Positions 1-64,000 of a stretch of DNA of 64,000 bases are shown in pieces (the first letter of the stretch is position 1; the number at the start of each line of letters is the position of its first letter). Made by a program: the position numbers and the translations under genes. The DNA is from Ophelia neglecta (lineage: Eukaryota), in assembly GCA_965285935.1 (NCBI GenBank), contig OZ260662.1, positions 25,234,001 to 25,298,000 of the forward strand, in the 5' to 3' direction. The notes beneath the pieces were generated by a model. The model was not told the DNA's origin. It saw only the letters and a program-made list of their open reading frames with translations, and ran no database searches.

Positions 1-416
1 ACACAATACTGTTCAACGATGACTGCCACGGTGTACAAAGAGACTAAGCAATGGGCAATCTGAGATACTGGGTAGACTCCAGTGTAGATTCTTTGTACCA
101 CGGACATCGTGTCCCAGAATCCTTTGTCATCCACAAAACTGTATATCTCAACCAACCATGCCGTCGGGCTGCGTATCAACACCAGACAAATAAGAAGCAA
201 GATGTCCGACATGAAGAGTGCGTTTAATAGCATCGTACATATGCTCCTTAGGTGCCTGTGATGGAAGGCACAGAAGCATATAACGTTTTGCACAATACCC
301 AGGGCGGCCAGAACTGGGATCACAATGCCATAGAAGAGAAAATGGGGGCGCTTCTCATCTAGAATTTTCTGTAACATGTCACTTTCCTCTTCGTAGAAAG
401 TGTCCCCGATACTCAT
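1..416 (-). CDS. Class A (rhodopsin-like) GPCR, FMRFamide/peptide-receptor-like; N-terminus to end of TM3, truncated by window edge
   Basis: Open frame from ATG (CAT 414-416) off the left end: MSIGDTFYEEESDMLQKILDEKRPHFLFYGIVIPVLAALGIVQNVICFCAFHHRHLRSICTMLLNALFMSDILLLICLVLIRSP...YPVSQIAHCLVSLYTVAVIVEQYC. TM1 GxxxN, TM2 LxxSD and TM3 ending in an E/DRY-like motif. Absent from the ORF track because no stop lies in the window. Confidence 0.88.
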   Translation of the reverse strand, partial: MSIGDTFYEEESDMLQKILDEKRPHFLFYGIVIPVLAALGIVQNVICFCAFHHRHLRSICTMLLNALFMSDILLLICLVLIRSPTAWLVEIYSFVDDKGFWDTMSVVQRIYTGVYPVSQIAHCLVSLYTVAVIVEQYC

Positions 417-3074
417 TGCGACTGCCTGCTAACGGATATTCTTCTTTTCGGTCAATTCTCAAACTGGTTCACGTAGCTGGTTTATGAAGATACCACCGGC
501 TGAAAAAATGGAAGAAATGTGAACGTCATTTTACTCAGGATGGTTAAAAGTGTACGCCTCAGCTTAGGTTAAGGAATTTTTCTGTGAACGTTAAGCTTAA
601 TAAGACGTAGTCTTAACATGAAAACATTATATTACCTTTAATAGGGCTAAGCAAGCATTAAAGTTAACAGTATAGGCATGTTTTAGTCCTAACTACTTCT
701 ATACTGAAGCCGGTATGTTGATGACTTGCGTTCAAAGCGTTGTCACTATTGATCTATAATGCCCAAATGTTATTTGGCTATTAAACATAGCAATGATATA
801 ACATATTTTAAACGGATTGTAATTCTACTGGGACTACAAGACATGGCAGCCATCTAAATAGTATCAGATTATATTGATCGTTAGTTTTGTGCTTGCAATA
901 AGCACAAATAGGCAAAACGAGTCAAATTTAGTTTTAACTGGAAGTGTTGCGGGTGGGTGCTATGGTCAACTTATTAGGAAATAAGCTCTTAAAATGAATA
1001 AATTAGTGGACCTTTCGTAAAAACAAAACACATTGTGTTAAAGTTGGTCATCACATCTGCTTCTCATTTTGGAAATTAATTCATAATTCAAATACTTTAC
1101 CAAGCGCCTTTACCAAGTGTTGATAACCTATACCGTTCCCTCTATTTCTGGACGTCTCATAAAGGCGTACACAAGTCAAGGCCGGCAACTTTTTACATGC
1201 GTACACGCATTTCAACAGGCCTACCCATATTCTGAGTGGCTGCCAACTGGTTGAGGGGAGGGGAGGGGGGTTTAAAGCCCGTCACCACTGCCTTTATTGT
1301 CTTTCATCCCCTTCAACCGCCCTCCAAGTTTGACGATGGTTACAGTGTCAAGGCAAATCACTGATTCCCGTTTTGAGCCAAATGTTATTTTTCCTATTTA
1401 AGCATATTGACCCAGTTTATGTGACATCATAGGCCTATTCATCACATATGTTTAGTTTTCACTTGTGAACACCTGAGCCAGGATCATAATATAAACTGCA
1501 GACATTCGCATAGAGAATAATGTATAATTATATAAGCACCTACCAGGAGAAAACATAGCTATGATAAGCATATGGTGCATTGTTAATTATGCTCAATGAA
1601 TAAGTTATCGATTACATAGAATTTGACTGAACAATATCTTTGAATATTTGTAAATACATCCTGCTGCCAGTATACACAATTGAAAGCGAAGCTGCATGAA
1701 AATGCACATCGATCGATCAATAATTATCCGATATTAAGTTATAACTGAGAATACACGCTTGATTTTGGCGAAAGAAATAATGCTTATACTTTATTTTTGT
1801 AACGAATTTAGTGAACAAATATTGAACGTGTCAAGTCTCACTCTAATTGGTATTTTTTATTAAGAAAGATGATTTAACAGTGCCATAATATTCAGTAAAG
1901 TTTCAGGTATTTGTAACCAAAGACATACCAGCTGGTGTGTGGTGCTATTTCAATAAACATGGAATGGATATTAGGGGCATTGATATGGGCGATTGAAATC
2001 TAGGTATAGTTGAAGTGCTGGAAATCTGATGTTTCCTATGCATTCAACATCTCAGTGAAAGCTGTCACTTAATATTTATAACCAAAAGCAAATGCTCGTG
2101 GCTTTTTTATTCCGCTACTAGATGTACCGTTACTTTAGTTTATCTGTACGGACATTTTTTCACATGTTGATTTCTTAGCCCGTTATTGATAAAATTTCGG
2201 TTTTGTCTCATATTCTATGAAATTTCATCGCCAATTTCTCACATTTCATGCAGTATGCCAAAATCATTTTTGAAAATCGCGCTTGCCATTCATAAAACGT
2301 GATCATGCCATATGTTTACTAAAAACATTTTTGAAAATTTATGCTACACAAATCTGAATTATAAGCATAAGAGCGCGATAATGTCGGTAAGAATAGTTGA
2401 TTAGATCTACATACCTAAATCCTGACATGCAATTACAAAAATGAAAAAAATGTAACTGATCTATGATATATCACAAATAGTATATTTGTGCGATTTCATC
2501 ATTGTCAATGAAACAAAATAGATGTCTGAATAAATCCACAGTGGCTGTACACTCATAAGAATATCTCGTCTATGAGTTCTACTTACGAAGAAATGACCGT
2601 CGCCGGGGCAGTTCCATCATTCACGAAGTAGGCCTACAATCCAGCAGTTTATAGAATATATGTAGCTTTCCCGGTTGCTATCGTTGTTCGTATTGTGGTG
2701 TTCATAGTCAAGCTGTTCAGTTTCGTACAATGCAGGTGTGCCTCGTGTTTATGTATTTATATGACTCAATAGATCAATGACCAAATTTATTCAGTGTCTA
2801 CTTCATACATAGAATAGAGATGTGAATTGCGCACAACCTGATGTGCTATAGGTGGTTCATGGCATAACGACTGTAGATTTGAACAATGACAAATAAATGT
2901 CTTTACGCTAACTCAAAAGGCGGTTATATAGTAGCACTACATTACAAGATCATATACAATTTTGTAGCGAGTTTTCATAGGATATGCTTTTCTATTAGCC
3001 TGCATGTAGGAACTTTGTCGGAGCAGTTAGAGTGTTTAGGGGTTCGGGATGAGAGTGACGGCATTGCGAACGTG

Positions 3075-3141
3075 TGGTAATGCCGTCTGTCATGCGTGAC
3101 ACACAGAATTACCTCTGGTAATGCTGTCTGTCATGCGTGAC
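3075..3141. repeat. 26-bp imperfect direct repeat (TGGTAATGCyGTCTGTCATGCGTGAC x2)
   Basis: Copies at 3075-3100 and 3116-3141, one mismatch. Confidence 0.8.
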
Positions 3142-4217
3142 CAATGGTAATCACAAGTGTCAACTATGAGCCGTTGTGATGAACACATGTTCCTACATCA
3201 AAACCAAGCGTGGCCACTATTACCCTTCGAAGCAGAGGCTAATGCTTATCGCATAGCTTCTCCGCATCATGCTACAGGCGAAGAGAACGTAGCTGTGTAC
3301 TCTGCTACGAAGGGAAGGCCACTATAGGCACCAGTTGATGGAGTAGATTTTTAAAAAGCAATGGTCATGCATGGCTTGCCCCTACTAGCAGCAGAAAACG
3401 GACTGCTTCGGCTTACGCCTCTGCAGTCAGCTTTCCCCGTTATGCTCACTTCTTCGGGAATTAACTATAACGTAGAGCTTAACGTCACAGCGCTTCATTA
3501 AACATTAACATTGTTAAGCGTATAGTATTAGGAAATAGTGCCAGTCTAGTGAATCATTAAGTGAAGTGAAGGGATGCATTCACACAATTTAGGAATCACG
3601 CAGCACGGGGGTTATTGAAAAGCTGTTGAATGTTTTCAACGGGGATTCATTTCTCACCATGCATTATCCTTTCATCTACCCTTGTATTAGCTATTAGATG
3701 GAGGTCCGAGAGAAGGCATATTTTTACTTAATTTGTCTCCCCTTATGAGGAAGGGAGAAACTCCTTTGCCATTTTATTTGGCACTCAGATACTCCAATTG
3801 TGTGGGTTCTACAATTCTAAGTCTCATGCATATTGTCTATTAACAGTTTAATGTTCTTCTACCTGTTATAATTTCTTCTCTGTTTACATTAAATTCTGAG
3901 AATAACAATATATCTACTCGACGATTATCAAATCTTTATACAGTCAAACATGCAACGCATCCCAACTTCCAAGCAGCTCTGTCGTAAATATCAACCTTCT
4001 ACTAATTGATTATAATTGCTCGATACGCTTGTTTATGATCAAGTTGATAAAACAAGACACTATTATTGGATTAGTTAATAGAATAGACATGATAATCTTA
4101 ATCCAGCATGTAATTTATTTACCGAACATATGCACAATAGTTAAAAGAATCTTTTGGTACATATACTGTTTTCTTTTTTTGTAAACGCATTATATCCTGG
4201 GATGTACATTCATAAGT

Positions 4218-5195
4218 ACTCATTCATCGCGACCTTATTTGCGTAGCGATATACCTATTTGTTATGTGTCCCAGGGTTTGGGTATCGTTACTTGTTGCAA
4301 GTAGAATTATTCTACGCATGGAAAAGATCTTCAGAATTCACTGCAAGCCATCCTAAATTATTTACAGCTGTTACTTATTTCGGTTGAAAGGTAAGCCTAA
4401 CGTTTTTCCACCAATTGTGTTAATACCTATTTTACCATATGACGTATAGAAGACAACATAACGTGTGAAATCTTGGGTCTTGCACCGTGTAGTAACATTT
4501 GTAATTATCAGCACGAATGTAACCAATAACCCTCTCTGACCAATTGCAGTTCTGAAAGCCAATGTAGATGGCTAGCACAACAACCTAATAAGAGAATTCA
4601 CAAAGAACATAGTCATTTAGAATATTAATACACTGTCTCGATGCAGTTATCCTTTTTTAATATTAGGCAAGACATGCGACAGAATGAAAAGGCAAATCGT
4701 ATGCGCTCGGACTAATAAGCATTCATTTGCATACGGTGCACTTCATCCTGACATATAATTGACGTATTATATGACATAACTTTTTTTATATAATAAAATG
4801 CCGTAATAGACTAGAAGGCAACACCAGGGTATGCATAACCTCCTAAAACATCTTGAAAACTCATTGAAACATCTTGAAAATTACATATATCATTGCATTA
4901 ACATTAATTATGCAATTTATATACGTTCAGAAGTATACGTATAACGATTTTGGGAAAAAGGCCAGAAACATATTTATTCATGAGCGTCTTGTCCTTTGAG
5001 TGTTGTCGATCAAGCTCGTAAACCTTCGAGTGTGGGAGTTCTCGCTAGGTCTAATTCGTACCATGGAGTACCCCGTTGCCATTCCTAGTAGCCATCTCTG
5101 AAGGTAAATCGAAAAGGTCCCTAGGCTTGAATGTCGCCGACAACTGATTGTACTGACCGCTACCCGCTATTGCATAACAAGTACATTCGCCCCTT
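4218..5195 (+). repeat. Tandem segmental duplication, copy 1 (~1 kb, empty-site copy)
   Basis: Colinear high identity with 5305-6907, from ACTCATTCATCGCGACC to GTACATTCGCCC; explains near-identical ORF-track entries 4371..4562 and 5461..5649. Confidence 0.95.
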
Positions 5196-5304
5196 GCTGT
5201 TTCTAAATTTCATGTTGTAATGGCCAAACGCCTAGATGCACAAGCACAATTTATAACTTACTGTATGACTCAAAGTTCAATCATCTTGAGATAAGTAGAT
5301 CACA

Positions 5305-6907
5305 ACTCATTCATCGCGACCTTATTTGCGTAGTGGTAGACCTATTTGTTAAATGCCCCAGGGCTCGGGTATGGTTACTTGTTGCAAGTAGAATTTTTCT
5401 ACACACGGAAAAGATCTTCAGAATTCACTGCAAGCCATCCTAACTCATTTACAACTGTTATTATTTTGGTTGAAAGGTTAAGGCTAACGTTTTTCCACCA
5501 ATTGTGTAAATACCTATTTTACCATATGACGTATAGAAGACAACATAACGTGTGAAATCTTGGGTCTTGCACCGTGTAGTAACATTTGTAATTATCAGCA
5601 CGAATGTAACCAATAACCCTCTCTGACCAATTGCAGTTCTGAAAGCCAATGTAGATGGCTAGCACAACAACCACACCAACAGAAACATCCATAAAATTGA
5701 AATGGTTCAGAGGCGGGCGGCCAGATTCGTTACTGGCCGATACCATAACACAAGCAGTGTCTCAGACATGTTGGCTGGTCTCGAATGGCAGACACTCCAG
5801 TATCGGAGGAAAGCCGCGAGACTGGCCCTCATGTACAAGACTATTGGCGGTCTGGTTGCCCTGCCCTCTGGACCAACACACCTCCGCCCAAACCTGCGAC
5901 CCACAAGACACTCCAGTCCACACAATTTTATCCCATATTCAACTAACACCAACACCTTCAAATTCCCCTTCTACCCCCGTACAGTTGTGGATTGGAATCA
6001 GTTCCCTCAACCAGTCATTCTGGCTCCTTCCTTGGATGCCTTTAGGGTTGCTATGAGTTCAGCCCTTCCTCCAATTTAAATATTCAGTGATATGTTTTTA
6101 ATTTCACTATGTAAAATAAACACTTTTTTGCCAGTGCGTCAACATGTGTGCATGCCCATGACAAAATGCCCCAGTTGGGGCGTAGTCATTATTTGAAAGA
6201 AGGAGAACCTAATAAGAGAATTCACAGAGAACATAGTCATTTAGAACCTTAATACACTGTCTCGATGCAGTTATCCTGTTTTAATATTAGGCAAGACATG
6301 CGACAGAATGAAAAAGCAAATCGTATGTGGCGAACGAATAAGCATTCATTTGCAATCGGACTAAAATCGAAGGGCGGAAATGTCGGTGCACGTCACCCTG
6401 ACATATATATGATCATATGACATATGACCTTTTTTATATTATTGAATGCGTTGATAGACTAGAAGGCAACACCAGGGTATGCATAACCACCTAAAACATC
6501 TTGAAAACTCATTGAAACATCTTGAAAATTGAATATATCATTGCATTAACATAAGCTTCGCAATATATACCTTAAGAAGTACACCTAAAACGATGAGGGG
6601 TAAGGGCCAAAAACATTTTTTTTTATGAGCGTCTTGTCCTTTGAGTGTTGTTAATTAAGCTCGTAAACCTTCGAGTGTGGGAGTTCTCGCCAGGTCTCAT
6701 TCGTACCCTAGAGTAACCCGTTGCCATTCAGAGTAGCTATCTCTGAAGATAAATCGAAAAGGGTAAAAACACGCAAATTTCTGATCGGGGATAGCTTGTA
6801 TGTAAAATATTGCATTTAAGTATTGATGGTCCCCAGGCTTGAATGTCGGCGACAACTAATTGTACTGACCGCTACCCGCTATTGCATAACAGGTACATTC
6901 GCCCTTT
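5305..6907 (+). repeat. Tandem segmental duplication, copy 2 (carries a LINE insertion and an extra ~65 bp at ~6763-6827)
   Basis: Matches 4218-5195 on both sides of 5673-6209; ends ~255 bp before the oxidoreductase ATG. Confidence 0.95.
5673..6209 (+). mobile_element. 5'-truncated non-LTR retrotransposon (CR1/L2-group ORF2 C-terminus and 3' UTR)
   Basis: Encodes EMVQRRAARFVTGRYHNTSSVSDMLAGLEWQTLQYRRKAARLALMYK...FPFYPRTVVDWNQFP, typical post-RT region. GAA-rich tail; AACC on both sides (5669-5672, 6206-6209); absent from duplication copy 1. Confidence 0.9.
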
Positions 6908-7162
6908 TATTACTGCCTGGCCTAGATGTCAGGTTTTTTTGATGTTTCAAAATACTGCGCTGTTAATCGTGTGACTTTAATCGAAGGGACCTTTTATTCG
7001 TATATAACAGGTACAATCACAAAACAGGTAGAATGACAACAAAATATAAAGCATAATACAGGGTTCTCTCGGGGATGCAATCTGCCTGTGCGAATTGTAG
7101 GATAAGGAAGACCATTACAGTGAAGTCTTGCCTGGAAATTCCCAACGTTCTCTTTCAAAAAC

Positions 7163-10100
7163 ATGGATCTTAAGACGTATTCCAGCCTTGTTTTCTTTGT
7201 CAACGGAAAAAAGGTAAGTTTTCAGCATATTCTGTTTCCTAACTTGCAACAGGACGAATCCTGCTACAAGTAATACAATAAAAAATGATAAGACGCAAAG
7301 ATAAAAGAATGCACTTTTATTTATATAATATTAATGATATAAATGCATGATCGATACCACATTCTCCTTTTGCTGGATAAATTATATATCTGTAAGCGGC
7401 GCCATGTTTAAGCACTAAACGTATTTGTCAAACAAACCTTAACTCGGTTATGATGATATGATGTTACAACTACCGGCCAAACAAGCGCAATACATATTCA
7501 AAGGGCATATTAAAATGTTCAAGTTGCTTTAAGAGAGATATAATCGATGATGACAAATTCTAATTTACCACTGTAAGCAGCTTATGTTCAGTAGAAATGT
7601 TACGTATATTGATGTGCAATAAAGAATGTGATATTTAAGCATGAATATGGTTTGTAGAATAAAACAAATAATAATAATTGATATTAATGTTATTCCTTTA
7701 ATAAAACTATTAATCGTTAGATTTTCCTAGGGGCGCAACTACATGTAATTAGAAATAAACCGTGTCATCTGTTCTGCAGGTAACGGAGCTCAATCCCGAT
7801 CCCGGATGGACATTGCTATTTTACCTCAGAGAAATTTGTATCCTCAATATTGAAAAGTATCTATAATTGGGTTACCTTTGTTAACACTGTCGAACCAGTT
7901 CAACATGGACGTAAGCTTAATTTTATATTTAAGAATAATGTGAAAAGGTACAACCTATGCGGCGAGCACAATGATGCGTGCGTTTTTATCACACACACGT
8001 TATGTATATAACTTGCAAAGCTGCCGCTACGAAACAACTGAAACTAATGAAAGACTAAATAATAGAAAACTCCATTATATTTGACTGCCCACCTGCGCGG
8101 AATACACACTACAATTACTTGGCAAATCAGCGATTAAGTAGTATTCCTGTTTCTTACATATGTCCACAACTGATTTACAAGCTCTTACGCAGTGCAATTT
8201 CCTTTGGGACGCTTTATCAGACAGGCATTTTATTTTTCACTTATTTTGTTAAGATAATGGATAGAGAAAAACAGGTGTGTATACCCGGCAGACTAGGCAA
8301 GATGGTTTACACGGAATTGTGCATTAGATAAGACAGAAATCACTGGTAGTAGGGTTTTCGGGTGGGGGGGGGGGGACACCGAAAATACCCTGGTGCTCTC
8401 CGACGTCTACAACCATACGAACGCGGAAGTGTGCAATAGCGTGTATAAATATCGGACCGAATTCATCAGTAACCGTCTGATTAAGTCCCATAAATACCAA
8501 TCACCAAGTGTGTAAATGTAAGTATCTTGGAACGGAGAACATGAAAGGCTAATCTCGGGGAAATACCGATAAAAACCAGGGTGCTCTAAGACTTCCGGAA
8601 AGGGCTGAGAAAGTTACAGGTATGCTCTACACTTTATTTCCTTTACCACAAAAGTGCGTCTTACAGGAAGTAAAGATGGATGTGGCGAGGGCGGGTGTGG
8701 CGCATGCACCGTGATGCTTTCTGGAATCAACCGGATATCCGGCAAAATATGGTAGTGGAAAGCCAGAAATAAAGAAACTACGAAAAATTGCTCTGGAATA
8801 AATATAACACTATTGTAAACAATAATAATGGACACTAACCATAAGTTAATTTGTTCAGGCACAAGGCCGTGCCTTCGTGTCGTTTTCCAGTGTGTGCAGT
8901 CCATGGTTTGTCCGTGACTACCGTTGAAGGCGTTGGTTCAACAAGGACAAAAGTGCATGTTATTCAGGTTCCTACTCTCCTAGTATTTGAATGAACACAA
9001 CTTTAAAAATAAGAGCAATATATATTGTTAACCTGCACGAATTATGAAACTCTTTTTTGTTTTGTTTTTGCCCGAACTTTCCGATTCAAATCGCACATGC
9101 TCACGTTTTTGTGAAACGAACTCGATTACTTATGGAGTGTTCTGACACGAGAATTTCAAAATGTCAGGACGTGAGATTTACTGTTTTATGAGAAATATCA
9201 ATGGCAACTAACTTAATAATTTTTTTAAAGGAAAGCCTGGCATTGTCTCACGGTACTCAATGTGGATTTTGTACTCCTGGCATAGTGATGTCTATGTATG
9301 CGCTTCTCCGTAATACGCCGAAGCCTTCGCAATTGGAAATAGAACACGCTATCAGAGGTAGGCGGGCAAGTGTACAACCTTTCAAGGCGTTGTAGAATTT
9401 TTCTGAAGCTTAGTTCGGTTTACAGTGTATTTCAGGCAAGTGATTCACAAATACGCAACCACCAGTAAATCTCTTATACCCATGGTCATGTACATGCCTA
9501 TTAACCCAATTTGTCATTTGTTTAGGAAATATATGCAGATGTACAGGATATCGTCCTATACTAGATGGATTCAGAACATTCGCTGACGTATGAATTTTTC
9601 TTTTTTTTTATGAAAACAAACACTGCCAACTTGGTTTACTTCGTATATAAAATTGACTCAGGCAAAAATATCACCAACGCTCTTTGGCTTACATTTATTA
9701 CTGACATTTATACAGACAGAAGACTGCCCATTGGGAGAACAGTGCTGCCAGAACATTCACAAAACGAATATGGACAATTTGCCTGGCAAGGACCAAGTAA
9801 AATAGATGTTTTTCCATATATTACTCATCAAAATTATACTTCCTTGTACGTTTGTATTTTTGGTTTATCGGTATATCCATTAAACATGAATATGGTTTGA
9901 CTTATTCAACACATCATGCAGACAGCTGATTCTGGGGACGATATTGGCGAACATTCCAAGAAGTATGACTCATCCCAAGAGCCTATTTTTCCAAGTGAAT
10001 TGCAGGTAAAACAAATGAATTTATAAAGTGTAACCTCGAAAAGCCCAACGTGACAGAGTATTAGAATATTACGGTGTATTTTTGGGGACACATTTTCATG

Positions 10101-13100
10101 TGCATACACTATTATTAGCTTACAGATGTTTTTGACAGTCAGTGTTTAAAGTACGATTCAGAGCAACTGACTTGGTACAGGCCAGTTTCCCTTCAGCAGT
10201 TGTTATATTTAAAACATGCATATAAGGACGCATTCATTGTCGCGGGAAACACTTTTGGTAAGATGTAGTTATAATTCTAATAATATTACAATAAAATCGC
10301 CAAATTAATGACTATATGTTATTTTTAAGGGAATAAAGCGAATTGCAGAATAGGGTAATATTTACTGCATGACTGGGTCGAAACCTCAATGCTATTGTGG
10401 CACAGTTAGCCCAAAGACATGTATGCAAATGCAAATATGTACGAACATGTAACAATTGTTCACTTTGAATTTAATTATTTTATCTTATCGGGTAAAATGG
10501 CTATAACGATCATGGCAGGGTAAGAAATTTGGAAAAGGGGATTGATAAGTTATGAAGACTCCTTTCTTCTTCTGGAATCCAAGGATTTCGTCATTCCATT
10601 ATTTTTCAATACTACGCCCGACCTGCGTCAATAACACTGGTGTCCCCAGGCAATTTATTTGAGTAAATCATCCAACCTAATTTAGGTCATATGAGGCGCA
10701 GATTGCCAGTTAAGGACACAGTGCTAATATCTACTTCTGCCGTTCCTGAGCTGACAAAACATTCAGTGCATGTTGAGTACATTTCATTCGGCGCCGCAAT
10801 GTCGATGTCTGATGTAGAACGGATTCTTAATCATCACATCGATAATCTGCCCGAGGAAAAGACAAGATACTTTACTGCGCTAAAATCCCAACTTTACAAC
10901 TTTACAGGAGTACAAATAAAAAATATAGCAGTAAGTTAAGACCCGATAATCGATTAATGATGGGCATTAACAGTGCCTCGACTCTTCAGTAATTATTCAT
11001 ATTTGATATATTATCTTCTAAATGGAGTATATTTCTGAAGTAAGGCAGGTGAAATACTTAATCAACCTCACATAGTTGTTGGTGAAGAGTCTCACCTTTC
11101 TGCACTAAGACTGCTTTGTATTTTCCTTTCAAAGACCATAGGAGGTAGTGTAATGACATTGGTTTCAAATGATATCAATACAACCTTGGCATGCATGCCA
11201 GCATCTACTACATTCCTCGTCCCAGGTTTGCAGTACATTTTTAAAGACTAATTACATAATATACTTTCCTTTCTCTGTCAATGTTCACGTCACAAAGATT
11301 ATATTCAGAAAGTTTGCAAAAATGAAACTATGATCAGAAGCTTAAGCATACTTACATATGAGATATACTATAATATTAAATCATAATGTCAGCGTCATTT
11401 TTAAAACCGAAATTTAATAGGAAAAGAAGAACCATCAAGGTTTGTTCAGTATGAAGTGGAAGATTTCTTTAATGGAAAATCAGAAAATAAAACAGACGGA
11501 AACATTCTATTGAATGTCAACGTACCGAAGTCAAGCAGGGTAAGCGAAATATAAACTATGAAATTTAATAATGTAAGTGAAAAGACAATAAAAACAAACT
11601 TGACCTGACACAACATGTTGCGCACATCATCAATCATGTCTTTAAAGGTTGATTCTTCAGCTATGCGGCGATGTACTTTCTTTTTATCTTAGATGGATTA
11701 CATCTCAAGTTATCAAGATTTGGATAAAAACGTTTGCTCTACATTTAGAGTTTGTTTGGACAAAGAACAAAAATTTGTTCATAAATTGGTAGCAACTATT
11801 GGAGATCGGAGAAATGACATAATATGCTTGGAGATACCGCGTCATATTACTGAAAGGTAAATTTGTCTCCAGGCCCTCTCGAGCAATCCACATGGACTCT
11901 TCTTTTCTCCGCTTTCTCATGTCTTAACCACACTGTAATTCCTCCGCCTCTTTATACTTGGCTTTTATTCTAAATTCATGTGTATAAATGTGCTTTGTTT
12001 GACTCAATGGACCCCGACAGGACTTATACTCCATTCCCGGATTTTAAATGCGCTTCGTTTTCTTGAACATCTCAGAACGGTATATGCATTACTCTTTGTT
12101 TTCTAACAGCGCAGAATCTGCACGGCTTGCTGAATTAATTACAGAAAAAGTTGCTGAGAAAACTGACCCCATGGTCCATTCTTTGATCCGCGGGTACTAC
12201 ATCAAGTTTTCAACTGAACTAAATAATTATATTGAGACCGCAGGTGTAGAAAAGTTTTCTCGTGGAAATGAGCATCAGCCTTCTTGTGCCAAAAGGTACG
12301 GTGGTGTACAAATGTATGAACACATGCCATCGAAGGAAAAGTCCATAGAATCAATTGGCAGGTTTTTGCCACATGAATCTGGTATACAACACGCCTGTGG
12401 AGAAGCTGTTTACGTTGATGATATACCTCGTACCTCTGGTGAGTTATTGAACGTTTAACTGACTTTACGAGTCTCTCTCATAATTTAAACTTAGTATGCT
12501 TCAGGGAGATGAAATTCATTTGCCCCACTGTTCAGTAATGTATCACATGGCTTAATATGGCGTAATCAATGTCTTTTAAATTACTTATATTTTCGTACGT
12601 ACCAGGAACAACGTTGGCATGCAGCTGAATAAAATCACTTTAAAAGTCTAATTTACTCATCTTTTTGCTGGGTGCGTTTGAATTTGAATAAACTTATAGA
12701 GGAGCTCCAGATGGCAATGTGTCTTAGCACCAAAGCGCATGCTCGCATCATAAGGATGGATACGTCGGTCGCCCTTGGAATGCCAGGAGTTGTGGATGTG
12801 ATCTCACATAAAGATGTCCCTGCAAAAAATAAATGTGGATTTGGTGGCGACGAGTTAATATTTGCAGTGGATAAAGTATGAATTTTACTACATTGACAGT
12901 TCAAATAAAGCTAAGCGCACAACGGCTAAACACAACGGTTGAACGCATAAAAATTGTTCAATGTGCTAGGGTGATGCCACGGAATCACCGCAATGTACTA
13001 AATACATCATTTTCAGGTTACTTGTTATGGGCAAGTCGTCGCTGCTGTGGTTGCCAACACCAAAGACAAAGCCATGCAAGCAGCCTGTTCTGTAATCATA

Positions 13101-16100
13101 GAATATGAAGACACGGAACCAACCATTGTTACCATTGAGGTTCGCAGGATTTACATTTATTGGAATTAAAAGACACGTGATATTTTATGGCGACATGCAA
13201 TATATTTCCTCTGTGCTTTGCATATTCTTTATTTTGGGAATTCGTGCCTACTAATTAATATCAACCTATCGATATCTAGGGATATAATTACAAGGTAAGG
13301 TGTTATAAGAGTCCAACTCACCCAGGAAAAACTGCACGCGGTTCAGTAAACAACAGCCCAAACTCTTTTTGTATTTAACCGGGACAAACAAGGGAATAAC
13401 TATAGGAAAAACAGACGTGGCACTTTTTTTCTGTTTTCGATAATGGGATCATTTTTCAAAGGCGCAGTCATTCTGAATCCTGCCACATTCGTGGTTTATT
13501 TTGGAAAATGGTTCTAACTCAAATTTAGAAAAGAAAGATTTTTTAATTAAATTATAATTAAATTATGATTGTGGTAAAATGATCCTTTTTTCTAAACGAA
13601 AAAAAGTCATTTGAAAACGTGGTCCTTGTGTTTAAATCAGAGACCAATGCTTACAAACTCTGCTGAATAAAACGGACATTTGTATTATAAACTACTCCTT
13701 GCAACCTTGTGAAATCAAATCAGGACTGAATGCCCGGAAGAGTAAGGAGAGTAAGGAAAGAGTAAGGAAAGTCAATATTTAGTCGATGACTCTTTCCCTC
13801 CTGTCAAATGGATAATTAAGTTACCATTACTTTACCACATAGGCAGTAAAACAGTGGCTTTGAGTGACCTATTACGAAAAATTAGTCTGGTCTATTATAA
13901 ACTTTTCTAATGCATAGTTCAACTATCCTGCGTTGACTACTGTCTAGATCTTTTTGGACTAGTCTCCTGAAAAACTAGTGAGTACGTCCCATTCCAAGTC
14001 AGCTTTGTCTGCCAGGCACTCAGTGCTCTCTTCAGCATGAGTTAGTTCCGTGTTGCACTTGTCCAACCAAATGTTAAATGGCATTTATAAAGAGTTGTTC
14101 ATCGAGCTCTGTTTAATTGATGTATAATGCAATCTGATACCCCCGAATAAGGCATATTCAACAACAGTTGAACTAATCTAATAGTTCTCGACCAATAACC
14201 GCTGTTGAGCGAAAACATAATGATTACTGAATGAAACAATTACACTAGTACACTTATACAACGGTGATGTATGGATGATGATAATTATGTATTTACAAGG
14301 ATGCCATTTGTAAGGAGTCTTTTTATGAAGACCAGCCACACCTGCAACATGGAGATATTGCCGAGGGTTTTTCAGCTAGTGACGAGATTTTGGAGGGACA
14401 AGTCTCGGTTGGTGGACAAGAACATTTCTATATGGAAACGAACGGCTGTATCATTATTCCTAAAAAAGAACGCGAAGAGTTTGAGGTGTGGGTGTCAAGC
14501 CAGGGATTAGCTTATATCCAGGTATCTTTGTTTTTAGTATCATAAGAACAGCGTTCATCACTTCGAGATCATTAAACGCACCTTATCAGATCTTATGTCT
14601 TCAGAATCCCACTCATTTAGGTATTTTGTCAGAATTCATATAACTGATTGTATCATTTTCATGCCGTTTTAATATTGGTTGCTGTCTATTTTTCAGTCAA
14701 ATATTTCAGAGGCCCTCGGAATACCCATGAACAGGATAGTCGTTAAAGCTAAACGCCTGGGTAAACTGTTATTGTTTTTTCCTTAAGAAAATATGGTATA
14801 TATCAAATTGCAACTCGTACTAGATGAAATTTCTATGTCAATGCTGTGGCACAAATTAATATTGATTGCTTAATGACAGGTGGTGGCTTCGGAGGAAAGG
14901 AATTTGATCCGTCTAAAACTTGTTTAGCCGCTGTAGTGGCTGCACACAAGTACATTGATCACATTTTCTGTTTTTTTTTCCATTAAAACATTTTCCGTTC
15001 CAAAGTCTATCATGTAATGTTTATTTACTTTACGGTGCTCAACGACTTGCAATGTATTGTTCTTAAATTTAAATTAAAACGTACCTAAATGCTAATGACA
15101 GGTTAATGAAAAGATCTTTCATGACGAATGATTTAGTTATATCTGTCTTTTTTACAACCACCAGACTCAATCGACCAGTAAGATGTGTGCTTAGCCGAGA
15201 GGAGGACATGCTGATAACCGGTGCAAGGCATCCTATGTTAGCCAACTACAAAGTTGGTTTCAAAAGGTCTGGCCAAATTTCAGCTCTAGACCTGAACATC
15301 TATTGCAATGGAGGAAGCACACGTGGTTTGTCCCCTGGGGTCAGCATGCATGCCTTACCAGTTTGCTTTTGCTTCGCGAGTGTTTATATTATTTGTCTAC
15401 AAATATGATACTTCCACTAAAATGATTTACAGGTATTGATGCATACTATTCTGGCAACCAGTGGTGCATATCATATCCAACATGCCACAGTCCGTGGAAG
15501 GATTTGTAAAACCAATATTACTTCGCCTACTGCTTGCCGAGGTTTCGGCGCACCAGAGGGAACATTTATGTGTGAAACGATAATTACTCACATAGCTGAA
15601 CAACTAAGTGTTTCACAGATCATGGTAAGAGGGAAAATGGTTCCGTTTTTAGTATGTGTTTCCTGAATATATTGCTATATTTATATGCATTCATATCCAG
15701 GGATGTTTAAAATATTTTCTTTATTAGATTCGAGAACTCAATTTGATTAACGAAGATGAGAGAACAATATACAACCAACCTGCTGTTCTCGGCCAACAAC
15801 TAGCCCGTTGTTGGAATGAAGTGAAGAGACAAAGCAGCTATCTTCAAAAGAAAGATGAGATGGACATGTTTAACAGGCAGGCTATTTCAAAATTAGAATT
15901 GACTAAGTACTCAGTAAACATTTAATGAACGACCGAATAATTTGAAATAAAAGGAGTGGCATTCTTTGTTGTAATTCATAATTGTGCATAACGAATATTC
16001 ACTTGTTTGTATTCAACGCAACAGAACTAACAAATTGACTAAACGGGGATTATCCATTGTTCCTATATTGACTGGGACAGGAATTAAACCAGAGTATCCT

Positions 16101-19100
16101 AACCAGGTGAATAATTTATCATCCGATCTAATACGAATAATTACTTTATGAATCAGTACTGAACTAATACATATTCCAATATAATATGCTGGACTGCAAG
16201 CGGTTGTGAGCAAAGCATTGCTATAGAAGTGTTATTCTATTATAGATATGCAGCTTGTAAACAAATGGCCAAACATAATTACATTATAAACAATGAGTAC
16301 TTTTTTATAAACGCTTAGTACAATATGATAATATGTCATATACTAGGGCGGAGCTTTGATGCAGGTGTATCAAGATGGAACAGTGTTACTGTCTCATGGG
16401 GGAATCGAGATGGGTCAGGGAATTAACACTCTCATGGTTCAGGTATGAAGCTAAAAAATAAACAACTTTATTTGCCACCAAGAGTGAACAAGAAAACATA
16501 CACTATTATATTAGGCTCTTAACATATTTGAAACATTAACTAATTGCGGGATATTCCTATAATCTTTCAAATTAGTATATCGTGTCTTAGGTAGCCTCCC
16601 ACTTTCTAGAAATACCTACAGGACAAATCTTTACTATTGAAGCGAGCACGGACAAAGTGCCCAATTCTACGAACACAGCTGCCAGCCACACAGCCGATAT
16701 TATTGGATTTGCGGTGAAGGTAAAACTCCTAAAACAATACCTGAAATAGTTTAGAGGTGTTCTTAAGATAGTTTGTTAGCGGCACTCATGCTCTAGACGT
16801 GTAGCCATATACGTGTTAATATTTTTTATTTGTATGTTTTTATAAACGCTATACATTTATGGAGAGCTGAGGGCAATACTGTCCTATCTGCAATGCCAAC
16901 GCTACAGCAGATAGAACATTGCGTTCATCACTGGATATATCTATTTGCAAAATCCAATATCTATGAAAGTTGTAATGAAGTAGTATTTTGTTGAAAAAGG
17001 ATTAAAAAAAATTACAATTCTACGCACTATCAGCACACTGATAACTTATATTATACCGCAGAATGCTTGTGAGATATTAAAAGAAAGACTGGCGCCTTTT
17101 AAAGAAAGACTTCCAAATGGTTCGTTCAAGGATTGGGTAAGCAATCTTACGAATGCAATGAAAATACTTTAAAATTAGATCAGCTGAATACTTTATTATG
17201 TATTTTTCAACTATTCTTTTGTTCCTTAATTGTTTTTATCCTTTCTTTACATATTTCAGGTGATTGCTGCTTACATGGAAAGAGTTTGTCTTTCTGTAGC
17301 GGGTTTCGCCAAGTATGTGATTAATTGGATACTTTACAACAAAATCTGTTCAAACAGGGAAAACATTATATATTTTCAGTGGTCAATAATCTCATTTCAA
17401 TGTACATTGAAAATCGAAAAAAGTGGCAAATCATCAGATTGTGTATATAGACTGTTACATGCTTTTGAATTATTATCAGATTTGGCACATGTGATTTGGA
17501 CTTCGGGTCACTACAAGAGCCCAAGTCCTTTGAGTACCTCACATATGGAGCAGCGTGTTCATATGTAGAAATAGACTGTCTGACTGGAGAACACAAGGTA
17601 AATATCAATTTGTTGCATATGGGCTTGTTGCTACTAGATCTAGATGATTTCTCACCGCATAAATGGAATATTCTGGATTATTTATTTTTGGCCGCTGTGT
17701 ATCCTATCCCGTTCTTTATGAACTACGATTTAGTGATATGGTTTTATTTCGGCAACTTGTGTTAAAACAATATCTTAACTACCTAAAAAGCACTCCTTCG
17801 TCACTTTAAAATACCTTCCAGTATTGACAATTTATTTCTTTTTCTTTAAGCGGCGTCATCTTTGTCACACTTTTAGTGTCTATGTTCGTGAATTAATATA
17901 AGCGTATAATGTACAGCACTGTGTACCATTATTTGATCAGTCTATAATACCTTTTCCTTATTATTTTGTGCAACAGATTCTCCAAACTGATATCGTGATG
18001 GATGTCGGAAAAAGCATCAATCCAGGAATTGCTATTGGGCAGATAGAAGGAGCATTTGTACAAGTTAGAATTATGAGAACTGTTTTAATCGTTGTATAAG
18101 CTAAAAGACCCAGACTGGCTGTCACGTTAACATATCTTTGGATATGTCGTATATTTTAATCAATTTTGATATATTCAGGCAGTTCCACTTTTGTATCGTC
18201 CCACTTTTGTATCGTCCCACTTAGAGTTGGATCTATCTTCTGATATAGGGCTGGGACTGTGTTTTTTTACTCCGTCAATGCAGATAAGCGTATAAGACGA
18301 TCATAAATACGTTTATTAGCTTTCATGTTTGAATTAGGCAATATAAACATCTACTTTAAATAGGGTCTCGGATTGTACGTGTTGGAGGAATTGCCTTATA
18401 CCAGCGATGGCAAACAATTGTATATTGGCCCTCAAACCTACAAAGTACCTAGGGTTCATCATATTCCAAAACAACTTAATGTGACGCTTCTTAAGGACTC
18501 GTACAACCCGCTCGGAATATGTTCCTCTAAGGTAATTACGTGAAGGAATATATACCAATTAGGACAACGAATTAAAGATCATTACTTTGTATTTATTGTT
18601 TTTAAGGGCTTTTGTATTTGATTTGCGGATACCTGTCGATATATTTCATCAACATGCTGCAGGCCATAGGAGAACCTCCCTTTTTGTCGGCACTGTCCGT
18701 TTTCTTTGCACTAAGAGATGCAGTGATGGCGGCGCGCCAGGAAAGTGGCATTCGTAATAGTTTAGTACTTAACAGCCCACTGACCATGAACAAAATACGG
18801 ATTGCCTGTCGTAACAAAAAGTTAACCGTGGAGGTAACTAATATCTCAATGAGTTTATAAGATATGCTCCGAATGTGCTAATCTAGTTCCGTCAAGAGAG
18901 CTCTGCTAATTCCACATCTTCTCCTACCATACGTCATCGGCAAGAGCTACTTGTAGTAATTATTGTACGAATAAAGTGTAATCCAACTTTTTGGGGAGAT
19001 AAACGAAGATAGAATATAAAAAAAAACATAATATTACATTTACCATCATACACGCGATCTCTCTGGTACTTTGCTTTTACTCTTTCTTGTAGGAAAAGAA

Positions 19101-19149
19101 GAACGGTGATGACAAATTGTTACAACATAATTATCTGATAAAGCATTAG
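7163..19149 (+). CDS. XDH: Xanthine dehydrogenase/aldehyde oxidase-family molybdo-flavoenzyme (2x[2Fe-2S], FAD, Moco domains), 32 coding exons, ~1320 aa; divergent XDH-like paralog
   Basis: Exons: 7163-7213, 7780-7837, 8655-8751, 8859-8967, 9231-9357, 9526-9587, 9716-9796, 9922-10005, 10119-10257, 10686-10930, 11135-11225, 11421-11539, 11693-11856, 12110-12438, 12700-12875, 13017-13139, 14300-14521, 14697-14760, 14880-14949, 15165-15339, 15433-15624, 15728-15876, 16025-16106, 16347-16442, 16591-16719, 17062-17136, 17260-17312, 17480-17597, 17977-18063, 18364-18531, 18663-18833, 19093-19149 (3963 nt, phases compatible, no internal stop). Motifs: [95 protein letters not shown]. The last small exon is less certain (alternative stop at 18858-18860). 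The symbol denotes the family, not proven orthology. Confidence 0.95.
7838..8654 (+). other. U12-type (minor spliceosome) GT-AG intron 2 of the XDH-like gene
   Basis: 5' site GTATCCTC (U12 consensus GTATCCTT); branch-site-like TTCCTTTAC at 8638-8646; no polypyrimidine tract before AAG. Position matches the known U12 intron 2 of animal XDH/AOX genes. Confidence 0.8.
18185..18222. repeat. 16-bp tandem repeat (CCACTTTTGTATCGTC x2.4), intronic
   Basis: Directly visible in intron 29 of the XDH-like gene. Confidence 0.9.
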
Positions 19150-21289
19150 CTTTAAAACCACTATAAACAATGGTAATAGGACCACAGTTTGAGCTCAAGG
19201 GACTGAGTTATACCTGGTGATCAAATTTCGACGTGGGTAACAGCGACCGGTATAATTTTATTGTCAAAATATATGTTTGTTCCAGCTAGCAACATGTTAA
19301 TGTAATATACTAATAGCGATAGCATTTGTTATGTTTCGTGTTACACAATATATAACCTGGTCAAACACTTATTTTGAATGACCGAGGTTGATTTCCAAAG
19401 AGATATATTTGTAAAGAGGTGTGGAACATGTTAGCTAATATATTCAGCCCGTTGATGATGATGAATAAGGCCAGATGTTTTAAGCAGTATTGTACTGCTC
19501 TTCAGAATAATTTTGCAAACCCTTAACCAAGGCAAATTAGCATATACGCAGGGCAAATTTTATATGAATATATAAATAATATAAACAGTTTCATAAAGGT
19601 AGAAATTTTGTCTGGACTTTCATGGTTATAGTTGAATTCTATGATTTTGGAGATATGAATATATAATAAAACTCGACCCTTCAAAAAATATTTTGCTTCA
19701 GTCAGCACTTTCTTAGATATATAGTAATTATGATTAAGGCAAGTTATATAGACAGATGTAAAGCAACGAAAGGCAAACTAGCTCTGGACCACAAATCTTG
19801 TACCTTTCTCCCCCCCCCCCCCCACCCCCACCCCCAAACAACCCCCAACAGTTAAATGTAATCAGGAAAAACCGCCAATCATAATATAAATGACTAAATA
19901 CCTATGTAAATTTCCGATAAAGAGAAGAGTTCGGGGGCGTGGCGTCGTTTGCTGTCATATATGCGGTCGCGTCCGGCATTGTGTTGTCGGTGCGTTGGTT
20001 TGTTTACTGAAGTGTATTGGGCTTGAACCATTAATATATTATATGTCAATGCATGTTATGTGACGCCGAGATTAGTATTCAAGGTATTATATATATATAT
20101 TATTTATTTTTGATGGACCTGTTGGGCTTTGTCTTGTCTCGTAATGGCTCTCTGAGCGATCCAGCCTTATATTTGATCGACGGGGACACGTAGTTTGTGT
20201 CCTTGTGGGTCTACTGCACGGCTGGATTTGCTAAGTGTAATGTTACCCTTCACCACAGTTTCTGAAGTCATAGTTTATTACTTATTTGTTCTTTTGTCAG
20301 ATATATATCTTATCGCTTTCCCTGTCTAGTATGTCATGTTACCAAAATGGCTTCCTAATGGTAGCTCTAACGCTAGCGCATCAAATTGCTACTTAGTGAG
20401 AGTCTCCCAGTGTAAGTAGTATAGTCTTTTTATAACTTACTAAGAAATAATGATGTTGTCAATAATTTTCAATATATTAGTTCTATTGTAACATAATCAA
20501 TATATTCAAGGAATATGGCTGAATAAATAATGTCTGAGTTTGGGTCACTTATTGTGCAATATCTAACAGAGCAAAAAAAACATAGGAAATAACAGCGGTT
20601 ACAGGTGTGGAAACTCATGCATCATGATCAGGTTATCTCTTTAACGGTATATGTGCCTCTATGTTGGACAATTTATTCCTTTTTTTTTTTGGAAAATCAC
20701 TGCACTGTGTCTATACATATTTTTTTAGGCAAATCATTAGATGTCATCAAAGTGAATGAAATTACATAAAATTGGCAAACGTTTTAGGTGTGTTTTAAAA
20801 CAAACAGTACTGCACCTTTTGAGTTTACATATGAATATGGATACCAAAAATTATTGATATATTCGAAAATAGGCGACATCTGACAGCGACTTAATTTGAA
20901 TATACTGGCAGTTTCTGAAATGAATACGATAATGGATATTGATGACACATTGTTGAATGAATGAGCCTTTGAAATTGTTTCCCTTAGATAGTTCCTATAT
21001 TGTCCAACTAACGATAACTCATTTTTTTCTAGTTGAACATATTCGTTTTATTCATCTAAATCGGTGAATTAAGGAATATTCTACTTATGATTATATGAAT
21101 CAAGCAAACAGCTCCATGCGATGAATGAATCAATTAACCATGATATTGGTTGCCTATTATAGTTATTAGCCGCTAGGTGCTATGTCGACGGACCAACATT
21201 AAAATGCAATGTGTATTCACCTAAATTAAATGGATGTTGTATCTCGTGTATCCCATGAACACAAACAGTTCAGTCAAGGCGCAAAATAC

Positions 21290-24200
21290 TCATAACTTAG
21301 TAGTGCATTGAGGGTGCATATAACTCTTAGGGTGTGTGGATGGTATGGTGATTAATTTGGTCCTGACTTCAATGAAGATAGGCAGCATTAATGTGAAAAT
21401 AACCAAAATCAACATTATCCCATTAACCTGAAAAAATATAAAGGTTTGTATTATTCACAGAAAATATCCGAATGTTTGGACAATCAAAGTATTTTAAGCA
21501 CATTAATATAATTGTGTCGTCGCGTTCTCCGAGAAGTAACATTACGAACGTTTCATGAAGTTATTCTCATGCGGGTGATGTTTTTTTACGTCCCAAAACC
21601 GGTGATTCTCAGGCAATGTTGTAAACAAGTGAAAAGGGCATTTTTTAACATGTGAATCATAACGGGAGGGCGGACGGTTTATTTCGCCCATTCAGTTTAT
21701 AGTGAGAACGTGGGGGTTCTATTTTTCGCATAATTATTTTGTAAGGGGACGGGGTTTTTTTTGGCACATAAAAGGATATGTTTATGCAAATTAAAAAGGG
21801 GAAATTATAAAAGCTTTATCTTAATGTTACTTCTACCGCATGGCTTGTATGTCACTCATGAAAACTCTTTATTTGAACCATTACTAGGCGACACGTTATT
21901 GTCTTTAAAATGTCAGATGGGTTGGTGAGAAAAAGGGTAATGCGGGAAGCAAGTGATGTTATTTACTAGCTTCATGCATCAGAGGCAGACGTTTAATTTA
22001 CAAACCCAAAAATGCTGATGCGGTCAGCGAGTGACTTTTTTGGTTCTTGCTTTACAGATGCGAGCGGTGTCCTTTTCTTGTTATAAGGTAATTCATTAAA
22101 AAAAAAAGATTGCGGCGATTATGGGAGGAGGAGCCTGAGAATATCTTTGTCAACTTTAGGTGGCCTAATGCTTAATGTGTAGTAAAATAATGGTTTTTTT
22201 TATTTCAAACATTTTGACTCATATTCATACTGTTCCATTTAGTAGATCTCTTCAGTGCATATTAAGCAGAATGAAAACTTACCTTCAGAAAGTTTTGTGG
22301 CGAATCAGCCCAAAAGAAGAATGCATGCTGGAACGAACCAACCACTACGCTCACAAAATACATAAAACCGAAACATTTTCCAAATACTGCGCTGGGAAAC
22401 CTAGATAGTAAGTAGAAAAATCATATTTCGTATCTATATATCTATGGGCAGCTTAAACTAGATGAATAAGTAAACTAGGGAGATTGCATTGGCTTCTGTT
22501 GTCTGTTTCATACATAAGACAGTCTATGTTCTAAGCGTGGTCGCTTTGGCGATGGGAGAGTCACAAGCTTTGTTCCCCAAACCGTGTGTATACATTTTAA
22601 ATAACACGTTCTTTCATTAACCGAATGCTACTCGCTACTCAAATCCAAAGATCAGTTAATCGGTGGGCCTGTTTGTCTAACTGCTCCATGGATGGACAAA
22701 TGTAGGCATATACGTTCGCATGCAAGTGCCATTAATCTATCACAGTTGACCTGTAATGTTAGTTTGTTCAAATGTCACATGTTGGCACTGAGTTAATTCT
22801 TGTAGAATCTACAATATTCGCCCCGACGAATTTACTAGAATTTACTCTCATGAACTGTGAACTCGGTCTAGCCCAGCTCTGATTGGCTAGAACGTCTCGG
22901 AATTAGAACTCGTTGGTTGACGTATCGACCTGGTGAAATCGCAGATTATCAGTAACGAGCAAATTCACAGTAATACATTTTACACATAATAATCTTAAAA
23001 CACACACGTCCCTAGTATATTGTGTCAGCCTTTTTTTTCACACACAAAAACGCTGTCGCCCGAGCGTGGTACAATTTATGGCAAAGTCGGTATATTGATT
23101 ATCAGTTGGTATTAAAATAAAAAGTTCTAGAACTATCTCGGCAACTCGTTGTCATTCTGGGAAGATGAACGCGATATCCAGAAACTATTAGAAATCAGCG
23201 ATAAATATATGTACAGTGTTGTTCTTTCATCACCTAAATAAATTTAAAACAATTGCTGGAACATATATATTTAAGGCACACACAGCAGAATGTTGCTGTG
23301 CCTAATGATATAATGAATGTTATTAAGAGCATTAAAATAAATATTTCTAAGAACTCACACGAGACTGGCATAAACTAATGCGGGTCCAAAGAGCAAAGAT
23401 CTCAATAGCTGAAGAAGAATCAAATCCACATAGACCATGGCGTCACTGAAGAAGAATACACACACGGATAGGGTAATTGCGAGCGCTGATCCAATCCAGA
23501 GACATGGTGATACTGCTTTGGCCATAGACAGGAAAGGAATCTGGCTCTCAGCACCTTATGCAGAAGAATAGTATGGGATTGATAATATTGAATTTAAACT
23601 TTTTTACCGAGTTATTTGAAATACCGACAAATCAACACGAATTCCAGCGTAATTATATAATCATGATGGAGCATATGAATATATTATTTCAAAGTTAAAT
23701 TGATTTCTGTGAAAGTGAGGCTTTGCAATACTCATTTGTATGTGTTATTGGTGCTCACGTTTGCCTCGTTTAACCAACGCATCGGTCATCATTCCTGCCA
23801 AAGGTGAAACTAGTAGACTGCTGAACGTTATGTAACTAAACGCATTTGAATAAGAGCTCACTAGAAAACAAGTCGGTCCATTAATGGCATTCAATACTAG
23901 TAATCGATTGTCTTTAATCTGTCAATGCACTGGGGAATCGAGAGACGGTTATTTATTTACACTATTCTCGATTGTTTTCGTTGAAATTATTAGTCCAGTT
24001 CCAGATGTACGGTTCTTGTGTGTTTGTATATGAAATGCCATCATCTTCGTTTTGCTTTGCTTTGAGCTTGTAAGAGTCAATTATCAACACCTATTAAGCA
24101 TACATGGCAATCTGGTAATTTATATAATGATTCAACGGTTAGAGCTTCATGTTAAACGCCTTATGTCTACTGTGTCACTGCCACATTATGCCACTTGCTC

Positions 24201-27076
24201 AATCGAAGCAGTTTCTTTTACTATATGACTTTGGTGTTTAAGGATAAACTTAAAAGATTCAGCACTTTTTCATAAAAATTAAAACAATTGTGTACTTATT
24301 TATGCATAGGTCCAACATATTCATAACAAGTATTTCTACTGCATTGATGAAGTATTATAGAGAAGTCAATACTACATACCTCTGTGGACGTCGCCTTCTG
24401 TATTGGCTGAAAGCCACGTATTCATACTACCAATGAAGAAAAAGAATCTTAGTTGTAGCAGAGCAAACCAGACGGCAATTAACCACAAATAAGGCGTCTT
24501 TAAGCATGCCACAAATGTAACATCAATTCCGTCCTGGTCTGCGACACAGTCAGCAGTCAGGTCATTCACTGCAAATAAGATAATGAAACATAGAAGTGGC
24601 CACAAGCCTTATTCAGGGATCACTATTTCGCCAAAACATCAGTCATATTTAAACAATATTTTGGAATATAAACCGATGCTCTTTGGACATGTCTTTCGTA
24701 AACTACAAAACAGAATATGGCGGGGCAGGCATTTAAAACAGATAGCTGGTACTTGTTGAACAGAAAAGAAAGTACTCTTACAACACTCAAACCGGGTTGG
24801 AAGTTTAGACCGCTTGTGTCAATAGAATGGGAGTGGCAGCCAGCCCACGGAACAAGCAAATACTTATTGGACATTCAAAACGATTCATGCTGTCACATGT
24901 GCTTGCAAATAAAATTTTGTCTTCTCATTGAGATTTGGTTCTTTCAGTTTTAGAAATATGTGGAGAACATTTTCAAGCTATAAAAATGTCCTATGCAATC
25001 TGGTGAAAAAGAGGAAGTCCGCTCTTGTAAACGGCCATAACAGTGCAATAGTTAGCGGTGAATTCCAATTTGATGAAATGCATCTTCCGTTTCTTAACTT
25101 GGTCCGTCTGCATAAAAAAATTGTTTTTGAGTCAATATACTTTCAAAAACAATCACGTTGTTCTTGACTATAACAGTTTACTTACACACACCTTCTTCTC
25201 TTATCTCCATGGACACAGTTTCAATATGTTCTATTTTCTCAGAGACAATTTCACCGAGCGGTAATTTATAGCGAGGACAGCAGACGAATGTGTTGAAAAT
25301 CACTATCAGCCATGTTCCCGCCACAAACCCCAAAGACACTGGATGGCTTACGCCGTGATTCGCGTAAACCAGCTGTAGTACAAAATATAGAATGTATTCT
25401 AATGTATTCTAATTTGGAAGATCAAGTTTGGAGGCACTCAAATGAAACGCAGTTAACCTACCGAAGACACACGAGTACTACTACCCTCTATAGACTTTAC
25501 CTTCACAGCGAGATATATAACAGTGCCGGCATCAATTCCTCCAGTAAACATTGTGGTCACAGTCGCCTTCCAGGAACGTGCCGCCAAAGTCAACTAAAGA
25601 CATTTGGTAATTGTTAAATATTGGGATGCACTTTCTTCTTTGTTTTCTGGCTGCTTCTGAACACATTCAATGCTAGTGGTTTATGCTATATTCAATTAAT
25701 GGTTCGTTCAAATGAGAATGTCATTAATATCAGAATGTTGCTCTTACATGTGAAGCAGTAACAATAATGTGCATCCCAGCAATTGACACCAAAACCAGTC
25801 CGGGAAAAATCAAATAAGCAAGGTCTGAAAAGAAAGTCACTTAGAAATGATATGACAGTGTAATATCCGAAATCCAAATCTCCCCCATCACAGTGGTCAA
25901 ACTATTAAAAAGGGACTAAATACCCGAAAGTCACAACCAAATCATTGAACAAGAAGAAGGCATTAAACCGAAGTCAATCATAACCACCAGTCGCAGCACC
26001 ACATACATATAAAATATATCGTCCAAAATTGCAGTAACATAAATCAATAGTGAAAACACTTAAGTTACTTAGGCCATTTTGGATTTGATTGTTGGTGCAT
26101 ATTAGTGCATTTTGGAATATCAGTTATTAATGGTATCATGAAACGTGGCAATAACGTCGTACGGGTTTCACAGGGTTTCCGCTGCCTACTTATTCATTTC
26201 TAAGTTGTATTGAGTGATGTGATATATATGGGGCCTAAGGTTGTCTAATCTTTCGCATTGCTTGCTTTCTTTCGATATCAAAATGATCTTGTCTGTCGGG
26301 TATTAACTACCATTTATCATGTTTTCACTTGCATTTCTTTAGATGGCAGATATTAACGATGAGGTTAATGTGTAATCCAGTAAGTCCTACTTACACCCCT
26401 CTTGGGCAAATGCCAGCATCAATATCCCGGGAAGAAAGCAAACGCTGTAATTGATGTACAATTCAGGCAAGAAGTCATTTACGGAAACATTAATACGAAT
26501 TTAGTAAAAAAGAAAATAAATACATCGGTCAAAACAGAATACATTATAAGACTGTGCAATAAGTAGGTAGCCAATTCCTGTTGTGCCACTGACACACAAG
26601 GCAAATTGCTAAATCGTACATTGCCTTTTGACTGGTTTTTACAATAGGGACTCTTTACTTCTAGTAGATAGCGTAAACTTTCGCATTATATAAAGACCCA
26701 CAAAATAGGGACTAGTAGTGTTAAACATATACATTACTTACGTGGCGGATGCCCTAGTCCACCAGAATCCATACCGGTCAAATATCAGTCCTATAGGAAA
26801 GGAACTCACCTGATATGCGGCGCTTGATAGGCTGAAACATAAACTGAACATTCTCTCAACCTCAACACACCCAGAAGGGTCGGATGACTCACTTGCGTTA
26901 TTTAGCTCTGTTCTCCTCGAGTTTTCACATAGATGAGAAAAAAGACCTGCTTGTTTGTACACCAACACTAGGTTTGGCCACCCGACAAAAATCGCGGCAA
27001 AACAAACACATTCTACGAATCCTAAAACCAAGGAAGCAATGACCGTCACCTGGCTTCTTTTTGCCATCGTTACCAT
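21290..27076 (-). CDS. SLC43A3: SLC43A3/ENBT1-like MFS transporter, copy A (10 coding exons, ~494 aa, intact, divergent from C/D/E)
   Basis: Exons: 27076-26742, 26444-26395, 25824-25748, 25593-25501, 25372-25186, 24568-24380, 23860-23759, 23554-23359, 22400-22283, 21427-21290; all GT-AG and in phase. SLC43 motifs: GFVECVCFAAIFVGWPNLVLVYK..GLFSHLC, FSLCFSL, FPIGLIFDRYG, WFALLQLRFFFFIGSMN, YSNAFSYITF, PLAGMMTD, FPSAVFGK. Ends ...CTTKL*. Confidence 0.9.
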
Positions 27077-27599
27077 TTCATCAAACAGTTCTTCCTAAGT
27101 TATTTGTCGAAACCGATCTGAGACACAAAAAGACTGCATAGCATTACGAAAGCCAAACAAAAATGGAGTCAAGTGATATGAAATAAATCAAAATGAATGT
27201 TTATACCGTTTACACATATAAAAAAATAAGGTTGGGCCTGTTAGAATCTCATATTTAGCCGACGATTGTAATTGTGAATAAGTCTGTCACCAAGTATAAA
27301 TGGTTATGTAATAAAAATATTATATCCCTTGCAGTAAGAATGACTTCACAGTTGTCCATCATGTGCATCGAATCGTTAAGTGAAGGGACGTGCCGTTCAT
27401 TAAGCGGTGTGGTTGGTTGAGGTGGAAAAGAGGGAAAGGTGGTGGTAGGAAGGGGGTGGGGTGAAGAAGATAGCTTTGTTTCTTTCTATGTAAAATATAA
27501 ATCTACATTTTTTTGTCGACTCATCGAGAGGGACTAGTTTTGCTTTCTATTGTCATATAGGTTTCCCCATTCACAACGAATCCTGTAATTTACCATTGT

Positions 27600-28260
27600 T
27601 TTATAGTTTCTTGGTTTTAAAAATAATAATTGTAAAATGCCAGGACGGCGTACAGTTTCTTCAGGCCAGTTTGTACAGGCAAGCAGTGGTTACTTCCCTA
27701 ATCTACATAGCGTAATAGCTGAATTACAGAGCAAGTGAGTGATGTGAGTTCCCAGCAGAGTGACTAGTTTTAAATGTCCTATACAGTGAACACAATTGTT
27801 GGAGGAAATATCTTCACGCCAATCCTGTATATCCAGGTCGGTGAACCTGAATTCAATATGTTTTCTAATCATGGGGTTCGTATTCTCATGCCTCTGCCTC
27901 TGAGAGCAAATATATTGTTGAAGTCGCTCCTTTCAGGCGTAGTCTTAATAGAGTTTAGCCATGGGCTTATGGACATCCCTGTCTCATGTAATCTATTTAG
28001 ATAATTAAGGACAGCAAAGCTTAATTTTGAAATTTTCCCCTGTGCTAGCCGAGACCAAAATGTAACCATCCTCAACTTAATAATGACATCCATCAGATGT
28101 ACCAGTTGGGTTATATCCCATGTTTTTTATGCCATGTTAACAACGTATTTACAAAATCGCAATTGTAACCGCTCAACCGCGACATGTATTAAACTAGGGC
28201 AAATATACCATAGCAGTAAGTTCAGAATTATGTATGCAGTCCTAATATAATGTGGGTAAC
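27600..28260 (-). mobile_element. Degraded non-LTR retrotransposon 3' fragment (RTE-X-like), same type as 56417-57608
   Basis: LQLRFCKYV...MDVIIKLRMVTFWSRLAQGKISKLSFAVLNYL...SPWLNSIK...DLDIQDW aligns with the 56.7-57.1 kb LINE protein; frameshifted. Boundaries approximate. Confidence 0.8.
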
Positions 28261-28269
28261 CTAGACACG

Positions 28270-28530
28270 ACTAGTTTATAGTTTTACAATAGATTTATTC
28301 TAGCTTTCTGTAGTTTTACTATATGCCTATGTTTACAATAATATACTTTAGTTTACAAAATTGTACGACGGTAAAAGTTTAGTGTTTGCCCTGTACTTTT
28401 TCCTAAACTAAAGAATTTCTATAGTTTATTACGGTTTACTACAGTTCTACCAAATGTTTACTATGATTTACCATACAATATTTCATTATAGTAGTGTCTG
28501 CCCTGTAGTAATAACCCAACTATAAGTATT
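28270..28530. repeat. Degenerate short-period repeat (GTTTTAC/GTTTACTAT-like units), possible MITE remnant
   Basis: Recurrent GTTT(T)AC units and CCCTGTA twice; no clean terminal repeats identified. Confidence 0.4.
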
Positions 28531-30792
28531 AATATACTGTCGGCAGTTTGAAAGTCCATTAGAAAGTCGCCATTGTAAATATCTGTTTCACAAGAAAACC
28601 CCTAAGACAATTATGGGACTGTAGTACCCGACCTCTGAATCAATATATATATTGTATATTGGATATTGGAGTTTAACGACACATAAGCACCTTGCCCGCC
28701 ATTTAGTGTGGCCATTAGCTAGAAAAGAGGCATAGGCATAAACACAATACGTCCCTCTGCAATTCAAATATCCAAACATATTTCATATGTTCAAATAAGA
28801 ACTAGTGTTTATTTTAGTGTCTATATACGCTATTTTAACCTAAACCACAACATCCGAAGATACATACCGTTATCTCACTAGACAAAGATGTTAGATTCTT
28901 TGCAATGATCTCTTCTTATTCTTTGCTGAAATGCTGAAATCCTAATATCTTAAAGCTGATGAAAGACACATCCGAGTTACACAAGTTTCCTTTAAAAGGT
29001 AAAAAATCGATCTCTAGGTTCACGCTTTGACGGAGTTGCCTAAAGTCCCCATACACATTATCCGTAACTGTTTTATGTTAAGTCTAAAGCTTAAAACAAA
29101 GCATTTGAATGGCACTGTTGAGGTTGGCTGCATTTACAAGACTGCAACTGCATTTTTTAACATCTTCATGACCCTCATGACCAGTCAAGGAAATCATTTT
29201 CCTGACTGAATGCATGTTGAAACACATAAGAACGTAAGCTTGAGTGACATAATTCATTATTCTTGAAAGTATTGCAGCTTGCAATATTTCAAGTTACGTC
29301 AAAGCGAAATCATGAGACTGCCCCAGTAATAATGGTATATAAATGATTTTCTATTGGTCGAGCGTGTTCAGTGACAATAAAGCAAGGCTGGTTCAGTTTG
29401 TTGACAACACAATTGATTGCATCATTGAGCATATTTAAAGCCTATATCATTTTATTTAGAATACAATTACCTTCGACGTGCTTCTGTGTTGTGTTGAACT
29501 AAGAACTTGAGAAACATATTTCTTTAGTTTCTAAGTTGTGTGATATGTTCGAATCCTTTGTTTTTTAGCCTGACATTGGATGGTAAGGTTGATAAAGTTG
29601 AGACCATTGGTGTTTTGGAGCTCGTCTTTTTTCTCTTCAATATCAATATACACATATTGGCTTTCAAAACAAAATAGCATTCCATTTTAAGTATTTTTGC
29701 AAAGCAGTTGGTTTGGAGTAACTAGACTGAAGTTAATAGGGTAGGGTTATAACTACCTATGGTCGTAGGAATGACCGTGGTCTTTAGATAAACGGACAAA
29801 CACTCGACACCATACAGTTCAAGTTTGGTAAAGTATATTATATTGTGTTGATGAGATTCATATATTTGGATGAAGTAAAATGGATAAAACAGAAGTCAAA
29901 GGCGTTTTTGAGCACATGATGTAACATCCGGTTTAGAAAATAAAGTTGCTTTACAATGCAGTGAGACAAATACGCTACCTCCCATGCGTATCTTTGCTTA
30001 ATGTGTACCGCCCCAAAGTGTTGTGTTTCACTGAGGTTTTCTATGTGTGAGTTTTTATATGTGCGAGTTTTGACCTAAAACAAATTGATAGAATTAATAG
30101 CCTATATGTTCCAATCAATGAATTAGCATTTTATGTGAAGTCGCATTGCCCTCAGTCAGATTTGTGAACACCAGGATTATGTGGCTCTTATTGATGCCGG
30201 GAAATAGAAAAATTGTGTCTTTTGACTGTCTTTTATTTTGGAATAAACAAAGTTCTCAATGAGAACACAATGCGCGGCATTATTAAAAAATGTAGATAAA
30301 AAGTATATATATATATATTATATATATTTATAATAAAGCGATTTTCAAGAATGTGTCTAACTGAAATGAAATATATCACCTATGATTCTAAATATGGAAG
30401 GATATTCTCTATATTGGCGAACTCCAAGGGCATATGTCACATTTACTGTGCGTTGAATATTGACTCGATTATTATTTTGATCTGACTCCCATCAGGTCAA
30501 ACAGGTGACTATCTAATTTAAATTTGTTTTAGAATACTGTACCAAGCTTATTTACAATTGTTTCCCAGGTAGTCTTGTTTTTGTAAATGTAGCATACAGT
30601 TACTGATAAATTCGGACCGATGAATACTTCCTGGTAAATGATGTTGCAATGTTTGCCCGATATCCACTCCCGATTTGGTACATAAATACTCGTCATTGAC
30701 TTTAAATGTATACAGAACGAGATCCACATGGCTCGGCGAAAAAAACCTAGCTACGAAGGATATGTGACCCTAGTACAGACTACATGCTATAC

Positions 30793-30874
30793 CTTCGCAG
30801 CGAGACATATAACAGTGGCGGCATCAATCCCTCTTATATGCGTGGTGGTCACAGTCGCCTTCCATGAACGTGCC
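30793..30874 (-). pseudogene. Orphan SLC43A3-like exon-4 fragment
   Basis: ARSWKATVTTTHIRGIDAATVICLAAK followed by GT donor, versus copy A exon 4 ARSWKATVTTMFTGGIDAGTVIYLAVK; acceptor, first 11 nt and neighbouring exons missing. Confidence 0.85.
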
Positions 30875-31084
30875 ATGAATTTTTTCAGTTAACGAACCAG
30901 ACGCCTCTTTATATTTCCAACCTTTTAATTCAACGTGATTGGACTAGACTAATTAAGCATGATGAGATTCATGTCGATTTGCCCAATAAAACCAAAGGCA
31001 TGTCAAATAATCGAAATGTAGCTGAATTATGGCGCCACGAGAGTTTGTTTCACAGTACCAGTCAACATTTCTATCTATATACAA

Positions 31085-31490
31085 TTACTCCTCATATTGA
31101 ACTTTAATAACAGTGCTAAAATCATCTAACATGGGACCAAAATATTTTACATTGGTTTGTGACATCAAACATTTATCTTTATACATATCATTTGGTTTTT
31201 CACACATTGACAATTTCCTTTTAGAGCCAAATAAGATGCTCTCTGTGTTGCCAATATGTAGAGACAATTTATTTAATAATATTCATTGACTTAGTGCCTC
31301 AAGTCCAGTACCAAGACTTTGTTCAATTATAAATTAGCTTTGGCAGAGACCATCAAGGCCGAGTCATCGGCAAACAAGACGAGCTTACACTTAATGGAAA
31401 CTGGCATGTCATTAATTAAAAATAAAAGGGGGCCGAGAATTGACTTCTGTGGCACACACTACTTATTGACATGTCACTGGAAAACCGTTT
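31085..31490 (-). mobile_element. L2/Crack-like LINE RT fragment (downstream half of an interrupted element)
   Basis: VPQKSILGPLLFLINDMPVSIKCKLVLFADDSALMV...LSLHIGNTESILFGSKRKL...VKYFG (RT motifs, FADD). Confidence 0.85.
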
Positions 31491-31499
31491 AAAACAGTC

Positions 31500-32586
31500 T
31501 TTGACTTGGGTATTTGAAACGAAAGGATAACTATGCAATAGATACACCATTTAAGCCGACATCCTCTTACCAAATAGGATTTATACAATACTCTTGTACT
31601 GCCTCACTTAAATTATTGCATTGTTGCCTGGGGTTTGGAGGGAAATAGAATTAGACAATTGCAGAAAAGAGCTATCAGAACCATAACATTAAGTAAATAT
31701 ATAGCACATACCGAACCTCTCTTTAAAGAGCTTAAAGTACTAAAAATTGAAGACTTGTACTATCTACAACTACTTAAATTTTATTATAAATTATCACATA
31801 GTTACCTGCCTACGTATTTTGCCATTTTTCATTTATATCTTGCTTCTGATGTACACAGTCATGACACTAGAAATAAAAACAAATATTACAGCTCTCTAGT
31901 AAGCAATGAATTTTCAAAGAAATGTGTAAGATATAGACTGGTGTCGGTTTTGAACGATGTTCCAGATGCGGTTAAAAGCAAACTTTCCACTCACAGTCAA
32001 CATGGTTTTTCAAACTAGGTTAAAATGTTTCTTATCGATAAATACGAAATAGTATGTAACATCGAAATTTGTTATGTTTGTAGAACTGTTGCCATATAAA
32101 CCAGACAGGCATCCTCTGTAAATTGCTAGAATGTTCTGTAGCATTTTCCACTTCCTTTTGTATTTGAGGTTGGATTATTTATGGACTATCGTACAGTTTT
32201 TGTTTTATATTCTTGTGTGTCCTTTTGTTCTGTCTTTTATTTCTTTTTCTTTGTTTTATGTACAATTTACTCTCATGTTTGAGGATATAACCAATTGCCA
32301 TTGCTTTAATGTGTAACTTTGATATCAATTTATCCACTATTATTTGGTTTAACTAATTTCTTTTATTTGACTAACCCATTTCATTTGTACAAATACAATA
32401 TCCACTAGGGTGGCTCTCATGTCAGTAATGACTTAATGGGGGTCTCCCTGGCCTTATCCATAACTATATTTACATGTACATATATTATTATGAATGTTCG
32501 TCAATTTTTGTAACATTTGTAAATACTCTATTCATTTATGTAATCATTTAAAGGTCAAATAAATTGTTCTGATTCTGATTCTGATT
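31500..32586 (+). mobile_element. 5'-truncated L2-group LINE with (TTCTGA)n tail, nested in the minus-strand LINE
   Basis: LYNTLVLPHLNYCIVAWG...LQKRAIRTITLSKYIAHTEPLFKELKVLKIEDLY; AATAAA at 32558 then TTCTGA x3. 5' boundary approximate. Confidence 0.88.
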
Positions 32587-33100
32587 TCATGGTTTACACT
32601 ATCATGGGCCTTCTGCAAATCTAATAACAGTATACCAGTCAAATCGTCCTTGTACATATTTAATTTGATAATATCTGCTAAAATTATTATAGCAATTTCA
32701 TTAGAAAAGCTACATCCAAAGCCTGGTTGATATGATACATAATATTGGTTTTAGCAGGAATTTATTTACCTGATTATAACTTGCACGTTCAAGAATCGGA
32801 GACAAGACAGGGAATATGGATACAGGTCACAGTTTTACAGTTATCCGGATCACAAGAATCTCCCTTATTATTAAGGGGAACCACCTTAGCCTTTTTGTCA
32901 TGACAGGTACACTGAGGTCTCAATTGACAAATTCAGAATAAAAGTGACGGAATCAGTTAATAAATCAGTAAATTTCAAAAACCAAGATGGAATGTCATCA
33001 AGACCAATGGCCTTCTTAACATTTATACTTTACAAATTTACACCCAGTTGTTAACACATTCACAAGAGGGCAGGTAGAAATATTTAGCAATCATTCACCT
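32587..33100 (-). mobile_element. L2/Crack-like LINE RT fragment (upstream half of the interrupted element)
   Basis: KKAIGLDDIPSWFLK...ILNLSIET...GILLLDLQKAHDSVNHE, ending at the TTCTGA tail of the nested element. Confidence 0.8.
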
Positions 33101-34877
33101 TATTGACCGGAATATAGCCAACATCATTGGCTATAAATATAATATACAAATCATGAGTAGAGAATATGAAATCCATGTCAAAAGCTAGTGTTCTATCAGA
33201 GTCGCCTAATATGAATTAAGTTACCCATAAACAAAGCCAGTGCAAAGTTCGGATGATTAGGTTAAGGTTGGATTATAAAATGAGTCATATTGTAGATTAT
33301 TTTGCGAGCGCTTTTGCTATTGTCGGGACTTCCGCTTTCCGGTTACCCAAAGCCTATAATGAAGGTTCCTTTTTAAGGCCATTTTAAATGTATTGACAAC
33401 TCAGTGACAACAATAAGATGTGCGAAAAAAAAATTATTCAAATATTTTGTTTTTAATTTCCATGTGAAATGTCACATATTCATCAATTTATTGTGTTCGC
33501 AGGATTTATACTAATTTTAGTGGGTGGTCTTTCAATTTGATTTTTGTTTGTAGTTAACTTCGATGAAGACGGGAAATATCAAGGTGAGTACAGTTATAAC
33601 CAGCATTACTCCGTTAACCTGGAAATAAAAGGACTAAGTCATTCGAAGAAGCTAACTGTCATCTGGCCATATTTCTCGGTTTTTCACGATTTGAGATACA
33701 ACTTTCATATCGAACTGACATCAAACTTTAAATGTACAATTGGGGAGTATGAGAAATTATAGTGTTAAGATGCATACGGTTACAATAAGTATGTATTATG
33801 TATTCATTATGTGGTAACAATAGGTTGATTTTAAGCCCAAAACAACAGGCATCATTTGACAGCTGAACATAGGGCCACCTAAGTATCTTACTTTATGATG
33901 GTCCGATTCGTTGCAGAAACCTTCTCATCAGATGCAACACAGTAGCAGAGAGCGTTGTTATCCAACATTTATTATAGAAAAGGAAAGTTGAGATTCAAGG
34001 AACTGCGCACTTACTTGTAAATTAGGACTCAACTGAATAATTTCTTTCTCGCTGACATCATAAGTATAACCATGTGATACACGTAAATATTTTTCAGATG
34101 ATTTTTTTCACTATATGGCTGACTTACCACAAGAAATACTGCAGAGAACCAATAGCGGCGGCCACGAGATACGTGAAACCCAAACACTTTCCACTTACTG
34201 CAGTTGGAAAACTAGACAAAACAAAATAACACGTTACTTGATAAATAATGCTTCGAATTAAATAGACCAAAAGCAGAAACAACGGAGCAGTTTGAACAAG
34301 GCGCGTCTTTTATGAAGATCAAATACAAATATATTTCAAGGGCAGAACCACTAATTTACTCATCGAGTGCCATATTATAGGTGCCTTTTTACAGTAAATT
34401 TGTCATTGTTTACACATTTATATTCATAACATGTTGAGAGATACTTTCTCTATTTTCACATAGCAAATCGAGCATTTATTAATGTTACACCTTCTTGAAC
34501 AAATTGAGGAAACTCACACAAGGTTCACATAAACAAACAGGTTTCCAAACAAGAAGGTTCGTTAACAAGTTAGAACTAGAAAATTAAAGTAGACCATGGC
34601 GTCAGTATGGAAAAATGCGATAACAGAGACAAAATGGCGAATGCCGATCCAATCCAGAGAGACGGTGAAATTGCTTTCGCCATTGGCAGGAAAGGAACAT
34701 TCATTTCCAAACCTAGGTAGTAGAGTGAAAATAAAACTGAAACTTATAACACCGGCTCATTGCATATTACTGTGTTAACACTATTAAGGCCATGAGTAGT
34801 AATAAAAAATTTACGCTTATGATTACATGTTCAGCTTATAATATATATATCAATTACGGTATTTCAAATGTGGTTAC

Positions 34878-35110
34878 AGTTACAAGTACGCATCACAGTG
34901 CTGTGAGCTTTCCCCATCGAAAGCATGGTTTTACTAGCTACATCCAAGCACAATGGTTAGAGTCGCCGGTATCGCTGGGCTAGGTGAATGGTACCGCAAG
35001 GGTTGTGGGTTCGAGTCCCAGCCAGGTCACAACCACATTTGAAATTTCAAAAAACCCAAAAAATTGAAATTGTCGCTAGGATTTCCGCTGTAGGTTTGAA
35101 AAGCCATGTG
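34878..35110 (+). mobile_element. tRNA-derived SINE-like element with a 5' hairpin leader
   Basis: A-box-like AGCACAATGGTTAGAG (~34948-34963) and B-box GGGTTCGAGTCCC (35007-35019); no complete cloverleaf; 3' boundary uncertain. Confidence 0.65.
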
Positions 35111-35454
35111 GCCCTGCCTATAATGAGAAAATATATCCTGCCACGATTTCAATATATATGTAAATTACGGTATAATACAAAAACTGTCAAATGGTAATCT
35201 CAATAGTCCTCGCAACTAATTACTTAGTACATTCCGTTGATAATTGAATGAGTCTATTGTATATCTGATTTGCATTCCGTGCTCACCCATGCGCTTTTTA
35301 ACAAGCATCATTTGTAAAGGAACATACTGAAAAACAAGGAAAGCAATGTAAAATTGTACTAAAATACGCGGATGAGTTCGAAAAATATCAGCAAAACATT
35401 AGAGCTGCTTCTTAAGGTTATTTAGTCATTTAAAATTGTCCGTAATAAGACTAC

Positions 35455-35901
35455 GCATTAGTAATAATGGAACCGGGATTCATTGACAAATACCTCTTTG
35501 GACATTATAGTTTGTTATGACAGACAGCCATGTATTCAAACTGCAATTCATACACTAAGCCAATCACTTGGTCCCAGCATGGACAAACCAATTCCTATAG
35601 CCACTAATCAACTGTCTAAATGGGCTCAGACGGGTGGAAATTTGGGGTTGCCATCACCTGATAGGTTTGCGCTGCAGGCAGCTCTCCATAGCTGTTGATT
35701 TTGCTTACAGTTGACAGGTTAATTCTGTCTATTTACTTCTTTCTATTTACAATATCACATCCACAAAACCGCACAAAATAAACCAATTCAGTTAATATTA
35801 ATTGCTTTACTGCATAAGTAATTATGGAAAGGGGAATAATTGACAAATACCTCTTTGAACATTATACTTTGTAATGACAGACAGCCATGTTTTCAAACTG
35901 C
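35455..35901. repeat. ~90-bp direct duplication of the exon-6 3' end and donor in pseudogene B (35455-35544 and 35812-35901)
   Basis: TTGACAAATACCTCTTTG.ACATTATA.TTTGT.ATGACAGACAGCCATGT.TTCAAACTGC occurs twice. Confidence 0.85.
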
Positions 35902-36189
35902 CAAGGAAGAAAAAAACCTAAGCTGAAGCAAAGCAAACCAGACGACCATTAACCAAAAATAAGGCGTCCGTAAACACGTCCCAAAGGTCACTTCGGATGT
36001 AGGTTCAGGGTAGGGAAGACGATTTACCGTAGATTTCTTTGCTACAAAATAATACAAACTTTGGGGTATTGTGGTAACAATAGAAAAAGACAGAGAACCT
36101 TGATTCCTACAGGAATGAAACTTGAGGAGTTACAAGTACGCATGACAGTGCTGCGAGCTTTCCTCAGCGAAAGCATAGTTTAATAGTTA

Positions 36190-39100
36190 TTTAATTAGAG
36201 GACCCGGACGAGGACGAACACTTTCCTGCAACGCAAACGGAATTGGATATATTAGAATGCATTAAAAACAAATATGGTAAACTGCCCGGCGAGCTATTCG
36301 CGCAGACTTTAGCAAAAGAATTTACAACTGTTGATTTACGACACATCAGATCGGGATTGTATGACCTGGGCGTCACAAATATGATTTTTCCCAAGGATGG
36401 GCTTATATCAAGGAAAAACAACAAAAAGCAATCTAAATAGGAAATTGGCCGAAGATATCCACACACTTTACCAGTTTCATGAATGTGAAACGACTATTGA
36501 CATGAGCAATGTAGTGTCAACCAAATTCAGGCAACAACTGAAAGAGTCTATATCTGAGCTAGATACCAGCATGAACAACAGTGATTTTCAAACTAATGCT
36601 CAAGGAGTGTCAACGCCCGGCATTCCATCAACACCGGCGAGACACGTGATTCACTGCCCTGAAAACCTGTCAACACGGGGGGAACCTCAAGTAAGGGAAA
36701 AAGCGAATCACGACTCAACTTTGCTGGAGGACTTGCTTACCTGAAAAGCGAGTTAACGCCTGCCATTCAACGTCTGAATGCTCTGGAAGCGACTGACTAT
36801 CGGTCCCTGATAAATGACTTAGAGCAGCTCAAAAAGGAACTACTTAAGGAAAAGTCCATGATATCTCACCTCCAAAAATGTATTGACAACAAAGACGTAG
36901 AAATAATGAACCTAAAACAGAAAATAGCCACAATGGAAAAAAGCTATGGAACAAATTCACAAGATGACCTCGAAAGGTAGCTCAAAGGCAGACCTGAATA
37001 CGCTATAAGGGTGAATTTGGAAACCAAATCTGAGCTATTAGAGTGCATTAGCTACCAAGAAGCACACATGAAAAGTTTATCGTGATTTGTGTATGGGCGG
37101 GATTTCTTCCCAAAGCTACCATGGTACCCGCCTCCCATGAGACCCGATATCATATGACCGCCCGCTCCTGGTCGAAGATCGGGTGAACCTCTCGGGAGAG
37201 AGGCGTTTAATGTGCAACCGCAACCACACCAACCGGCCGAAAGGCCAAACCAACAAAAACAGCAGGAAGTAAGACTGCAATTCCGAGTTGGAACAACCGG
37301 AAGACACCGCCACACCACGGAGACCCGTCATTGGTCAAATTGTTCCTAGGCAACTTGACTGATAAAGCAAATCCAACAGTCATCAGCGATCATATACGAA
37401 GGAAAAACAGTCGGAGAAGTAAGAGTTATAAAAAGTAAGTGTTCGAGTGGCTATGCGGCCATTATTGAGGCTCTACCGGAAGCAGCTGTTGAGGAGATGA
37501 TAAGAGGTGACTTTTGGCCTGGTAGTGCTTATTGCAGACTTTGGATTGAGCGCGGAACAGCAAGGAACCACCAACGACGTAATCACAATGCGAGCGATCA
37601 ATGGACTTACGATGGCTTTAAACAATAAGCTAATTTTGGCAGCCTATAACTGCCAGGGTCTCCTCCGCAGCATGACTTATACGAACCACCTACTGAATGT
37701 TTTAAAACCGGACATTCTGTTTCTCTCAGAACACTGGCTACGCGAAAGTGTGAGCGAAGTTCTGAATCAAATCCACAATAACTACGAAAGCAAGGGAAAA
37801 TTTGACCGGCGTAACGAAGTTTTAGACCCCAGCCGCCCAGGTAAACGATATATGGGAGGAACAGCCTTTTTGTGGAGAAACTCACAGCCCATGTCAGAGA
37901 CATTCCTCACGACCATGACATAATAAAAATAATGGAACTAACCTATCCTACTTAGTCCTAATTGGAGTATATCTCCCCTCCTCGGACCAAGGCGTCGAAC
38001 CCTTCTAGGGTGTTCTCAACGAAGTAGAGGCTCTCTATGATTACTACTCCTCAAACCATGAGGTAATCTTAATGGGCGACTTCAACTCGAACATTAGCGG
38101 TGACCGCTTTACCTGTCATATAGATTCATATATATTGCGGAAAAGACGAGAGGCCGCTGACTACCTGTTATGGTCACGGGATCTAGTTTCGTGGATGGTA
38201 CAGTGCGGATATATTGGTCCACCATACACAAGGGAACCCTGTCAGGATGGAACCCGTACACTTATCGATCACATTATCAGTCGGCGACGCTTATCAGACA
38301 CTATTACAGAATCTTGTATTATTGATGATCACCATCTCAACGTGTCCGATCACCTGCCAGTTTGTGTGAGCCTGGCCGTGAAACCCTTGGTGAAGTCCAC
38401 CAAGAAACCCAAAAATATCACGAAGTCCCTCAACTGGCGGAAAGCTGTGCGTTCTCAACTCACGCTGGCGTATGAGAACGAACTGACTCAGACCCTGAAC
38501 AGCTTACCCGAGTCCGTCATGGAGAGCCATCGACCGTGAGTACTCCGCCATGGTCGACTGCCTCCAGAGTTGTGCGGTAAAACACATCCTAGTGAAGTAA
38601 TTTTTTCCACATATAAAACCATACTGGAAAAAGCAGGACCTAAATCATCTCCATGACAACATGAAAAACCTGCGGCTGACGTGGCTACAGCAAGGTCGGC
38701 CCAGGGGTCGTCAGCACAATACAAGTCATTCTGTGACTACAAAGAAGCCAAAAGAAGTTTTCGAGCCGTACAGAGACGACTTACTGAGTATCGCTGCCAT
38801 GGAAGCCGACTTTTATCACGAGGTGGACGAAGCGGCCGAGCATGATCAGGAACAACTATGGAGACTTATTAACTGCCGGCGCAACAAAAACAAGCTTAAA
38901 GGCCACGAACTCTGTATAGAAAATCGTATTGTGAGAGACCCCAACGCCGTAAGGATGGTATGGGCGGAACACTTTAGTAAGCTGTTTGACTTTCTTATAG
39001 ATCCCGAATTCGACGTTCAGCAGAGGGCAGACGTTGAACAAAAATTGGCGGAAATTAAGGTCGGGGCAGCTATCGAGGAGGACCCGATAATGGATACTCC

Positions 39101-41281
39101 CATAACCGGCTCATAGGTTCAAATTGCGATTGACAGAACAAAATATAGTAAAAGTGGCGGAGCAGATTCAATTGTATATGAACATGAAAAATTCGGCCGC
39201 CGCTTTCTACTGGCAAAATTGGCAAAGCTTTACAACGCTATGTACGATATTTGTCAAGTGTCAAAGGACATGAAGCAGGGAGTTATTATACCGCTTCATA
39301 AAGATGCAAATAAACGATCGCAAAAATTACGGGGGGATTTCCCTACTTCCCGTCTTTTATGAGGTGTGGGAACGCATAATCCTTCGACGATGGGACAACT
39401 GGTTGCTTACTCCAGTAGGCCGCAGCCTGAACTTCCCCGATGAAGTCCAAAACGGCTTTAGAAAAGGGAGGAGTTCCCTTATGTCTTCATTCATCGTCCA
39501 AGAATCCATTCACTGGGCTAACGAGCGGGGCTCGACAATTCATTTGTGCCTTTTGGACAGCGCCACGGCTTTTGACTGCGTCTGGTCCAACGGCATGTTG
39601 GTGAAACTCCACGACATTGGGATTTGTTGACGACTGTGGCTGTTACTCCTCAAAGCCTACACAGACATGTGGGCAGTAGTGTTGTACGATGGCGCATTTT
39701 CAGAACAATTCGCAATACGCCAGTCCGTTAGGCAGGGTACTGTTCAAGGACCCCAGTTATACAGTGCGTTTATTGACGAGCTACCAAAATCAATAAAGGA
39801 AACTGGAAATGGCGTCTTTATTAACGGCTTGTTCTGCGGCGCAATCCTACAGACGGACGACACTGCGTTGATCTCCCTTACTCCTCGCGCTCTACAGAGG
39901 ATGCTGGATATGTGTTATGACAATAGTAAACTCTGGCGATTCAAATTCAATGCTTCCAAAACTAAAATACTAGTGTTCGAACCGAAGCCTCGTCGATCAG
40001 ACCACCCTCATAACCTAGTCTGGAAAATGGGAGATTCCCTTATCCGACCTGTAAGGGAGCCGACGCACGTCGGGATTAAGATGTGTTCGCGTACGTCCGA
40101 CGACCGCGCAAAAACTGCCGCTAACGCCCCAAGCTCTCAAGTGGCTGGTCTGGTGGGAATTGGTAACCACCCGGAAGGTCTCACTCCATTAACCTCTATA
40201 AAGTTATACCGATCCGTCGTCCTTCCCAAGGCTCTCTACGGCAGTGAACTCTGGTCGTGTGTTTCAAGGAAAGAATCGGTCATTCTCGAAACTGCTCGTT
40301 GCCACTCAGCTAAGGTAACTTCACTTGTGGGCATGAGTAGTATAGCAGTCGAGGTTGACAGGAGAGGCCTTCAGTTTCTGGCCACCATATTACGACTACC
40401 ACCGCTTGCTCTGCCTTCGCGTCTGCTCAGGCTACGTATACATCATTTTGCACTCAAGGTTACTGGAAGTCACAGAGGTTACTGCTCTGAACTGCTGCCA
40501 CTTCTAGACAGAATAAACCTAATGGACAAGCTGGTTGTTTATCTTGAGCAAGGGGTTTGGTGCGGTCGTTCTACGTGGAATATCGCGGTTAGAGAGCATC
40601 TAGCTGACTATGTCCAGGCAGAGACACTTTGCACAATGCTCGGTAACCCGGAATTACATAGCCTTCCGTGCTTTACATCCGTTTATCCTCGAGCCGTGTG
40701 AGATTTGGAAGGTAGCAAAAACGTCTTGTGGACTCCAACCACACTTTGCTTTCCTCGTGAAACTGGCCACAAGGAATACCGTTTTTGTCCGCAGTTGCCC
40801 TTACTGTGTCTCCTCTTACCGCGATTGCGCTCTCCATCTCATATGTGAATGCCAGCATTTCTCTACAAGGAGAGATGTCTACTGGGAGGAACTCATCGAC
40901 AAATTCCATCCATTGATCTCAACTAAACTTTTTATGATGAACGATGAGGATTTTATTAGTGAGTTTTTCAGTGGTATTTTCTGAAATTGACAGGCATGAA
41001 TTCTTTAAAGTTGGTGCAAAGTGTTGGTATGCACTTAGGAACTATGTTACGAATGACATTTTATACAATTACAGCAAAACCTAGATGTGTATAGTATTTA
41101 TGACAAGAGCTCTCCCAATACATTGGTCAAATACCATAGAAACTCAGTCGAGTATAGTTGCCATGCGTTAACTCACTTCTATATCTACTATATATATTCG
41201 TTTATAAACACTATTGTTTGATATGTTTTGATATATGTACTTTCCGTTAATGTGGAGGAATAAAACATAACAACAACAACA
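36190..41281 (+). mobile_element. Near full-length inactivated non-LTR retrotransposon (RTE-X-like): ORF1 plus APE endonuclease-RT ORF2, (CAA)n tail
   Basis: ORF1 remnants ~36200-37628 (coiled-coil-like segment, FWPGSAYCRLW). ORF2 from ATG 37612: AYNCQGL, FLSEHWL, MGDFN, LIDHI, SDHLPV (APE); NYGGISLL, QNGFRKG, LDSATAFD, VRQG, LQTDD (RT); CPYC...HLICEC. Many stops and frameshifts. AATAAA at 41259 then CAA repeats. Clade assignment is by motif recall only. Confidence 0.93.
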
Positions 41282-41504
41282 CCTGGACATATCTAAACAG
41301 GTACAACTTCGCTCCATAGAAATAATACATAGTAGCCTTATCAACAAATGCAGACTGTTAAGCACACATGCCCAGATAAACCATCACCAATTCACGCAAT
41401 TGTGCTAACATTCCCAGTGTCTGGAGACGCAATAAAAACAATTAACCCTGCCTATGCACACAGATACCCTGTTTGAACAAATCGCAATCAGTCAGAGAAA
41501 GTGC

Positions 41505-41670
41505 CACAAAGTATTTGAAAACTATCTGAAGTCTATTTGAAATGAATTCGATTTTTTCAAATACATTACACATGTATTTAAATGAAATGCAAGTAGTTCA
41601 CTTTCTCGAATCTAAATGCAAATAGTTTTCAAAAGTATTTAAATGCATTTAAATCAAATGCATTTGCATA
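41505..41670. repeat. Degenerate GTATTTGAAA/CAAATAC-type subrepeat patch, possible DNA-transposon remnant
   Basis: Several direct and inverted TATTT(G/A)AA units; no termini defined. Confidence 0.35.
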
Positions 41671-41866
41671 TATTTTTGTAGCTCACCGTAAATTTGGGTT
41701 TTCAAAGAGCGCAAGGGAGTCCTACATCTGACAAACTGACAGTAGTGTACTATGATATACATATATACTTACCAAGTGGACTATTTTATTATATTTTATT
41801 AAGTAAATACACAAATTACAAAAAAATGAGGATTAGGCATCGTTTAAGACAGTCAATAATCTCAGT

Positions 41867-41965
41867 ATTGGCCATTAACTGGATCCTCGGTAGCTATTTA
41901 ATTTACTCAGGGACGAGCGGCCCTGTGAAATCACTACCCTTCCTACCATCCAGTGAATGACCAAT
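41867..41965 (-). promoter_or_regulatory. Long stem-loop downstream of the copy C stop (putative 3' UTR); homologues at 49198-49303 and 58677-58769
   Basis: ATTGGCCATTAACTGGAT...ATCCAGTGAATGACCAAT inverted repeat with inner helices; the structure is visible, the function is unknown. Confidence 0.55.
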
Positions 41966-42262
41966 CCGACGGCCAATCACTATTTCCTATTAAGGCGCAC
42001 CTAATTAGTATCTACACGTACTGTTGACCACATAACAACTGAACAGTATTATCCAATCTGCGGTTCTACATTTATTGGCACTACTCTATGGAAGCTGTCA
42101 CATATATTATGCAGTCAACTGTCTACCAGGTGACACATATGCCAGTTGGGAAATTTGGACGGTTTACGCAATCAATCGGTTTTAAACACATTTGGTTATT
42201 CAGTTATTTTCGATGAGAAGAGTTGGGCGGGGGAAAGGATCTTTCAGTAAAACTTCAAATAT

Positions 42263-45200
42263 TCATAATTTTGTGGTGAACACAGGGTGTATACTCTTAG
42301 TTGGCAGGCTGAAGCATCGTATAGTGTTAGTAGTTTTCTGATATTGTTTGTAGGATACTTCGATGTAGATAGGGAGCATTAATGTGAGAACAACCAACAT
42401 TAACATAGCTCCGTTTACCTGTAACATAAAAGGTATTGAATATTAATGGACACTAGTCGTCTGACTAGCCACTGGATGTATCCTGTAGATTTAGCATTCA
42501 GACGGTGTAATGAGAGAGTTCACAGTTATAATATGTATACCACTAAATATCGTTTTTATATATTAGGCAGCAAATTAATATTTTAACATTGCGTTTCTGA
42601 ATATGATACCCGTATTGTAATTAACTTAAGTGTTGGCCTAATTTTCAAACAATTATTTTCTAAATTTTACTTACCATCAGGAAATTGTGTGATGCTTTAG
42701 CCCATATATAGAAGGCATGCTGCAAAGACCCAATGGCGGCGGCCATAAGATACATAAAACCGAGACACTTCCCATATACAGCGGAGGGAAAACTAGAGGA
42801 TAAAACGAAATCAACACACAGAAAACCCTCACACGTAGTTAGTACTTTAATTAACTAGTATGCTAACAGTGTGGCTAGATTGCAGCTTAAGGCAGGTATG
42901 GACATAATATGGGTTTTCGGTCAGATATCCTTCTTATTATAGAAGCCTTGGAATCGAATTTGACGAGAGAAGTAAACTAATTTTGACTTTTGCCCAATAT
43001 ATAAATGGACAAATCGTTTCTAGACATTATATATTTTGAACGAACCATTGTTACTTTCCAACAGCCAACCTTCTTTTATTGGATTTAACACAAAAACATT
43101 GAGCTTACACGAGACTTGCGTAAACAAACCCGCTTCCAAACAGGACGGATCGCATTAATTGAAGAAGAACCAAAGTCACATAGACCATGACGTCATTAAA
43201 GAAGAATGCGGAAACTGAGAGCGCAATTCCTAGTGCCGATCCAAGGCAGAGACTTGGTGATACTGCTTTAGCCATTGTCAGGAACGGAGTATTGCTTTCC
43301 TTACCTTAGTTATAGAATAGAAAAAGTAACTAAACTGACTAAAATTATTAATTTCGGTTAGTTATACCTTGCCAAAGCTACGTGAAATACTGTTAAGGAT
43401 TTGGGGCAGATTATTTAATAATAAAAACATTACAAAATACGTCAGCAAAATAAGAGTTAAATACATTACTGTTCGTCCAATGTTTATTAGCATTCTATGT
43501 AGTAAACATTTCGATGTCGAATATGGTTCAATAGGATGGGGTATTTTGAATATTATATATATATATTATATATTGCTATTGGTACTCACATATGCCTCGT
43601 TTAACAAACATATCAGTCATTATTCCTGATACAGGGGCCGCTAGAAGACTGCCGAACGTTATATAAGTAAACGCATTTACGTAAGAATCCACTAGAAATG
43701 CAAGAGATCCATACAGAAAATTATACAAAGGCACTATAAAGGTAATTGTTATTATGCTAGTGGAACCAAGCTTGTTTATTTTCATAGTAATTTATTATAT
43801 AATGGTAGATTAACGTGCCCACTAAGCTAGACTGGTGCCCCCTATAGTCTAAAGTTGACATCAGCAAGATGTCATATATATATACCGCCTTCAAAACAAC
43901 ATATGTGCTGGTATTACTGATAATGATGGATGAACTATAAGGGGTTTCACGCTGGATACCTTTATGCCTCCTCGCCCTTGCTTTCAGTATCAAACCCCAT
44001 TAAAGACCATCTTCAAAAAAAACAGGTACTTGCATATAGTAGTGGGCATAGTCACGTGTTAAACTATCTGTGAATTCAATGCCACCACATACACATCGTG
44101 CTCCTAACCCTAGTTTATTTTAGTATTAAACCAATACTTCGCTGTTCTAGAAACACGAAGCAAAAATAATTGTCTTTAATACCTTGAGACCAGTATTAAA
44201 CATATTTTGCCCCGCGCAAGCCTTATTCGCATTGAATATGTCCACTGTCTCTATGGGTTGTTGAGATAAATACCAGGTACCTCTTTGTACATCGTTGTCT
44301 GTATTGACAGAAAGCCACGTATTCATACTACCAACGAAGAAAAAGTATCGAAGTTGAAGCAGAGAAAACCAGGCTGCCATTAACCACAAATATGGCGTCC
44401 GTAAACACGTCACAAAAGTCACTTCGTCAACAGGCTCAAGACCGAAGATACGATTCGTAGTAAGTTTATATGCTGCAACAGTATAAGTCAAATGTGTTGT
44501 TTCTTAGAAAACAATTTACGAGTACTTAGTCCTTCAATATTGTAATATCGTATTTGTAATAAAAGAATCCTAAACATTAAACTAGACTATATGCCCTAGA
44601 AGGGCTGGATACTAGTATGATATAACATATAACATACTTATATTATTGCCTATATGACAGTATGAAAAATAAAATATTCTAATGATATATTTCGAAAATG
44701 GTTCGGCTTACATTTGCTTCCTTTATCGGGCTCCAATCCGCCCGTACTGTTGTTTTGTTTATTTTTCTCGTCGACGTTTTCCTGAAGTGATATTTTATAG
44801 CGAGGACAGCAGACGAAGGTGTTGACACTCACAATGAGCCAGGCTCCTGCCAAAAAAACCAAGGACGCTCGATGAGTGACACCGTGATTTTCATAAATCA
44901 GCTGTAAAAATCAGTGTAAAATCACACCAAAGAATTAAGAGAAGATTTGCTGTGTATTTTCATTGGAAAAGTACGGTTTAAATTGACTCGCAATAAACCT
45001 TTAAAGAATATTCAAAACATACTATAGTATATCCAAAAAATATATATACCTTCACAGCAAGAAACATAACAGTGCCGGCACCGATTCCGCCATTGTAAAT
45101 GGCTGTCACGGTCGCTTTCCAAGACTGTGCCGCCAGAGGCAACTAAAATTATTGATAGTTTTATACGCAAACGGATGATGGTGATAATAAAGTTTTCATC

Positions 45201-46939
45201 ACGAATGTTATGGTATTCTCTTTTGTATGTCGAGATGGGTTTCTTTGTTTCTATTAGTATGGTTTTAATACATTCTAGAAGTAAGTTATTTTGGAAAGGA
45301 TCTATGTATTCTGGTTTGTTCCCGAAAGATATTGCATGCAAATTTATATATAATATAAATTCACGGAAGGACGCGTTCAATAAGCAATAAAATAAATAGT
45401 CGGAAAGGGTTTCGTCTTTAACGCCGCATCGGCTTAGGGGAGAGACGATTATAATCAATTAACAGTTTGGCTAATTGGGGGATACGTTATTACATCGGCA
45501 TCTTGATGCATGGAAGAACAAGATTTAAGAATAGTTTACATTAATCTCCTCCAGCCAGGAGAGCGAGGTTTCTTGCAAGTAAACACCGACGAAGGTGTGA
45601 AAGGTAATAAAAACACCGTAGCACGGAGATGTTTCGTTGTTTTACACCGAGACATGTATTTGCTATCAAAACTGGTTCTGCCTCGGATTTGTAATAAATA
45701 AACAGTATGACCGTCCCCTATGCCTTCTGGGTCCTTGAGAATTGGAGACATGTAGCCAGGAAGTATTCAGATGAAGAAATAACATCATTTTTATAGTATG
45801 ACACACGGGAGCTTGGTGATCATATCATATTAATTCAATTTAGTAAGGCTCATTTGTAAATTTCAGTATTTTTACTCACATGGCAAGCAGTAACGATGAT
45901 GTGCATTCCAGCGATCGATACCATCAACAGTCCGGGAAGTATCAAATAGGAAAAGACTGAAAAACAATTCAGTTTGTAAGAAAGCAGAATTATAAGTTTT
46001 AAATCAGAGCATATAATGCCGATTTCAGTCCATCTGCTACTTTAATTTAGACATTTCATTTATGTTCTTCCCAACTTTAATGCATAGTTATTGTAAATAT
46101 GGCTTTTATTTATTTATAAAAGTGTGTATGGGTTCTGTTCTTAATTGAACAAGCAGGTTCGCTTATTATCCTTTATAAAGTCAAACTTACTCCCTTCTTG
46201 TGCAAACACCAACATCAATATCCCAGGAATAAAGAAGGCACTGTAATTATTTGAAGAGAATTTGATATAGAGATAAGGTAGAGTTCGTTTTATTAGGCGT
46301 TTTAAAAGGGAAAAAAATATTGACAAACATGACAGTGATTATGCAACAACGGTGAACAGGGATCGATACTGAATATAAAGAGGCAAAATGAAAATAGCAT
46401 TGACGGTTTTGGAGCTCATTTCAATTATAACCAGTGCTCTGCTCGGAAAAAATAGATACCGAACAAATAAGTTTTTTATACAGTGAAAAAATAAAAAAGC
46501 ACAAGTATTTATAATCGATTGAAACTCGACTGAGATGCTTAACCATTATAATTTTAGAGCAAACAATTTTGTACTTTCACATTCCAGCAACACGATTATG
46601 AGACAAGATCACTTACGTTGCGGATGCTCTGGTTATCCAGAATCCGTATCGGTCAAAGATCAACCCAATAGGGAAGGAACTTGCTTGAAATGCGGCGCTG
46701 GATAGGCTGAAGCATAAACTGAACATTCTGTCTGCCTCAGCGCACAAAACGTCGGCCGACTCAGTTCCGTTATTCAGTTCAACTCTCGTCGAGTTCTGAC
46801 ACAGATGAGAGAAAACACCGGCTTTCTGGTAAACCAACACCATGTTTGGCCACCCGACAAAGATGGCGCCGAACGAAACACATTCTACAAATCCCAAAAC
46901 TAAGGAGGCGATGACTTTTTCTAGGTTCCTGGTGGCCAT
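42263..46939 (-). CDS. SLC43A3: SLC43A3/ENBT1-like MFS transporter, copy C (10 coding exons, 498 aa, intact)
   Basis: Exons: 46939-46617, 46240-46191, 45956-45880, 45142-45050, 44901-44712, 44472-44281, 43691-43590, 43304-43109, 42792-42675, 42418-42263 (1497 nt, GT-AG, in phase). MATRNLEKVIASLVLGFVECVSFGAIFVGWPN...FTTKL*. Confidence 0.92.
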
Positions 46940-47779
46940 TTTCGTTGATTAATATAATGGTACATTGGTTTTTTGTTTTTGGAAGCGATCTGAAATGAAT
47001 GATAGGGCTTAGCTATATAAAAGTATGGAGAAAATCATTCCTGAGAATTTCCTGTTGATTCGTGGTATTCATTTACCAAATGTGTAGCAAGTGGTTCATG
47101 CATGTCAGTTTTATCTAAAGGCAAGGCAATATATTTCACCACGTATATATGTATGCGCCAACCTCTTCCGGTGTTCATTTTAAATATGTTTACTTTTATT
47201 TCCAGACTAGCTGAATAATGGGATATTGTCATTTTGTAAATAAAACTAAATTATTCCTACCGGAATTAACTGTTTTGATCAATTAAGTATCTCTAGAATG
47301 GCTAATACTTTACTTATTTAATCGTTAAGCGAAATTCGTCATAAGTAAGACTTAACATATTCAAAAAGTATATAGTTGGAAATTTTTGCCACATGTAGAG
47401 GAAAATATATATGTAGTATTAAAGGTCGATGCGTTGGTTCGCGGTTCGTAACGTGGCCGACGTTATCAGTGAATGGATTCTACCTGTTATTTAATTACAG
47501 AGACTTAATACATATAGTCGACTTCGCTATAAGAAAACAAAAAGGAACATTACCATTAAACAGTGTTTTTCCCCCTAAATGGTGCCAATACTTAAGGTAA
47601 ATATACACCTTCACCCGCGGAATCCTCCAGAGCCTAGTGTATGTGTAGTCAGGTGAATAGAAACGACGCAACTAAAGAGAGAGAGGGAGAGAGGAAGCGA
47701 GACTGACTTCTGGCCTAGTCATGCATTCATGATATTAAAATCCTAACGAAATATGCTTAACTGCACACAGCACATACTC

Positions 47780-48050
47780 TGCAAGAACTGGGGCAATGCG
47801 ATTCATTGACATTCAATGGAAAACAGTAACATTCTGTTTGGCTCTAAAAGGAAATTGTCAAAATATGCACAACTAAATATTATATGTAAAGGTCAATGTT
47901 TGACGTTTAAAAACAGTGTTAAATATTTTGGTGCCAAGTTGGATGATCGGATGAGTGGTACATACATGGCCGACACTGTCATAAAACGTGTCAATATGAG
48001 ACTTTTTCATACAGAAAGAAAGGATATTTGTTTGGTACCAATCAAATATC
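47780..48050 (+). mobile_element. Old L2/Crack-like LINE fragment upstream of copy C
   Basis: NILFGSKRKLSKYAQLNIICKGQCLTFKNSVKYFGAKLDDRMSG, homologous to the 31085-31267 fragment. Confidence 0.75.
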
Positions 48051-49367
48051 TCCAGATTGGCTAATATTCTAGTTATTCAACGGTTAAGCGAAATTCGTCA
48101 TAAAAAGACTTAATATATTCAAGAAACATATGATTGGTAATGTTTTACTATTATAAAACGTGTCACTTTGAGTTTATTTGTTTGATACTGTGAGACACAT
48201 TATCTGTGGCGTCCTAATTCAACCTCATTTTTGAATATTCGTTTGGAGCTAATAGAAAGTCCAAAGTCATGTTAAATATGCCCCGAATTAGATGTATCGG
48301 TGACCTTGGGCCAATGTCTTTTAATGTCTTTTGTTTAAGTGCATTTCTGGTAAAACTCCTGAGTACTGGTGTAATCAACCTATGGTTTATCATTCGTACT
48401 GCAATTATGGTAGTCCGCATTATGTCGTTTTGCCTAAGATTGGCCCTTTTGGTCAGTCTACCTTTTACTAGGTTGATGCCAAACTATAGAATAGTTTGCT
48501 CAAAAAAAACCCGATAAGATGATATATACCAACAATGTGTCAGGTTTCATATTCATATAAAAGATGTACAAGTTAAGTAACAATACAGTAATATCTAAGC
48601 TATAGGATGACACTATATAAATATGATGTAAATAATTTTTTGAAGGATGATTTAGTTATTAAATCTCGACTGGCTGTCTTACTGACAAAAAAACCAAAGC
48701 AACTAGTTCCTACAAGGTACAGTTGAGTCTTTGTACATATTACTTATAAACATTTAAATTAACTCAATGATTATGAATACATACATTTTGTAGCTCACCA
48801 TAAATTGGGGGTTTTTCAGCACCTGACAAACTGACACTAGGGTTCCATGGTGTATATATATCATTATGCTTACTGGTAATATATATATAGTACGTTGTTG
48901 TATCATTTGCTGCAGTCTATACAAGCCTGGTGTACAAGTGTATTGAACTGTATTCGCTTTAAGCTTGATGTATGCCGTTAAATTCGATGCATTCACAATA
49001 AAAAAAAAGTGAATCACTGCTTCAATCACTTATGTCGGAGTGCTTTGCTCAAAACGTCAAGTGTCACCAGAAAAAGTTCAAATTGCCCAGACGCCTGATT
49101 ACAAACCAAGTGAACTATTTTTCTTTCTTATCATCAATTTTATTGAAATAAATTCAAAATTGAGGTTTAACCAATATTTAATACAATGAATAGGCTCAGT
49201 ATTGGCCATTAACTGGATCCTCGGTAGACATATAATTTACTCGGGGTGTTGCGGCACCTCGCAAAACACTATGCTACCTCCCATCCAGTTAATGACCAAT
49301 ACTTTGGGAAGCTCTTTTAGTATTTATAACTACTGTAGACCACATAACATGCGGTGGGGATGATCTT

Positions 49368-52300
49368 TCACAATTTTGTGGTGAACTCAGGATGTATACT
49401 TTTAGTTGGTAGGCTAAAGCTCCGAATTTTGTAAGTGGTTTTGTGATATCGTTTGTAGGATACTTCGATGTAGATAGGGAGCATTGATGTGAGACAAACC
49501 AAGATTAACATAACTCCGTTTACCTGAAACATAAAAGTATTGAATATATATATACACTAGTCGCCTGACTAGCCACTGGATGTATCCTATAGATTTAGCA
49601 TTCAGACGGTGTAATGAGAGTGTTCACAGTTATAAAATGTATTTCACTGAAGATTCGTTTTTATATATTTAGCAGCAAATTAATATTTTAACATTGCGTT
49701 TCTGAACATGATTCACATACTCTGATTAACTTTAACGGTGGCCTATTTTTCAAACAATTATTTTCTAATTTTACTTACCATCAGGAAATTGTGTGATGAT
49801 TCAGCCCATATATAGAAGGCATGCTGCAAAGACGCAATGGCGGCGGCCATAAGATACATAAAACCGAGACACTTCCCATATACAGCGGAGGGAAAACTAG
49901 AGGATAAAACGAAATCCACATACAGAAAACCTCCACACGTGGTTAGTACTCTAATTAACTATTATGGTAACAGTATGGCTAGCTTGCATCTTAAGGATGA
50001 TATGGACATCTAATCGATGCGACTTGGATCGATAATCTGGGTTTTGGGTCGGATATCCTTCTTATTATAGAAGTTTTGGAATACAATTTGACGAAAGAAG
50101 TAAACTAACTTTGATTTTGCCCAATATTTAAATGGCCAAATCGTTTCTAGACATTATATACTTTGACCGAACCATTGTTACTTTCCATCAGCCAACTGTC
50201 TTTTATTGGATTTAACCCAAAAACATCGAGCTTACACGAGATTTGCGTAAACAATCACGTTTCCAAAGAGGACAGATCGCATTAATTGAAGAAGCACCAA
50301 AGTCACATAGACCATGACGTCACTAAAGAAGAATGTGGACACTGAGAGCGCAATTCCTAGTACCGATCCAAGGCAGAGCTTGGTGATACTGCTTTTGCCA
50401 TTGTCAGGAAAGGAATATTGCTTTCATTACCTTAGTGATAGAAAAGTAAATGTAACGAAACTGACTGGAATAATTTAATTTTTCGGCTTAGGTAGATTAT
50501 TTAATAATAAAACCATTACAAAATACGTCAGCAAAATAAGAGTTATATACACCACTGTTCGTCCAAAGATTATTAGCATTATTCGAACTAACATTTCGAT
50601 GTTGAATATGGTTCAATAGGATGGGGGATTTAGAATATGATTTATATATTATATATTGCTATTGGTACCCACATATGCTTCGTTTAACAGATATATCAGT
50701 CATTATTCCTGATACAGGTGCCGTTAGAAGACTGCCGAACGTTATATAAGTAAACGCATTTACGTAAGAATCCACTAGAAATGCAAGATATCCATACAGA
50801 AAATTATACAAAGGCACTAAAAAGGCAATTGTTATAATGATAGTGGAACCAAGCTAGTTCACTTTCATAGTAATTTATTATATCATGGTGGATTAACGTG
50901 CCCACTAAGCTAGACTGGTGCACCCTATAGTCTAAAGTTGGCATCAGCAAGATGACTCTTGTCATATACACTGTATATTGACCGCCTTCAAAACATATGT
51001 GCTGGTATTACTGATATTGATGGATGAACTATAAGGGGTTTCACGGTGAATACCTTTATGCCTCCTCGCCCTTGCTTTCAGTTTCAAACCCCATTAAACA
51101 CCATCTTCAAAATAACCAGGTACTTGCATATTGTAATGGGCAAAGTGAAGTGTTAAACTATCCTTGGAATCAATGCCGCCTCATATACATCATGCTCCTA
51201 AACCTAGTTCATTTTAGTATTAAACCAATCCTTCGCTGTTGAGACCAGTATTAAACATATTTTGCCCCGTGCAAGCCTTATTCGCATTGATAATGTCCAC
51301 TGTCTTAATGGGTTGTTGAAATAAATACCAGGTACCTCTTTGTACATCATTGTCTGTATTGACAGAAAGCCACGTATTCATACTACCAACGAAGAAAAAG
51401 AATCGAAGTCGAAGCAGGGAAAACCAGACGACCATTAACCACAAATAGGGCGTCCGTAAACACGTCACAAAAGTCACTTCGTTAACAGGCTCAAGACCGA
51501 AAATTCGATTCGTAGTAAGTTTATATGCTGCAACAGTATAAGCCGAATCTCTTGTTTCTTAGAAAATGAAAAGTGCTAAGTCATTCAATGTTGTAATATC
51601 GTATTTGTAATAGAATAATCCTAAACATTCAACTAGACTATATGCGCTAGACGGGCTGGATACTAGTATCATATAACATATAACATACTTATATTATTGC
51701 CTATATGCCAGTATGATAAATAAAATTATCTAATGATATCTTTTGAAAATGGTTAGGCTTACTTTTGCTTCCTCTTTCGGGCTCCAATCCGCCAGTACTG
51801 TTGTTTTGTGTAGTTTTCTCGTCGACGATTTCCTGAAGTGATATTTTAAAGCGAGGACAGCAGACGAAGGTGTTGGCAATCACAATGAGCCAGGCTCCTG
51901 CCAAAAAAGCCAAGGACGCTCGATGAGTGACACCGTGATTTTCATAAATCAGCTGTAAAAATCAGTGTAAAATCACACAAAAGAATTAAGAGAAGGCTTG
52001 CTGTGTAATTTCATTGGAAAAGTACGGTTTAAATTGACTCGCAATAAACTTTTAAAGAATATTCAAAACATACTTTAGTCAATCTAATAAATATATTTAT
52101 ATCTTCACAGCAAGAAACATAACAGTACCGGCACCGATTCCGCCATTGTAAATGGTTGTCACGGTCGCTTTCCAAGACAGTGCCGCCAGAGGCAACTACA
52201 AATTATTGATAGTTTTATACGCAAACGGATGACGGTGATAAAAATGTTTTCAGTACGAATGTTTTGGTATTCGCTTTTGTGTGTCGTGATGGGTTTCTTT

Positions 52301-54029
52301 GTTTATATAATTATGGTTTTAATACATTTTAGAAGTAAGTTATTTTGGAAAGGATCCACGTTTTCTGGTTTATTCCCGAAAGATATTGCATGCATATTTT
52401 ATATAAAATATAAATTCACGGAAGGACGCGTTCAATGAGCAATACAATTAATAGTGGGAAAGGGTTTCGTCTTCAACGCCACATCGACTTAGGGGAGGGA
52501 CGATTATAATAATTATACAGTTTGGCTTAATGGGGGATACGTTATTACATCGGCATCCTGATGCATGGGTTGCGACGTCGCAGAAGAACATGATTTAAGA
52601 ATAGTTAACATTAATCTCTTCCAGCCAGGAGAGGGAGGTTTCTTGACAGTGAACACCGACGAAGGGGATAGGCCGGTAACAAAAACACAGTAGAACTGAG
52701 ATGTTTCGTTGTTTTATACTAAGACAAATATTTGCTATCAAAACTGGTTCTACCTCGGAATTGTAATAAATAAACAGTATGACCGGCCCCTATGCCTTCT
52801 CGGTCCTTGAGAATTGGAGTCATGTAGCCAGGAAGTATTATGAGGAACTAGGGGTAGTAGCGCTGAGCCAAGTTATGAAGAAATAACATCATTTTTATAG
52901 TGTGACACACAGGAGCATAGGTGATCATATCATATTAATTCAATTAAGTAAGACTCATGTGTGAATTTCAGTTTTATTTTTACTCACATGGCAAGCAGTA
53001 ACGACGATGTGCATTCCAGCGATTGATACCATCAACAGTCCGGGAAGTATCATATAGGAAAAGACTGAAAAACAATTCAGTATGCAATAAAGCAGCATCA
53101 TAAGATTTAAATCACGGCATATTATGCTGATTTCAGTCCATCTGCTACTTTAATTTAGACATTTCATTTATGTAATTGTGAATATGGCTTTTATTTATTT
53201 ATAAAAGTTTGTATGGGTTCTGTTCTTAATTGAACAAGCAGGTTCGCTTATTATCGTTTATAAAGTCAAACTTACTCCCTTCTTGTGCAAACATCAACAT
53301 CAATATCCCAGGAATAAAGAAAGCACTGTAATTATTTCAAGAAAATTTTATATAAAGATAAGGTAGAGTTTGTTTTATTAGGCGTTTTAAAGGGGAAAAA
53401 ATATTGACAAACATGACAGTGATTATGCAACAACGGTGAAGGTATTTGGACAGGGTTCGATACTGAATATAAAGAGGCCAAATGAAAATAGAATTGACGG
53501 TTTTGGATCTCATTTCAATTATAACCGGTGCTCTGCTCGGAAAAAAAATAGATACCGAATAAATAGTTTTTTATACAGTGAAAAAATAAAAAAGCACAAG
53601 TATTTATAATCGATTGAAACTCGACTGAGATGCTTAACCATTATAATTTTAGAGCAAACAATTTTGTACTTTCACATTCCACCAACACTATTATAAGATC
53701 ACTTACATTGCGGATGCTCTGGTTATCCAGAATCCGTATCGGTCAAAGATCAACCCAATGGGGAAGGAACTTGCTTGACATGCGGCGCTGGATAGGCTGA
53801 AGCATAAACTGAACATTCTGTCTGCCTCAGCGCACAAAAGGTCGGCCGACTCAGTCCCGTTATTCAGTTCAACTCTCGTCGAGTTCTGACACAGATGAGA
53901 GAAAACACCGGCTTTCTGGTACAACAACACCAGGTTTGGCCACCCGACAAAGATGGCGCCGAACGAAACACATTCTACAAATCCCAAAACTAAGGATGTG
54001 ATGACTTTTTCTAGGTTCCTGGTGGCCAT
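49368..54029 (-). pseudogene. SLC43A3: SLC43A3-like copy D: full-length but with two disabling lesions (young pseudogene)
   Basis: Exons: 54029-53707, 53325-53276, 53064-52988, 52195-52103, 51952-51763, 51527-51336, 50774-50673, 50430-50236, 49896-49779, 49523-49368. Exon 8 is 195 nt (1-nt deletion at 50378/9: GGCAGAGCTT vs GGCAGAGACTT in C and E). The intron-4 donor reads AT instead of GT (52102-52101). Confidence 0.8.
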
Positions 54030-54802
54030 TTTTATTACTTAATATAATGATACATTGGTTTTTATTTTTTGAAGCGATCTGAAATAAATAAAGGGCTTAG
54101 CTATATAAAGGTATGGACAAAATTATTCGTGAGTATTTCCTGTTGATTAATGGGATTTATTTTTCAAATGTGTAGCAGGTGGTCCATGCATGTTAGTTAT
54201 ATCAAAAGACAAGGCAATAAATATCACCATTTCTATTTTTGGAAGCGAACTGAAATAAATAAAAGGTCTTAGCTGTATAAGTGTCAAATGCTTAGCAGGT
54301 GGTTCATGCATGTCAGTTTCATCTATAGGCAAGGCAATATATATCACCATGTATATAGAGGCCCACTTTTGCCGGGGTTCGATTTAAATATTTTAACTTT
54401 TATTTCCAGACTAGCTGATTATTGGAATATTTCCTTTTTGTTAATGAAACTAAATTATTCCTGCCGGCTTTAACTGTTTCGATCAATCATGTATCTCTAA
54501 ATTGGCTAATATTCAAATTATTCAATCGTTAAATGTAATTCGTCATAAATATGATTTAATATATTCAAGAAACATATAGTTGGTAATTTTTGCCACATAT
54601 AGAGTGAAATCTATCTGGAGTGTTAAAGGTCGATGCGCTAGTTCGCGTTTCGTTACGTGCCCGACGTTATCAGTGCATGTATTCTACCTGTCATTTAGTT
54701 ACAGAGACTTTTTACATATAGAAAATTACCTTCAACAGTGGTCCTTTTTTCCCTAAATATGGCCAAGAGGGTCGAACGTGAATATGCACCTATACCCGCG
54801 AA

Positions 54803-54806
54803 AGAC

Positions 54807-54855
<49 letters not shown>

Positions 54856-54997
54856 CAGAGACAGAGAGACAGAGACAGAGAGAGAAAGAGAGAGTGAGAC
54901 AGACAGACAGACAGTTAGACAGACAGACAGAGAGAGACAGAGAGAGACAGAGAGAGACAGAGAGAGGTACAGAGAGACAGAGAGGGACAGAGGGACT
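54803..54997. repeat. Compound microsatellite (GA)n/(GACA)n/(GAGACA)n
   Basis: Directly visible; the homologous site upstream of copy C (~47675-47703) has only a short GA run. Confidence 0.97.
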
Positions 54998-56416
54998 GAC
55001 TGCTGGCTTATCAGGCATGCATGATATTATAAACCTAACAAAACATGCTTAACGGAACTCAGCACATGCTCAGCAAGAACTGGGGAAATGCGATTCATTG
55101 GTAAAACAGTAACATCCTGTTACAACAAAATTATGTCTTCTATATAGGTGCATTTCTCGTAAAACTCCTGAGTACCAGTGTAATCACCCTAGGATTAATC
55201 ATTCGCACTACAATAATGGCAGTGTGCATTTTGTCGTTTTGCCTAAGATTGGCCTTTTTGGCCAGTCTATCTTTTACTATGTTGATGCCAAACTATGGAA
55301 TAATTTGGCAGTGAATATTTAATCTTCAACTGAAACATCCCAATTAAAATTCAGTCTGAAAGGCTAGTATATGAATCGCATGCCTCGTAGTGAATGGTCG
55401 GATTTGAATTTTTATAGTCTTTATGCGATGTCGCACATGTTTGTGATATATTTATTTGATTCGGCATAATGCAGAGTCAGTCGAAAATTTGTATATTTAT
55501 GGAAACACGTTTTTTCCAAAATGATTGATTGCAATTGTTTTTTCACATTTACAAAATTGTATTTTTTCACATTTGGAAAATGCGCTTCCTCTGAATCCTG
55601 TGACTGAATCTCTTTGTATCTTTAATACTTTTTCTTTTTCTTATGTTACATAATAATGCCATTATTAAGTTATTATTTTCGGAAATATGTCTATATACAT
55701 GTATTGAATCTCCAATATTTTTCATTGATCGCATTACTGTTAATTTATAATTCTAAGTGTATGACCCAGTCTGGAGGCCCATTCCCCTTCTTAATTTAGT
55801 TGGAACAGTGGACAATATGACATTATCATTCTGTTGTACTAGGTTGGTTTTCAAATTATTTCGTTGCATTTTCGACACAGGCACAATCAATTTATTTTGA
55901 ACTAAATTGGAAAGTATGCTTGAGTGTTTAAGTTTCGTCAAACACAGATTGTACGCATCTAACCCGTTCCGTCATATGGAGAAGTGAGAGCGACATATGA
56001 AAAGCTCATTGATAAAATATTCTAAACCTAATCTGCTCAATGCAGGTGTAAATATATCAAACCTGCCAAGTCCAAGTCTCTGGAGATTAGTCGCTGCATG
56101 TTTCCCCTTGTGCTCGAAGGACCAAGAGAACCAGTCATACTGTTAATTACCTTACCCCGCAGGGAACGACCATGCATTATGGAATAACACACTCGTCAAT
56201 AAGGAAAGGATACTTAGTTGCAATTGTCCCAACCTATACCGCACTATGTTATTTTCTCATTATCCAATTATGTGTTTTATTTATTTTGATATTAAGTGCT
56301 GGCTTTGATACATCTGGAAAATATGTGCTGGTGACAAGAGGAAAGTTCGCTCGTGAAGTTTGTATTGAAGTAGTATTCCCGGCACACAAGGCTAGAACAC
56401 ATTAATTCATTTCCCA

Positions 56417-57608
56417 TTGGCGGCTACTATGACCTCTAGTACTGGCAATTTTGCCAAATGTAAACTATATCTTGTTGAGCAGGCTCAGCGTGCTATGTTC
56501 TCTGTACTGAGCAGGTGTAATGCTTTAAAATTACCTATTAAAACTCGCCTAGATTTATTTGACACCATGATATTGCCTATACTCACCTATGGCTGTGAAG
56601 TTTGGGGTCACACTAATATAACTGTAATGCTTTAAAATTACCTATTAAAACTCGCCTAGATTTATTTGACACCATGATATTGCCTATACTCACCTATGGC
56701 TGTGAAGTTTGGGGTCACACTAATATAACTGTGATAGAAAGGTTACACCTTAAATATTGTAAATATGTTCTGGGCCTTAGGGCTTCCACCTGCTCTGCTA
56801 TGGTATATGGAGAAAGTGGTCGGTACCCACTTGAAGTATCTATTAAAACTAGAATGGCTGGTTTCTGGGTAAAGCTCGCCACTGGCAAGCAAAGTAAACT
56901 AAGCAGCACACTCTATAGATACGTATATCAATTATTTAATCTCGACATGTACTCGCAACCATGGTTGCTTTTTGTTAAGTCTATCTTTGAAAGCTGTGGC
57001 TGTCCTAATCTGTTTATCTCACAAGCGACATACGTCAATCCAATTTGGCTCAAACTGCACCTAAACAGGAAATTGATGGATCTTTTTATACAAGGTTGGC
57101 ATAGTGATATCTCGTCAAGGTCATATTGTTTATCATACTCTGCCTACAAGACAATGTTTAAATTTGAAAGCTATCTGGACGAATTGCCTCATAATTTGGC
57201 CATTCAATTATGTAGATTCCGCTCAAGCAATCATTGCTTGCCCATCGAGACTGGAAGGTACAAACGCACCCCTCGTCTCGAACGGCTCTGTACAGTATGT
57301 AATAGAAACTGCTTGTGCGACGAATACCATGCGTTGCTCGAATGTAATAATGATGTAATTGTGAAGCTCAGGAGGCAATACCTGCCCCCTCACTTTTGTG
57401 AACGGCCAAGTATGTTTAAATTTATTACATTAATGACTGATGCTAAATTGTCACGCAAGCTCTCAATATATATCAGAAAAATTCTTTCATTTCATTGCCT
57501 GTAAATATATTGCACATGTTAATTGTACTGATTAAGCTTGTATGTACCTATGTATGTTTCTCTGTGCTCCATGCCTCTTTGAGGCCAAGAGCTAATAAAC
57601 CAAAACCT
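56417..57608 (+). mobile_element. 5'-truncated RTE-X-like LINE (post-RT region and Cys/His motif) with an internal 107-bp tandem duplication
   Basis: LDLFDTMILPILTYGCEVWG...ERLHLKYCKYVLGL...VYGESGRYPL...FRSSNHCLPIETGRY...RLCTVC...DEYHALLEC; AATAAA at 57594; 56516-56622 is identical to 56623-56729. Confidence 0.92.
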
Positions 57609-59077
57609 TGGTATAAATTCATACATTCTAACGATTCAGCCTATATGCCGTTTAGGTGTCAACACTATTTTATCCGTTGTCCACATAAAATCAAAAATTC
57701 ATGGTAGGTTATTTGTTACAATTTTCTTCGGCAGACCAAGCTTTTTCTTAAGCAGGTCTTTTTGAAGTACCCTCTAAGTTTTTACTCGTGCGTTAAATCG
57801 TCCGTGCCGAATTGAGTTATCCTACTGGTAGCCCCCTTAACACCCCATTACGCCCCATAACCACTTTGTCATACATCATACCTTTAACGTGGCATTACTT
57901 ATCGGCGTCGTTGTCGTGTAATGAGACAATCAACAAGAACTCTGATATCGTATGTAAATATGAATGTTTCGGGTATAAATTCAACCCAACCCAATAACAC
58001 ATTAATATAATTTAAATATTTTCAACGTGCCAGGTTACATATTCATATAAAAGATGTACAAGTTAAGTAATAATACAGTAATACCTAAGCCATGGGATTA
58101 CATTATATAAATATTATGTAAATAATTCATCTTTTGAAAGATGATTTAGTAATTAAATTTCGACTGGGTGTCTTGCTGGCAAACAAACCAGAGCAACTAA
58201 ATCCTACAAAAGTCATTGTACATATTACTTATATAGAAATAAACTCAAGTATTATGCATACATACATTTTAGTAGCTCCCCATAATTGGGGTTTTCACAA
58301 CACGTACGGGAGTCCTACATCTGACAAACTAACAGTAGTGTACCCTGATGTACATATAGTATGCTTACTGGTAATATACACTGTTCATTGTTATATCATT
58401 CGTTGCAGTTTATACAAGCCTGGTCTGTAAGTGTGTTGTACTGTGTTCACTTCACGCATGATGTCCGCCGATGTCTTCGATGTATTCACAAATAAAAAAT
58501 GCGAATCACTGCTTTAATCACTTTTATGGGAGTACTTTGCTAAAAATGTCTCTTGTCACCAGAAAATGTTCACATTGCCCAGACACCTGATCACAAACCA
58601 AGTGGACTATTTTTATTTTATTAAATAAATACAAAAAAATGGGGATTAGGCATCGTTTAAGACAGTCAATAGCCTCAGTATTGGCCATTAACTGGATCCT
58701 CGGTAGCTATTTAAATGAAGACCCTGAGAAATCACTACGCTTCCCTCCATCCAGTGAATGACCAATACTTCGGCAAATCCCTACTTTGTTTTTAAGGCGC
58801 ACCTATTCAGTATATACGGCTACTGATGACCACCTAACAACTGAACAGTATCACTCTTCTTGGTTCTTCATTTATTGGCACTACTCTATGGATGCTGTCA
58901 CATATATTATGCAATAAGCTACTTCTCAGTCAACTGTCTACGAGGTGAATAAGGCAGCCAGTTGGGAAATTGGGACGGTTTACCCAATCAATCGGTTTTA
59001 ATCACATTTAGTTATTCAGTTATTTTCTATGAGAAGAGTTGGGCGGGGGATAGATCTTTCAGTATAACTTAAAATAT

Positions 59078-62007
59078 TCATAATTTTGTGGTGAACACAT
59101 GATGTATACTCTTAGTTGGTAGGCTTGAGCTTCGAATTTTGTTAGTGGTTTTGTGATATCGTTTGTAGGATACTTCGATGTAGAGAGGGAGCATTAATGT
59201 GAGAACAACCAACATTAACATAACTCCGTTTACCTGAAACATAAAAGGTATTAAATATTAATGGACACTAGTCGCCTGACTAGCCACTGGATGTATCCTG
59301 TAGATTTAGCATTCAGGCGGTGTAATGGGAGTGTTCACAGTTATAATATGTATACCACTAAATATCGTTTTTATATATAAGGAAGCAAATTAATATTTTA
59401 ACATTGCGCTTCTAAATATGATGCCCATATTGTAATTAACTTAAGTGGTGGCATAATTTTCAAACAATTATTTTCTTAATTGGACTCACCATCAGGAAAT
59501 TGTTTGATGACTCAGCCCATATATAGAAGGCATGCTGCAAAGACGCAATGGCGGCGGCCATAAGATACATTAAACCGAGACACTTTCCATATACAGCGGA
59601 GGGAAAACTAGAGGATAAAACGAAGTCAAGTTACAGAACAACTCCACACGTGGTGAGTACTCTAATTAACTAGTATGCAAACAGTGAGGCTAGCTAACAT
59701 TTTAAGACTGATATGGACATATCTAATCGATACCACTTGGATCAATAATTTGGGTTTGTGGTCGGATATCCTTCTTATTATAGAAGCCTTGGAATATAAT
59801 TAGACGAAAGAAGTAAACTTATTTCGATTTTGCCCAATATTTAAATGGCCAAATCGTTTCTAGATATTAATACTTTGACCGAACCATTGTTTTTTTCCAA
59901 CAGCCAACTGTCTTTTTTATTGTGATTTAACCCAAAAACATCGAGCTTACACGAGACTTGCGTAAACAATCACGTTTCCAAAGAGGACAGATCGCATTAA
60001 TTGAAGAAGAACCAAAGTCACATAGACCATGACGTCAGTAAAGAAGAACGCGGAAACTGAGAGCGCAATTCCTAGTGCTGATCCAAGGCAGAGACTTGGT
60101 GATATTGCTTTAGCCATTGTCAGGAACGGAATATTGCTTTCATTACCTTAGTTATAGAATAGAAAAAGTAACGAAACTGACTGAAATTATTTAATTTCGG
60201 TTACTCATGTATACATTAACACAGCTACGTGAAATACTCTTCTAGATTTTGGTGAGATTATTGAATAATAAAAACCTTACAAAATACGTCAGCAAAATAA
60301 GAGTTAAATACATTACTGTTCGTCCAATGATTATAAGCATTATTTGAAGTAAACATTTCGAAGTCGAATATGGTTTGATAGGATGGGGGAGTTAGAATAT
60401 TGATTTATATATTATATATTGCTATTGGTACTCACATACGCCTCGTTTAACAAACATATCAGTCATTATTCCTGATAGAGGTGCCGCTAGAAGACTGCCG
60501 AACGTAATGTAAGTAAACGCATTTACGTAAGAATCCACTAAAAATGCAAGAGATCCATACAGAAAATTATACAAAGGCACTGAAAAGGTAATTGTTTCTA
60601 TGCTAGCGGAACCAAGCTTGTTCATTTTTATAGTAATTTTTTATATTATACTGGATTAACTAGCCCACTAAACAAGACTGGTGCCCCCTGTAGTCTTAAG
60701 TTGGCAGCTGCAAGATGACTCTTTTGATATATATTGACCGCCTTTAAAACAACACATGTGCTGGTATTACTTATATTGTTGGAAGATCTGTGTTGCACGG
60801 TGAATTCCTTTATGCCTCTTCGCCCATGCTTTCAGCTTCAAACCCCATTAAAGGTCCTCTTTAAAATACGCAACCAGGTACTTAGATTTAGTAGTTGGCA
60901 AAGTCCCATGTTAAAATATCCTAAGCTTCAACGCCTCCTCATATACATCGTGCTCCTTACCCTGGTTCATTTTAAGTATTAAAACAGTACTTCGCTGTTT
61001 GTGAAACAAGAGGCAAATAGTTGTATTTCATACCTTGATATCAGAATTTAACATATTTTTCCCCGCGCATGCCTTATTCGTAATAAATATAGCCACTGCA
61101 TTAATTGGTTATTGAAATTAATCCCAGGTACCTCTTTGTACATCGTTGTCTGTATTGAAAGAAAGCCACGTATTCATACTACCAACGAAGAAATAGAATC
61201 GAAGATATAGCAGAGAAAACCAGACGACCATTAACCACAAATAGGGCGTCAGTAAACACGTCACAAAAGTCACTTCGTCAACAGGCTCAAGACCGACAAT
61301 ACGATTCGTAGTAAGTTTATTTGCTGCAAAGGTATCAGTCAAATGTGTTGTGTCTTAGAAAATCATTTACGAGTGCTAAGTCATTTAATGTTGTAATATC
61401 GTATTTGTAATAAATTAATCCTAAACATTCAACTAGACTATATGCCCTAGACGGGCTGGATACTAGTATCATACAGCATATAACATACTTATATTATTGT
61501 CTTTATGATCGTATGATAAATAAAATATACGTCAATTTTTTAATAAATGATATTAAGAATGAAATCTTTCGAAAATGGTTCGGCTTACATTTGCTTCCTT
61601 TTTCGGGCTCCAATCCGCCAGGACTGTTGTTTTGTTTATTTTTCTCGTCGACGATTTCCTGAAGTGATATTTTATAGCGAGGACAACAGACGAAGGTGTT
61701 GGCAATCACAATGAGCCAGGCTCCTGCCAAAAAAGCCAAGGACGCTCGATGAGTGACACCATGATTTTTATAAATCAGCTGTAAAAATCGGTGTTAAAGC
61801 ACACAAGAGAATTAAGAGAAGGCTGGCTGTGTTTTTCTATTGGAAAAGTACGGTTTAAATTGAATCTCAATAAACTTTTAAAGAATATTCAATATAATCA
61901 ATATAAATATATACCTTTAAAGCAAGAAACATAACAGTACCGGCATCGATTCCGCCATTGTAAATGGTTGTCACGGTCGCTTTCCAAGAGTGTGCCGCCA
62001 GAGGTAA
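59078..62007 (-). CDS. SLC43A3: SLC43A3/ENBT1-like MFS transporter, copy E (exons 4-10; exons 1-3 expected beyond the window)
   Basis: Exons: 62007-61915, 61778-61589, 61323-61132, 60537-60436, 60146-59951, 59607-59490, 59233-59078; all canonical and the same sizes as copy C; ends FTTKL*. Sequence 63722-64000 matches intron 3 of C/D. Confidence 0.88.
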
Positions 62008-62239
62008 CTAAAATTATTGAAAGTTTCATACGCAAGCGGAAGACAGTGATAATGTTTTCAGCACAAATGGTTTGGTAGTCTGTTTTGTGTGTGGAGATTG
62101 GTTTCTTTGTTTCAATTAATATGGTTTTAATACAATCTTGAAGTAAGTTATTTTGGAAAGGATCTATGTTTTCTGGTTCATTCTCAGAACCTATTTCCCG
62201 AAATATATCTCATACACACTTTATATATAATATGAAAGG

Positions 62240-63720
62240 TTCAAGCTCCATATGTATGTATTGGCATAAATAATAAATCATGTTATGTGTAAGGTTAATA
62301 AATATTACAACAATTAATGTGCAGTCGGATGATAAGAGCCTCGTTTGGAAGAGGCACCTAACAGTTCGGTCACCTGCAAGAAATGTGATAATCGCGCATA
62401 GCATGTGAAACACATAAGCATGACGAACTAAGCGAATGTGATGCCGTCTATTTTCAATCGCAATTATCCGTGTAAAGCACAGGTTCGCGAGACGCCAGCC
62501 CCCCACCACCTAGCCATAAAAAATAGAAGCTGGTTGTGTGGAGTCCATCGCCGTGCATCGCAGACGAGACGGGCGTTACTTTTTTTCTAATACTTTGGCC
62601 AATTCCATAGACGAATTTTCAAATAAAAGAGACCGATACTCGAGAAGAGGTCTAAGATATAAGCCATGTCAAGGCCCTTCCTATACATCTTACATTTCAC
62701 ACTTTTTAAGATATTCAGTAATTGGGTAACTTTTTTCCTGAAGTTAGAATATGGCTTACCAAGGTAGTGTATTGGTGAGTATAATTCGCAGGTACAAGTG
62801 ACACGATGTGTTTATACAAGGCGTGTCGCCGAGTAACAAATTCAAAATATGAGTGATGCGCATCCTATTAAACGGGATACATTGTGTTTTCCAATTATTG
62901 ATAAGAAGAAGTTCATAGTTGTCAGAAAAGATTGCAGAGGCTAGATTTTTTTCATGAGAACCTATAAAATAAGGGGTTATCCTCAGCAAACAGAATACAG
63001 AGCTGGATATGTCGTGTACGATGTCATTTATTATATTAGATTAGGAGGAGAAGCCCGAGAACTTACGTAGAACACACGCTGGCTTCTATCAATTAGGTAA
63101 CCACCACACCACGAGAGAGTGTCCAAATTAATGCCACAAGGTTTCAAATGATGAATAATACCCTTATGCCAGATTTTATCAAAAGCCTTAGTGAAATCGA
63201 TAAAGACTCCCATGATTTCGCGTCCAAAGTCGAGAGTTTTGTGTATCTGTACACAAATTTCGAGTAACTGATTTTCAGTGGCTTTATTCGGAATAAACCA
63301 AGGCCAGGAACAAGAATGTCGAATGTCTCTCGGTTGCTAAATGGACAAACAGCAGTCATTCGAAAACATTTGATAAGTAGCGCAATAGTGATAATGGGCG
63401 ATAATTTCTGCAGTCATGCACACTATTCTTTTAGAGAATAGGGGTGACATTGACAGATTTCCAAGAATTAGGACATTTACACTGAGATGAAGAAATATTA
63501 CATAATGATGTCAAATGTTCTGCCGGGGGCGCGGCTGACTTCGTAGAGAAAATTGCCTGTTATATCTGCATCAGTAGCATTTGATGGGTTTATTCTGTTC
63601 AGAACATATATGAATATAACTTTAGTTTGGATAAATGGTGTAATGAGAGGGACATCAGTGTTCACAAGTACTACATCGTTTGTCCCGTCCAATGAATACG
63701 GGCCAACGAAAAGATCATTT
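62240..63720 (-). mobile_element. Degraded CR1/L2-group LINE in intron 3 of copy E
   Basis: MGVFIDFTKAFDKIWHKGIIHHLKPCGINLDTLSWCGGYLIDRSQRV and PNSWKSVNVTPIL RT motifs; absent from intron 3 of C and D. Boundaries approximate. Confidence 0.88.
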
Positions 63721-64000
63721 GACAGTTGGGCTTAATGGGGGATACGTTATTACATCAGCATCCTGATGCATGGGTGGCGACGTCGGAGAAAAAAATGATT
63801 GAAGAATAGTTTTCATTAAGCTCCTTTAGCTAGCAGAAGAAGGTTTATTGCAAGGTATCACTGACGAAGGTGAGAAAGGCCGGTAATAAAGCACAGTAGC
63901 ACGGAGATGTGTCTTTGGTTTACACTAAGACAAATAATTGCTATCAAGTTGGTTCTACCTCGGAATTGTAATAAATAAACAGTAAGACCGCCCCCTATAC

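What the first reader, a model, noticed from the sequence alone, without database searches (positions are those of the whole stretch)
7163..62007. Candidate animal metabolic gene cluster: remodelled xanthine-oxidoreductase paralog tail-to-tail with an expanded SLC43A3-like nucleobase transporter array
Seen: a complete XDH/AOX-family gene ends 2.1 kb from the stop codon of the first of at least five tandem SLC43-family genes. Established: mammalian SLC43A3 (ENBT1) is an equilibrative purine nucleobase transporter (adenine, guanine, hypoxanthine), and XDH-family enzymes hydroxylate purines, pterins and other N-heterocycles, so two unrelated families acting on one chemical class are neighbours. 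Both look diversified: the enzyme pocket is altered and the transporters vary at a TM7 polar site. Inference: an uptake/oxidise/export module for a purine- or pterin-like compound (excretion, pigment or biocrystal precursor, diet- or symbiont-derived heterocycle). Such clusters are rare in animals. Chance adjacency is possible because both families can be multi-copy in invertebrates.
Basis: partly seen in the sequence, partly recalled or inferred. Interest (0 to 1): 0.8.

Follow-up and report, generated by a model that had tools for sequence, protein, structure and literature searches.

The report
Aldehyde-oxidase-like genes flanking nucleobase-transporter array
In a probable annelid worm genome, an intact aldehyde-oxidase-type relative of xanthine dehydrogenase really does sit 2.4 kb from a tandem array of nucleobase-transporter-like genes, but nothing I could test shows that enzyme and transporters work together, and both families are large here.

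Summary
XDH-L (7163-18860, +) is an intact 31-exon, 1298-residue gene of the xanthine-oxidase family. Five SLC43A3/ENBT1-like loci follow on the minus strand. A, C and E are intact 10-exon genes. D carries a 1-base deletion and a lost splice donor in the reference. B is a wreck beside a LINE insertion. A second paralog, XDH-R, lies 8 kb past the window's end and closes the array on the other side, but it has an in-frame TAA.

XDH-L is not a xanthine dehydrogenase. It keeps Gln767, Glu802, Arg912, Phe914 and Glu1261, but has Arg880→His and Phe1009/Thr1010→Ile/Lys. The canonical XDH is on another chromosome. The genome holds at least 12 XDH-family loci and about 11 ENBT1-like loci, and they adjoin only here.

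The transporters vary at a TM7 site (Gln, Arg or Tyr) that aligns with the substrate-contacting Gln335 of LAT4.

- Enzyme and transporter genes did not duplicate together.
- Three distant invertebrates show no such linkage.
- Close relatives exist only as contigs of 3 kb or less.
- No RNA data were served.

A working transporter-oxidase module is therefore untested, and I put it at about 0.2.

The parts
7163..18860 (+). XDH-L: intact 31-exon gene of the xanthine-oxidase (XDH/AOX) molybdo-flavoenzyme family, 1298 aa
   Evidence: Spliced alignment to full-length references gives 31 GT-AG exons and no internal stop. Exon-level Pfam hits: Fer2, Fer2_2, FAD_binding_5, Ald_Xan_dh_C, MoCoBD_1.
8655..9587 (+). 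Exons 3-6: the two 2Fe-2S domains, cysteine motifs kept
   Evidence: Fer2 (E 2.5e-4) and Fer2_2 (E 2.3e-14). Translation.
10119..12438 (+). Exons 9-14: divergent flavin domain. FAD_binding_5 is weakly detected and CO_deh_flav_C is not detected.
   Evidence: The oyster relative P0049 also has no PF03450 hit on record.
14900..14902 (+). Codon equivalent to bovine Glu802: Glu kept
15442..15444 (+). Codon equivalent to bovine Arg880: His
   Evidence: PDB alignment to mouse AOX3 and rat/bovine XDH. Paralog table. Coordinates.
16083..16088 (+). Codons equivalent to bovine Phe1009 and Thr1010: Ile and Lys
   Evidence: Numbering is anchored through the genome's canonical XDH exon aligned to bovine 1FO4 positions 995-1048. 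Paralog alignment. Coordinates.
18672..18674 (+). Codon equivalent to the catalytic base Glu1261: Glu kept
18861..21289 (.). 2,429-bp spacer between the convergent stops of XDH-L and SLC43 copy A. It holds no shared promoter.
   Evidence: Gene models.
21290..27067 (-). SLC43 copy A: intact 10-exon ENBT1-like MFS gene, 503 aa, TM7 site Gln (24453-24455)
   Evidence: Exon 1 scores 4.5e-13 against ENBT1 (9l38) and 3.4e-6 against LAT4.
30790..30873 (-). Stray fragment resembling exon 4 of the 10-exon SLC43 model (the third query exon): remnant of a dead copy
   Evidence: tblastn, E 7e-5.
33544..36054 (-). SLC43 copy B: pseudogene. Only exons 6, 8, 9 and 10 are recognisable, two of them with frameshifts. 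Exons 1-5 are absent.
   Evidence: Split tblastn hits. Also found by the genome searches.
36195..40981 (+). LINE-type retroelement (endonuclease plus reverse transcriptase) where the 5' half of copy B should be
   Evidence: RVT_1. Exo_endo_phos.
42263..46939 (-). SLC43 copy C: intact 10-exon gene, 512 aa, TM7 site Gln (44354-44356)
   Evidence: Exon 1 scores 6e-14 against ENBT1 and 1.8e-6 against LAT4.
49368..54029 (-). SLC43 copy D. The reference has a 1-nt deletion in exon 8 (50378/50379) and an AT in place of the GT donor after exon 4 (52101-52102). TM7 site Arg (51409-51411). Probably decaying or polymorphic.
   Evidence: Contigs of two of three runs carry an extra base at 50378 that restores the frame. 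Contigs from paralogs also lay on this stretch.
59078..62007 (-). SLC43 copy E, exons 4-10. Exons 1-3 lie at 64208-65075, outside the window. Intact, 512 aa, TM7 site Tyr (61205-61207).
62210..64000 (-). Reverse-transcriptase-bearing element inside intron 3 of copy E
   Evidence: ORFs with an RT-type motif. No family scan was run on it.

Best explanation
This is a real physical neighbourhood of two independently expanding gene families. It is not a demonstrated metabolic module.

XDH-L encodes a probably active cytosolic molybdenum hydroxylase of aldehyde-oxidase type. Both Fe-S domains, the molybdenum-domain residues Gln767, Glu802, Arg912 and Phe914, and the catalytic base Glu1261 are kept. 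Arg880 and the Phe1009/Thr1010 loop, which fit the pocket to xanthine and hypoxanthine, are replaced, and the flavin domain is divergent. I infer that it hydroxylates some aldehyde or N-heterocycle other than xanthine.

The adjoining genes encode 10-exon MFS carriers nearest to ENBT1/SLC43A3. I infer that they are facilitative carriers of small nucleobase-like solutes.

The array grew by tandem duplication after the enzyme paralogs had already diverged, and it turns over by birth and death: one copy is dead, one is frameshifted, and retroelements have inserted. The copies differ at a TM7 residue that aligns with a substrate-contact residue of LAT4.

The adjacency most likely reflects co-residence in a duplication-prone stretch of chromosome C2 that holds half of the genome's XDH-family loci, with lectin-like repeats and a MACPF gene as neighbours. 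Cooperation on one substrate is possible but unsupported.
For: Shown:
- Gene models and intactness.
- Domain content.
- Active-site table: only the locus at C1:117.17 Mb has Glu802, Arg880, Phe1009 and Thr1010. XDH-L, XDH-R and C2:24.07 Mb have His, Tyr and Tyr at position 880 and a replaced loop.
- These three form one clade with SH-aLRT 100.
- There are at least 12 XDH-family loci, six of them on C2 between 24.07 and 25.31 Mb.
- There are about 11 ENBT1-like loci on C2, C9, C7 and C12, none near another XDH-family locus.
- ENBT1 scores above LAT4 for exon 1 and for TM7.
- The TM7 site aligns with LAT4 Gln335, which PMC13269557 names as part of the substrate site.
- dS is 0.09-0.12 among C, D and E, 0.9 for A against C, and at least 1.2 (saturated) among the XDH paralogs. 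dN/dS is 0.25-0.56 for the transporters and 0.08-0.18 for the enzymes. The families therefore duplicated at different times, and both have been under constraint.
- Decay: B fragments and the LINE, D's lesions, and the TAA in XDH-R.
- The flanks hold no other purine-pathway gene.
- No SLC43 homolog lies within 10 kb of XDH-like genes in Glandiceps, Saccostrea or Owenia.

From the literature:
- Arg880 is never conserved in aldehyde oxidases, and its mutation abolishes use of xanthine (PMC5746545).
- Only the Glu1261 equivalent is essential for catalysis (PMC2671166).
Against: - The array is bracketed on both sides by members of one enzyme clade. For this particular pair of families, random placement gives about 1e-3.
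- Mammalian ENBT1 carries purine bases and 6-mercaptopurine. By my own knowledge, XO and AOX oxidise such heterocycles, so a shared substrate class is chemically plausible.
- A fungal precedent exists in which an XDH paralog is clustered and co-regulated with two MFS carriers.
- The absence of linkage was shown only for distant, non-orthologous XDH-like genes.
- Expression was not testable.
Confidence: 0.55

Rival explanations
1. A true transporter-oxidase module. One or more of the ENBT1-like carriers import or export an N-heterocycle (purine analogue, pterin, pyridine) that XDH-L hydroxylates, and the genes are kept together by shared regulation, as in the fungal nicotinate (hxn) cluster.
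For: - Physical linkage at 2.4 kb, with a second clade member on the far side of the array.
- The enzyme and three carriers are intact and under purifying selection.
- The pocket of the enzyme is altered, and the carriers differ at a substrate-contact position.
- There is a precedent for an XDH paralog clustered with MFS carriers (PMC5746545).
- ENBT1 substrates include purines and 6-mercaptopurine.
Against: - The convergent orientation means there is no shared promoter.
- The unit did not co-duplicate, judged by dS.
- The nearest paralog, at C2:24.07 Mb, has no SLC43 neighbour, and no other SLC43 cluster has an XDH neighbour.
- XDH-R carries a nonsense codon.
- No further pathway genes lie in the flanks.
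- No linkage was seen in three other invertebrates.
- There is no expression evidence.
Confidence: 0.2
2. A loose xenobiotic-handling island. The region gathers fast-evolving environmental-response genes (AOX-like oxidases, solute carriers, lectin-like genes, MACPF). They may be induced together by diet or microbes without sharing a specific substrate.
For: - Birth-and-death pattern in both families.
- dN/dS of 0.44-0.56 among the young transporter copies.
- The neighbours are lectin-like repeats and a MACPF gene.
- Half of the XDH-family loci cluster within 1.3 Mb of C2.
Against: No expression data. The lectin-like exons gave no Pfam hit at E < 0.01. 'Island' is a weak concept that is hard to falsify.
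Confidence: 0.2
3. An assembly artefact joins unrelated loci.
For: None specific. All three runs are of one sample, possibly the one the window was assembled from, so their support is not independent.
Against: The extended 124-kb stretch has no N. Three runs hold 66-72% of the sampled words across 14200-24000, which spans the XDH-L/copy A junction.
Confidence: 0.03

Closest known systems
Aspergillus nidulans nicotinate (hxn) cluster: HxnS (XDH paralog) with the MFS carriers HxnP and HxnZ (PMC5746545)
   Same: A duplicated XDH-family hydroxylase with an altered substrate pocket lies next to MFS transporter genes.
   Different: The fungal cluster is shown to be co-induced by one regulator, HxnR. 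It also holds further pathway enzymes. HxnS keeps Arg880. Here there is no regulator, no further enzyme and no expression evidence. Arg880 is lost, and the carriers belong to the SLC43 branch.
Animal aldehyde oxidases (mouse AOX3, PDB 3zyv; human AOX1, 4uhw)
   Same: The domain order is the same. The Arg880 position is not Arg (Tyr in mouse AOX3, His here). The Phe1009/Thr1010 loop is replaced. The catalytic Glu is kept.
   Different: Glu802 is kept here, whereas the two vertebrate AOX sequences in my alignment have Val or Thr. The flavin domain is more divergent. In the tree, XDH-L does not group with vertebrate AOX: it sits in a lineage-specific clade of three genes, weakly joined to an oyster protein.
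Canonical xanthine dehydrogenase (bovine, PDB 1FO4; this genome's own copy at C1:117.17 Mb)
   Same: Same family and architecture. Gln767, Glu802, Arg912, Phe914 and Glu1261 are shared.
   Different: Arg880 to His, and Phe1009, Thr1010, Val1011 and Leu1014 to Ile, Lys, Pro and Pro. The canonical gene is on another chromosome and has no SLC43 neighbour.
Human ENBT1 / SLC43A3 (PDB 9l38)
   Same: It is the best solved-structure match for exon 1 (E 6e-14 and 4.5e-13) and for the TM7 profile (E 0.0013), ahead of LAT4. The TM7 Gln (ENBT1 Gln290) is kept in copies A and C.
   Different: Only the N-terminal exon and TM7 are detectable exon by exon. There are about 11 loci instead of one. Copies D and E have Arg and Tyr at the TM7 Gln. 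Transport is untested.

Membership tests
Xanthine-oxidase family of molybdo-flavoenzymes (XDH/AOX) | Two N-terminal 2Fe-2S domains | tested here: met
   Fer2 and Fer2_2 hits on exons 3 and 5. The cysteine motifs are visible in the model.
Xanthine-oxidase family of molybdo-flavoenzymes (XDH/AOX) | Central FAD domain (FAD_binding_5 plus CO_deh_flav_C) | tested here: inconclusive
   FAD_binding_5 is found only at sub-threshold exon scores (21.5 and 26.9 bits, cut-off 27). The three exon reading frames scanned from this part (window 11135-11248, 11693-11857 and 12048-12455) gave no Pfam hit, so CO_deh_flav_C was not found. The joined protein could not be scanned.
Xanthine-oxidase family of molybdo-flavoenzymes (XDH/AOX) | a/b-hammerhead and molybdopterin-binding domains, with catalytic Glu1261 and Gln767 | tested here: met
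   Ald_Xan_dh_C and MoCoBD_1 hits. Gln and Glu are present at the equivalent codons.
Bona fide xanthine dehydrogenase (purine-specific) | Arg880 (bovine numbering) | tested here: not met
   His at 15442-15444. XDH-R and the C2:24.07 Mb paralog have Tyr.
Bona fide xanthine dehydrogenase (purine-specific) | Glu802 | tested here: met
   The GGGFGGKE motif is kept.
Bona fide xanthine dehydrogenase (purine-specific) | Phe1009/Thr1010 pocket loop | tested here: not met
   Ile and Lys. The numbering is anchored through and the alignment is.
SLC43 family, ENBT1 (SLC43A3) branch | MFS carrier whose sequence is nearer to ENBT1 than to LAT3/LAT4 | tested here: met
   Exon 1 scores 55.5 and 53 bits against ENBT1 and 31.5 and 30.8 against LAT4. 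The TM7 profile gives E 0.0013 against 0.046. This rests on two exons only. LAT3 did not appear among the matches.
SLC43 family, ENBT1 (SLC43A3) branch | Placement with SLC43A3 in a full-length tree that includes SLC43A1 and SLC43A2 | not testable with these tools
   No full-length SLC43 reference could be fetched. Exon-length queries reach only proteins of up to 1.75 times their length, and joined models may not be submitted.
SLC43 family, ENBT1 (SLC43A3) branch | Facilitative transport of purine nucleobases | not testable with these tools
   Needs uptake assays.
Metabolic gene cluster | Non-homologous genes physically adjacent | tested here: met
   2.4 kb between XDH-L and copy A. XDH-R lies 7.1 kb from exon 1 of copy E.
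Metabolic gene cluster | Members act in one pathway or on one substrate | not testable with these tools
   Inference only. The enzyme's pocket is not that of a purine hydroxylase.
Metabolic gene cluster | Co-expression or co-regulation | not testable with these tools
   No RNA run was served for this organism.
Metabolic gene cluster | Linkage conserved in relatives | tested here: inconclusive
   Linkage is absent around XDH-like genes of Glandiceps, Saccostrea and Owenia, but those genes are not orthologs of XDH-L. Close relatives are present only as contigs of 3 kb or less.

The most novel reading that the evidence does not exclude
An animal counterpart of the fungal hxn cluster: a neofunctionalised XDH-family hydroxylase kept beside a diversifying set of ENBT1-like carriers, which together take up and oxidise a dietary, microbial or pigment-related N-heterocycle in an annelid.
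Probability: 0.15. Interest if true: 0.75.

Novelty: new member of a known kind. Interest (0 to 1): 0.35.

Why it matters
Functional metabolic gene clusters are common in fungi and plants and very rare in animals. A confirmed transporter-plus-hydroxylase cluster would be a useful case, and it would hint at substrates for two poorly understood families: invertebrate AOX-like enzymes and ENBT1-like carriers.

As it stands, the solid results are descriptive:
- This genome, probably an annelid's, has one canonical XDH and at least eleven divergent paralogs.
- It has about eleven ENBT1-like loci.
- Young tandem copies differ at a residue that aligns with a substrate-contact position of LAT4.

These results give a short list of genes for expression and assay work. 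They do not establish a new kind of system.

Tried and rejected
- **RNA evidence.** The one sequencing-run search returned only three DNA runs of one sample, so co-expression is untestable.
- **Synteny in close relatives.**
  - The closest XDH-L-like fragments in the protein libraries sit on Logan contigs of 1.1 and 1.5 kb.
  - A profile of SLC43 exon 1 found only eight proteins, all on contigs of 3 kb or less.
  - A word search with the oyster relative P0049 returned almost only canonical XDHs and no annelid ortholog among the 120 listed.
- **Exon-wise PDB searches.** SLC43 exons 6 and 8 taken singly gave nothing. XDH exon 19 taken singly gave nothing. A ten-sequence profile of exon 6 did work.
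- **Other family look-ups.**
  - The ESM Atlas search on exon 1 of copy A gave only generic MFS clusters.
  - Pfam found no family above threshold on single SLC43 exons; the only hit was a sub-threshold ZapC_C match on exon 1 that I take for chance.
- **Rescue of XDH-R by an alternative acceptor.** Rejected: the stop is TAA and no in-frame AG follows it.
- **D's frameshift as an assembly error.** Not settled. Two of three contig sets carry a frame-restoring base at 50378, but paralog contigs demonstrably cross-map on this stretch. At 51409-51412 one contig shows copy E's Tyr codon.
- **Joined models.** Spliced proteins were used only in local scripts (alignment, tree, dN/dS). They were not sent to any search or folding tool, so there is no full-length Pfam scan, structure prediction or homolog search of the joined proteins.
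- **Simple hydropathy count of TM helices.** Too crude to report.

Full report
**Setting.** The window is G000:C2:25234001-25298000 of a 762-Mb, 223-contig assembly. It has 37% G+C, contains no N, and has the look of an intron-rich animal genome. Notes by other agents on this genome call it an annelid. I did not verify this. It fits the finding that the nearest full-length relatives of the enzyme come from an oyster, two hemichordates, a sea cucumber and the annelid Owenia. Only three DNA runs of one sample hold the sequence, and no RNA run was served.

**The enzyme gene.** Stop-free frames on the plus strand between 7.1 and 18.9 kb carry the motifs of the xanthine-oxidase family. Exon-level Pfam hits are Fer2, Fer2_2, FAD_binding_5, Ald_Xan_dh_C and MoCoBD_1.

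One exhaustive search with exon 17 supplied full-length references. I wrote a protein-to-genome spliced aligner and ran it with three of these references. The final model, XDH-L, has 31 exons, all GT-AG. The ATG is at 7163 and the stop at 18858-18860. It encodes 1298 residues with no internal stop.

**The active site.**
- A PDB alignment of exon 21 places His at the position of bovine Arg880, which is Tyr885 in mouse AOX3.
- To anchor the other numbers I located the genome's canonical XDH at C1:117.17 Mb. Its exon aligns to bovine 1FO4 residues 995-1048 with Phe1009 and Thr1010 in register.
- In the alignment of all paralogs, XDH-L keeps Gln767, Glu802, Arg912, Phe914, Ala1078, Ala1079 and Glu1261.
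- It has His at 880 and Ile, Lys, Pro and Pro at 1009, 1010, 1011 and 1014.
- Arg880 is never conserved in aldehyde oxidases, and its mutation abolishes use of xanthine (PMC5746545).
- Only the Glu1261 equivalent is essential for catalysis, and specificity is not set by three residues alone (PMC2671166).

XDH-L is therefore most likely an active hydroxylase of aldehyde-oxidase type, not a xanthine dehydrogenase.

The flavin domain is divergent. FAD_binding_5 is found only at sub-threshold exon scores, and CO_deh_flav_C was not found on the exon frames scanned. This agrees with the two earlier notes on this window.

**The transporter genes.** Nine conserved exon frames recur on the minus strand. 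Alignment of the four best copies exposed the splice sites. A frame mismatch after exon 1 revealed a missed 50-nt exon. The final models have 10 exons.

- A (21290-27067), C (42263-46939) and E (59078-65075, with exons 1-3 beyond the window end) are intact, at 503-512 residues.
- D (49368-54029) has a 1-nt deletion in exon 8, and an AT where the exon-4 donor should be.
- B is reduced to four recognisable exons with frameshifts (33544-36054). It lies next to a LINE with endonuclease and reverse-transcriptase domains.

Contigs of public runs laid on D show an extra base at 50378 in two of three runs. That base would restore the frame. On the same stretch, one contig carries copy E's Tyr codon at 51409-51411, so paralog contigs cross-map. 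The status of D stays open.

**Family assignment of the carriers.**
- Exon 1 of C and of A match human ENBT1 (PDB 9l38) at E 6e-14 and 4.5e-13, against 1.8e-6 and 3.4e-6 for LAT4.
- Single C-terminal exons were not detectable.
- A ten-sequence profile of the TM7 exon hit ENBT1 at E 0.0013 and LAT4 at E 0.046.
- In that alignment the Gln of the motif LLQLR falls on ENBT1 Gln290 and LAT4 Gln335.
- The LAT4 structure paper lists Gln335 among the five residues of the substrate site (PMC13269557).
- This position is Gln in A, C and the two copies on C9. It is Arg in D, Tyr in E, and Leu or Phe in more distant copies.

A full-length tree with SLC43A1, A2 and A3 could not be built, because no full-length reference was reachable.

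**Beyond the window.**
- A Pfam MoCoBD_1 search of the whole genome found at least 12 XDH-family loci, six of them on C2 between 24.07 and 25.31 Mb. One lies just right of the window.
- I fetched the flanks. They hold XDH-R on the minus strand at window-relative 72174-83148, with the same 31-exon layout. The SLC43 array is thus bracketed by two paralogs.
- XDH-R has an in-frame TAA at the third codon of exon 25, and no in-frame alternative acceptor follows it. In the reference it is probably a recent pseudogene.
- In a maximum-likelihood tree of the molybdenum domains, XDH-L, XDH-R and the locus at C2:24.07 Mb form one clade (SH-aLRT 100). They are 70-76% identical.
- An oyster protein is a weakly supported sister (84). 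The canonical XDH lies outside the group formed by all the other animal rows (support 94).
- Searches with SLC43 exons 1, 6 and 8 found the C2 array plus two loci on C9, one on C7 and three to five on C12. None is near any other XDH-family locus.
- The C12 copies are also nearer to ENBT1 than to LAT4.

**Does adjacency mean function?**

For it:
- The spacing is tight.
- One enzyme clade lies on both sides of the array.
- The shared substrate class is chemically plausible. ENBT1 carries purines and 6-mercaptopurine, and by my own knowledge XO and AOX oxidise such heterocycles.
- A fungal precedent exists.

Against it:
- The genes are convergent, so they share no promoter.
- The duplication histories differ. 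dS is 0.09-0.12 among C, D and E and 0.9 between A and C. It is at least 1.2 and saturated among the enzyme paralogs.
- The nearest enzyme paralog has no carrier neighbour.
- The flanks hold lectin-like repeats, an intronless GPCR-like ORF and a MACPF gene, and no further purine gene.
- XDH-like genes of Glandiceps, Saccostrea and Owenia have no SLC43 homolog within 10 kb. Those genes are not orthologs of XDH-L, so this test is weak.

Random placement of about 8 and about 6 clusters in 762 Mb gives roughly 1e-3 for a pair within 10 kb. The pair was chosen after the fact, and half of the XDH-family loci are concentrated in 1.3 Mb of C2.

**Verdict.** The uptake/oxidise/export module is neither shown nor excluded.

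I favour co-residence of two families evolving by birth and death (0.55). A specific module comes next (0.2), level with a loose xenobiotic-response island (0.2).

Spliced protein models were used only in local scripts and were never submitted to a search or folding tool.

Noticed in passing
L001-L002, window-relative 72174-83148 (minus strand): XDH-R is a second paralog of the XDH-L clade, with Tyr at position 880. It closes the SLC43 array on the far side. In the reference it carries an in-frame TAA at codon 3 of exon 25 (74029-74027).
   Followed up: yes
G000:C1:117173901-117183900 (L015): This is the genome's only canonical XDH, with Glu802, Arg880, Phe1009 and Thr1010 kept. One exon matches bovine XDH at 83.5 bits. 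It is unlinked to any SLC43 gene.
   Followed up: yes
G000:C2:24.07-24.36 Mb (L018-L021): Four more XDH-family loci lie about 1 Mb upstream of the window. One is the closest paralog of XDH-L. The other three are very divergent: Ile, Ala or Tyr at position 802, and Pro at position 914.
   Followed up: partly
window 428 down to L005 (window-relative -843), minus strand: An intronless 424-codon ORF with a hydrophobic N-terminus that looks like a GPCR. Its first 142 residues gave no Pfam hit.
   Followed up: partly
L006-L005, window-relative -19350 to -8400, plus strand: Tandem repeats of exons that look like C-type lectin domains, repeated every 5 to 6 kb. Single exons gave no Pfam hit at E < 0.01.
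   Followed up: partly
L003:7727-9313 (window-relative 91727-93313), plus strand: A single 529-codon ORF with a MACPF domain (E 2e-37) and a weak PAN domain.
   Followed up: partly
window 54700-55050: A low-complexity (GACA/GAGA)n stretch that reads as long open frames on both strands. It is not a gene.
   Followed up: no
window 50378 and 51409-51412: Public contigs laid on copy D show a frame-restoring inserted base in two of three runs. One contig shows copy E's Tyr codon at D's TM7 site. This could be an allele, gene conversion or cross-mapping of paralogs.
   Followed up: partly
L011 (Owenia fusiformis, CAIIXF020000008.1): Three XDH-like genes lie in tandem in Owenia. All have Ala at position 880 and Glu at position 802. 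This is an independent local expansion of the family in another annelid.
   Followed up: partly

Follow-up and report, generated by a model that had tools for sequence, protein, structure and literature searches.

A divergent XDH duplicate with a hybrid molybdenum pocket and a remodelled FAD/NAD domain: a candidate AOX-like hydroxylase

The window, i.e. the whole stretch of 64,000 nucleotides analysed here, carries an XDH-derived molybdo-enzyme gene whose product is, on balance, probably an AOX-like hydroxylase that acts on non-purine substrates independently of NAD and that evolved convergently, probably in an annelid. Under this reading, an XDH duplicate would have retained its molybdenum (Mo) and Fe/S machinery, lost residues that bind purines and NAD, and would deliver its electrons to oxygen. 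The gene is organised as follows (all features on the + strand; residues in bovine numbering):

7163..18833, + strand: molybdo-enzyme gene of XDH origin, modelled with 31 coding exons and 1302 stop-free codons
7163..9587, + strand: two [2Fe-2S] domains (exons 1-6), with eight of eight Cys ligands and 47 of 54 invariant positions kept
10119..11539, + strand: N-terminal subdomain for FAD binding (exons 9-12), retaining 22 of 46 invariant positions
11693..12230, + strand: remodelled FAD C-terminal subdomain, loop 423-433 with Asp429 mostly deleted (~11714-11734)
12347..18833, + strand: Mo-cofactor domain, keeping Gln767, Phe798, Arg912, Met1038-Gly-Gln1040, Ala1079, Ser1080, Gln1194, Gly1260 and Glu1261
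14501..14506, + strand: Gln767 kept and Asn768 replaced by Gly (SSQ motif at 14495-14503)
14900..14902, + strand: Glu802 kept (GGFGGKE at 14882-14902), also Glu in both sister copies
15442..15444, + strand: His in place of Arg880, where both sisters have Tyr
15454-15456, + strand: His884 replaced by Ala (Ala, Ser and Ala in the three copies)
15529..15549, + strand: TACRGFG, Phe911 replaced by Cys, Arg912 and Phe914 kept
16074..16106, + strand: substrate-channel loop [11 protein letters not shown], Phe1009 replaced by Ile (16083-16085) and Thr1010 by Lys (16086-16088)
18672..18674, + strand: catalytic base Glu1261, in AIGEPP (18663-18680)
19093..19149, + strand: probable last coding exon (putative), 18 amino acids followed by TAG, with a pyrimidine tract and AG present

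All introns of the 31-exon model are GT-AG, except for a GC donor at 15877, and 24 of the 30 coincide in position and phase with introns of the canonical XDH found elsewhere in this genome. Instead of splicing to the putative last exon, exon 31 may run on until a stop codon near 18860. Against an XDH Mo-domain profile the model reaches 961 bits, which rules out chance likeness of motifs. Those quoted in the preliminary description (SSQ, GGFGGKE, LSPGVLMHTIL, TACRGFG and AIGEPP) are all present on the + strand in one stop-free frame, LSPG|VLMHTIL spanning the 15339/15433 exon junction and the first Gly of GGGFGGKE being split by an intron. The interval then assigned to them, 14880-16106, holds most of these motifs, but SSQ and AIGEPP lie outside it.

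The 31-exon model also bears out the proposal that Glu802 and Glu1261 are intact, together with Gln767, Arg912 and Phe914. A further claim concerned the replacement of Arg880 by His. In the phmmer register, exon residue 10 corresponds to bovine 886 and exon residue 2 to mouse AOX3 (mAOX3) 883, so that His, the fourth residue of its exon, aligns with bovine Arg880 and mAOX3 Tyr885; pairwise and multiple alignments to mole XDH give the same register. The codon (CAT, 15442-15444) is one base away from the Tyr codon of both sister copies. A splice artefact, i.e. other exon boundaries restoring Arg, was also considered: four acceptors were found in 15345-15459, of which only one AG is in frame, and the exon carrying His starts there, so that no tested choice of acceptor or donor gives back Arg880. 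An assembly error behind His880 or exon 23 is unlikely as well, because the contigs assembled from three DNA runs of one sample (from which the assembly itself may derive) list no difference at the His codon or in exon 23. The loop at Phe1009/Thr1010 is indeed replaced, by Ile and Lys, and also shows Phe1013 changed to Tyr and Leu1014 to Pro; among 120 database homologues, 119 carry Phe or Tyr at 1009. TAFRG does read TACRG, the residue affected being Phe911 and not Phe914. By the count of invariant positions, the Mo domain (186 of 210 kept) is as well conserved as that of a real AOX (187 of 210 in fish AOX6).

What is, judged from the sequence, the most distinctive feature of the gene had been overlooked: its FAD/NAD domain is remodelled, as it is in all three copies. 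The N-terminal subdomain keeps Gly260, Asn261, Thr262, Phe337, Gly349, Gly350, Thr354 and Asp360, and lacks Glu263, Trp336, Asn351, Tyr393 and Arg394; its 22 invariant positions compare with 32 of 46 in fish AOX6 and 45 of 46 in the XDH of the genome. Exon 10 retains a FAD_binding_5 match, and a structure prediction of this exon alone yielded a pLDDT of 49, too low to be informative. Erosion is stronger in the C-terminal subdomain, where 6 of 26 invariant residues are kept (19 of 26 in fish AOX6), the PGGM loop is deleted at about 12150, Pfam CO_deh_flav_C gives no match, and the score against the XDH profile is -4.7 bits (126 for fish AOX6); remote homology nevertheless persists (hhalign E 4e-5). 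The FAD halves are 16% and 32% identical to the XDH of the genome, compared with 50% for the Mo domain and 62% for the Fe/S domains. The presumed core FAD contacts (the GNT loop, Phe337, Gly349/350, Thr354 and Asp360) are kept; the C-terminal subdomain is eroded.

The window gene is one of three old sister paralogues (the others being P2 and P3), and synonymous divergence among them is near saturation. The three copies evolve under purifying selection, as dN/dS among them is 0.15-0.18 overall and 0.10-0.13 in the Mo domain; it is 0.16-0.35 in the N half of the FAD domain, which is near full length, and about 0.14 on the branch of the window gene (computed by hand from pairwise values). All three lack Tyr393, an aromatic residue at 1009 and loop 423-433, and both sisters have Tyr at 880 and either Ile or Leu at 1010. 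P3 has lost Gly260 and carries Gly350Asp, Asn351Arg and Asp360Ala, and P2 shows an in-frame TAA. One contig in each DNA run shows a possible allele without the predicted start codon of the window gene. Among the variants listed in 14200-16500, all five indels are intronic and 7 of the 11 coding variants are silent. Trees and counts exclude a match with stops at C2:34.55 Mb as well as paralogues C2d and C2e, which are too incomplete. The separate canonical XDH sought in the genome is present on another contig (G000:C1:117152476-117182368), with Arg880, Phe-Thr at 1009/1010 and intact NAD motifs.

Trees place the three-copy group among lophotrochozoan XDHs, away from vertebrate AOX, and an AU test including one AOX sequence under a simpler model rejects a common origin with vertebrate AOX (p=0.0008). 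The AOX-like state probably arose separately and convergently, probably in an annelid. One LG+G4 tree (18 rows) instead grouped fish AOX6 with the three copies (support 94), which speaks against this. The preliminary description was right to set the enzyme apart from both canonical XDH and vertebrate-type AOX, in view of His880, Ile-Lys at 1009/1010, the loss of NAD elements, the retention of Glu802 and the AU test.

By analogy with XOR and AOX, the observed residues would bind the Mo cofactor and let Glu1261 act as catalytic base. Xanthine is an unlikely substrate: with Arg880, Phe1009, Thr1010 and His884 all replaced, the pocket would not be expected to activate it at C8. The predicted substrates are aldehydes or N-heterocycles, for which Glu802, His880 and Lys1010 would serve as polar contacts. 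Passages of PMC3509653 report that human XOR Arg881Met and Glu803Val lose purine activity and show aldehyde oxidase activity, and parts of PMC4334109 and PMC5746545 describe a fungal Arg mutant that lost xanthine activity. Electrons would flow from Mo to Fe/S I and then Fe/S II, for which the eight Cys ligands are observed. The protein has probably retained FAD, given the persistence of the GNT loop, Phe337, Gly349/350, Thr354 and Asp360. NAD+ is probably unused, as the protein lacks both Tyr393 and loop 423-433 with its Asp429; excerpts from the literature attribute NAD use to Tyr393 and Asp429/loop A, and according to a section of PMC5531472 human AOX1 cannot use NAD+ and has a divergent loop at the position of the NAD loop. 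This would leave O2 as acceptor and H2O2/superoxide as product. Several points weigh against this reading: erosion of the FAD domain exceeds that seen in a flavin-binding AOX (22/46 and 6/26 invariant sites, compared with 32 and 19), FAD binding is not assured given that P3 also lacks Gly260, Gly350 and Asp360, the AOX lysine is absent and Glu802 is kept, and the TAA of P2 and the allele lacking the start codon are signs of dispensability.

We regard as doubtful that the product is instead a flavin-less Mo/Fe-S hydroxylase or reductase (e.g., of nitrite or N-oxides) with a separate electron partner, the former flavin domain serving as scaffold or docking surface. The C-terminal subdomain that neither Pfam nor the XDH profile detects, the low identity of both FAD halves and the P3 substitutions Gly350Asp, Asn351Arg and Asp360Ala would fit such an enzyme, for which part of PMC10223205 supplies a bacterial precedent, Desulfovibrio gigas AOR with flavodoxin. 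Yet GNT, Phe337, Ala346, Gly349/350, Thr354 and Asp360 have survived in both P2 and the window gene despite near-saturating synonymous divergence, the domain is nearly full length with its N half constrained, and exon 10 is still recognised as FAD_binding_5. Equally tentative is the extension of this idea to a flavin-free family of animal Mo hydroxylases, in which strong selection would act on the Mo and Fe/S centres, the former FAD domain would dock an external partner and the Glu802/His880/Lys1010 pocket would accept a lineage-specific metabolite. No characterised eukaryotic member is known to lack FAD.

It seems more improbable that the enzyme still hydroxylates purines or pterins but with altered regiospecificity (e.g., only hypoxanthine to xanthine), with Lys1010 and His880 standing in for the charge of Arg880. 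Glu802 and Phe914 are retained, two basic pocket residues occur in the window copy but in neither sister, and fungal XDH Arg880 mutants are described in part of PMC4334109 as retaining hypoxanthine activity; against this, Phe1009, Thr1010, His884 and Asn768 are all substituted, position 1009 is almost invariably aromatic in homologues, and Tyr880 with Ile/Leu1010 in the sisters implies that the basic pair is not conserved. Finally, it is very improbable that the gene is redundant, at an early stage of decay and without present function. The nonsense codon of P2, the possible start-loss allele and the GC donor point in that direction, but the frame is open across 31 exons, the branch dN/dS is low, and listed indels in 14200-16500 are confined to introns, with most coding variants silent.

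Searches with single short exons, which are weak evidence of absence, revealed no close orthologue: none among 3 candidates with exon 21, nothing close with an exon-21 profile against 1.84 billion representatives (its top match being a fragment of a tandem-duplicated canonical XDH), and 2 matches among 383 candidates with an exon-30 profile (best 52%). A metagenome scan (0 of 184) and an Atlas search (generic FAD_binding_5 only) share this limit. Neither exon 11 nor exon 23 matched anything in the PDB, and our literature search found nothing on annelid or polychaete AOX or XDH paralogues.

The AOX-like hydroxylase that we favour would apparently represent one more independent path from XDH to an AOX-like enzyme, having reached Tyr/His880 and Ile1009 while keeping Glu802. 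Three natural variants at 880 (His, Tyr, Tyr), together with the canonical XDH that the genome also encodes, form a test set for the role of Glu802 without Arg880, and could show whether deletion of the NAD loops suffices for a permanent oxidase. If FAD loss were true, the known architecture of animal molybdoenzymes would be widened, with an animal counterpart to flavin-less bacterial aldehyde oxidoreductases.

Compared with XOR/XDH (bovine, rat, human and the XDH of the genome), the window gene shares domain order, the eight Fe/S cysteines, Mo-cofactor contacts, Glu802, Phe914 and Glu1261, and is 42-44% identical to the best database XDHs. It differs by Arg880His, Phe1009Ile, Thr1010Lys, His884Ala and Phe911Cys, by the lack of Tyr393, Trp336, Glu263 and Asn351, and by deletion of loop 423-433 and the PGGM loop. 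With vertebrate AOXs (human AOX1, mouse AOX1/AOX3, fish AOX6), it shares derivation from XDH, replacement of Arg880 and loss of NAD elements. Tyr880 of the sisters equals mAOX3 Tyr885 and Ile1009 of the window gene equals the mAOX1 state, two pocket residues given in a section of PMC3864932. The three copies nevertheless differ from vertebrate AOXs by a separate origin and by Glu802, said in a passage of PMC5746545 never to be conserved in AOXs. They also lack the AOX lysine (mAOX3 Lys889, His884 position), as does the fish AOX6 used here, so that this lysine is no strict mark of AOXs, and the FAD C-terminal subdomain of the window gene is far more eroded than that of AOX, with deletions besides substitutions.

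The preliminary description overstated the singularity of Glu802 with a non-Arg residue at 880. This pair occurs in 9 of 120 database homologues in one set and 10 of 44 in another, spanning gastropods, a mussel, a nemertean, a hemichordate and a chytrid, and also in paralogue C1b of the same genome. Following the names in database entries, the 802/880 pair is E/T in XDH-like paralogues of Plakobranchus, Lymnaea, Physella and Biomphalaria, E/K in those of Littorina, Babylonia and Lineus, E/Q in Mytilus and Gonapodya, and E/Y in Saccoglossus. However, all nine homologues of the 120 keep Tyr393 and an aromatic residue at 1009, and eight of the nine keep loop 423-433, while the three copies keep none of these. 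Aspergillus nidulans HxnS, presented in part of PMC5746545 as a nicotinate hydroxylase derived from an XDH duplicate with a changed 1009-1013 loop, resembles the window gene in both duplication and loop and has a new substrate, but it retains Arg880, Phe1009 and every FAD/NAD residue. The model for a flavin-less enzyme is D. gigas AOR, with Mo, two [2Fe-2S] clusters and, according to an excerpt of PMC10223205, no FAD and flavodoxin as external partner; unlike the window gene, it is bacterial, uses the MCD cofactor and wholly lacks the FAD domain, which is present here.

The flavin domain of the window gene, a real and selected gene derived from xanthine dehydrogenase (XDH), is deeply remodelled. 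The gene is predicted to comprise 31 exons, with boundaries set by eye and checked by script, which join into 1302 codons with zero stops. All introns are GT-AG except for a single GC donor (15877); exon 22 ends at this donor and, as read by eye, an in-frame GT lies 30 bases downstream. Searching this 762-Mb animal genome with exons 21 and 30 and fetching the regions found, we recovered at least 12 genes of the family, including two close sister copies (P2 and P3) and a separate canonical XDH, which the preliminary description had left to be looked for. C1, C2, C5 and C8 denote contigs of the same genome, C2 being that of the window, which spans C2:25234001-25298000.

7163-18833, plus strand: window gene, predicted
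19093-19149: probable last exon of the window gene
C2:25317148-25306180, minus strand: P2, close sister of the window gene, about 8 kb past the window
C2:24086569-24069575, minus strand: P3, close sister of the window gene, open frame
C1:117152476-117182368: canonical XDH, 1311 amino acids

Elsewhere in the window, a unit of about 1.1 kb recurs upstream of the gene in two or three diverged copies (4141-6733, repeated translations), and at least three similar membrane-transporter genes, which we take to resemble the SLC43/LAT3 family, form a tandem array (26738-54038, minus strand). LINE-type endonuclease/reverse-transcriptase fragments were seen by eye at 5663-6076, 31578-32018, 37504-40984 and 56617-57504.

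All motifs named in the preliminary description are found in the window sequence, and its placement of a His at Arg880 (bovine numbering) holds. The His codon (15442-15444) falls at the position of Arg880 in the bovine enzyme and of Tyr885 in mouse AOX3; among four acceptors in 15345-15459 the modelled one is the sole in-frame one, and none of five in-frame donors alters the His. Covering contigs (three DNA runs, one sample) list no differences at this codon or in exon 23. The gene lacks Arg880, Phe1009, Thr1010, His884 and the NAD elements, and keeps the cofactor ligands and the catalytic Glu. All three copies also carry His-Thr at 1081-1082 (window 16687-16692), next to the Mo-cofactor loop, a place that small residues occupy in XDHs.

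The hybrid pocket, Glu802 without Arg880, is present as described, but the pair recurs among homologues. Residues 802/880 are Glu/Arg in 32, Glu/other in 10 and other/other in 2 of the 44 proteins spanning both positions among 150 profile hits; in a second set of 120, homologous to an XDH-like protein from a gastropod, 105 are Glu/Arg, 9 Glu/other and 6 lack the Glu. Both sets are similarity-selected and non-random, and share one protein. Named carriers of Glu802 without Arg880 include gastropods, a mussel, a nemertean, Saccoglossus (Glu/Tyr) and a chytrid, while His at 880 occurs in 1/44 and 0/120 homologues. Position 1009 is aromatic (Phe/Tyr) in 119 of 120 homologues, its loss being rarer than that of Arg880 beside Glu802. 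The 802/880 pair of the window gene is ordinary enough, and the loss of Phe1009 is unusual. Mouse AOX1 has Ile at 1009 and mouse AOX3 has Tyr at 880 (PMC3864932, in part).

Within the genome, Arg880 is found in one of the nine genes with readable 802 and 880, the canonical XDH, whose Glu802, Phe1009-Thr1010 and NAD motifs are also intact. In both P2 and P3, Glu802 is retained and Tyr stands at 880, while 1009/1010 read Met-Ile in P2 and Leu-Leu in P3; the His codon of the window gene (CAT) is one base apart from the Tyr codon (TAT). Another paralogue, C1b (C1:89.10-89.12 Mb), is Glu/Ala, and also has Ala at the Phe914 position. Four other paralogues are Asp/Lys; this second group of XDH-derived genes (C5:47.45 Mb; C8:64.39, 73.64 and 73.66 Mb) has an altered FAD motif, and Gln767 is absent from three of the four (partial models). 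Near P3 (C2:24.10, 24.32 and 24.35 Mb), another subfamily is represented by at least three distant genes that are aldehyde-oxidase-like.

The preliminary description overlooked the remodelling of the FAD domain, which is common to all three copies. Against the canonical XDH, the window protein reaches 62% identity in the Fe/S part, 50% in the Mo part, and 32% and 16% in the N and C halves of the FAD domain; the canonical XDH itself reaches 68%, 59%, 51% and 44% against a bee XDH. At positions where all of 114 database homologues agree, the window protein retains 47/54 (Fe/S), 186/210 (Mo), and 22/46 and 6/26 (FAD halves); fish AOX6 keeps 51/54, 187/210, 32/46 and 19/26. Pfam finds CO_deh_flav_C in 2/2 XDH exons and gives no match to it in exon 13 of the window gene, P2 or P3, or in window exon 14; profile alignment still detects remote homology over the C half (E 4e-5). 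Tyr393 is gone, and about six residues are missing from each of two loops: 423-433, which includes Asp429, and PGGM, which presumably takes part in NAD binding. The window protein retains Phe337 as well as Gly260-Asn-Thr262, Ala346, Gly349/350, Thr354 and Asp360, the latter residues being, we assume, FAD contacts. Phe337 is a FAD contact (PMC3509653, in part), and Tyr393 has been implicated in NAD binding, as has Asp429/loop A in the dehydrogenase state (PMC3509653, PMC8615798, both in part). As four other paralogues (partial models) display comparable erosion and two database proteins likewise score low over this domain, FAD-domain erosion is not limited to the trio.

The canonical XDH scores highest against Capitella and clusters with annelid XDHs, so the animal is probably an annelid or a near relative of annelids. 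A mixture-model tree places the trio and the other divergent paralogues among lophotrochozoan XDHs, and fish AOX6 with vertebrate XDH. One smaller tree united the trio with AOX6 (support 94; long branches, one AOX), a grouping rejected by an AU test (p=0.0008; LG+G4, 18 rows, one AOX, long branches). As a long-branch Saccoglossus Glu/Tyr protein joined the trio's group in the mixture-model tree, the trio may have an older, bilaterian origin. Single short exons used as queries found no orthologue of the window gene in protein or metagenome collections, and a literature search over open-access main texts gave nothing relevant on annelid, polychaete or mollusc cases. That XDH has been converted to AOX more than once is known, reportedly from Rodriguez-Trelles (2003).

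Could the window gene be decaying? In the assembly, the P2 exon equivalent to window exon 25 (C2:25308035-25307907, minus strand) is interrupted by an in-frame TAA, the gene being otherwise open and conserved. In addition, one contig per DNA run (three runs, one sample) swaps the 83 bases of 7114-7196, and with them the start codon predicted at 7163, for 6 bases, possibly a null allele. Both observations count against function. However, dS among the three copies is 1.1-1.6, near saturation, and dN/dS, with dS so placed, is 0.15-0.18 (Nei-Gojobori), so that the copies are old and under selection; decay is highly improbable.

A flavin-less enzyme resembling D. gigas AOR (PMC10223205, in part) would account for the eroded domain. 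P3, which lacks Gly260, Gly350 and Asp360 (Gly260Ala, Gly350Asp, Asn351Arg, Asp360Ala; C2:24082178-24081331, minus strand), would be the best candidate for such a member; for the window protein, with its retained contacts, this is unlikely. A shifted purine/pterin hydroxylase appears more doubtful still. Judging from its residues, the window protein is probably an oxidase acting on an aldehyde or N-heterocycle. Glu1261 would activate Mo-OH for attack on a substrate carbon, and electrons would travel via the two Fe/S centres to FAD, which the protein probably still holds, and from there to O2. Human XOR altered at Arg881 or Glu803 lost purine activity and displayed aldehyde oxidase activity (PMC3509653, in part), and a fungal Arg mutant lost xanthine activity and kept hypoxanthine activity (PMC4334109, in part). 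In human AOX1, which is unable to use NAD+, loop I is divergent (PMC5531472, in part).
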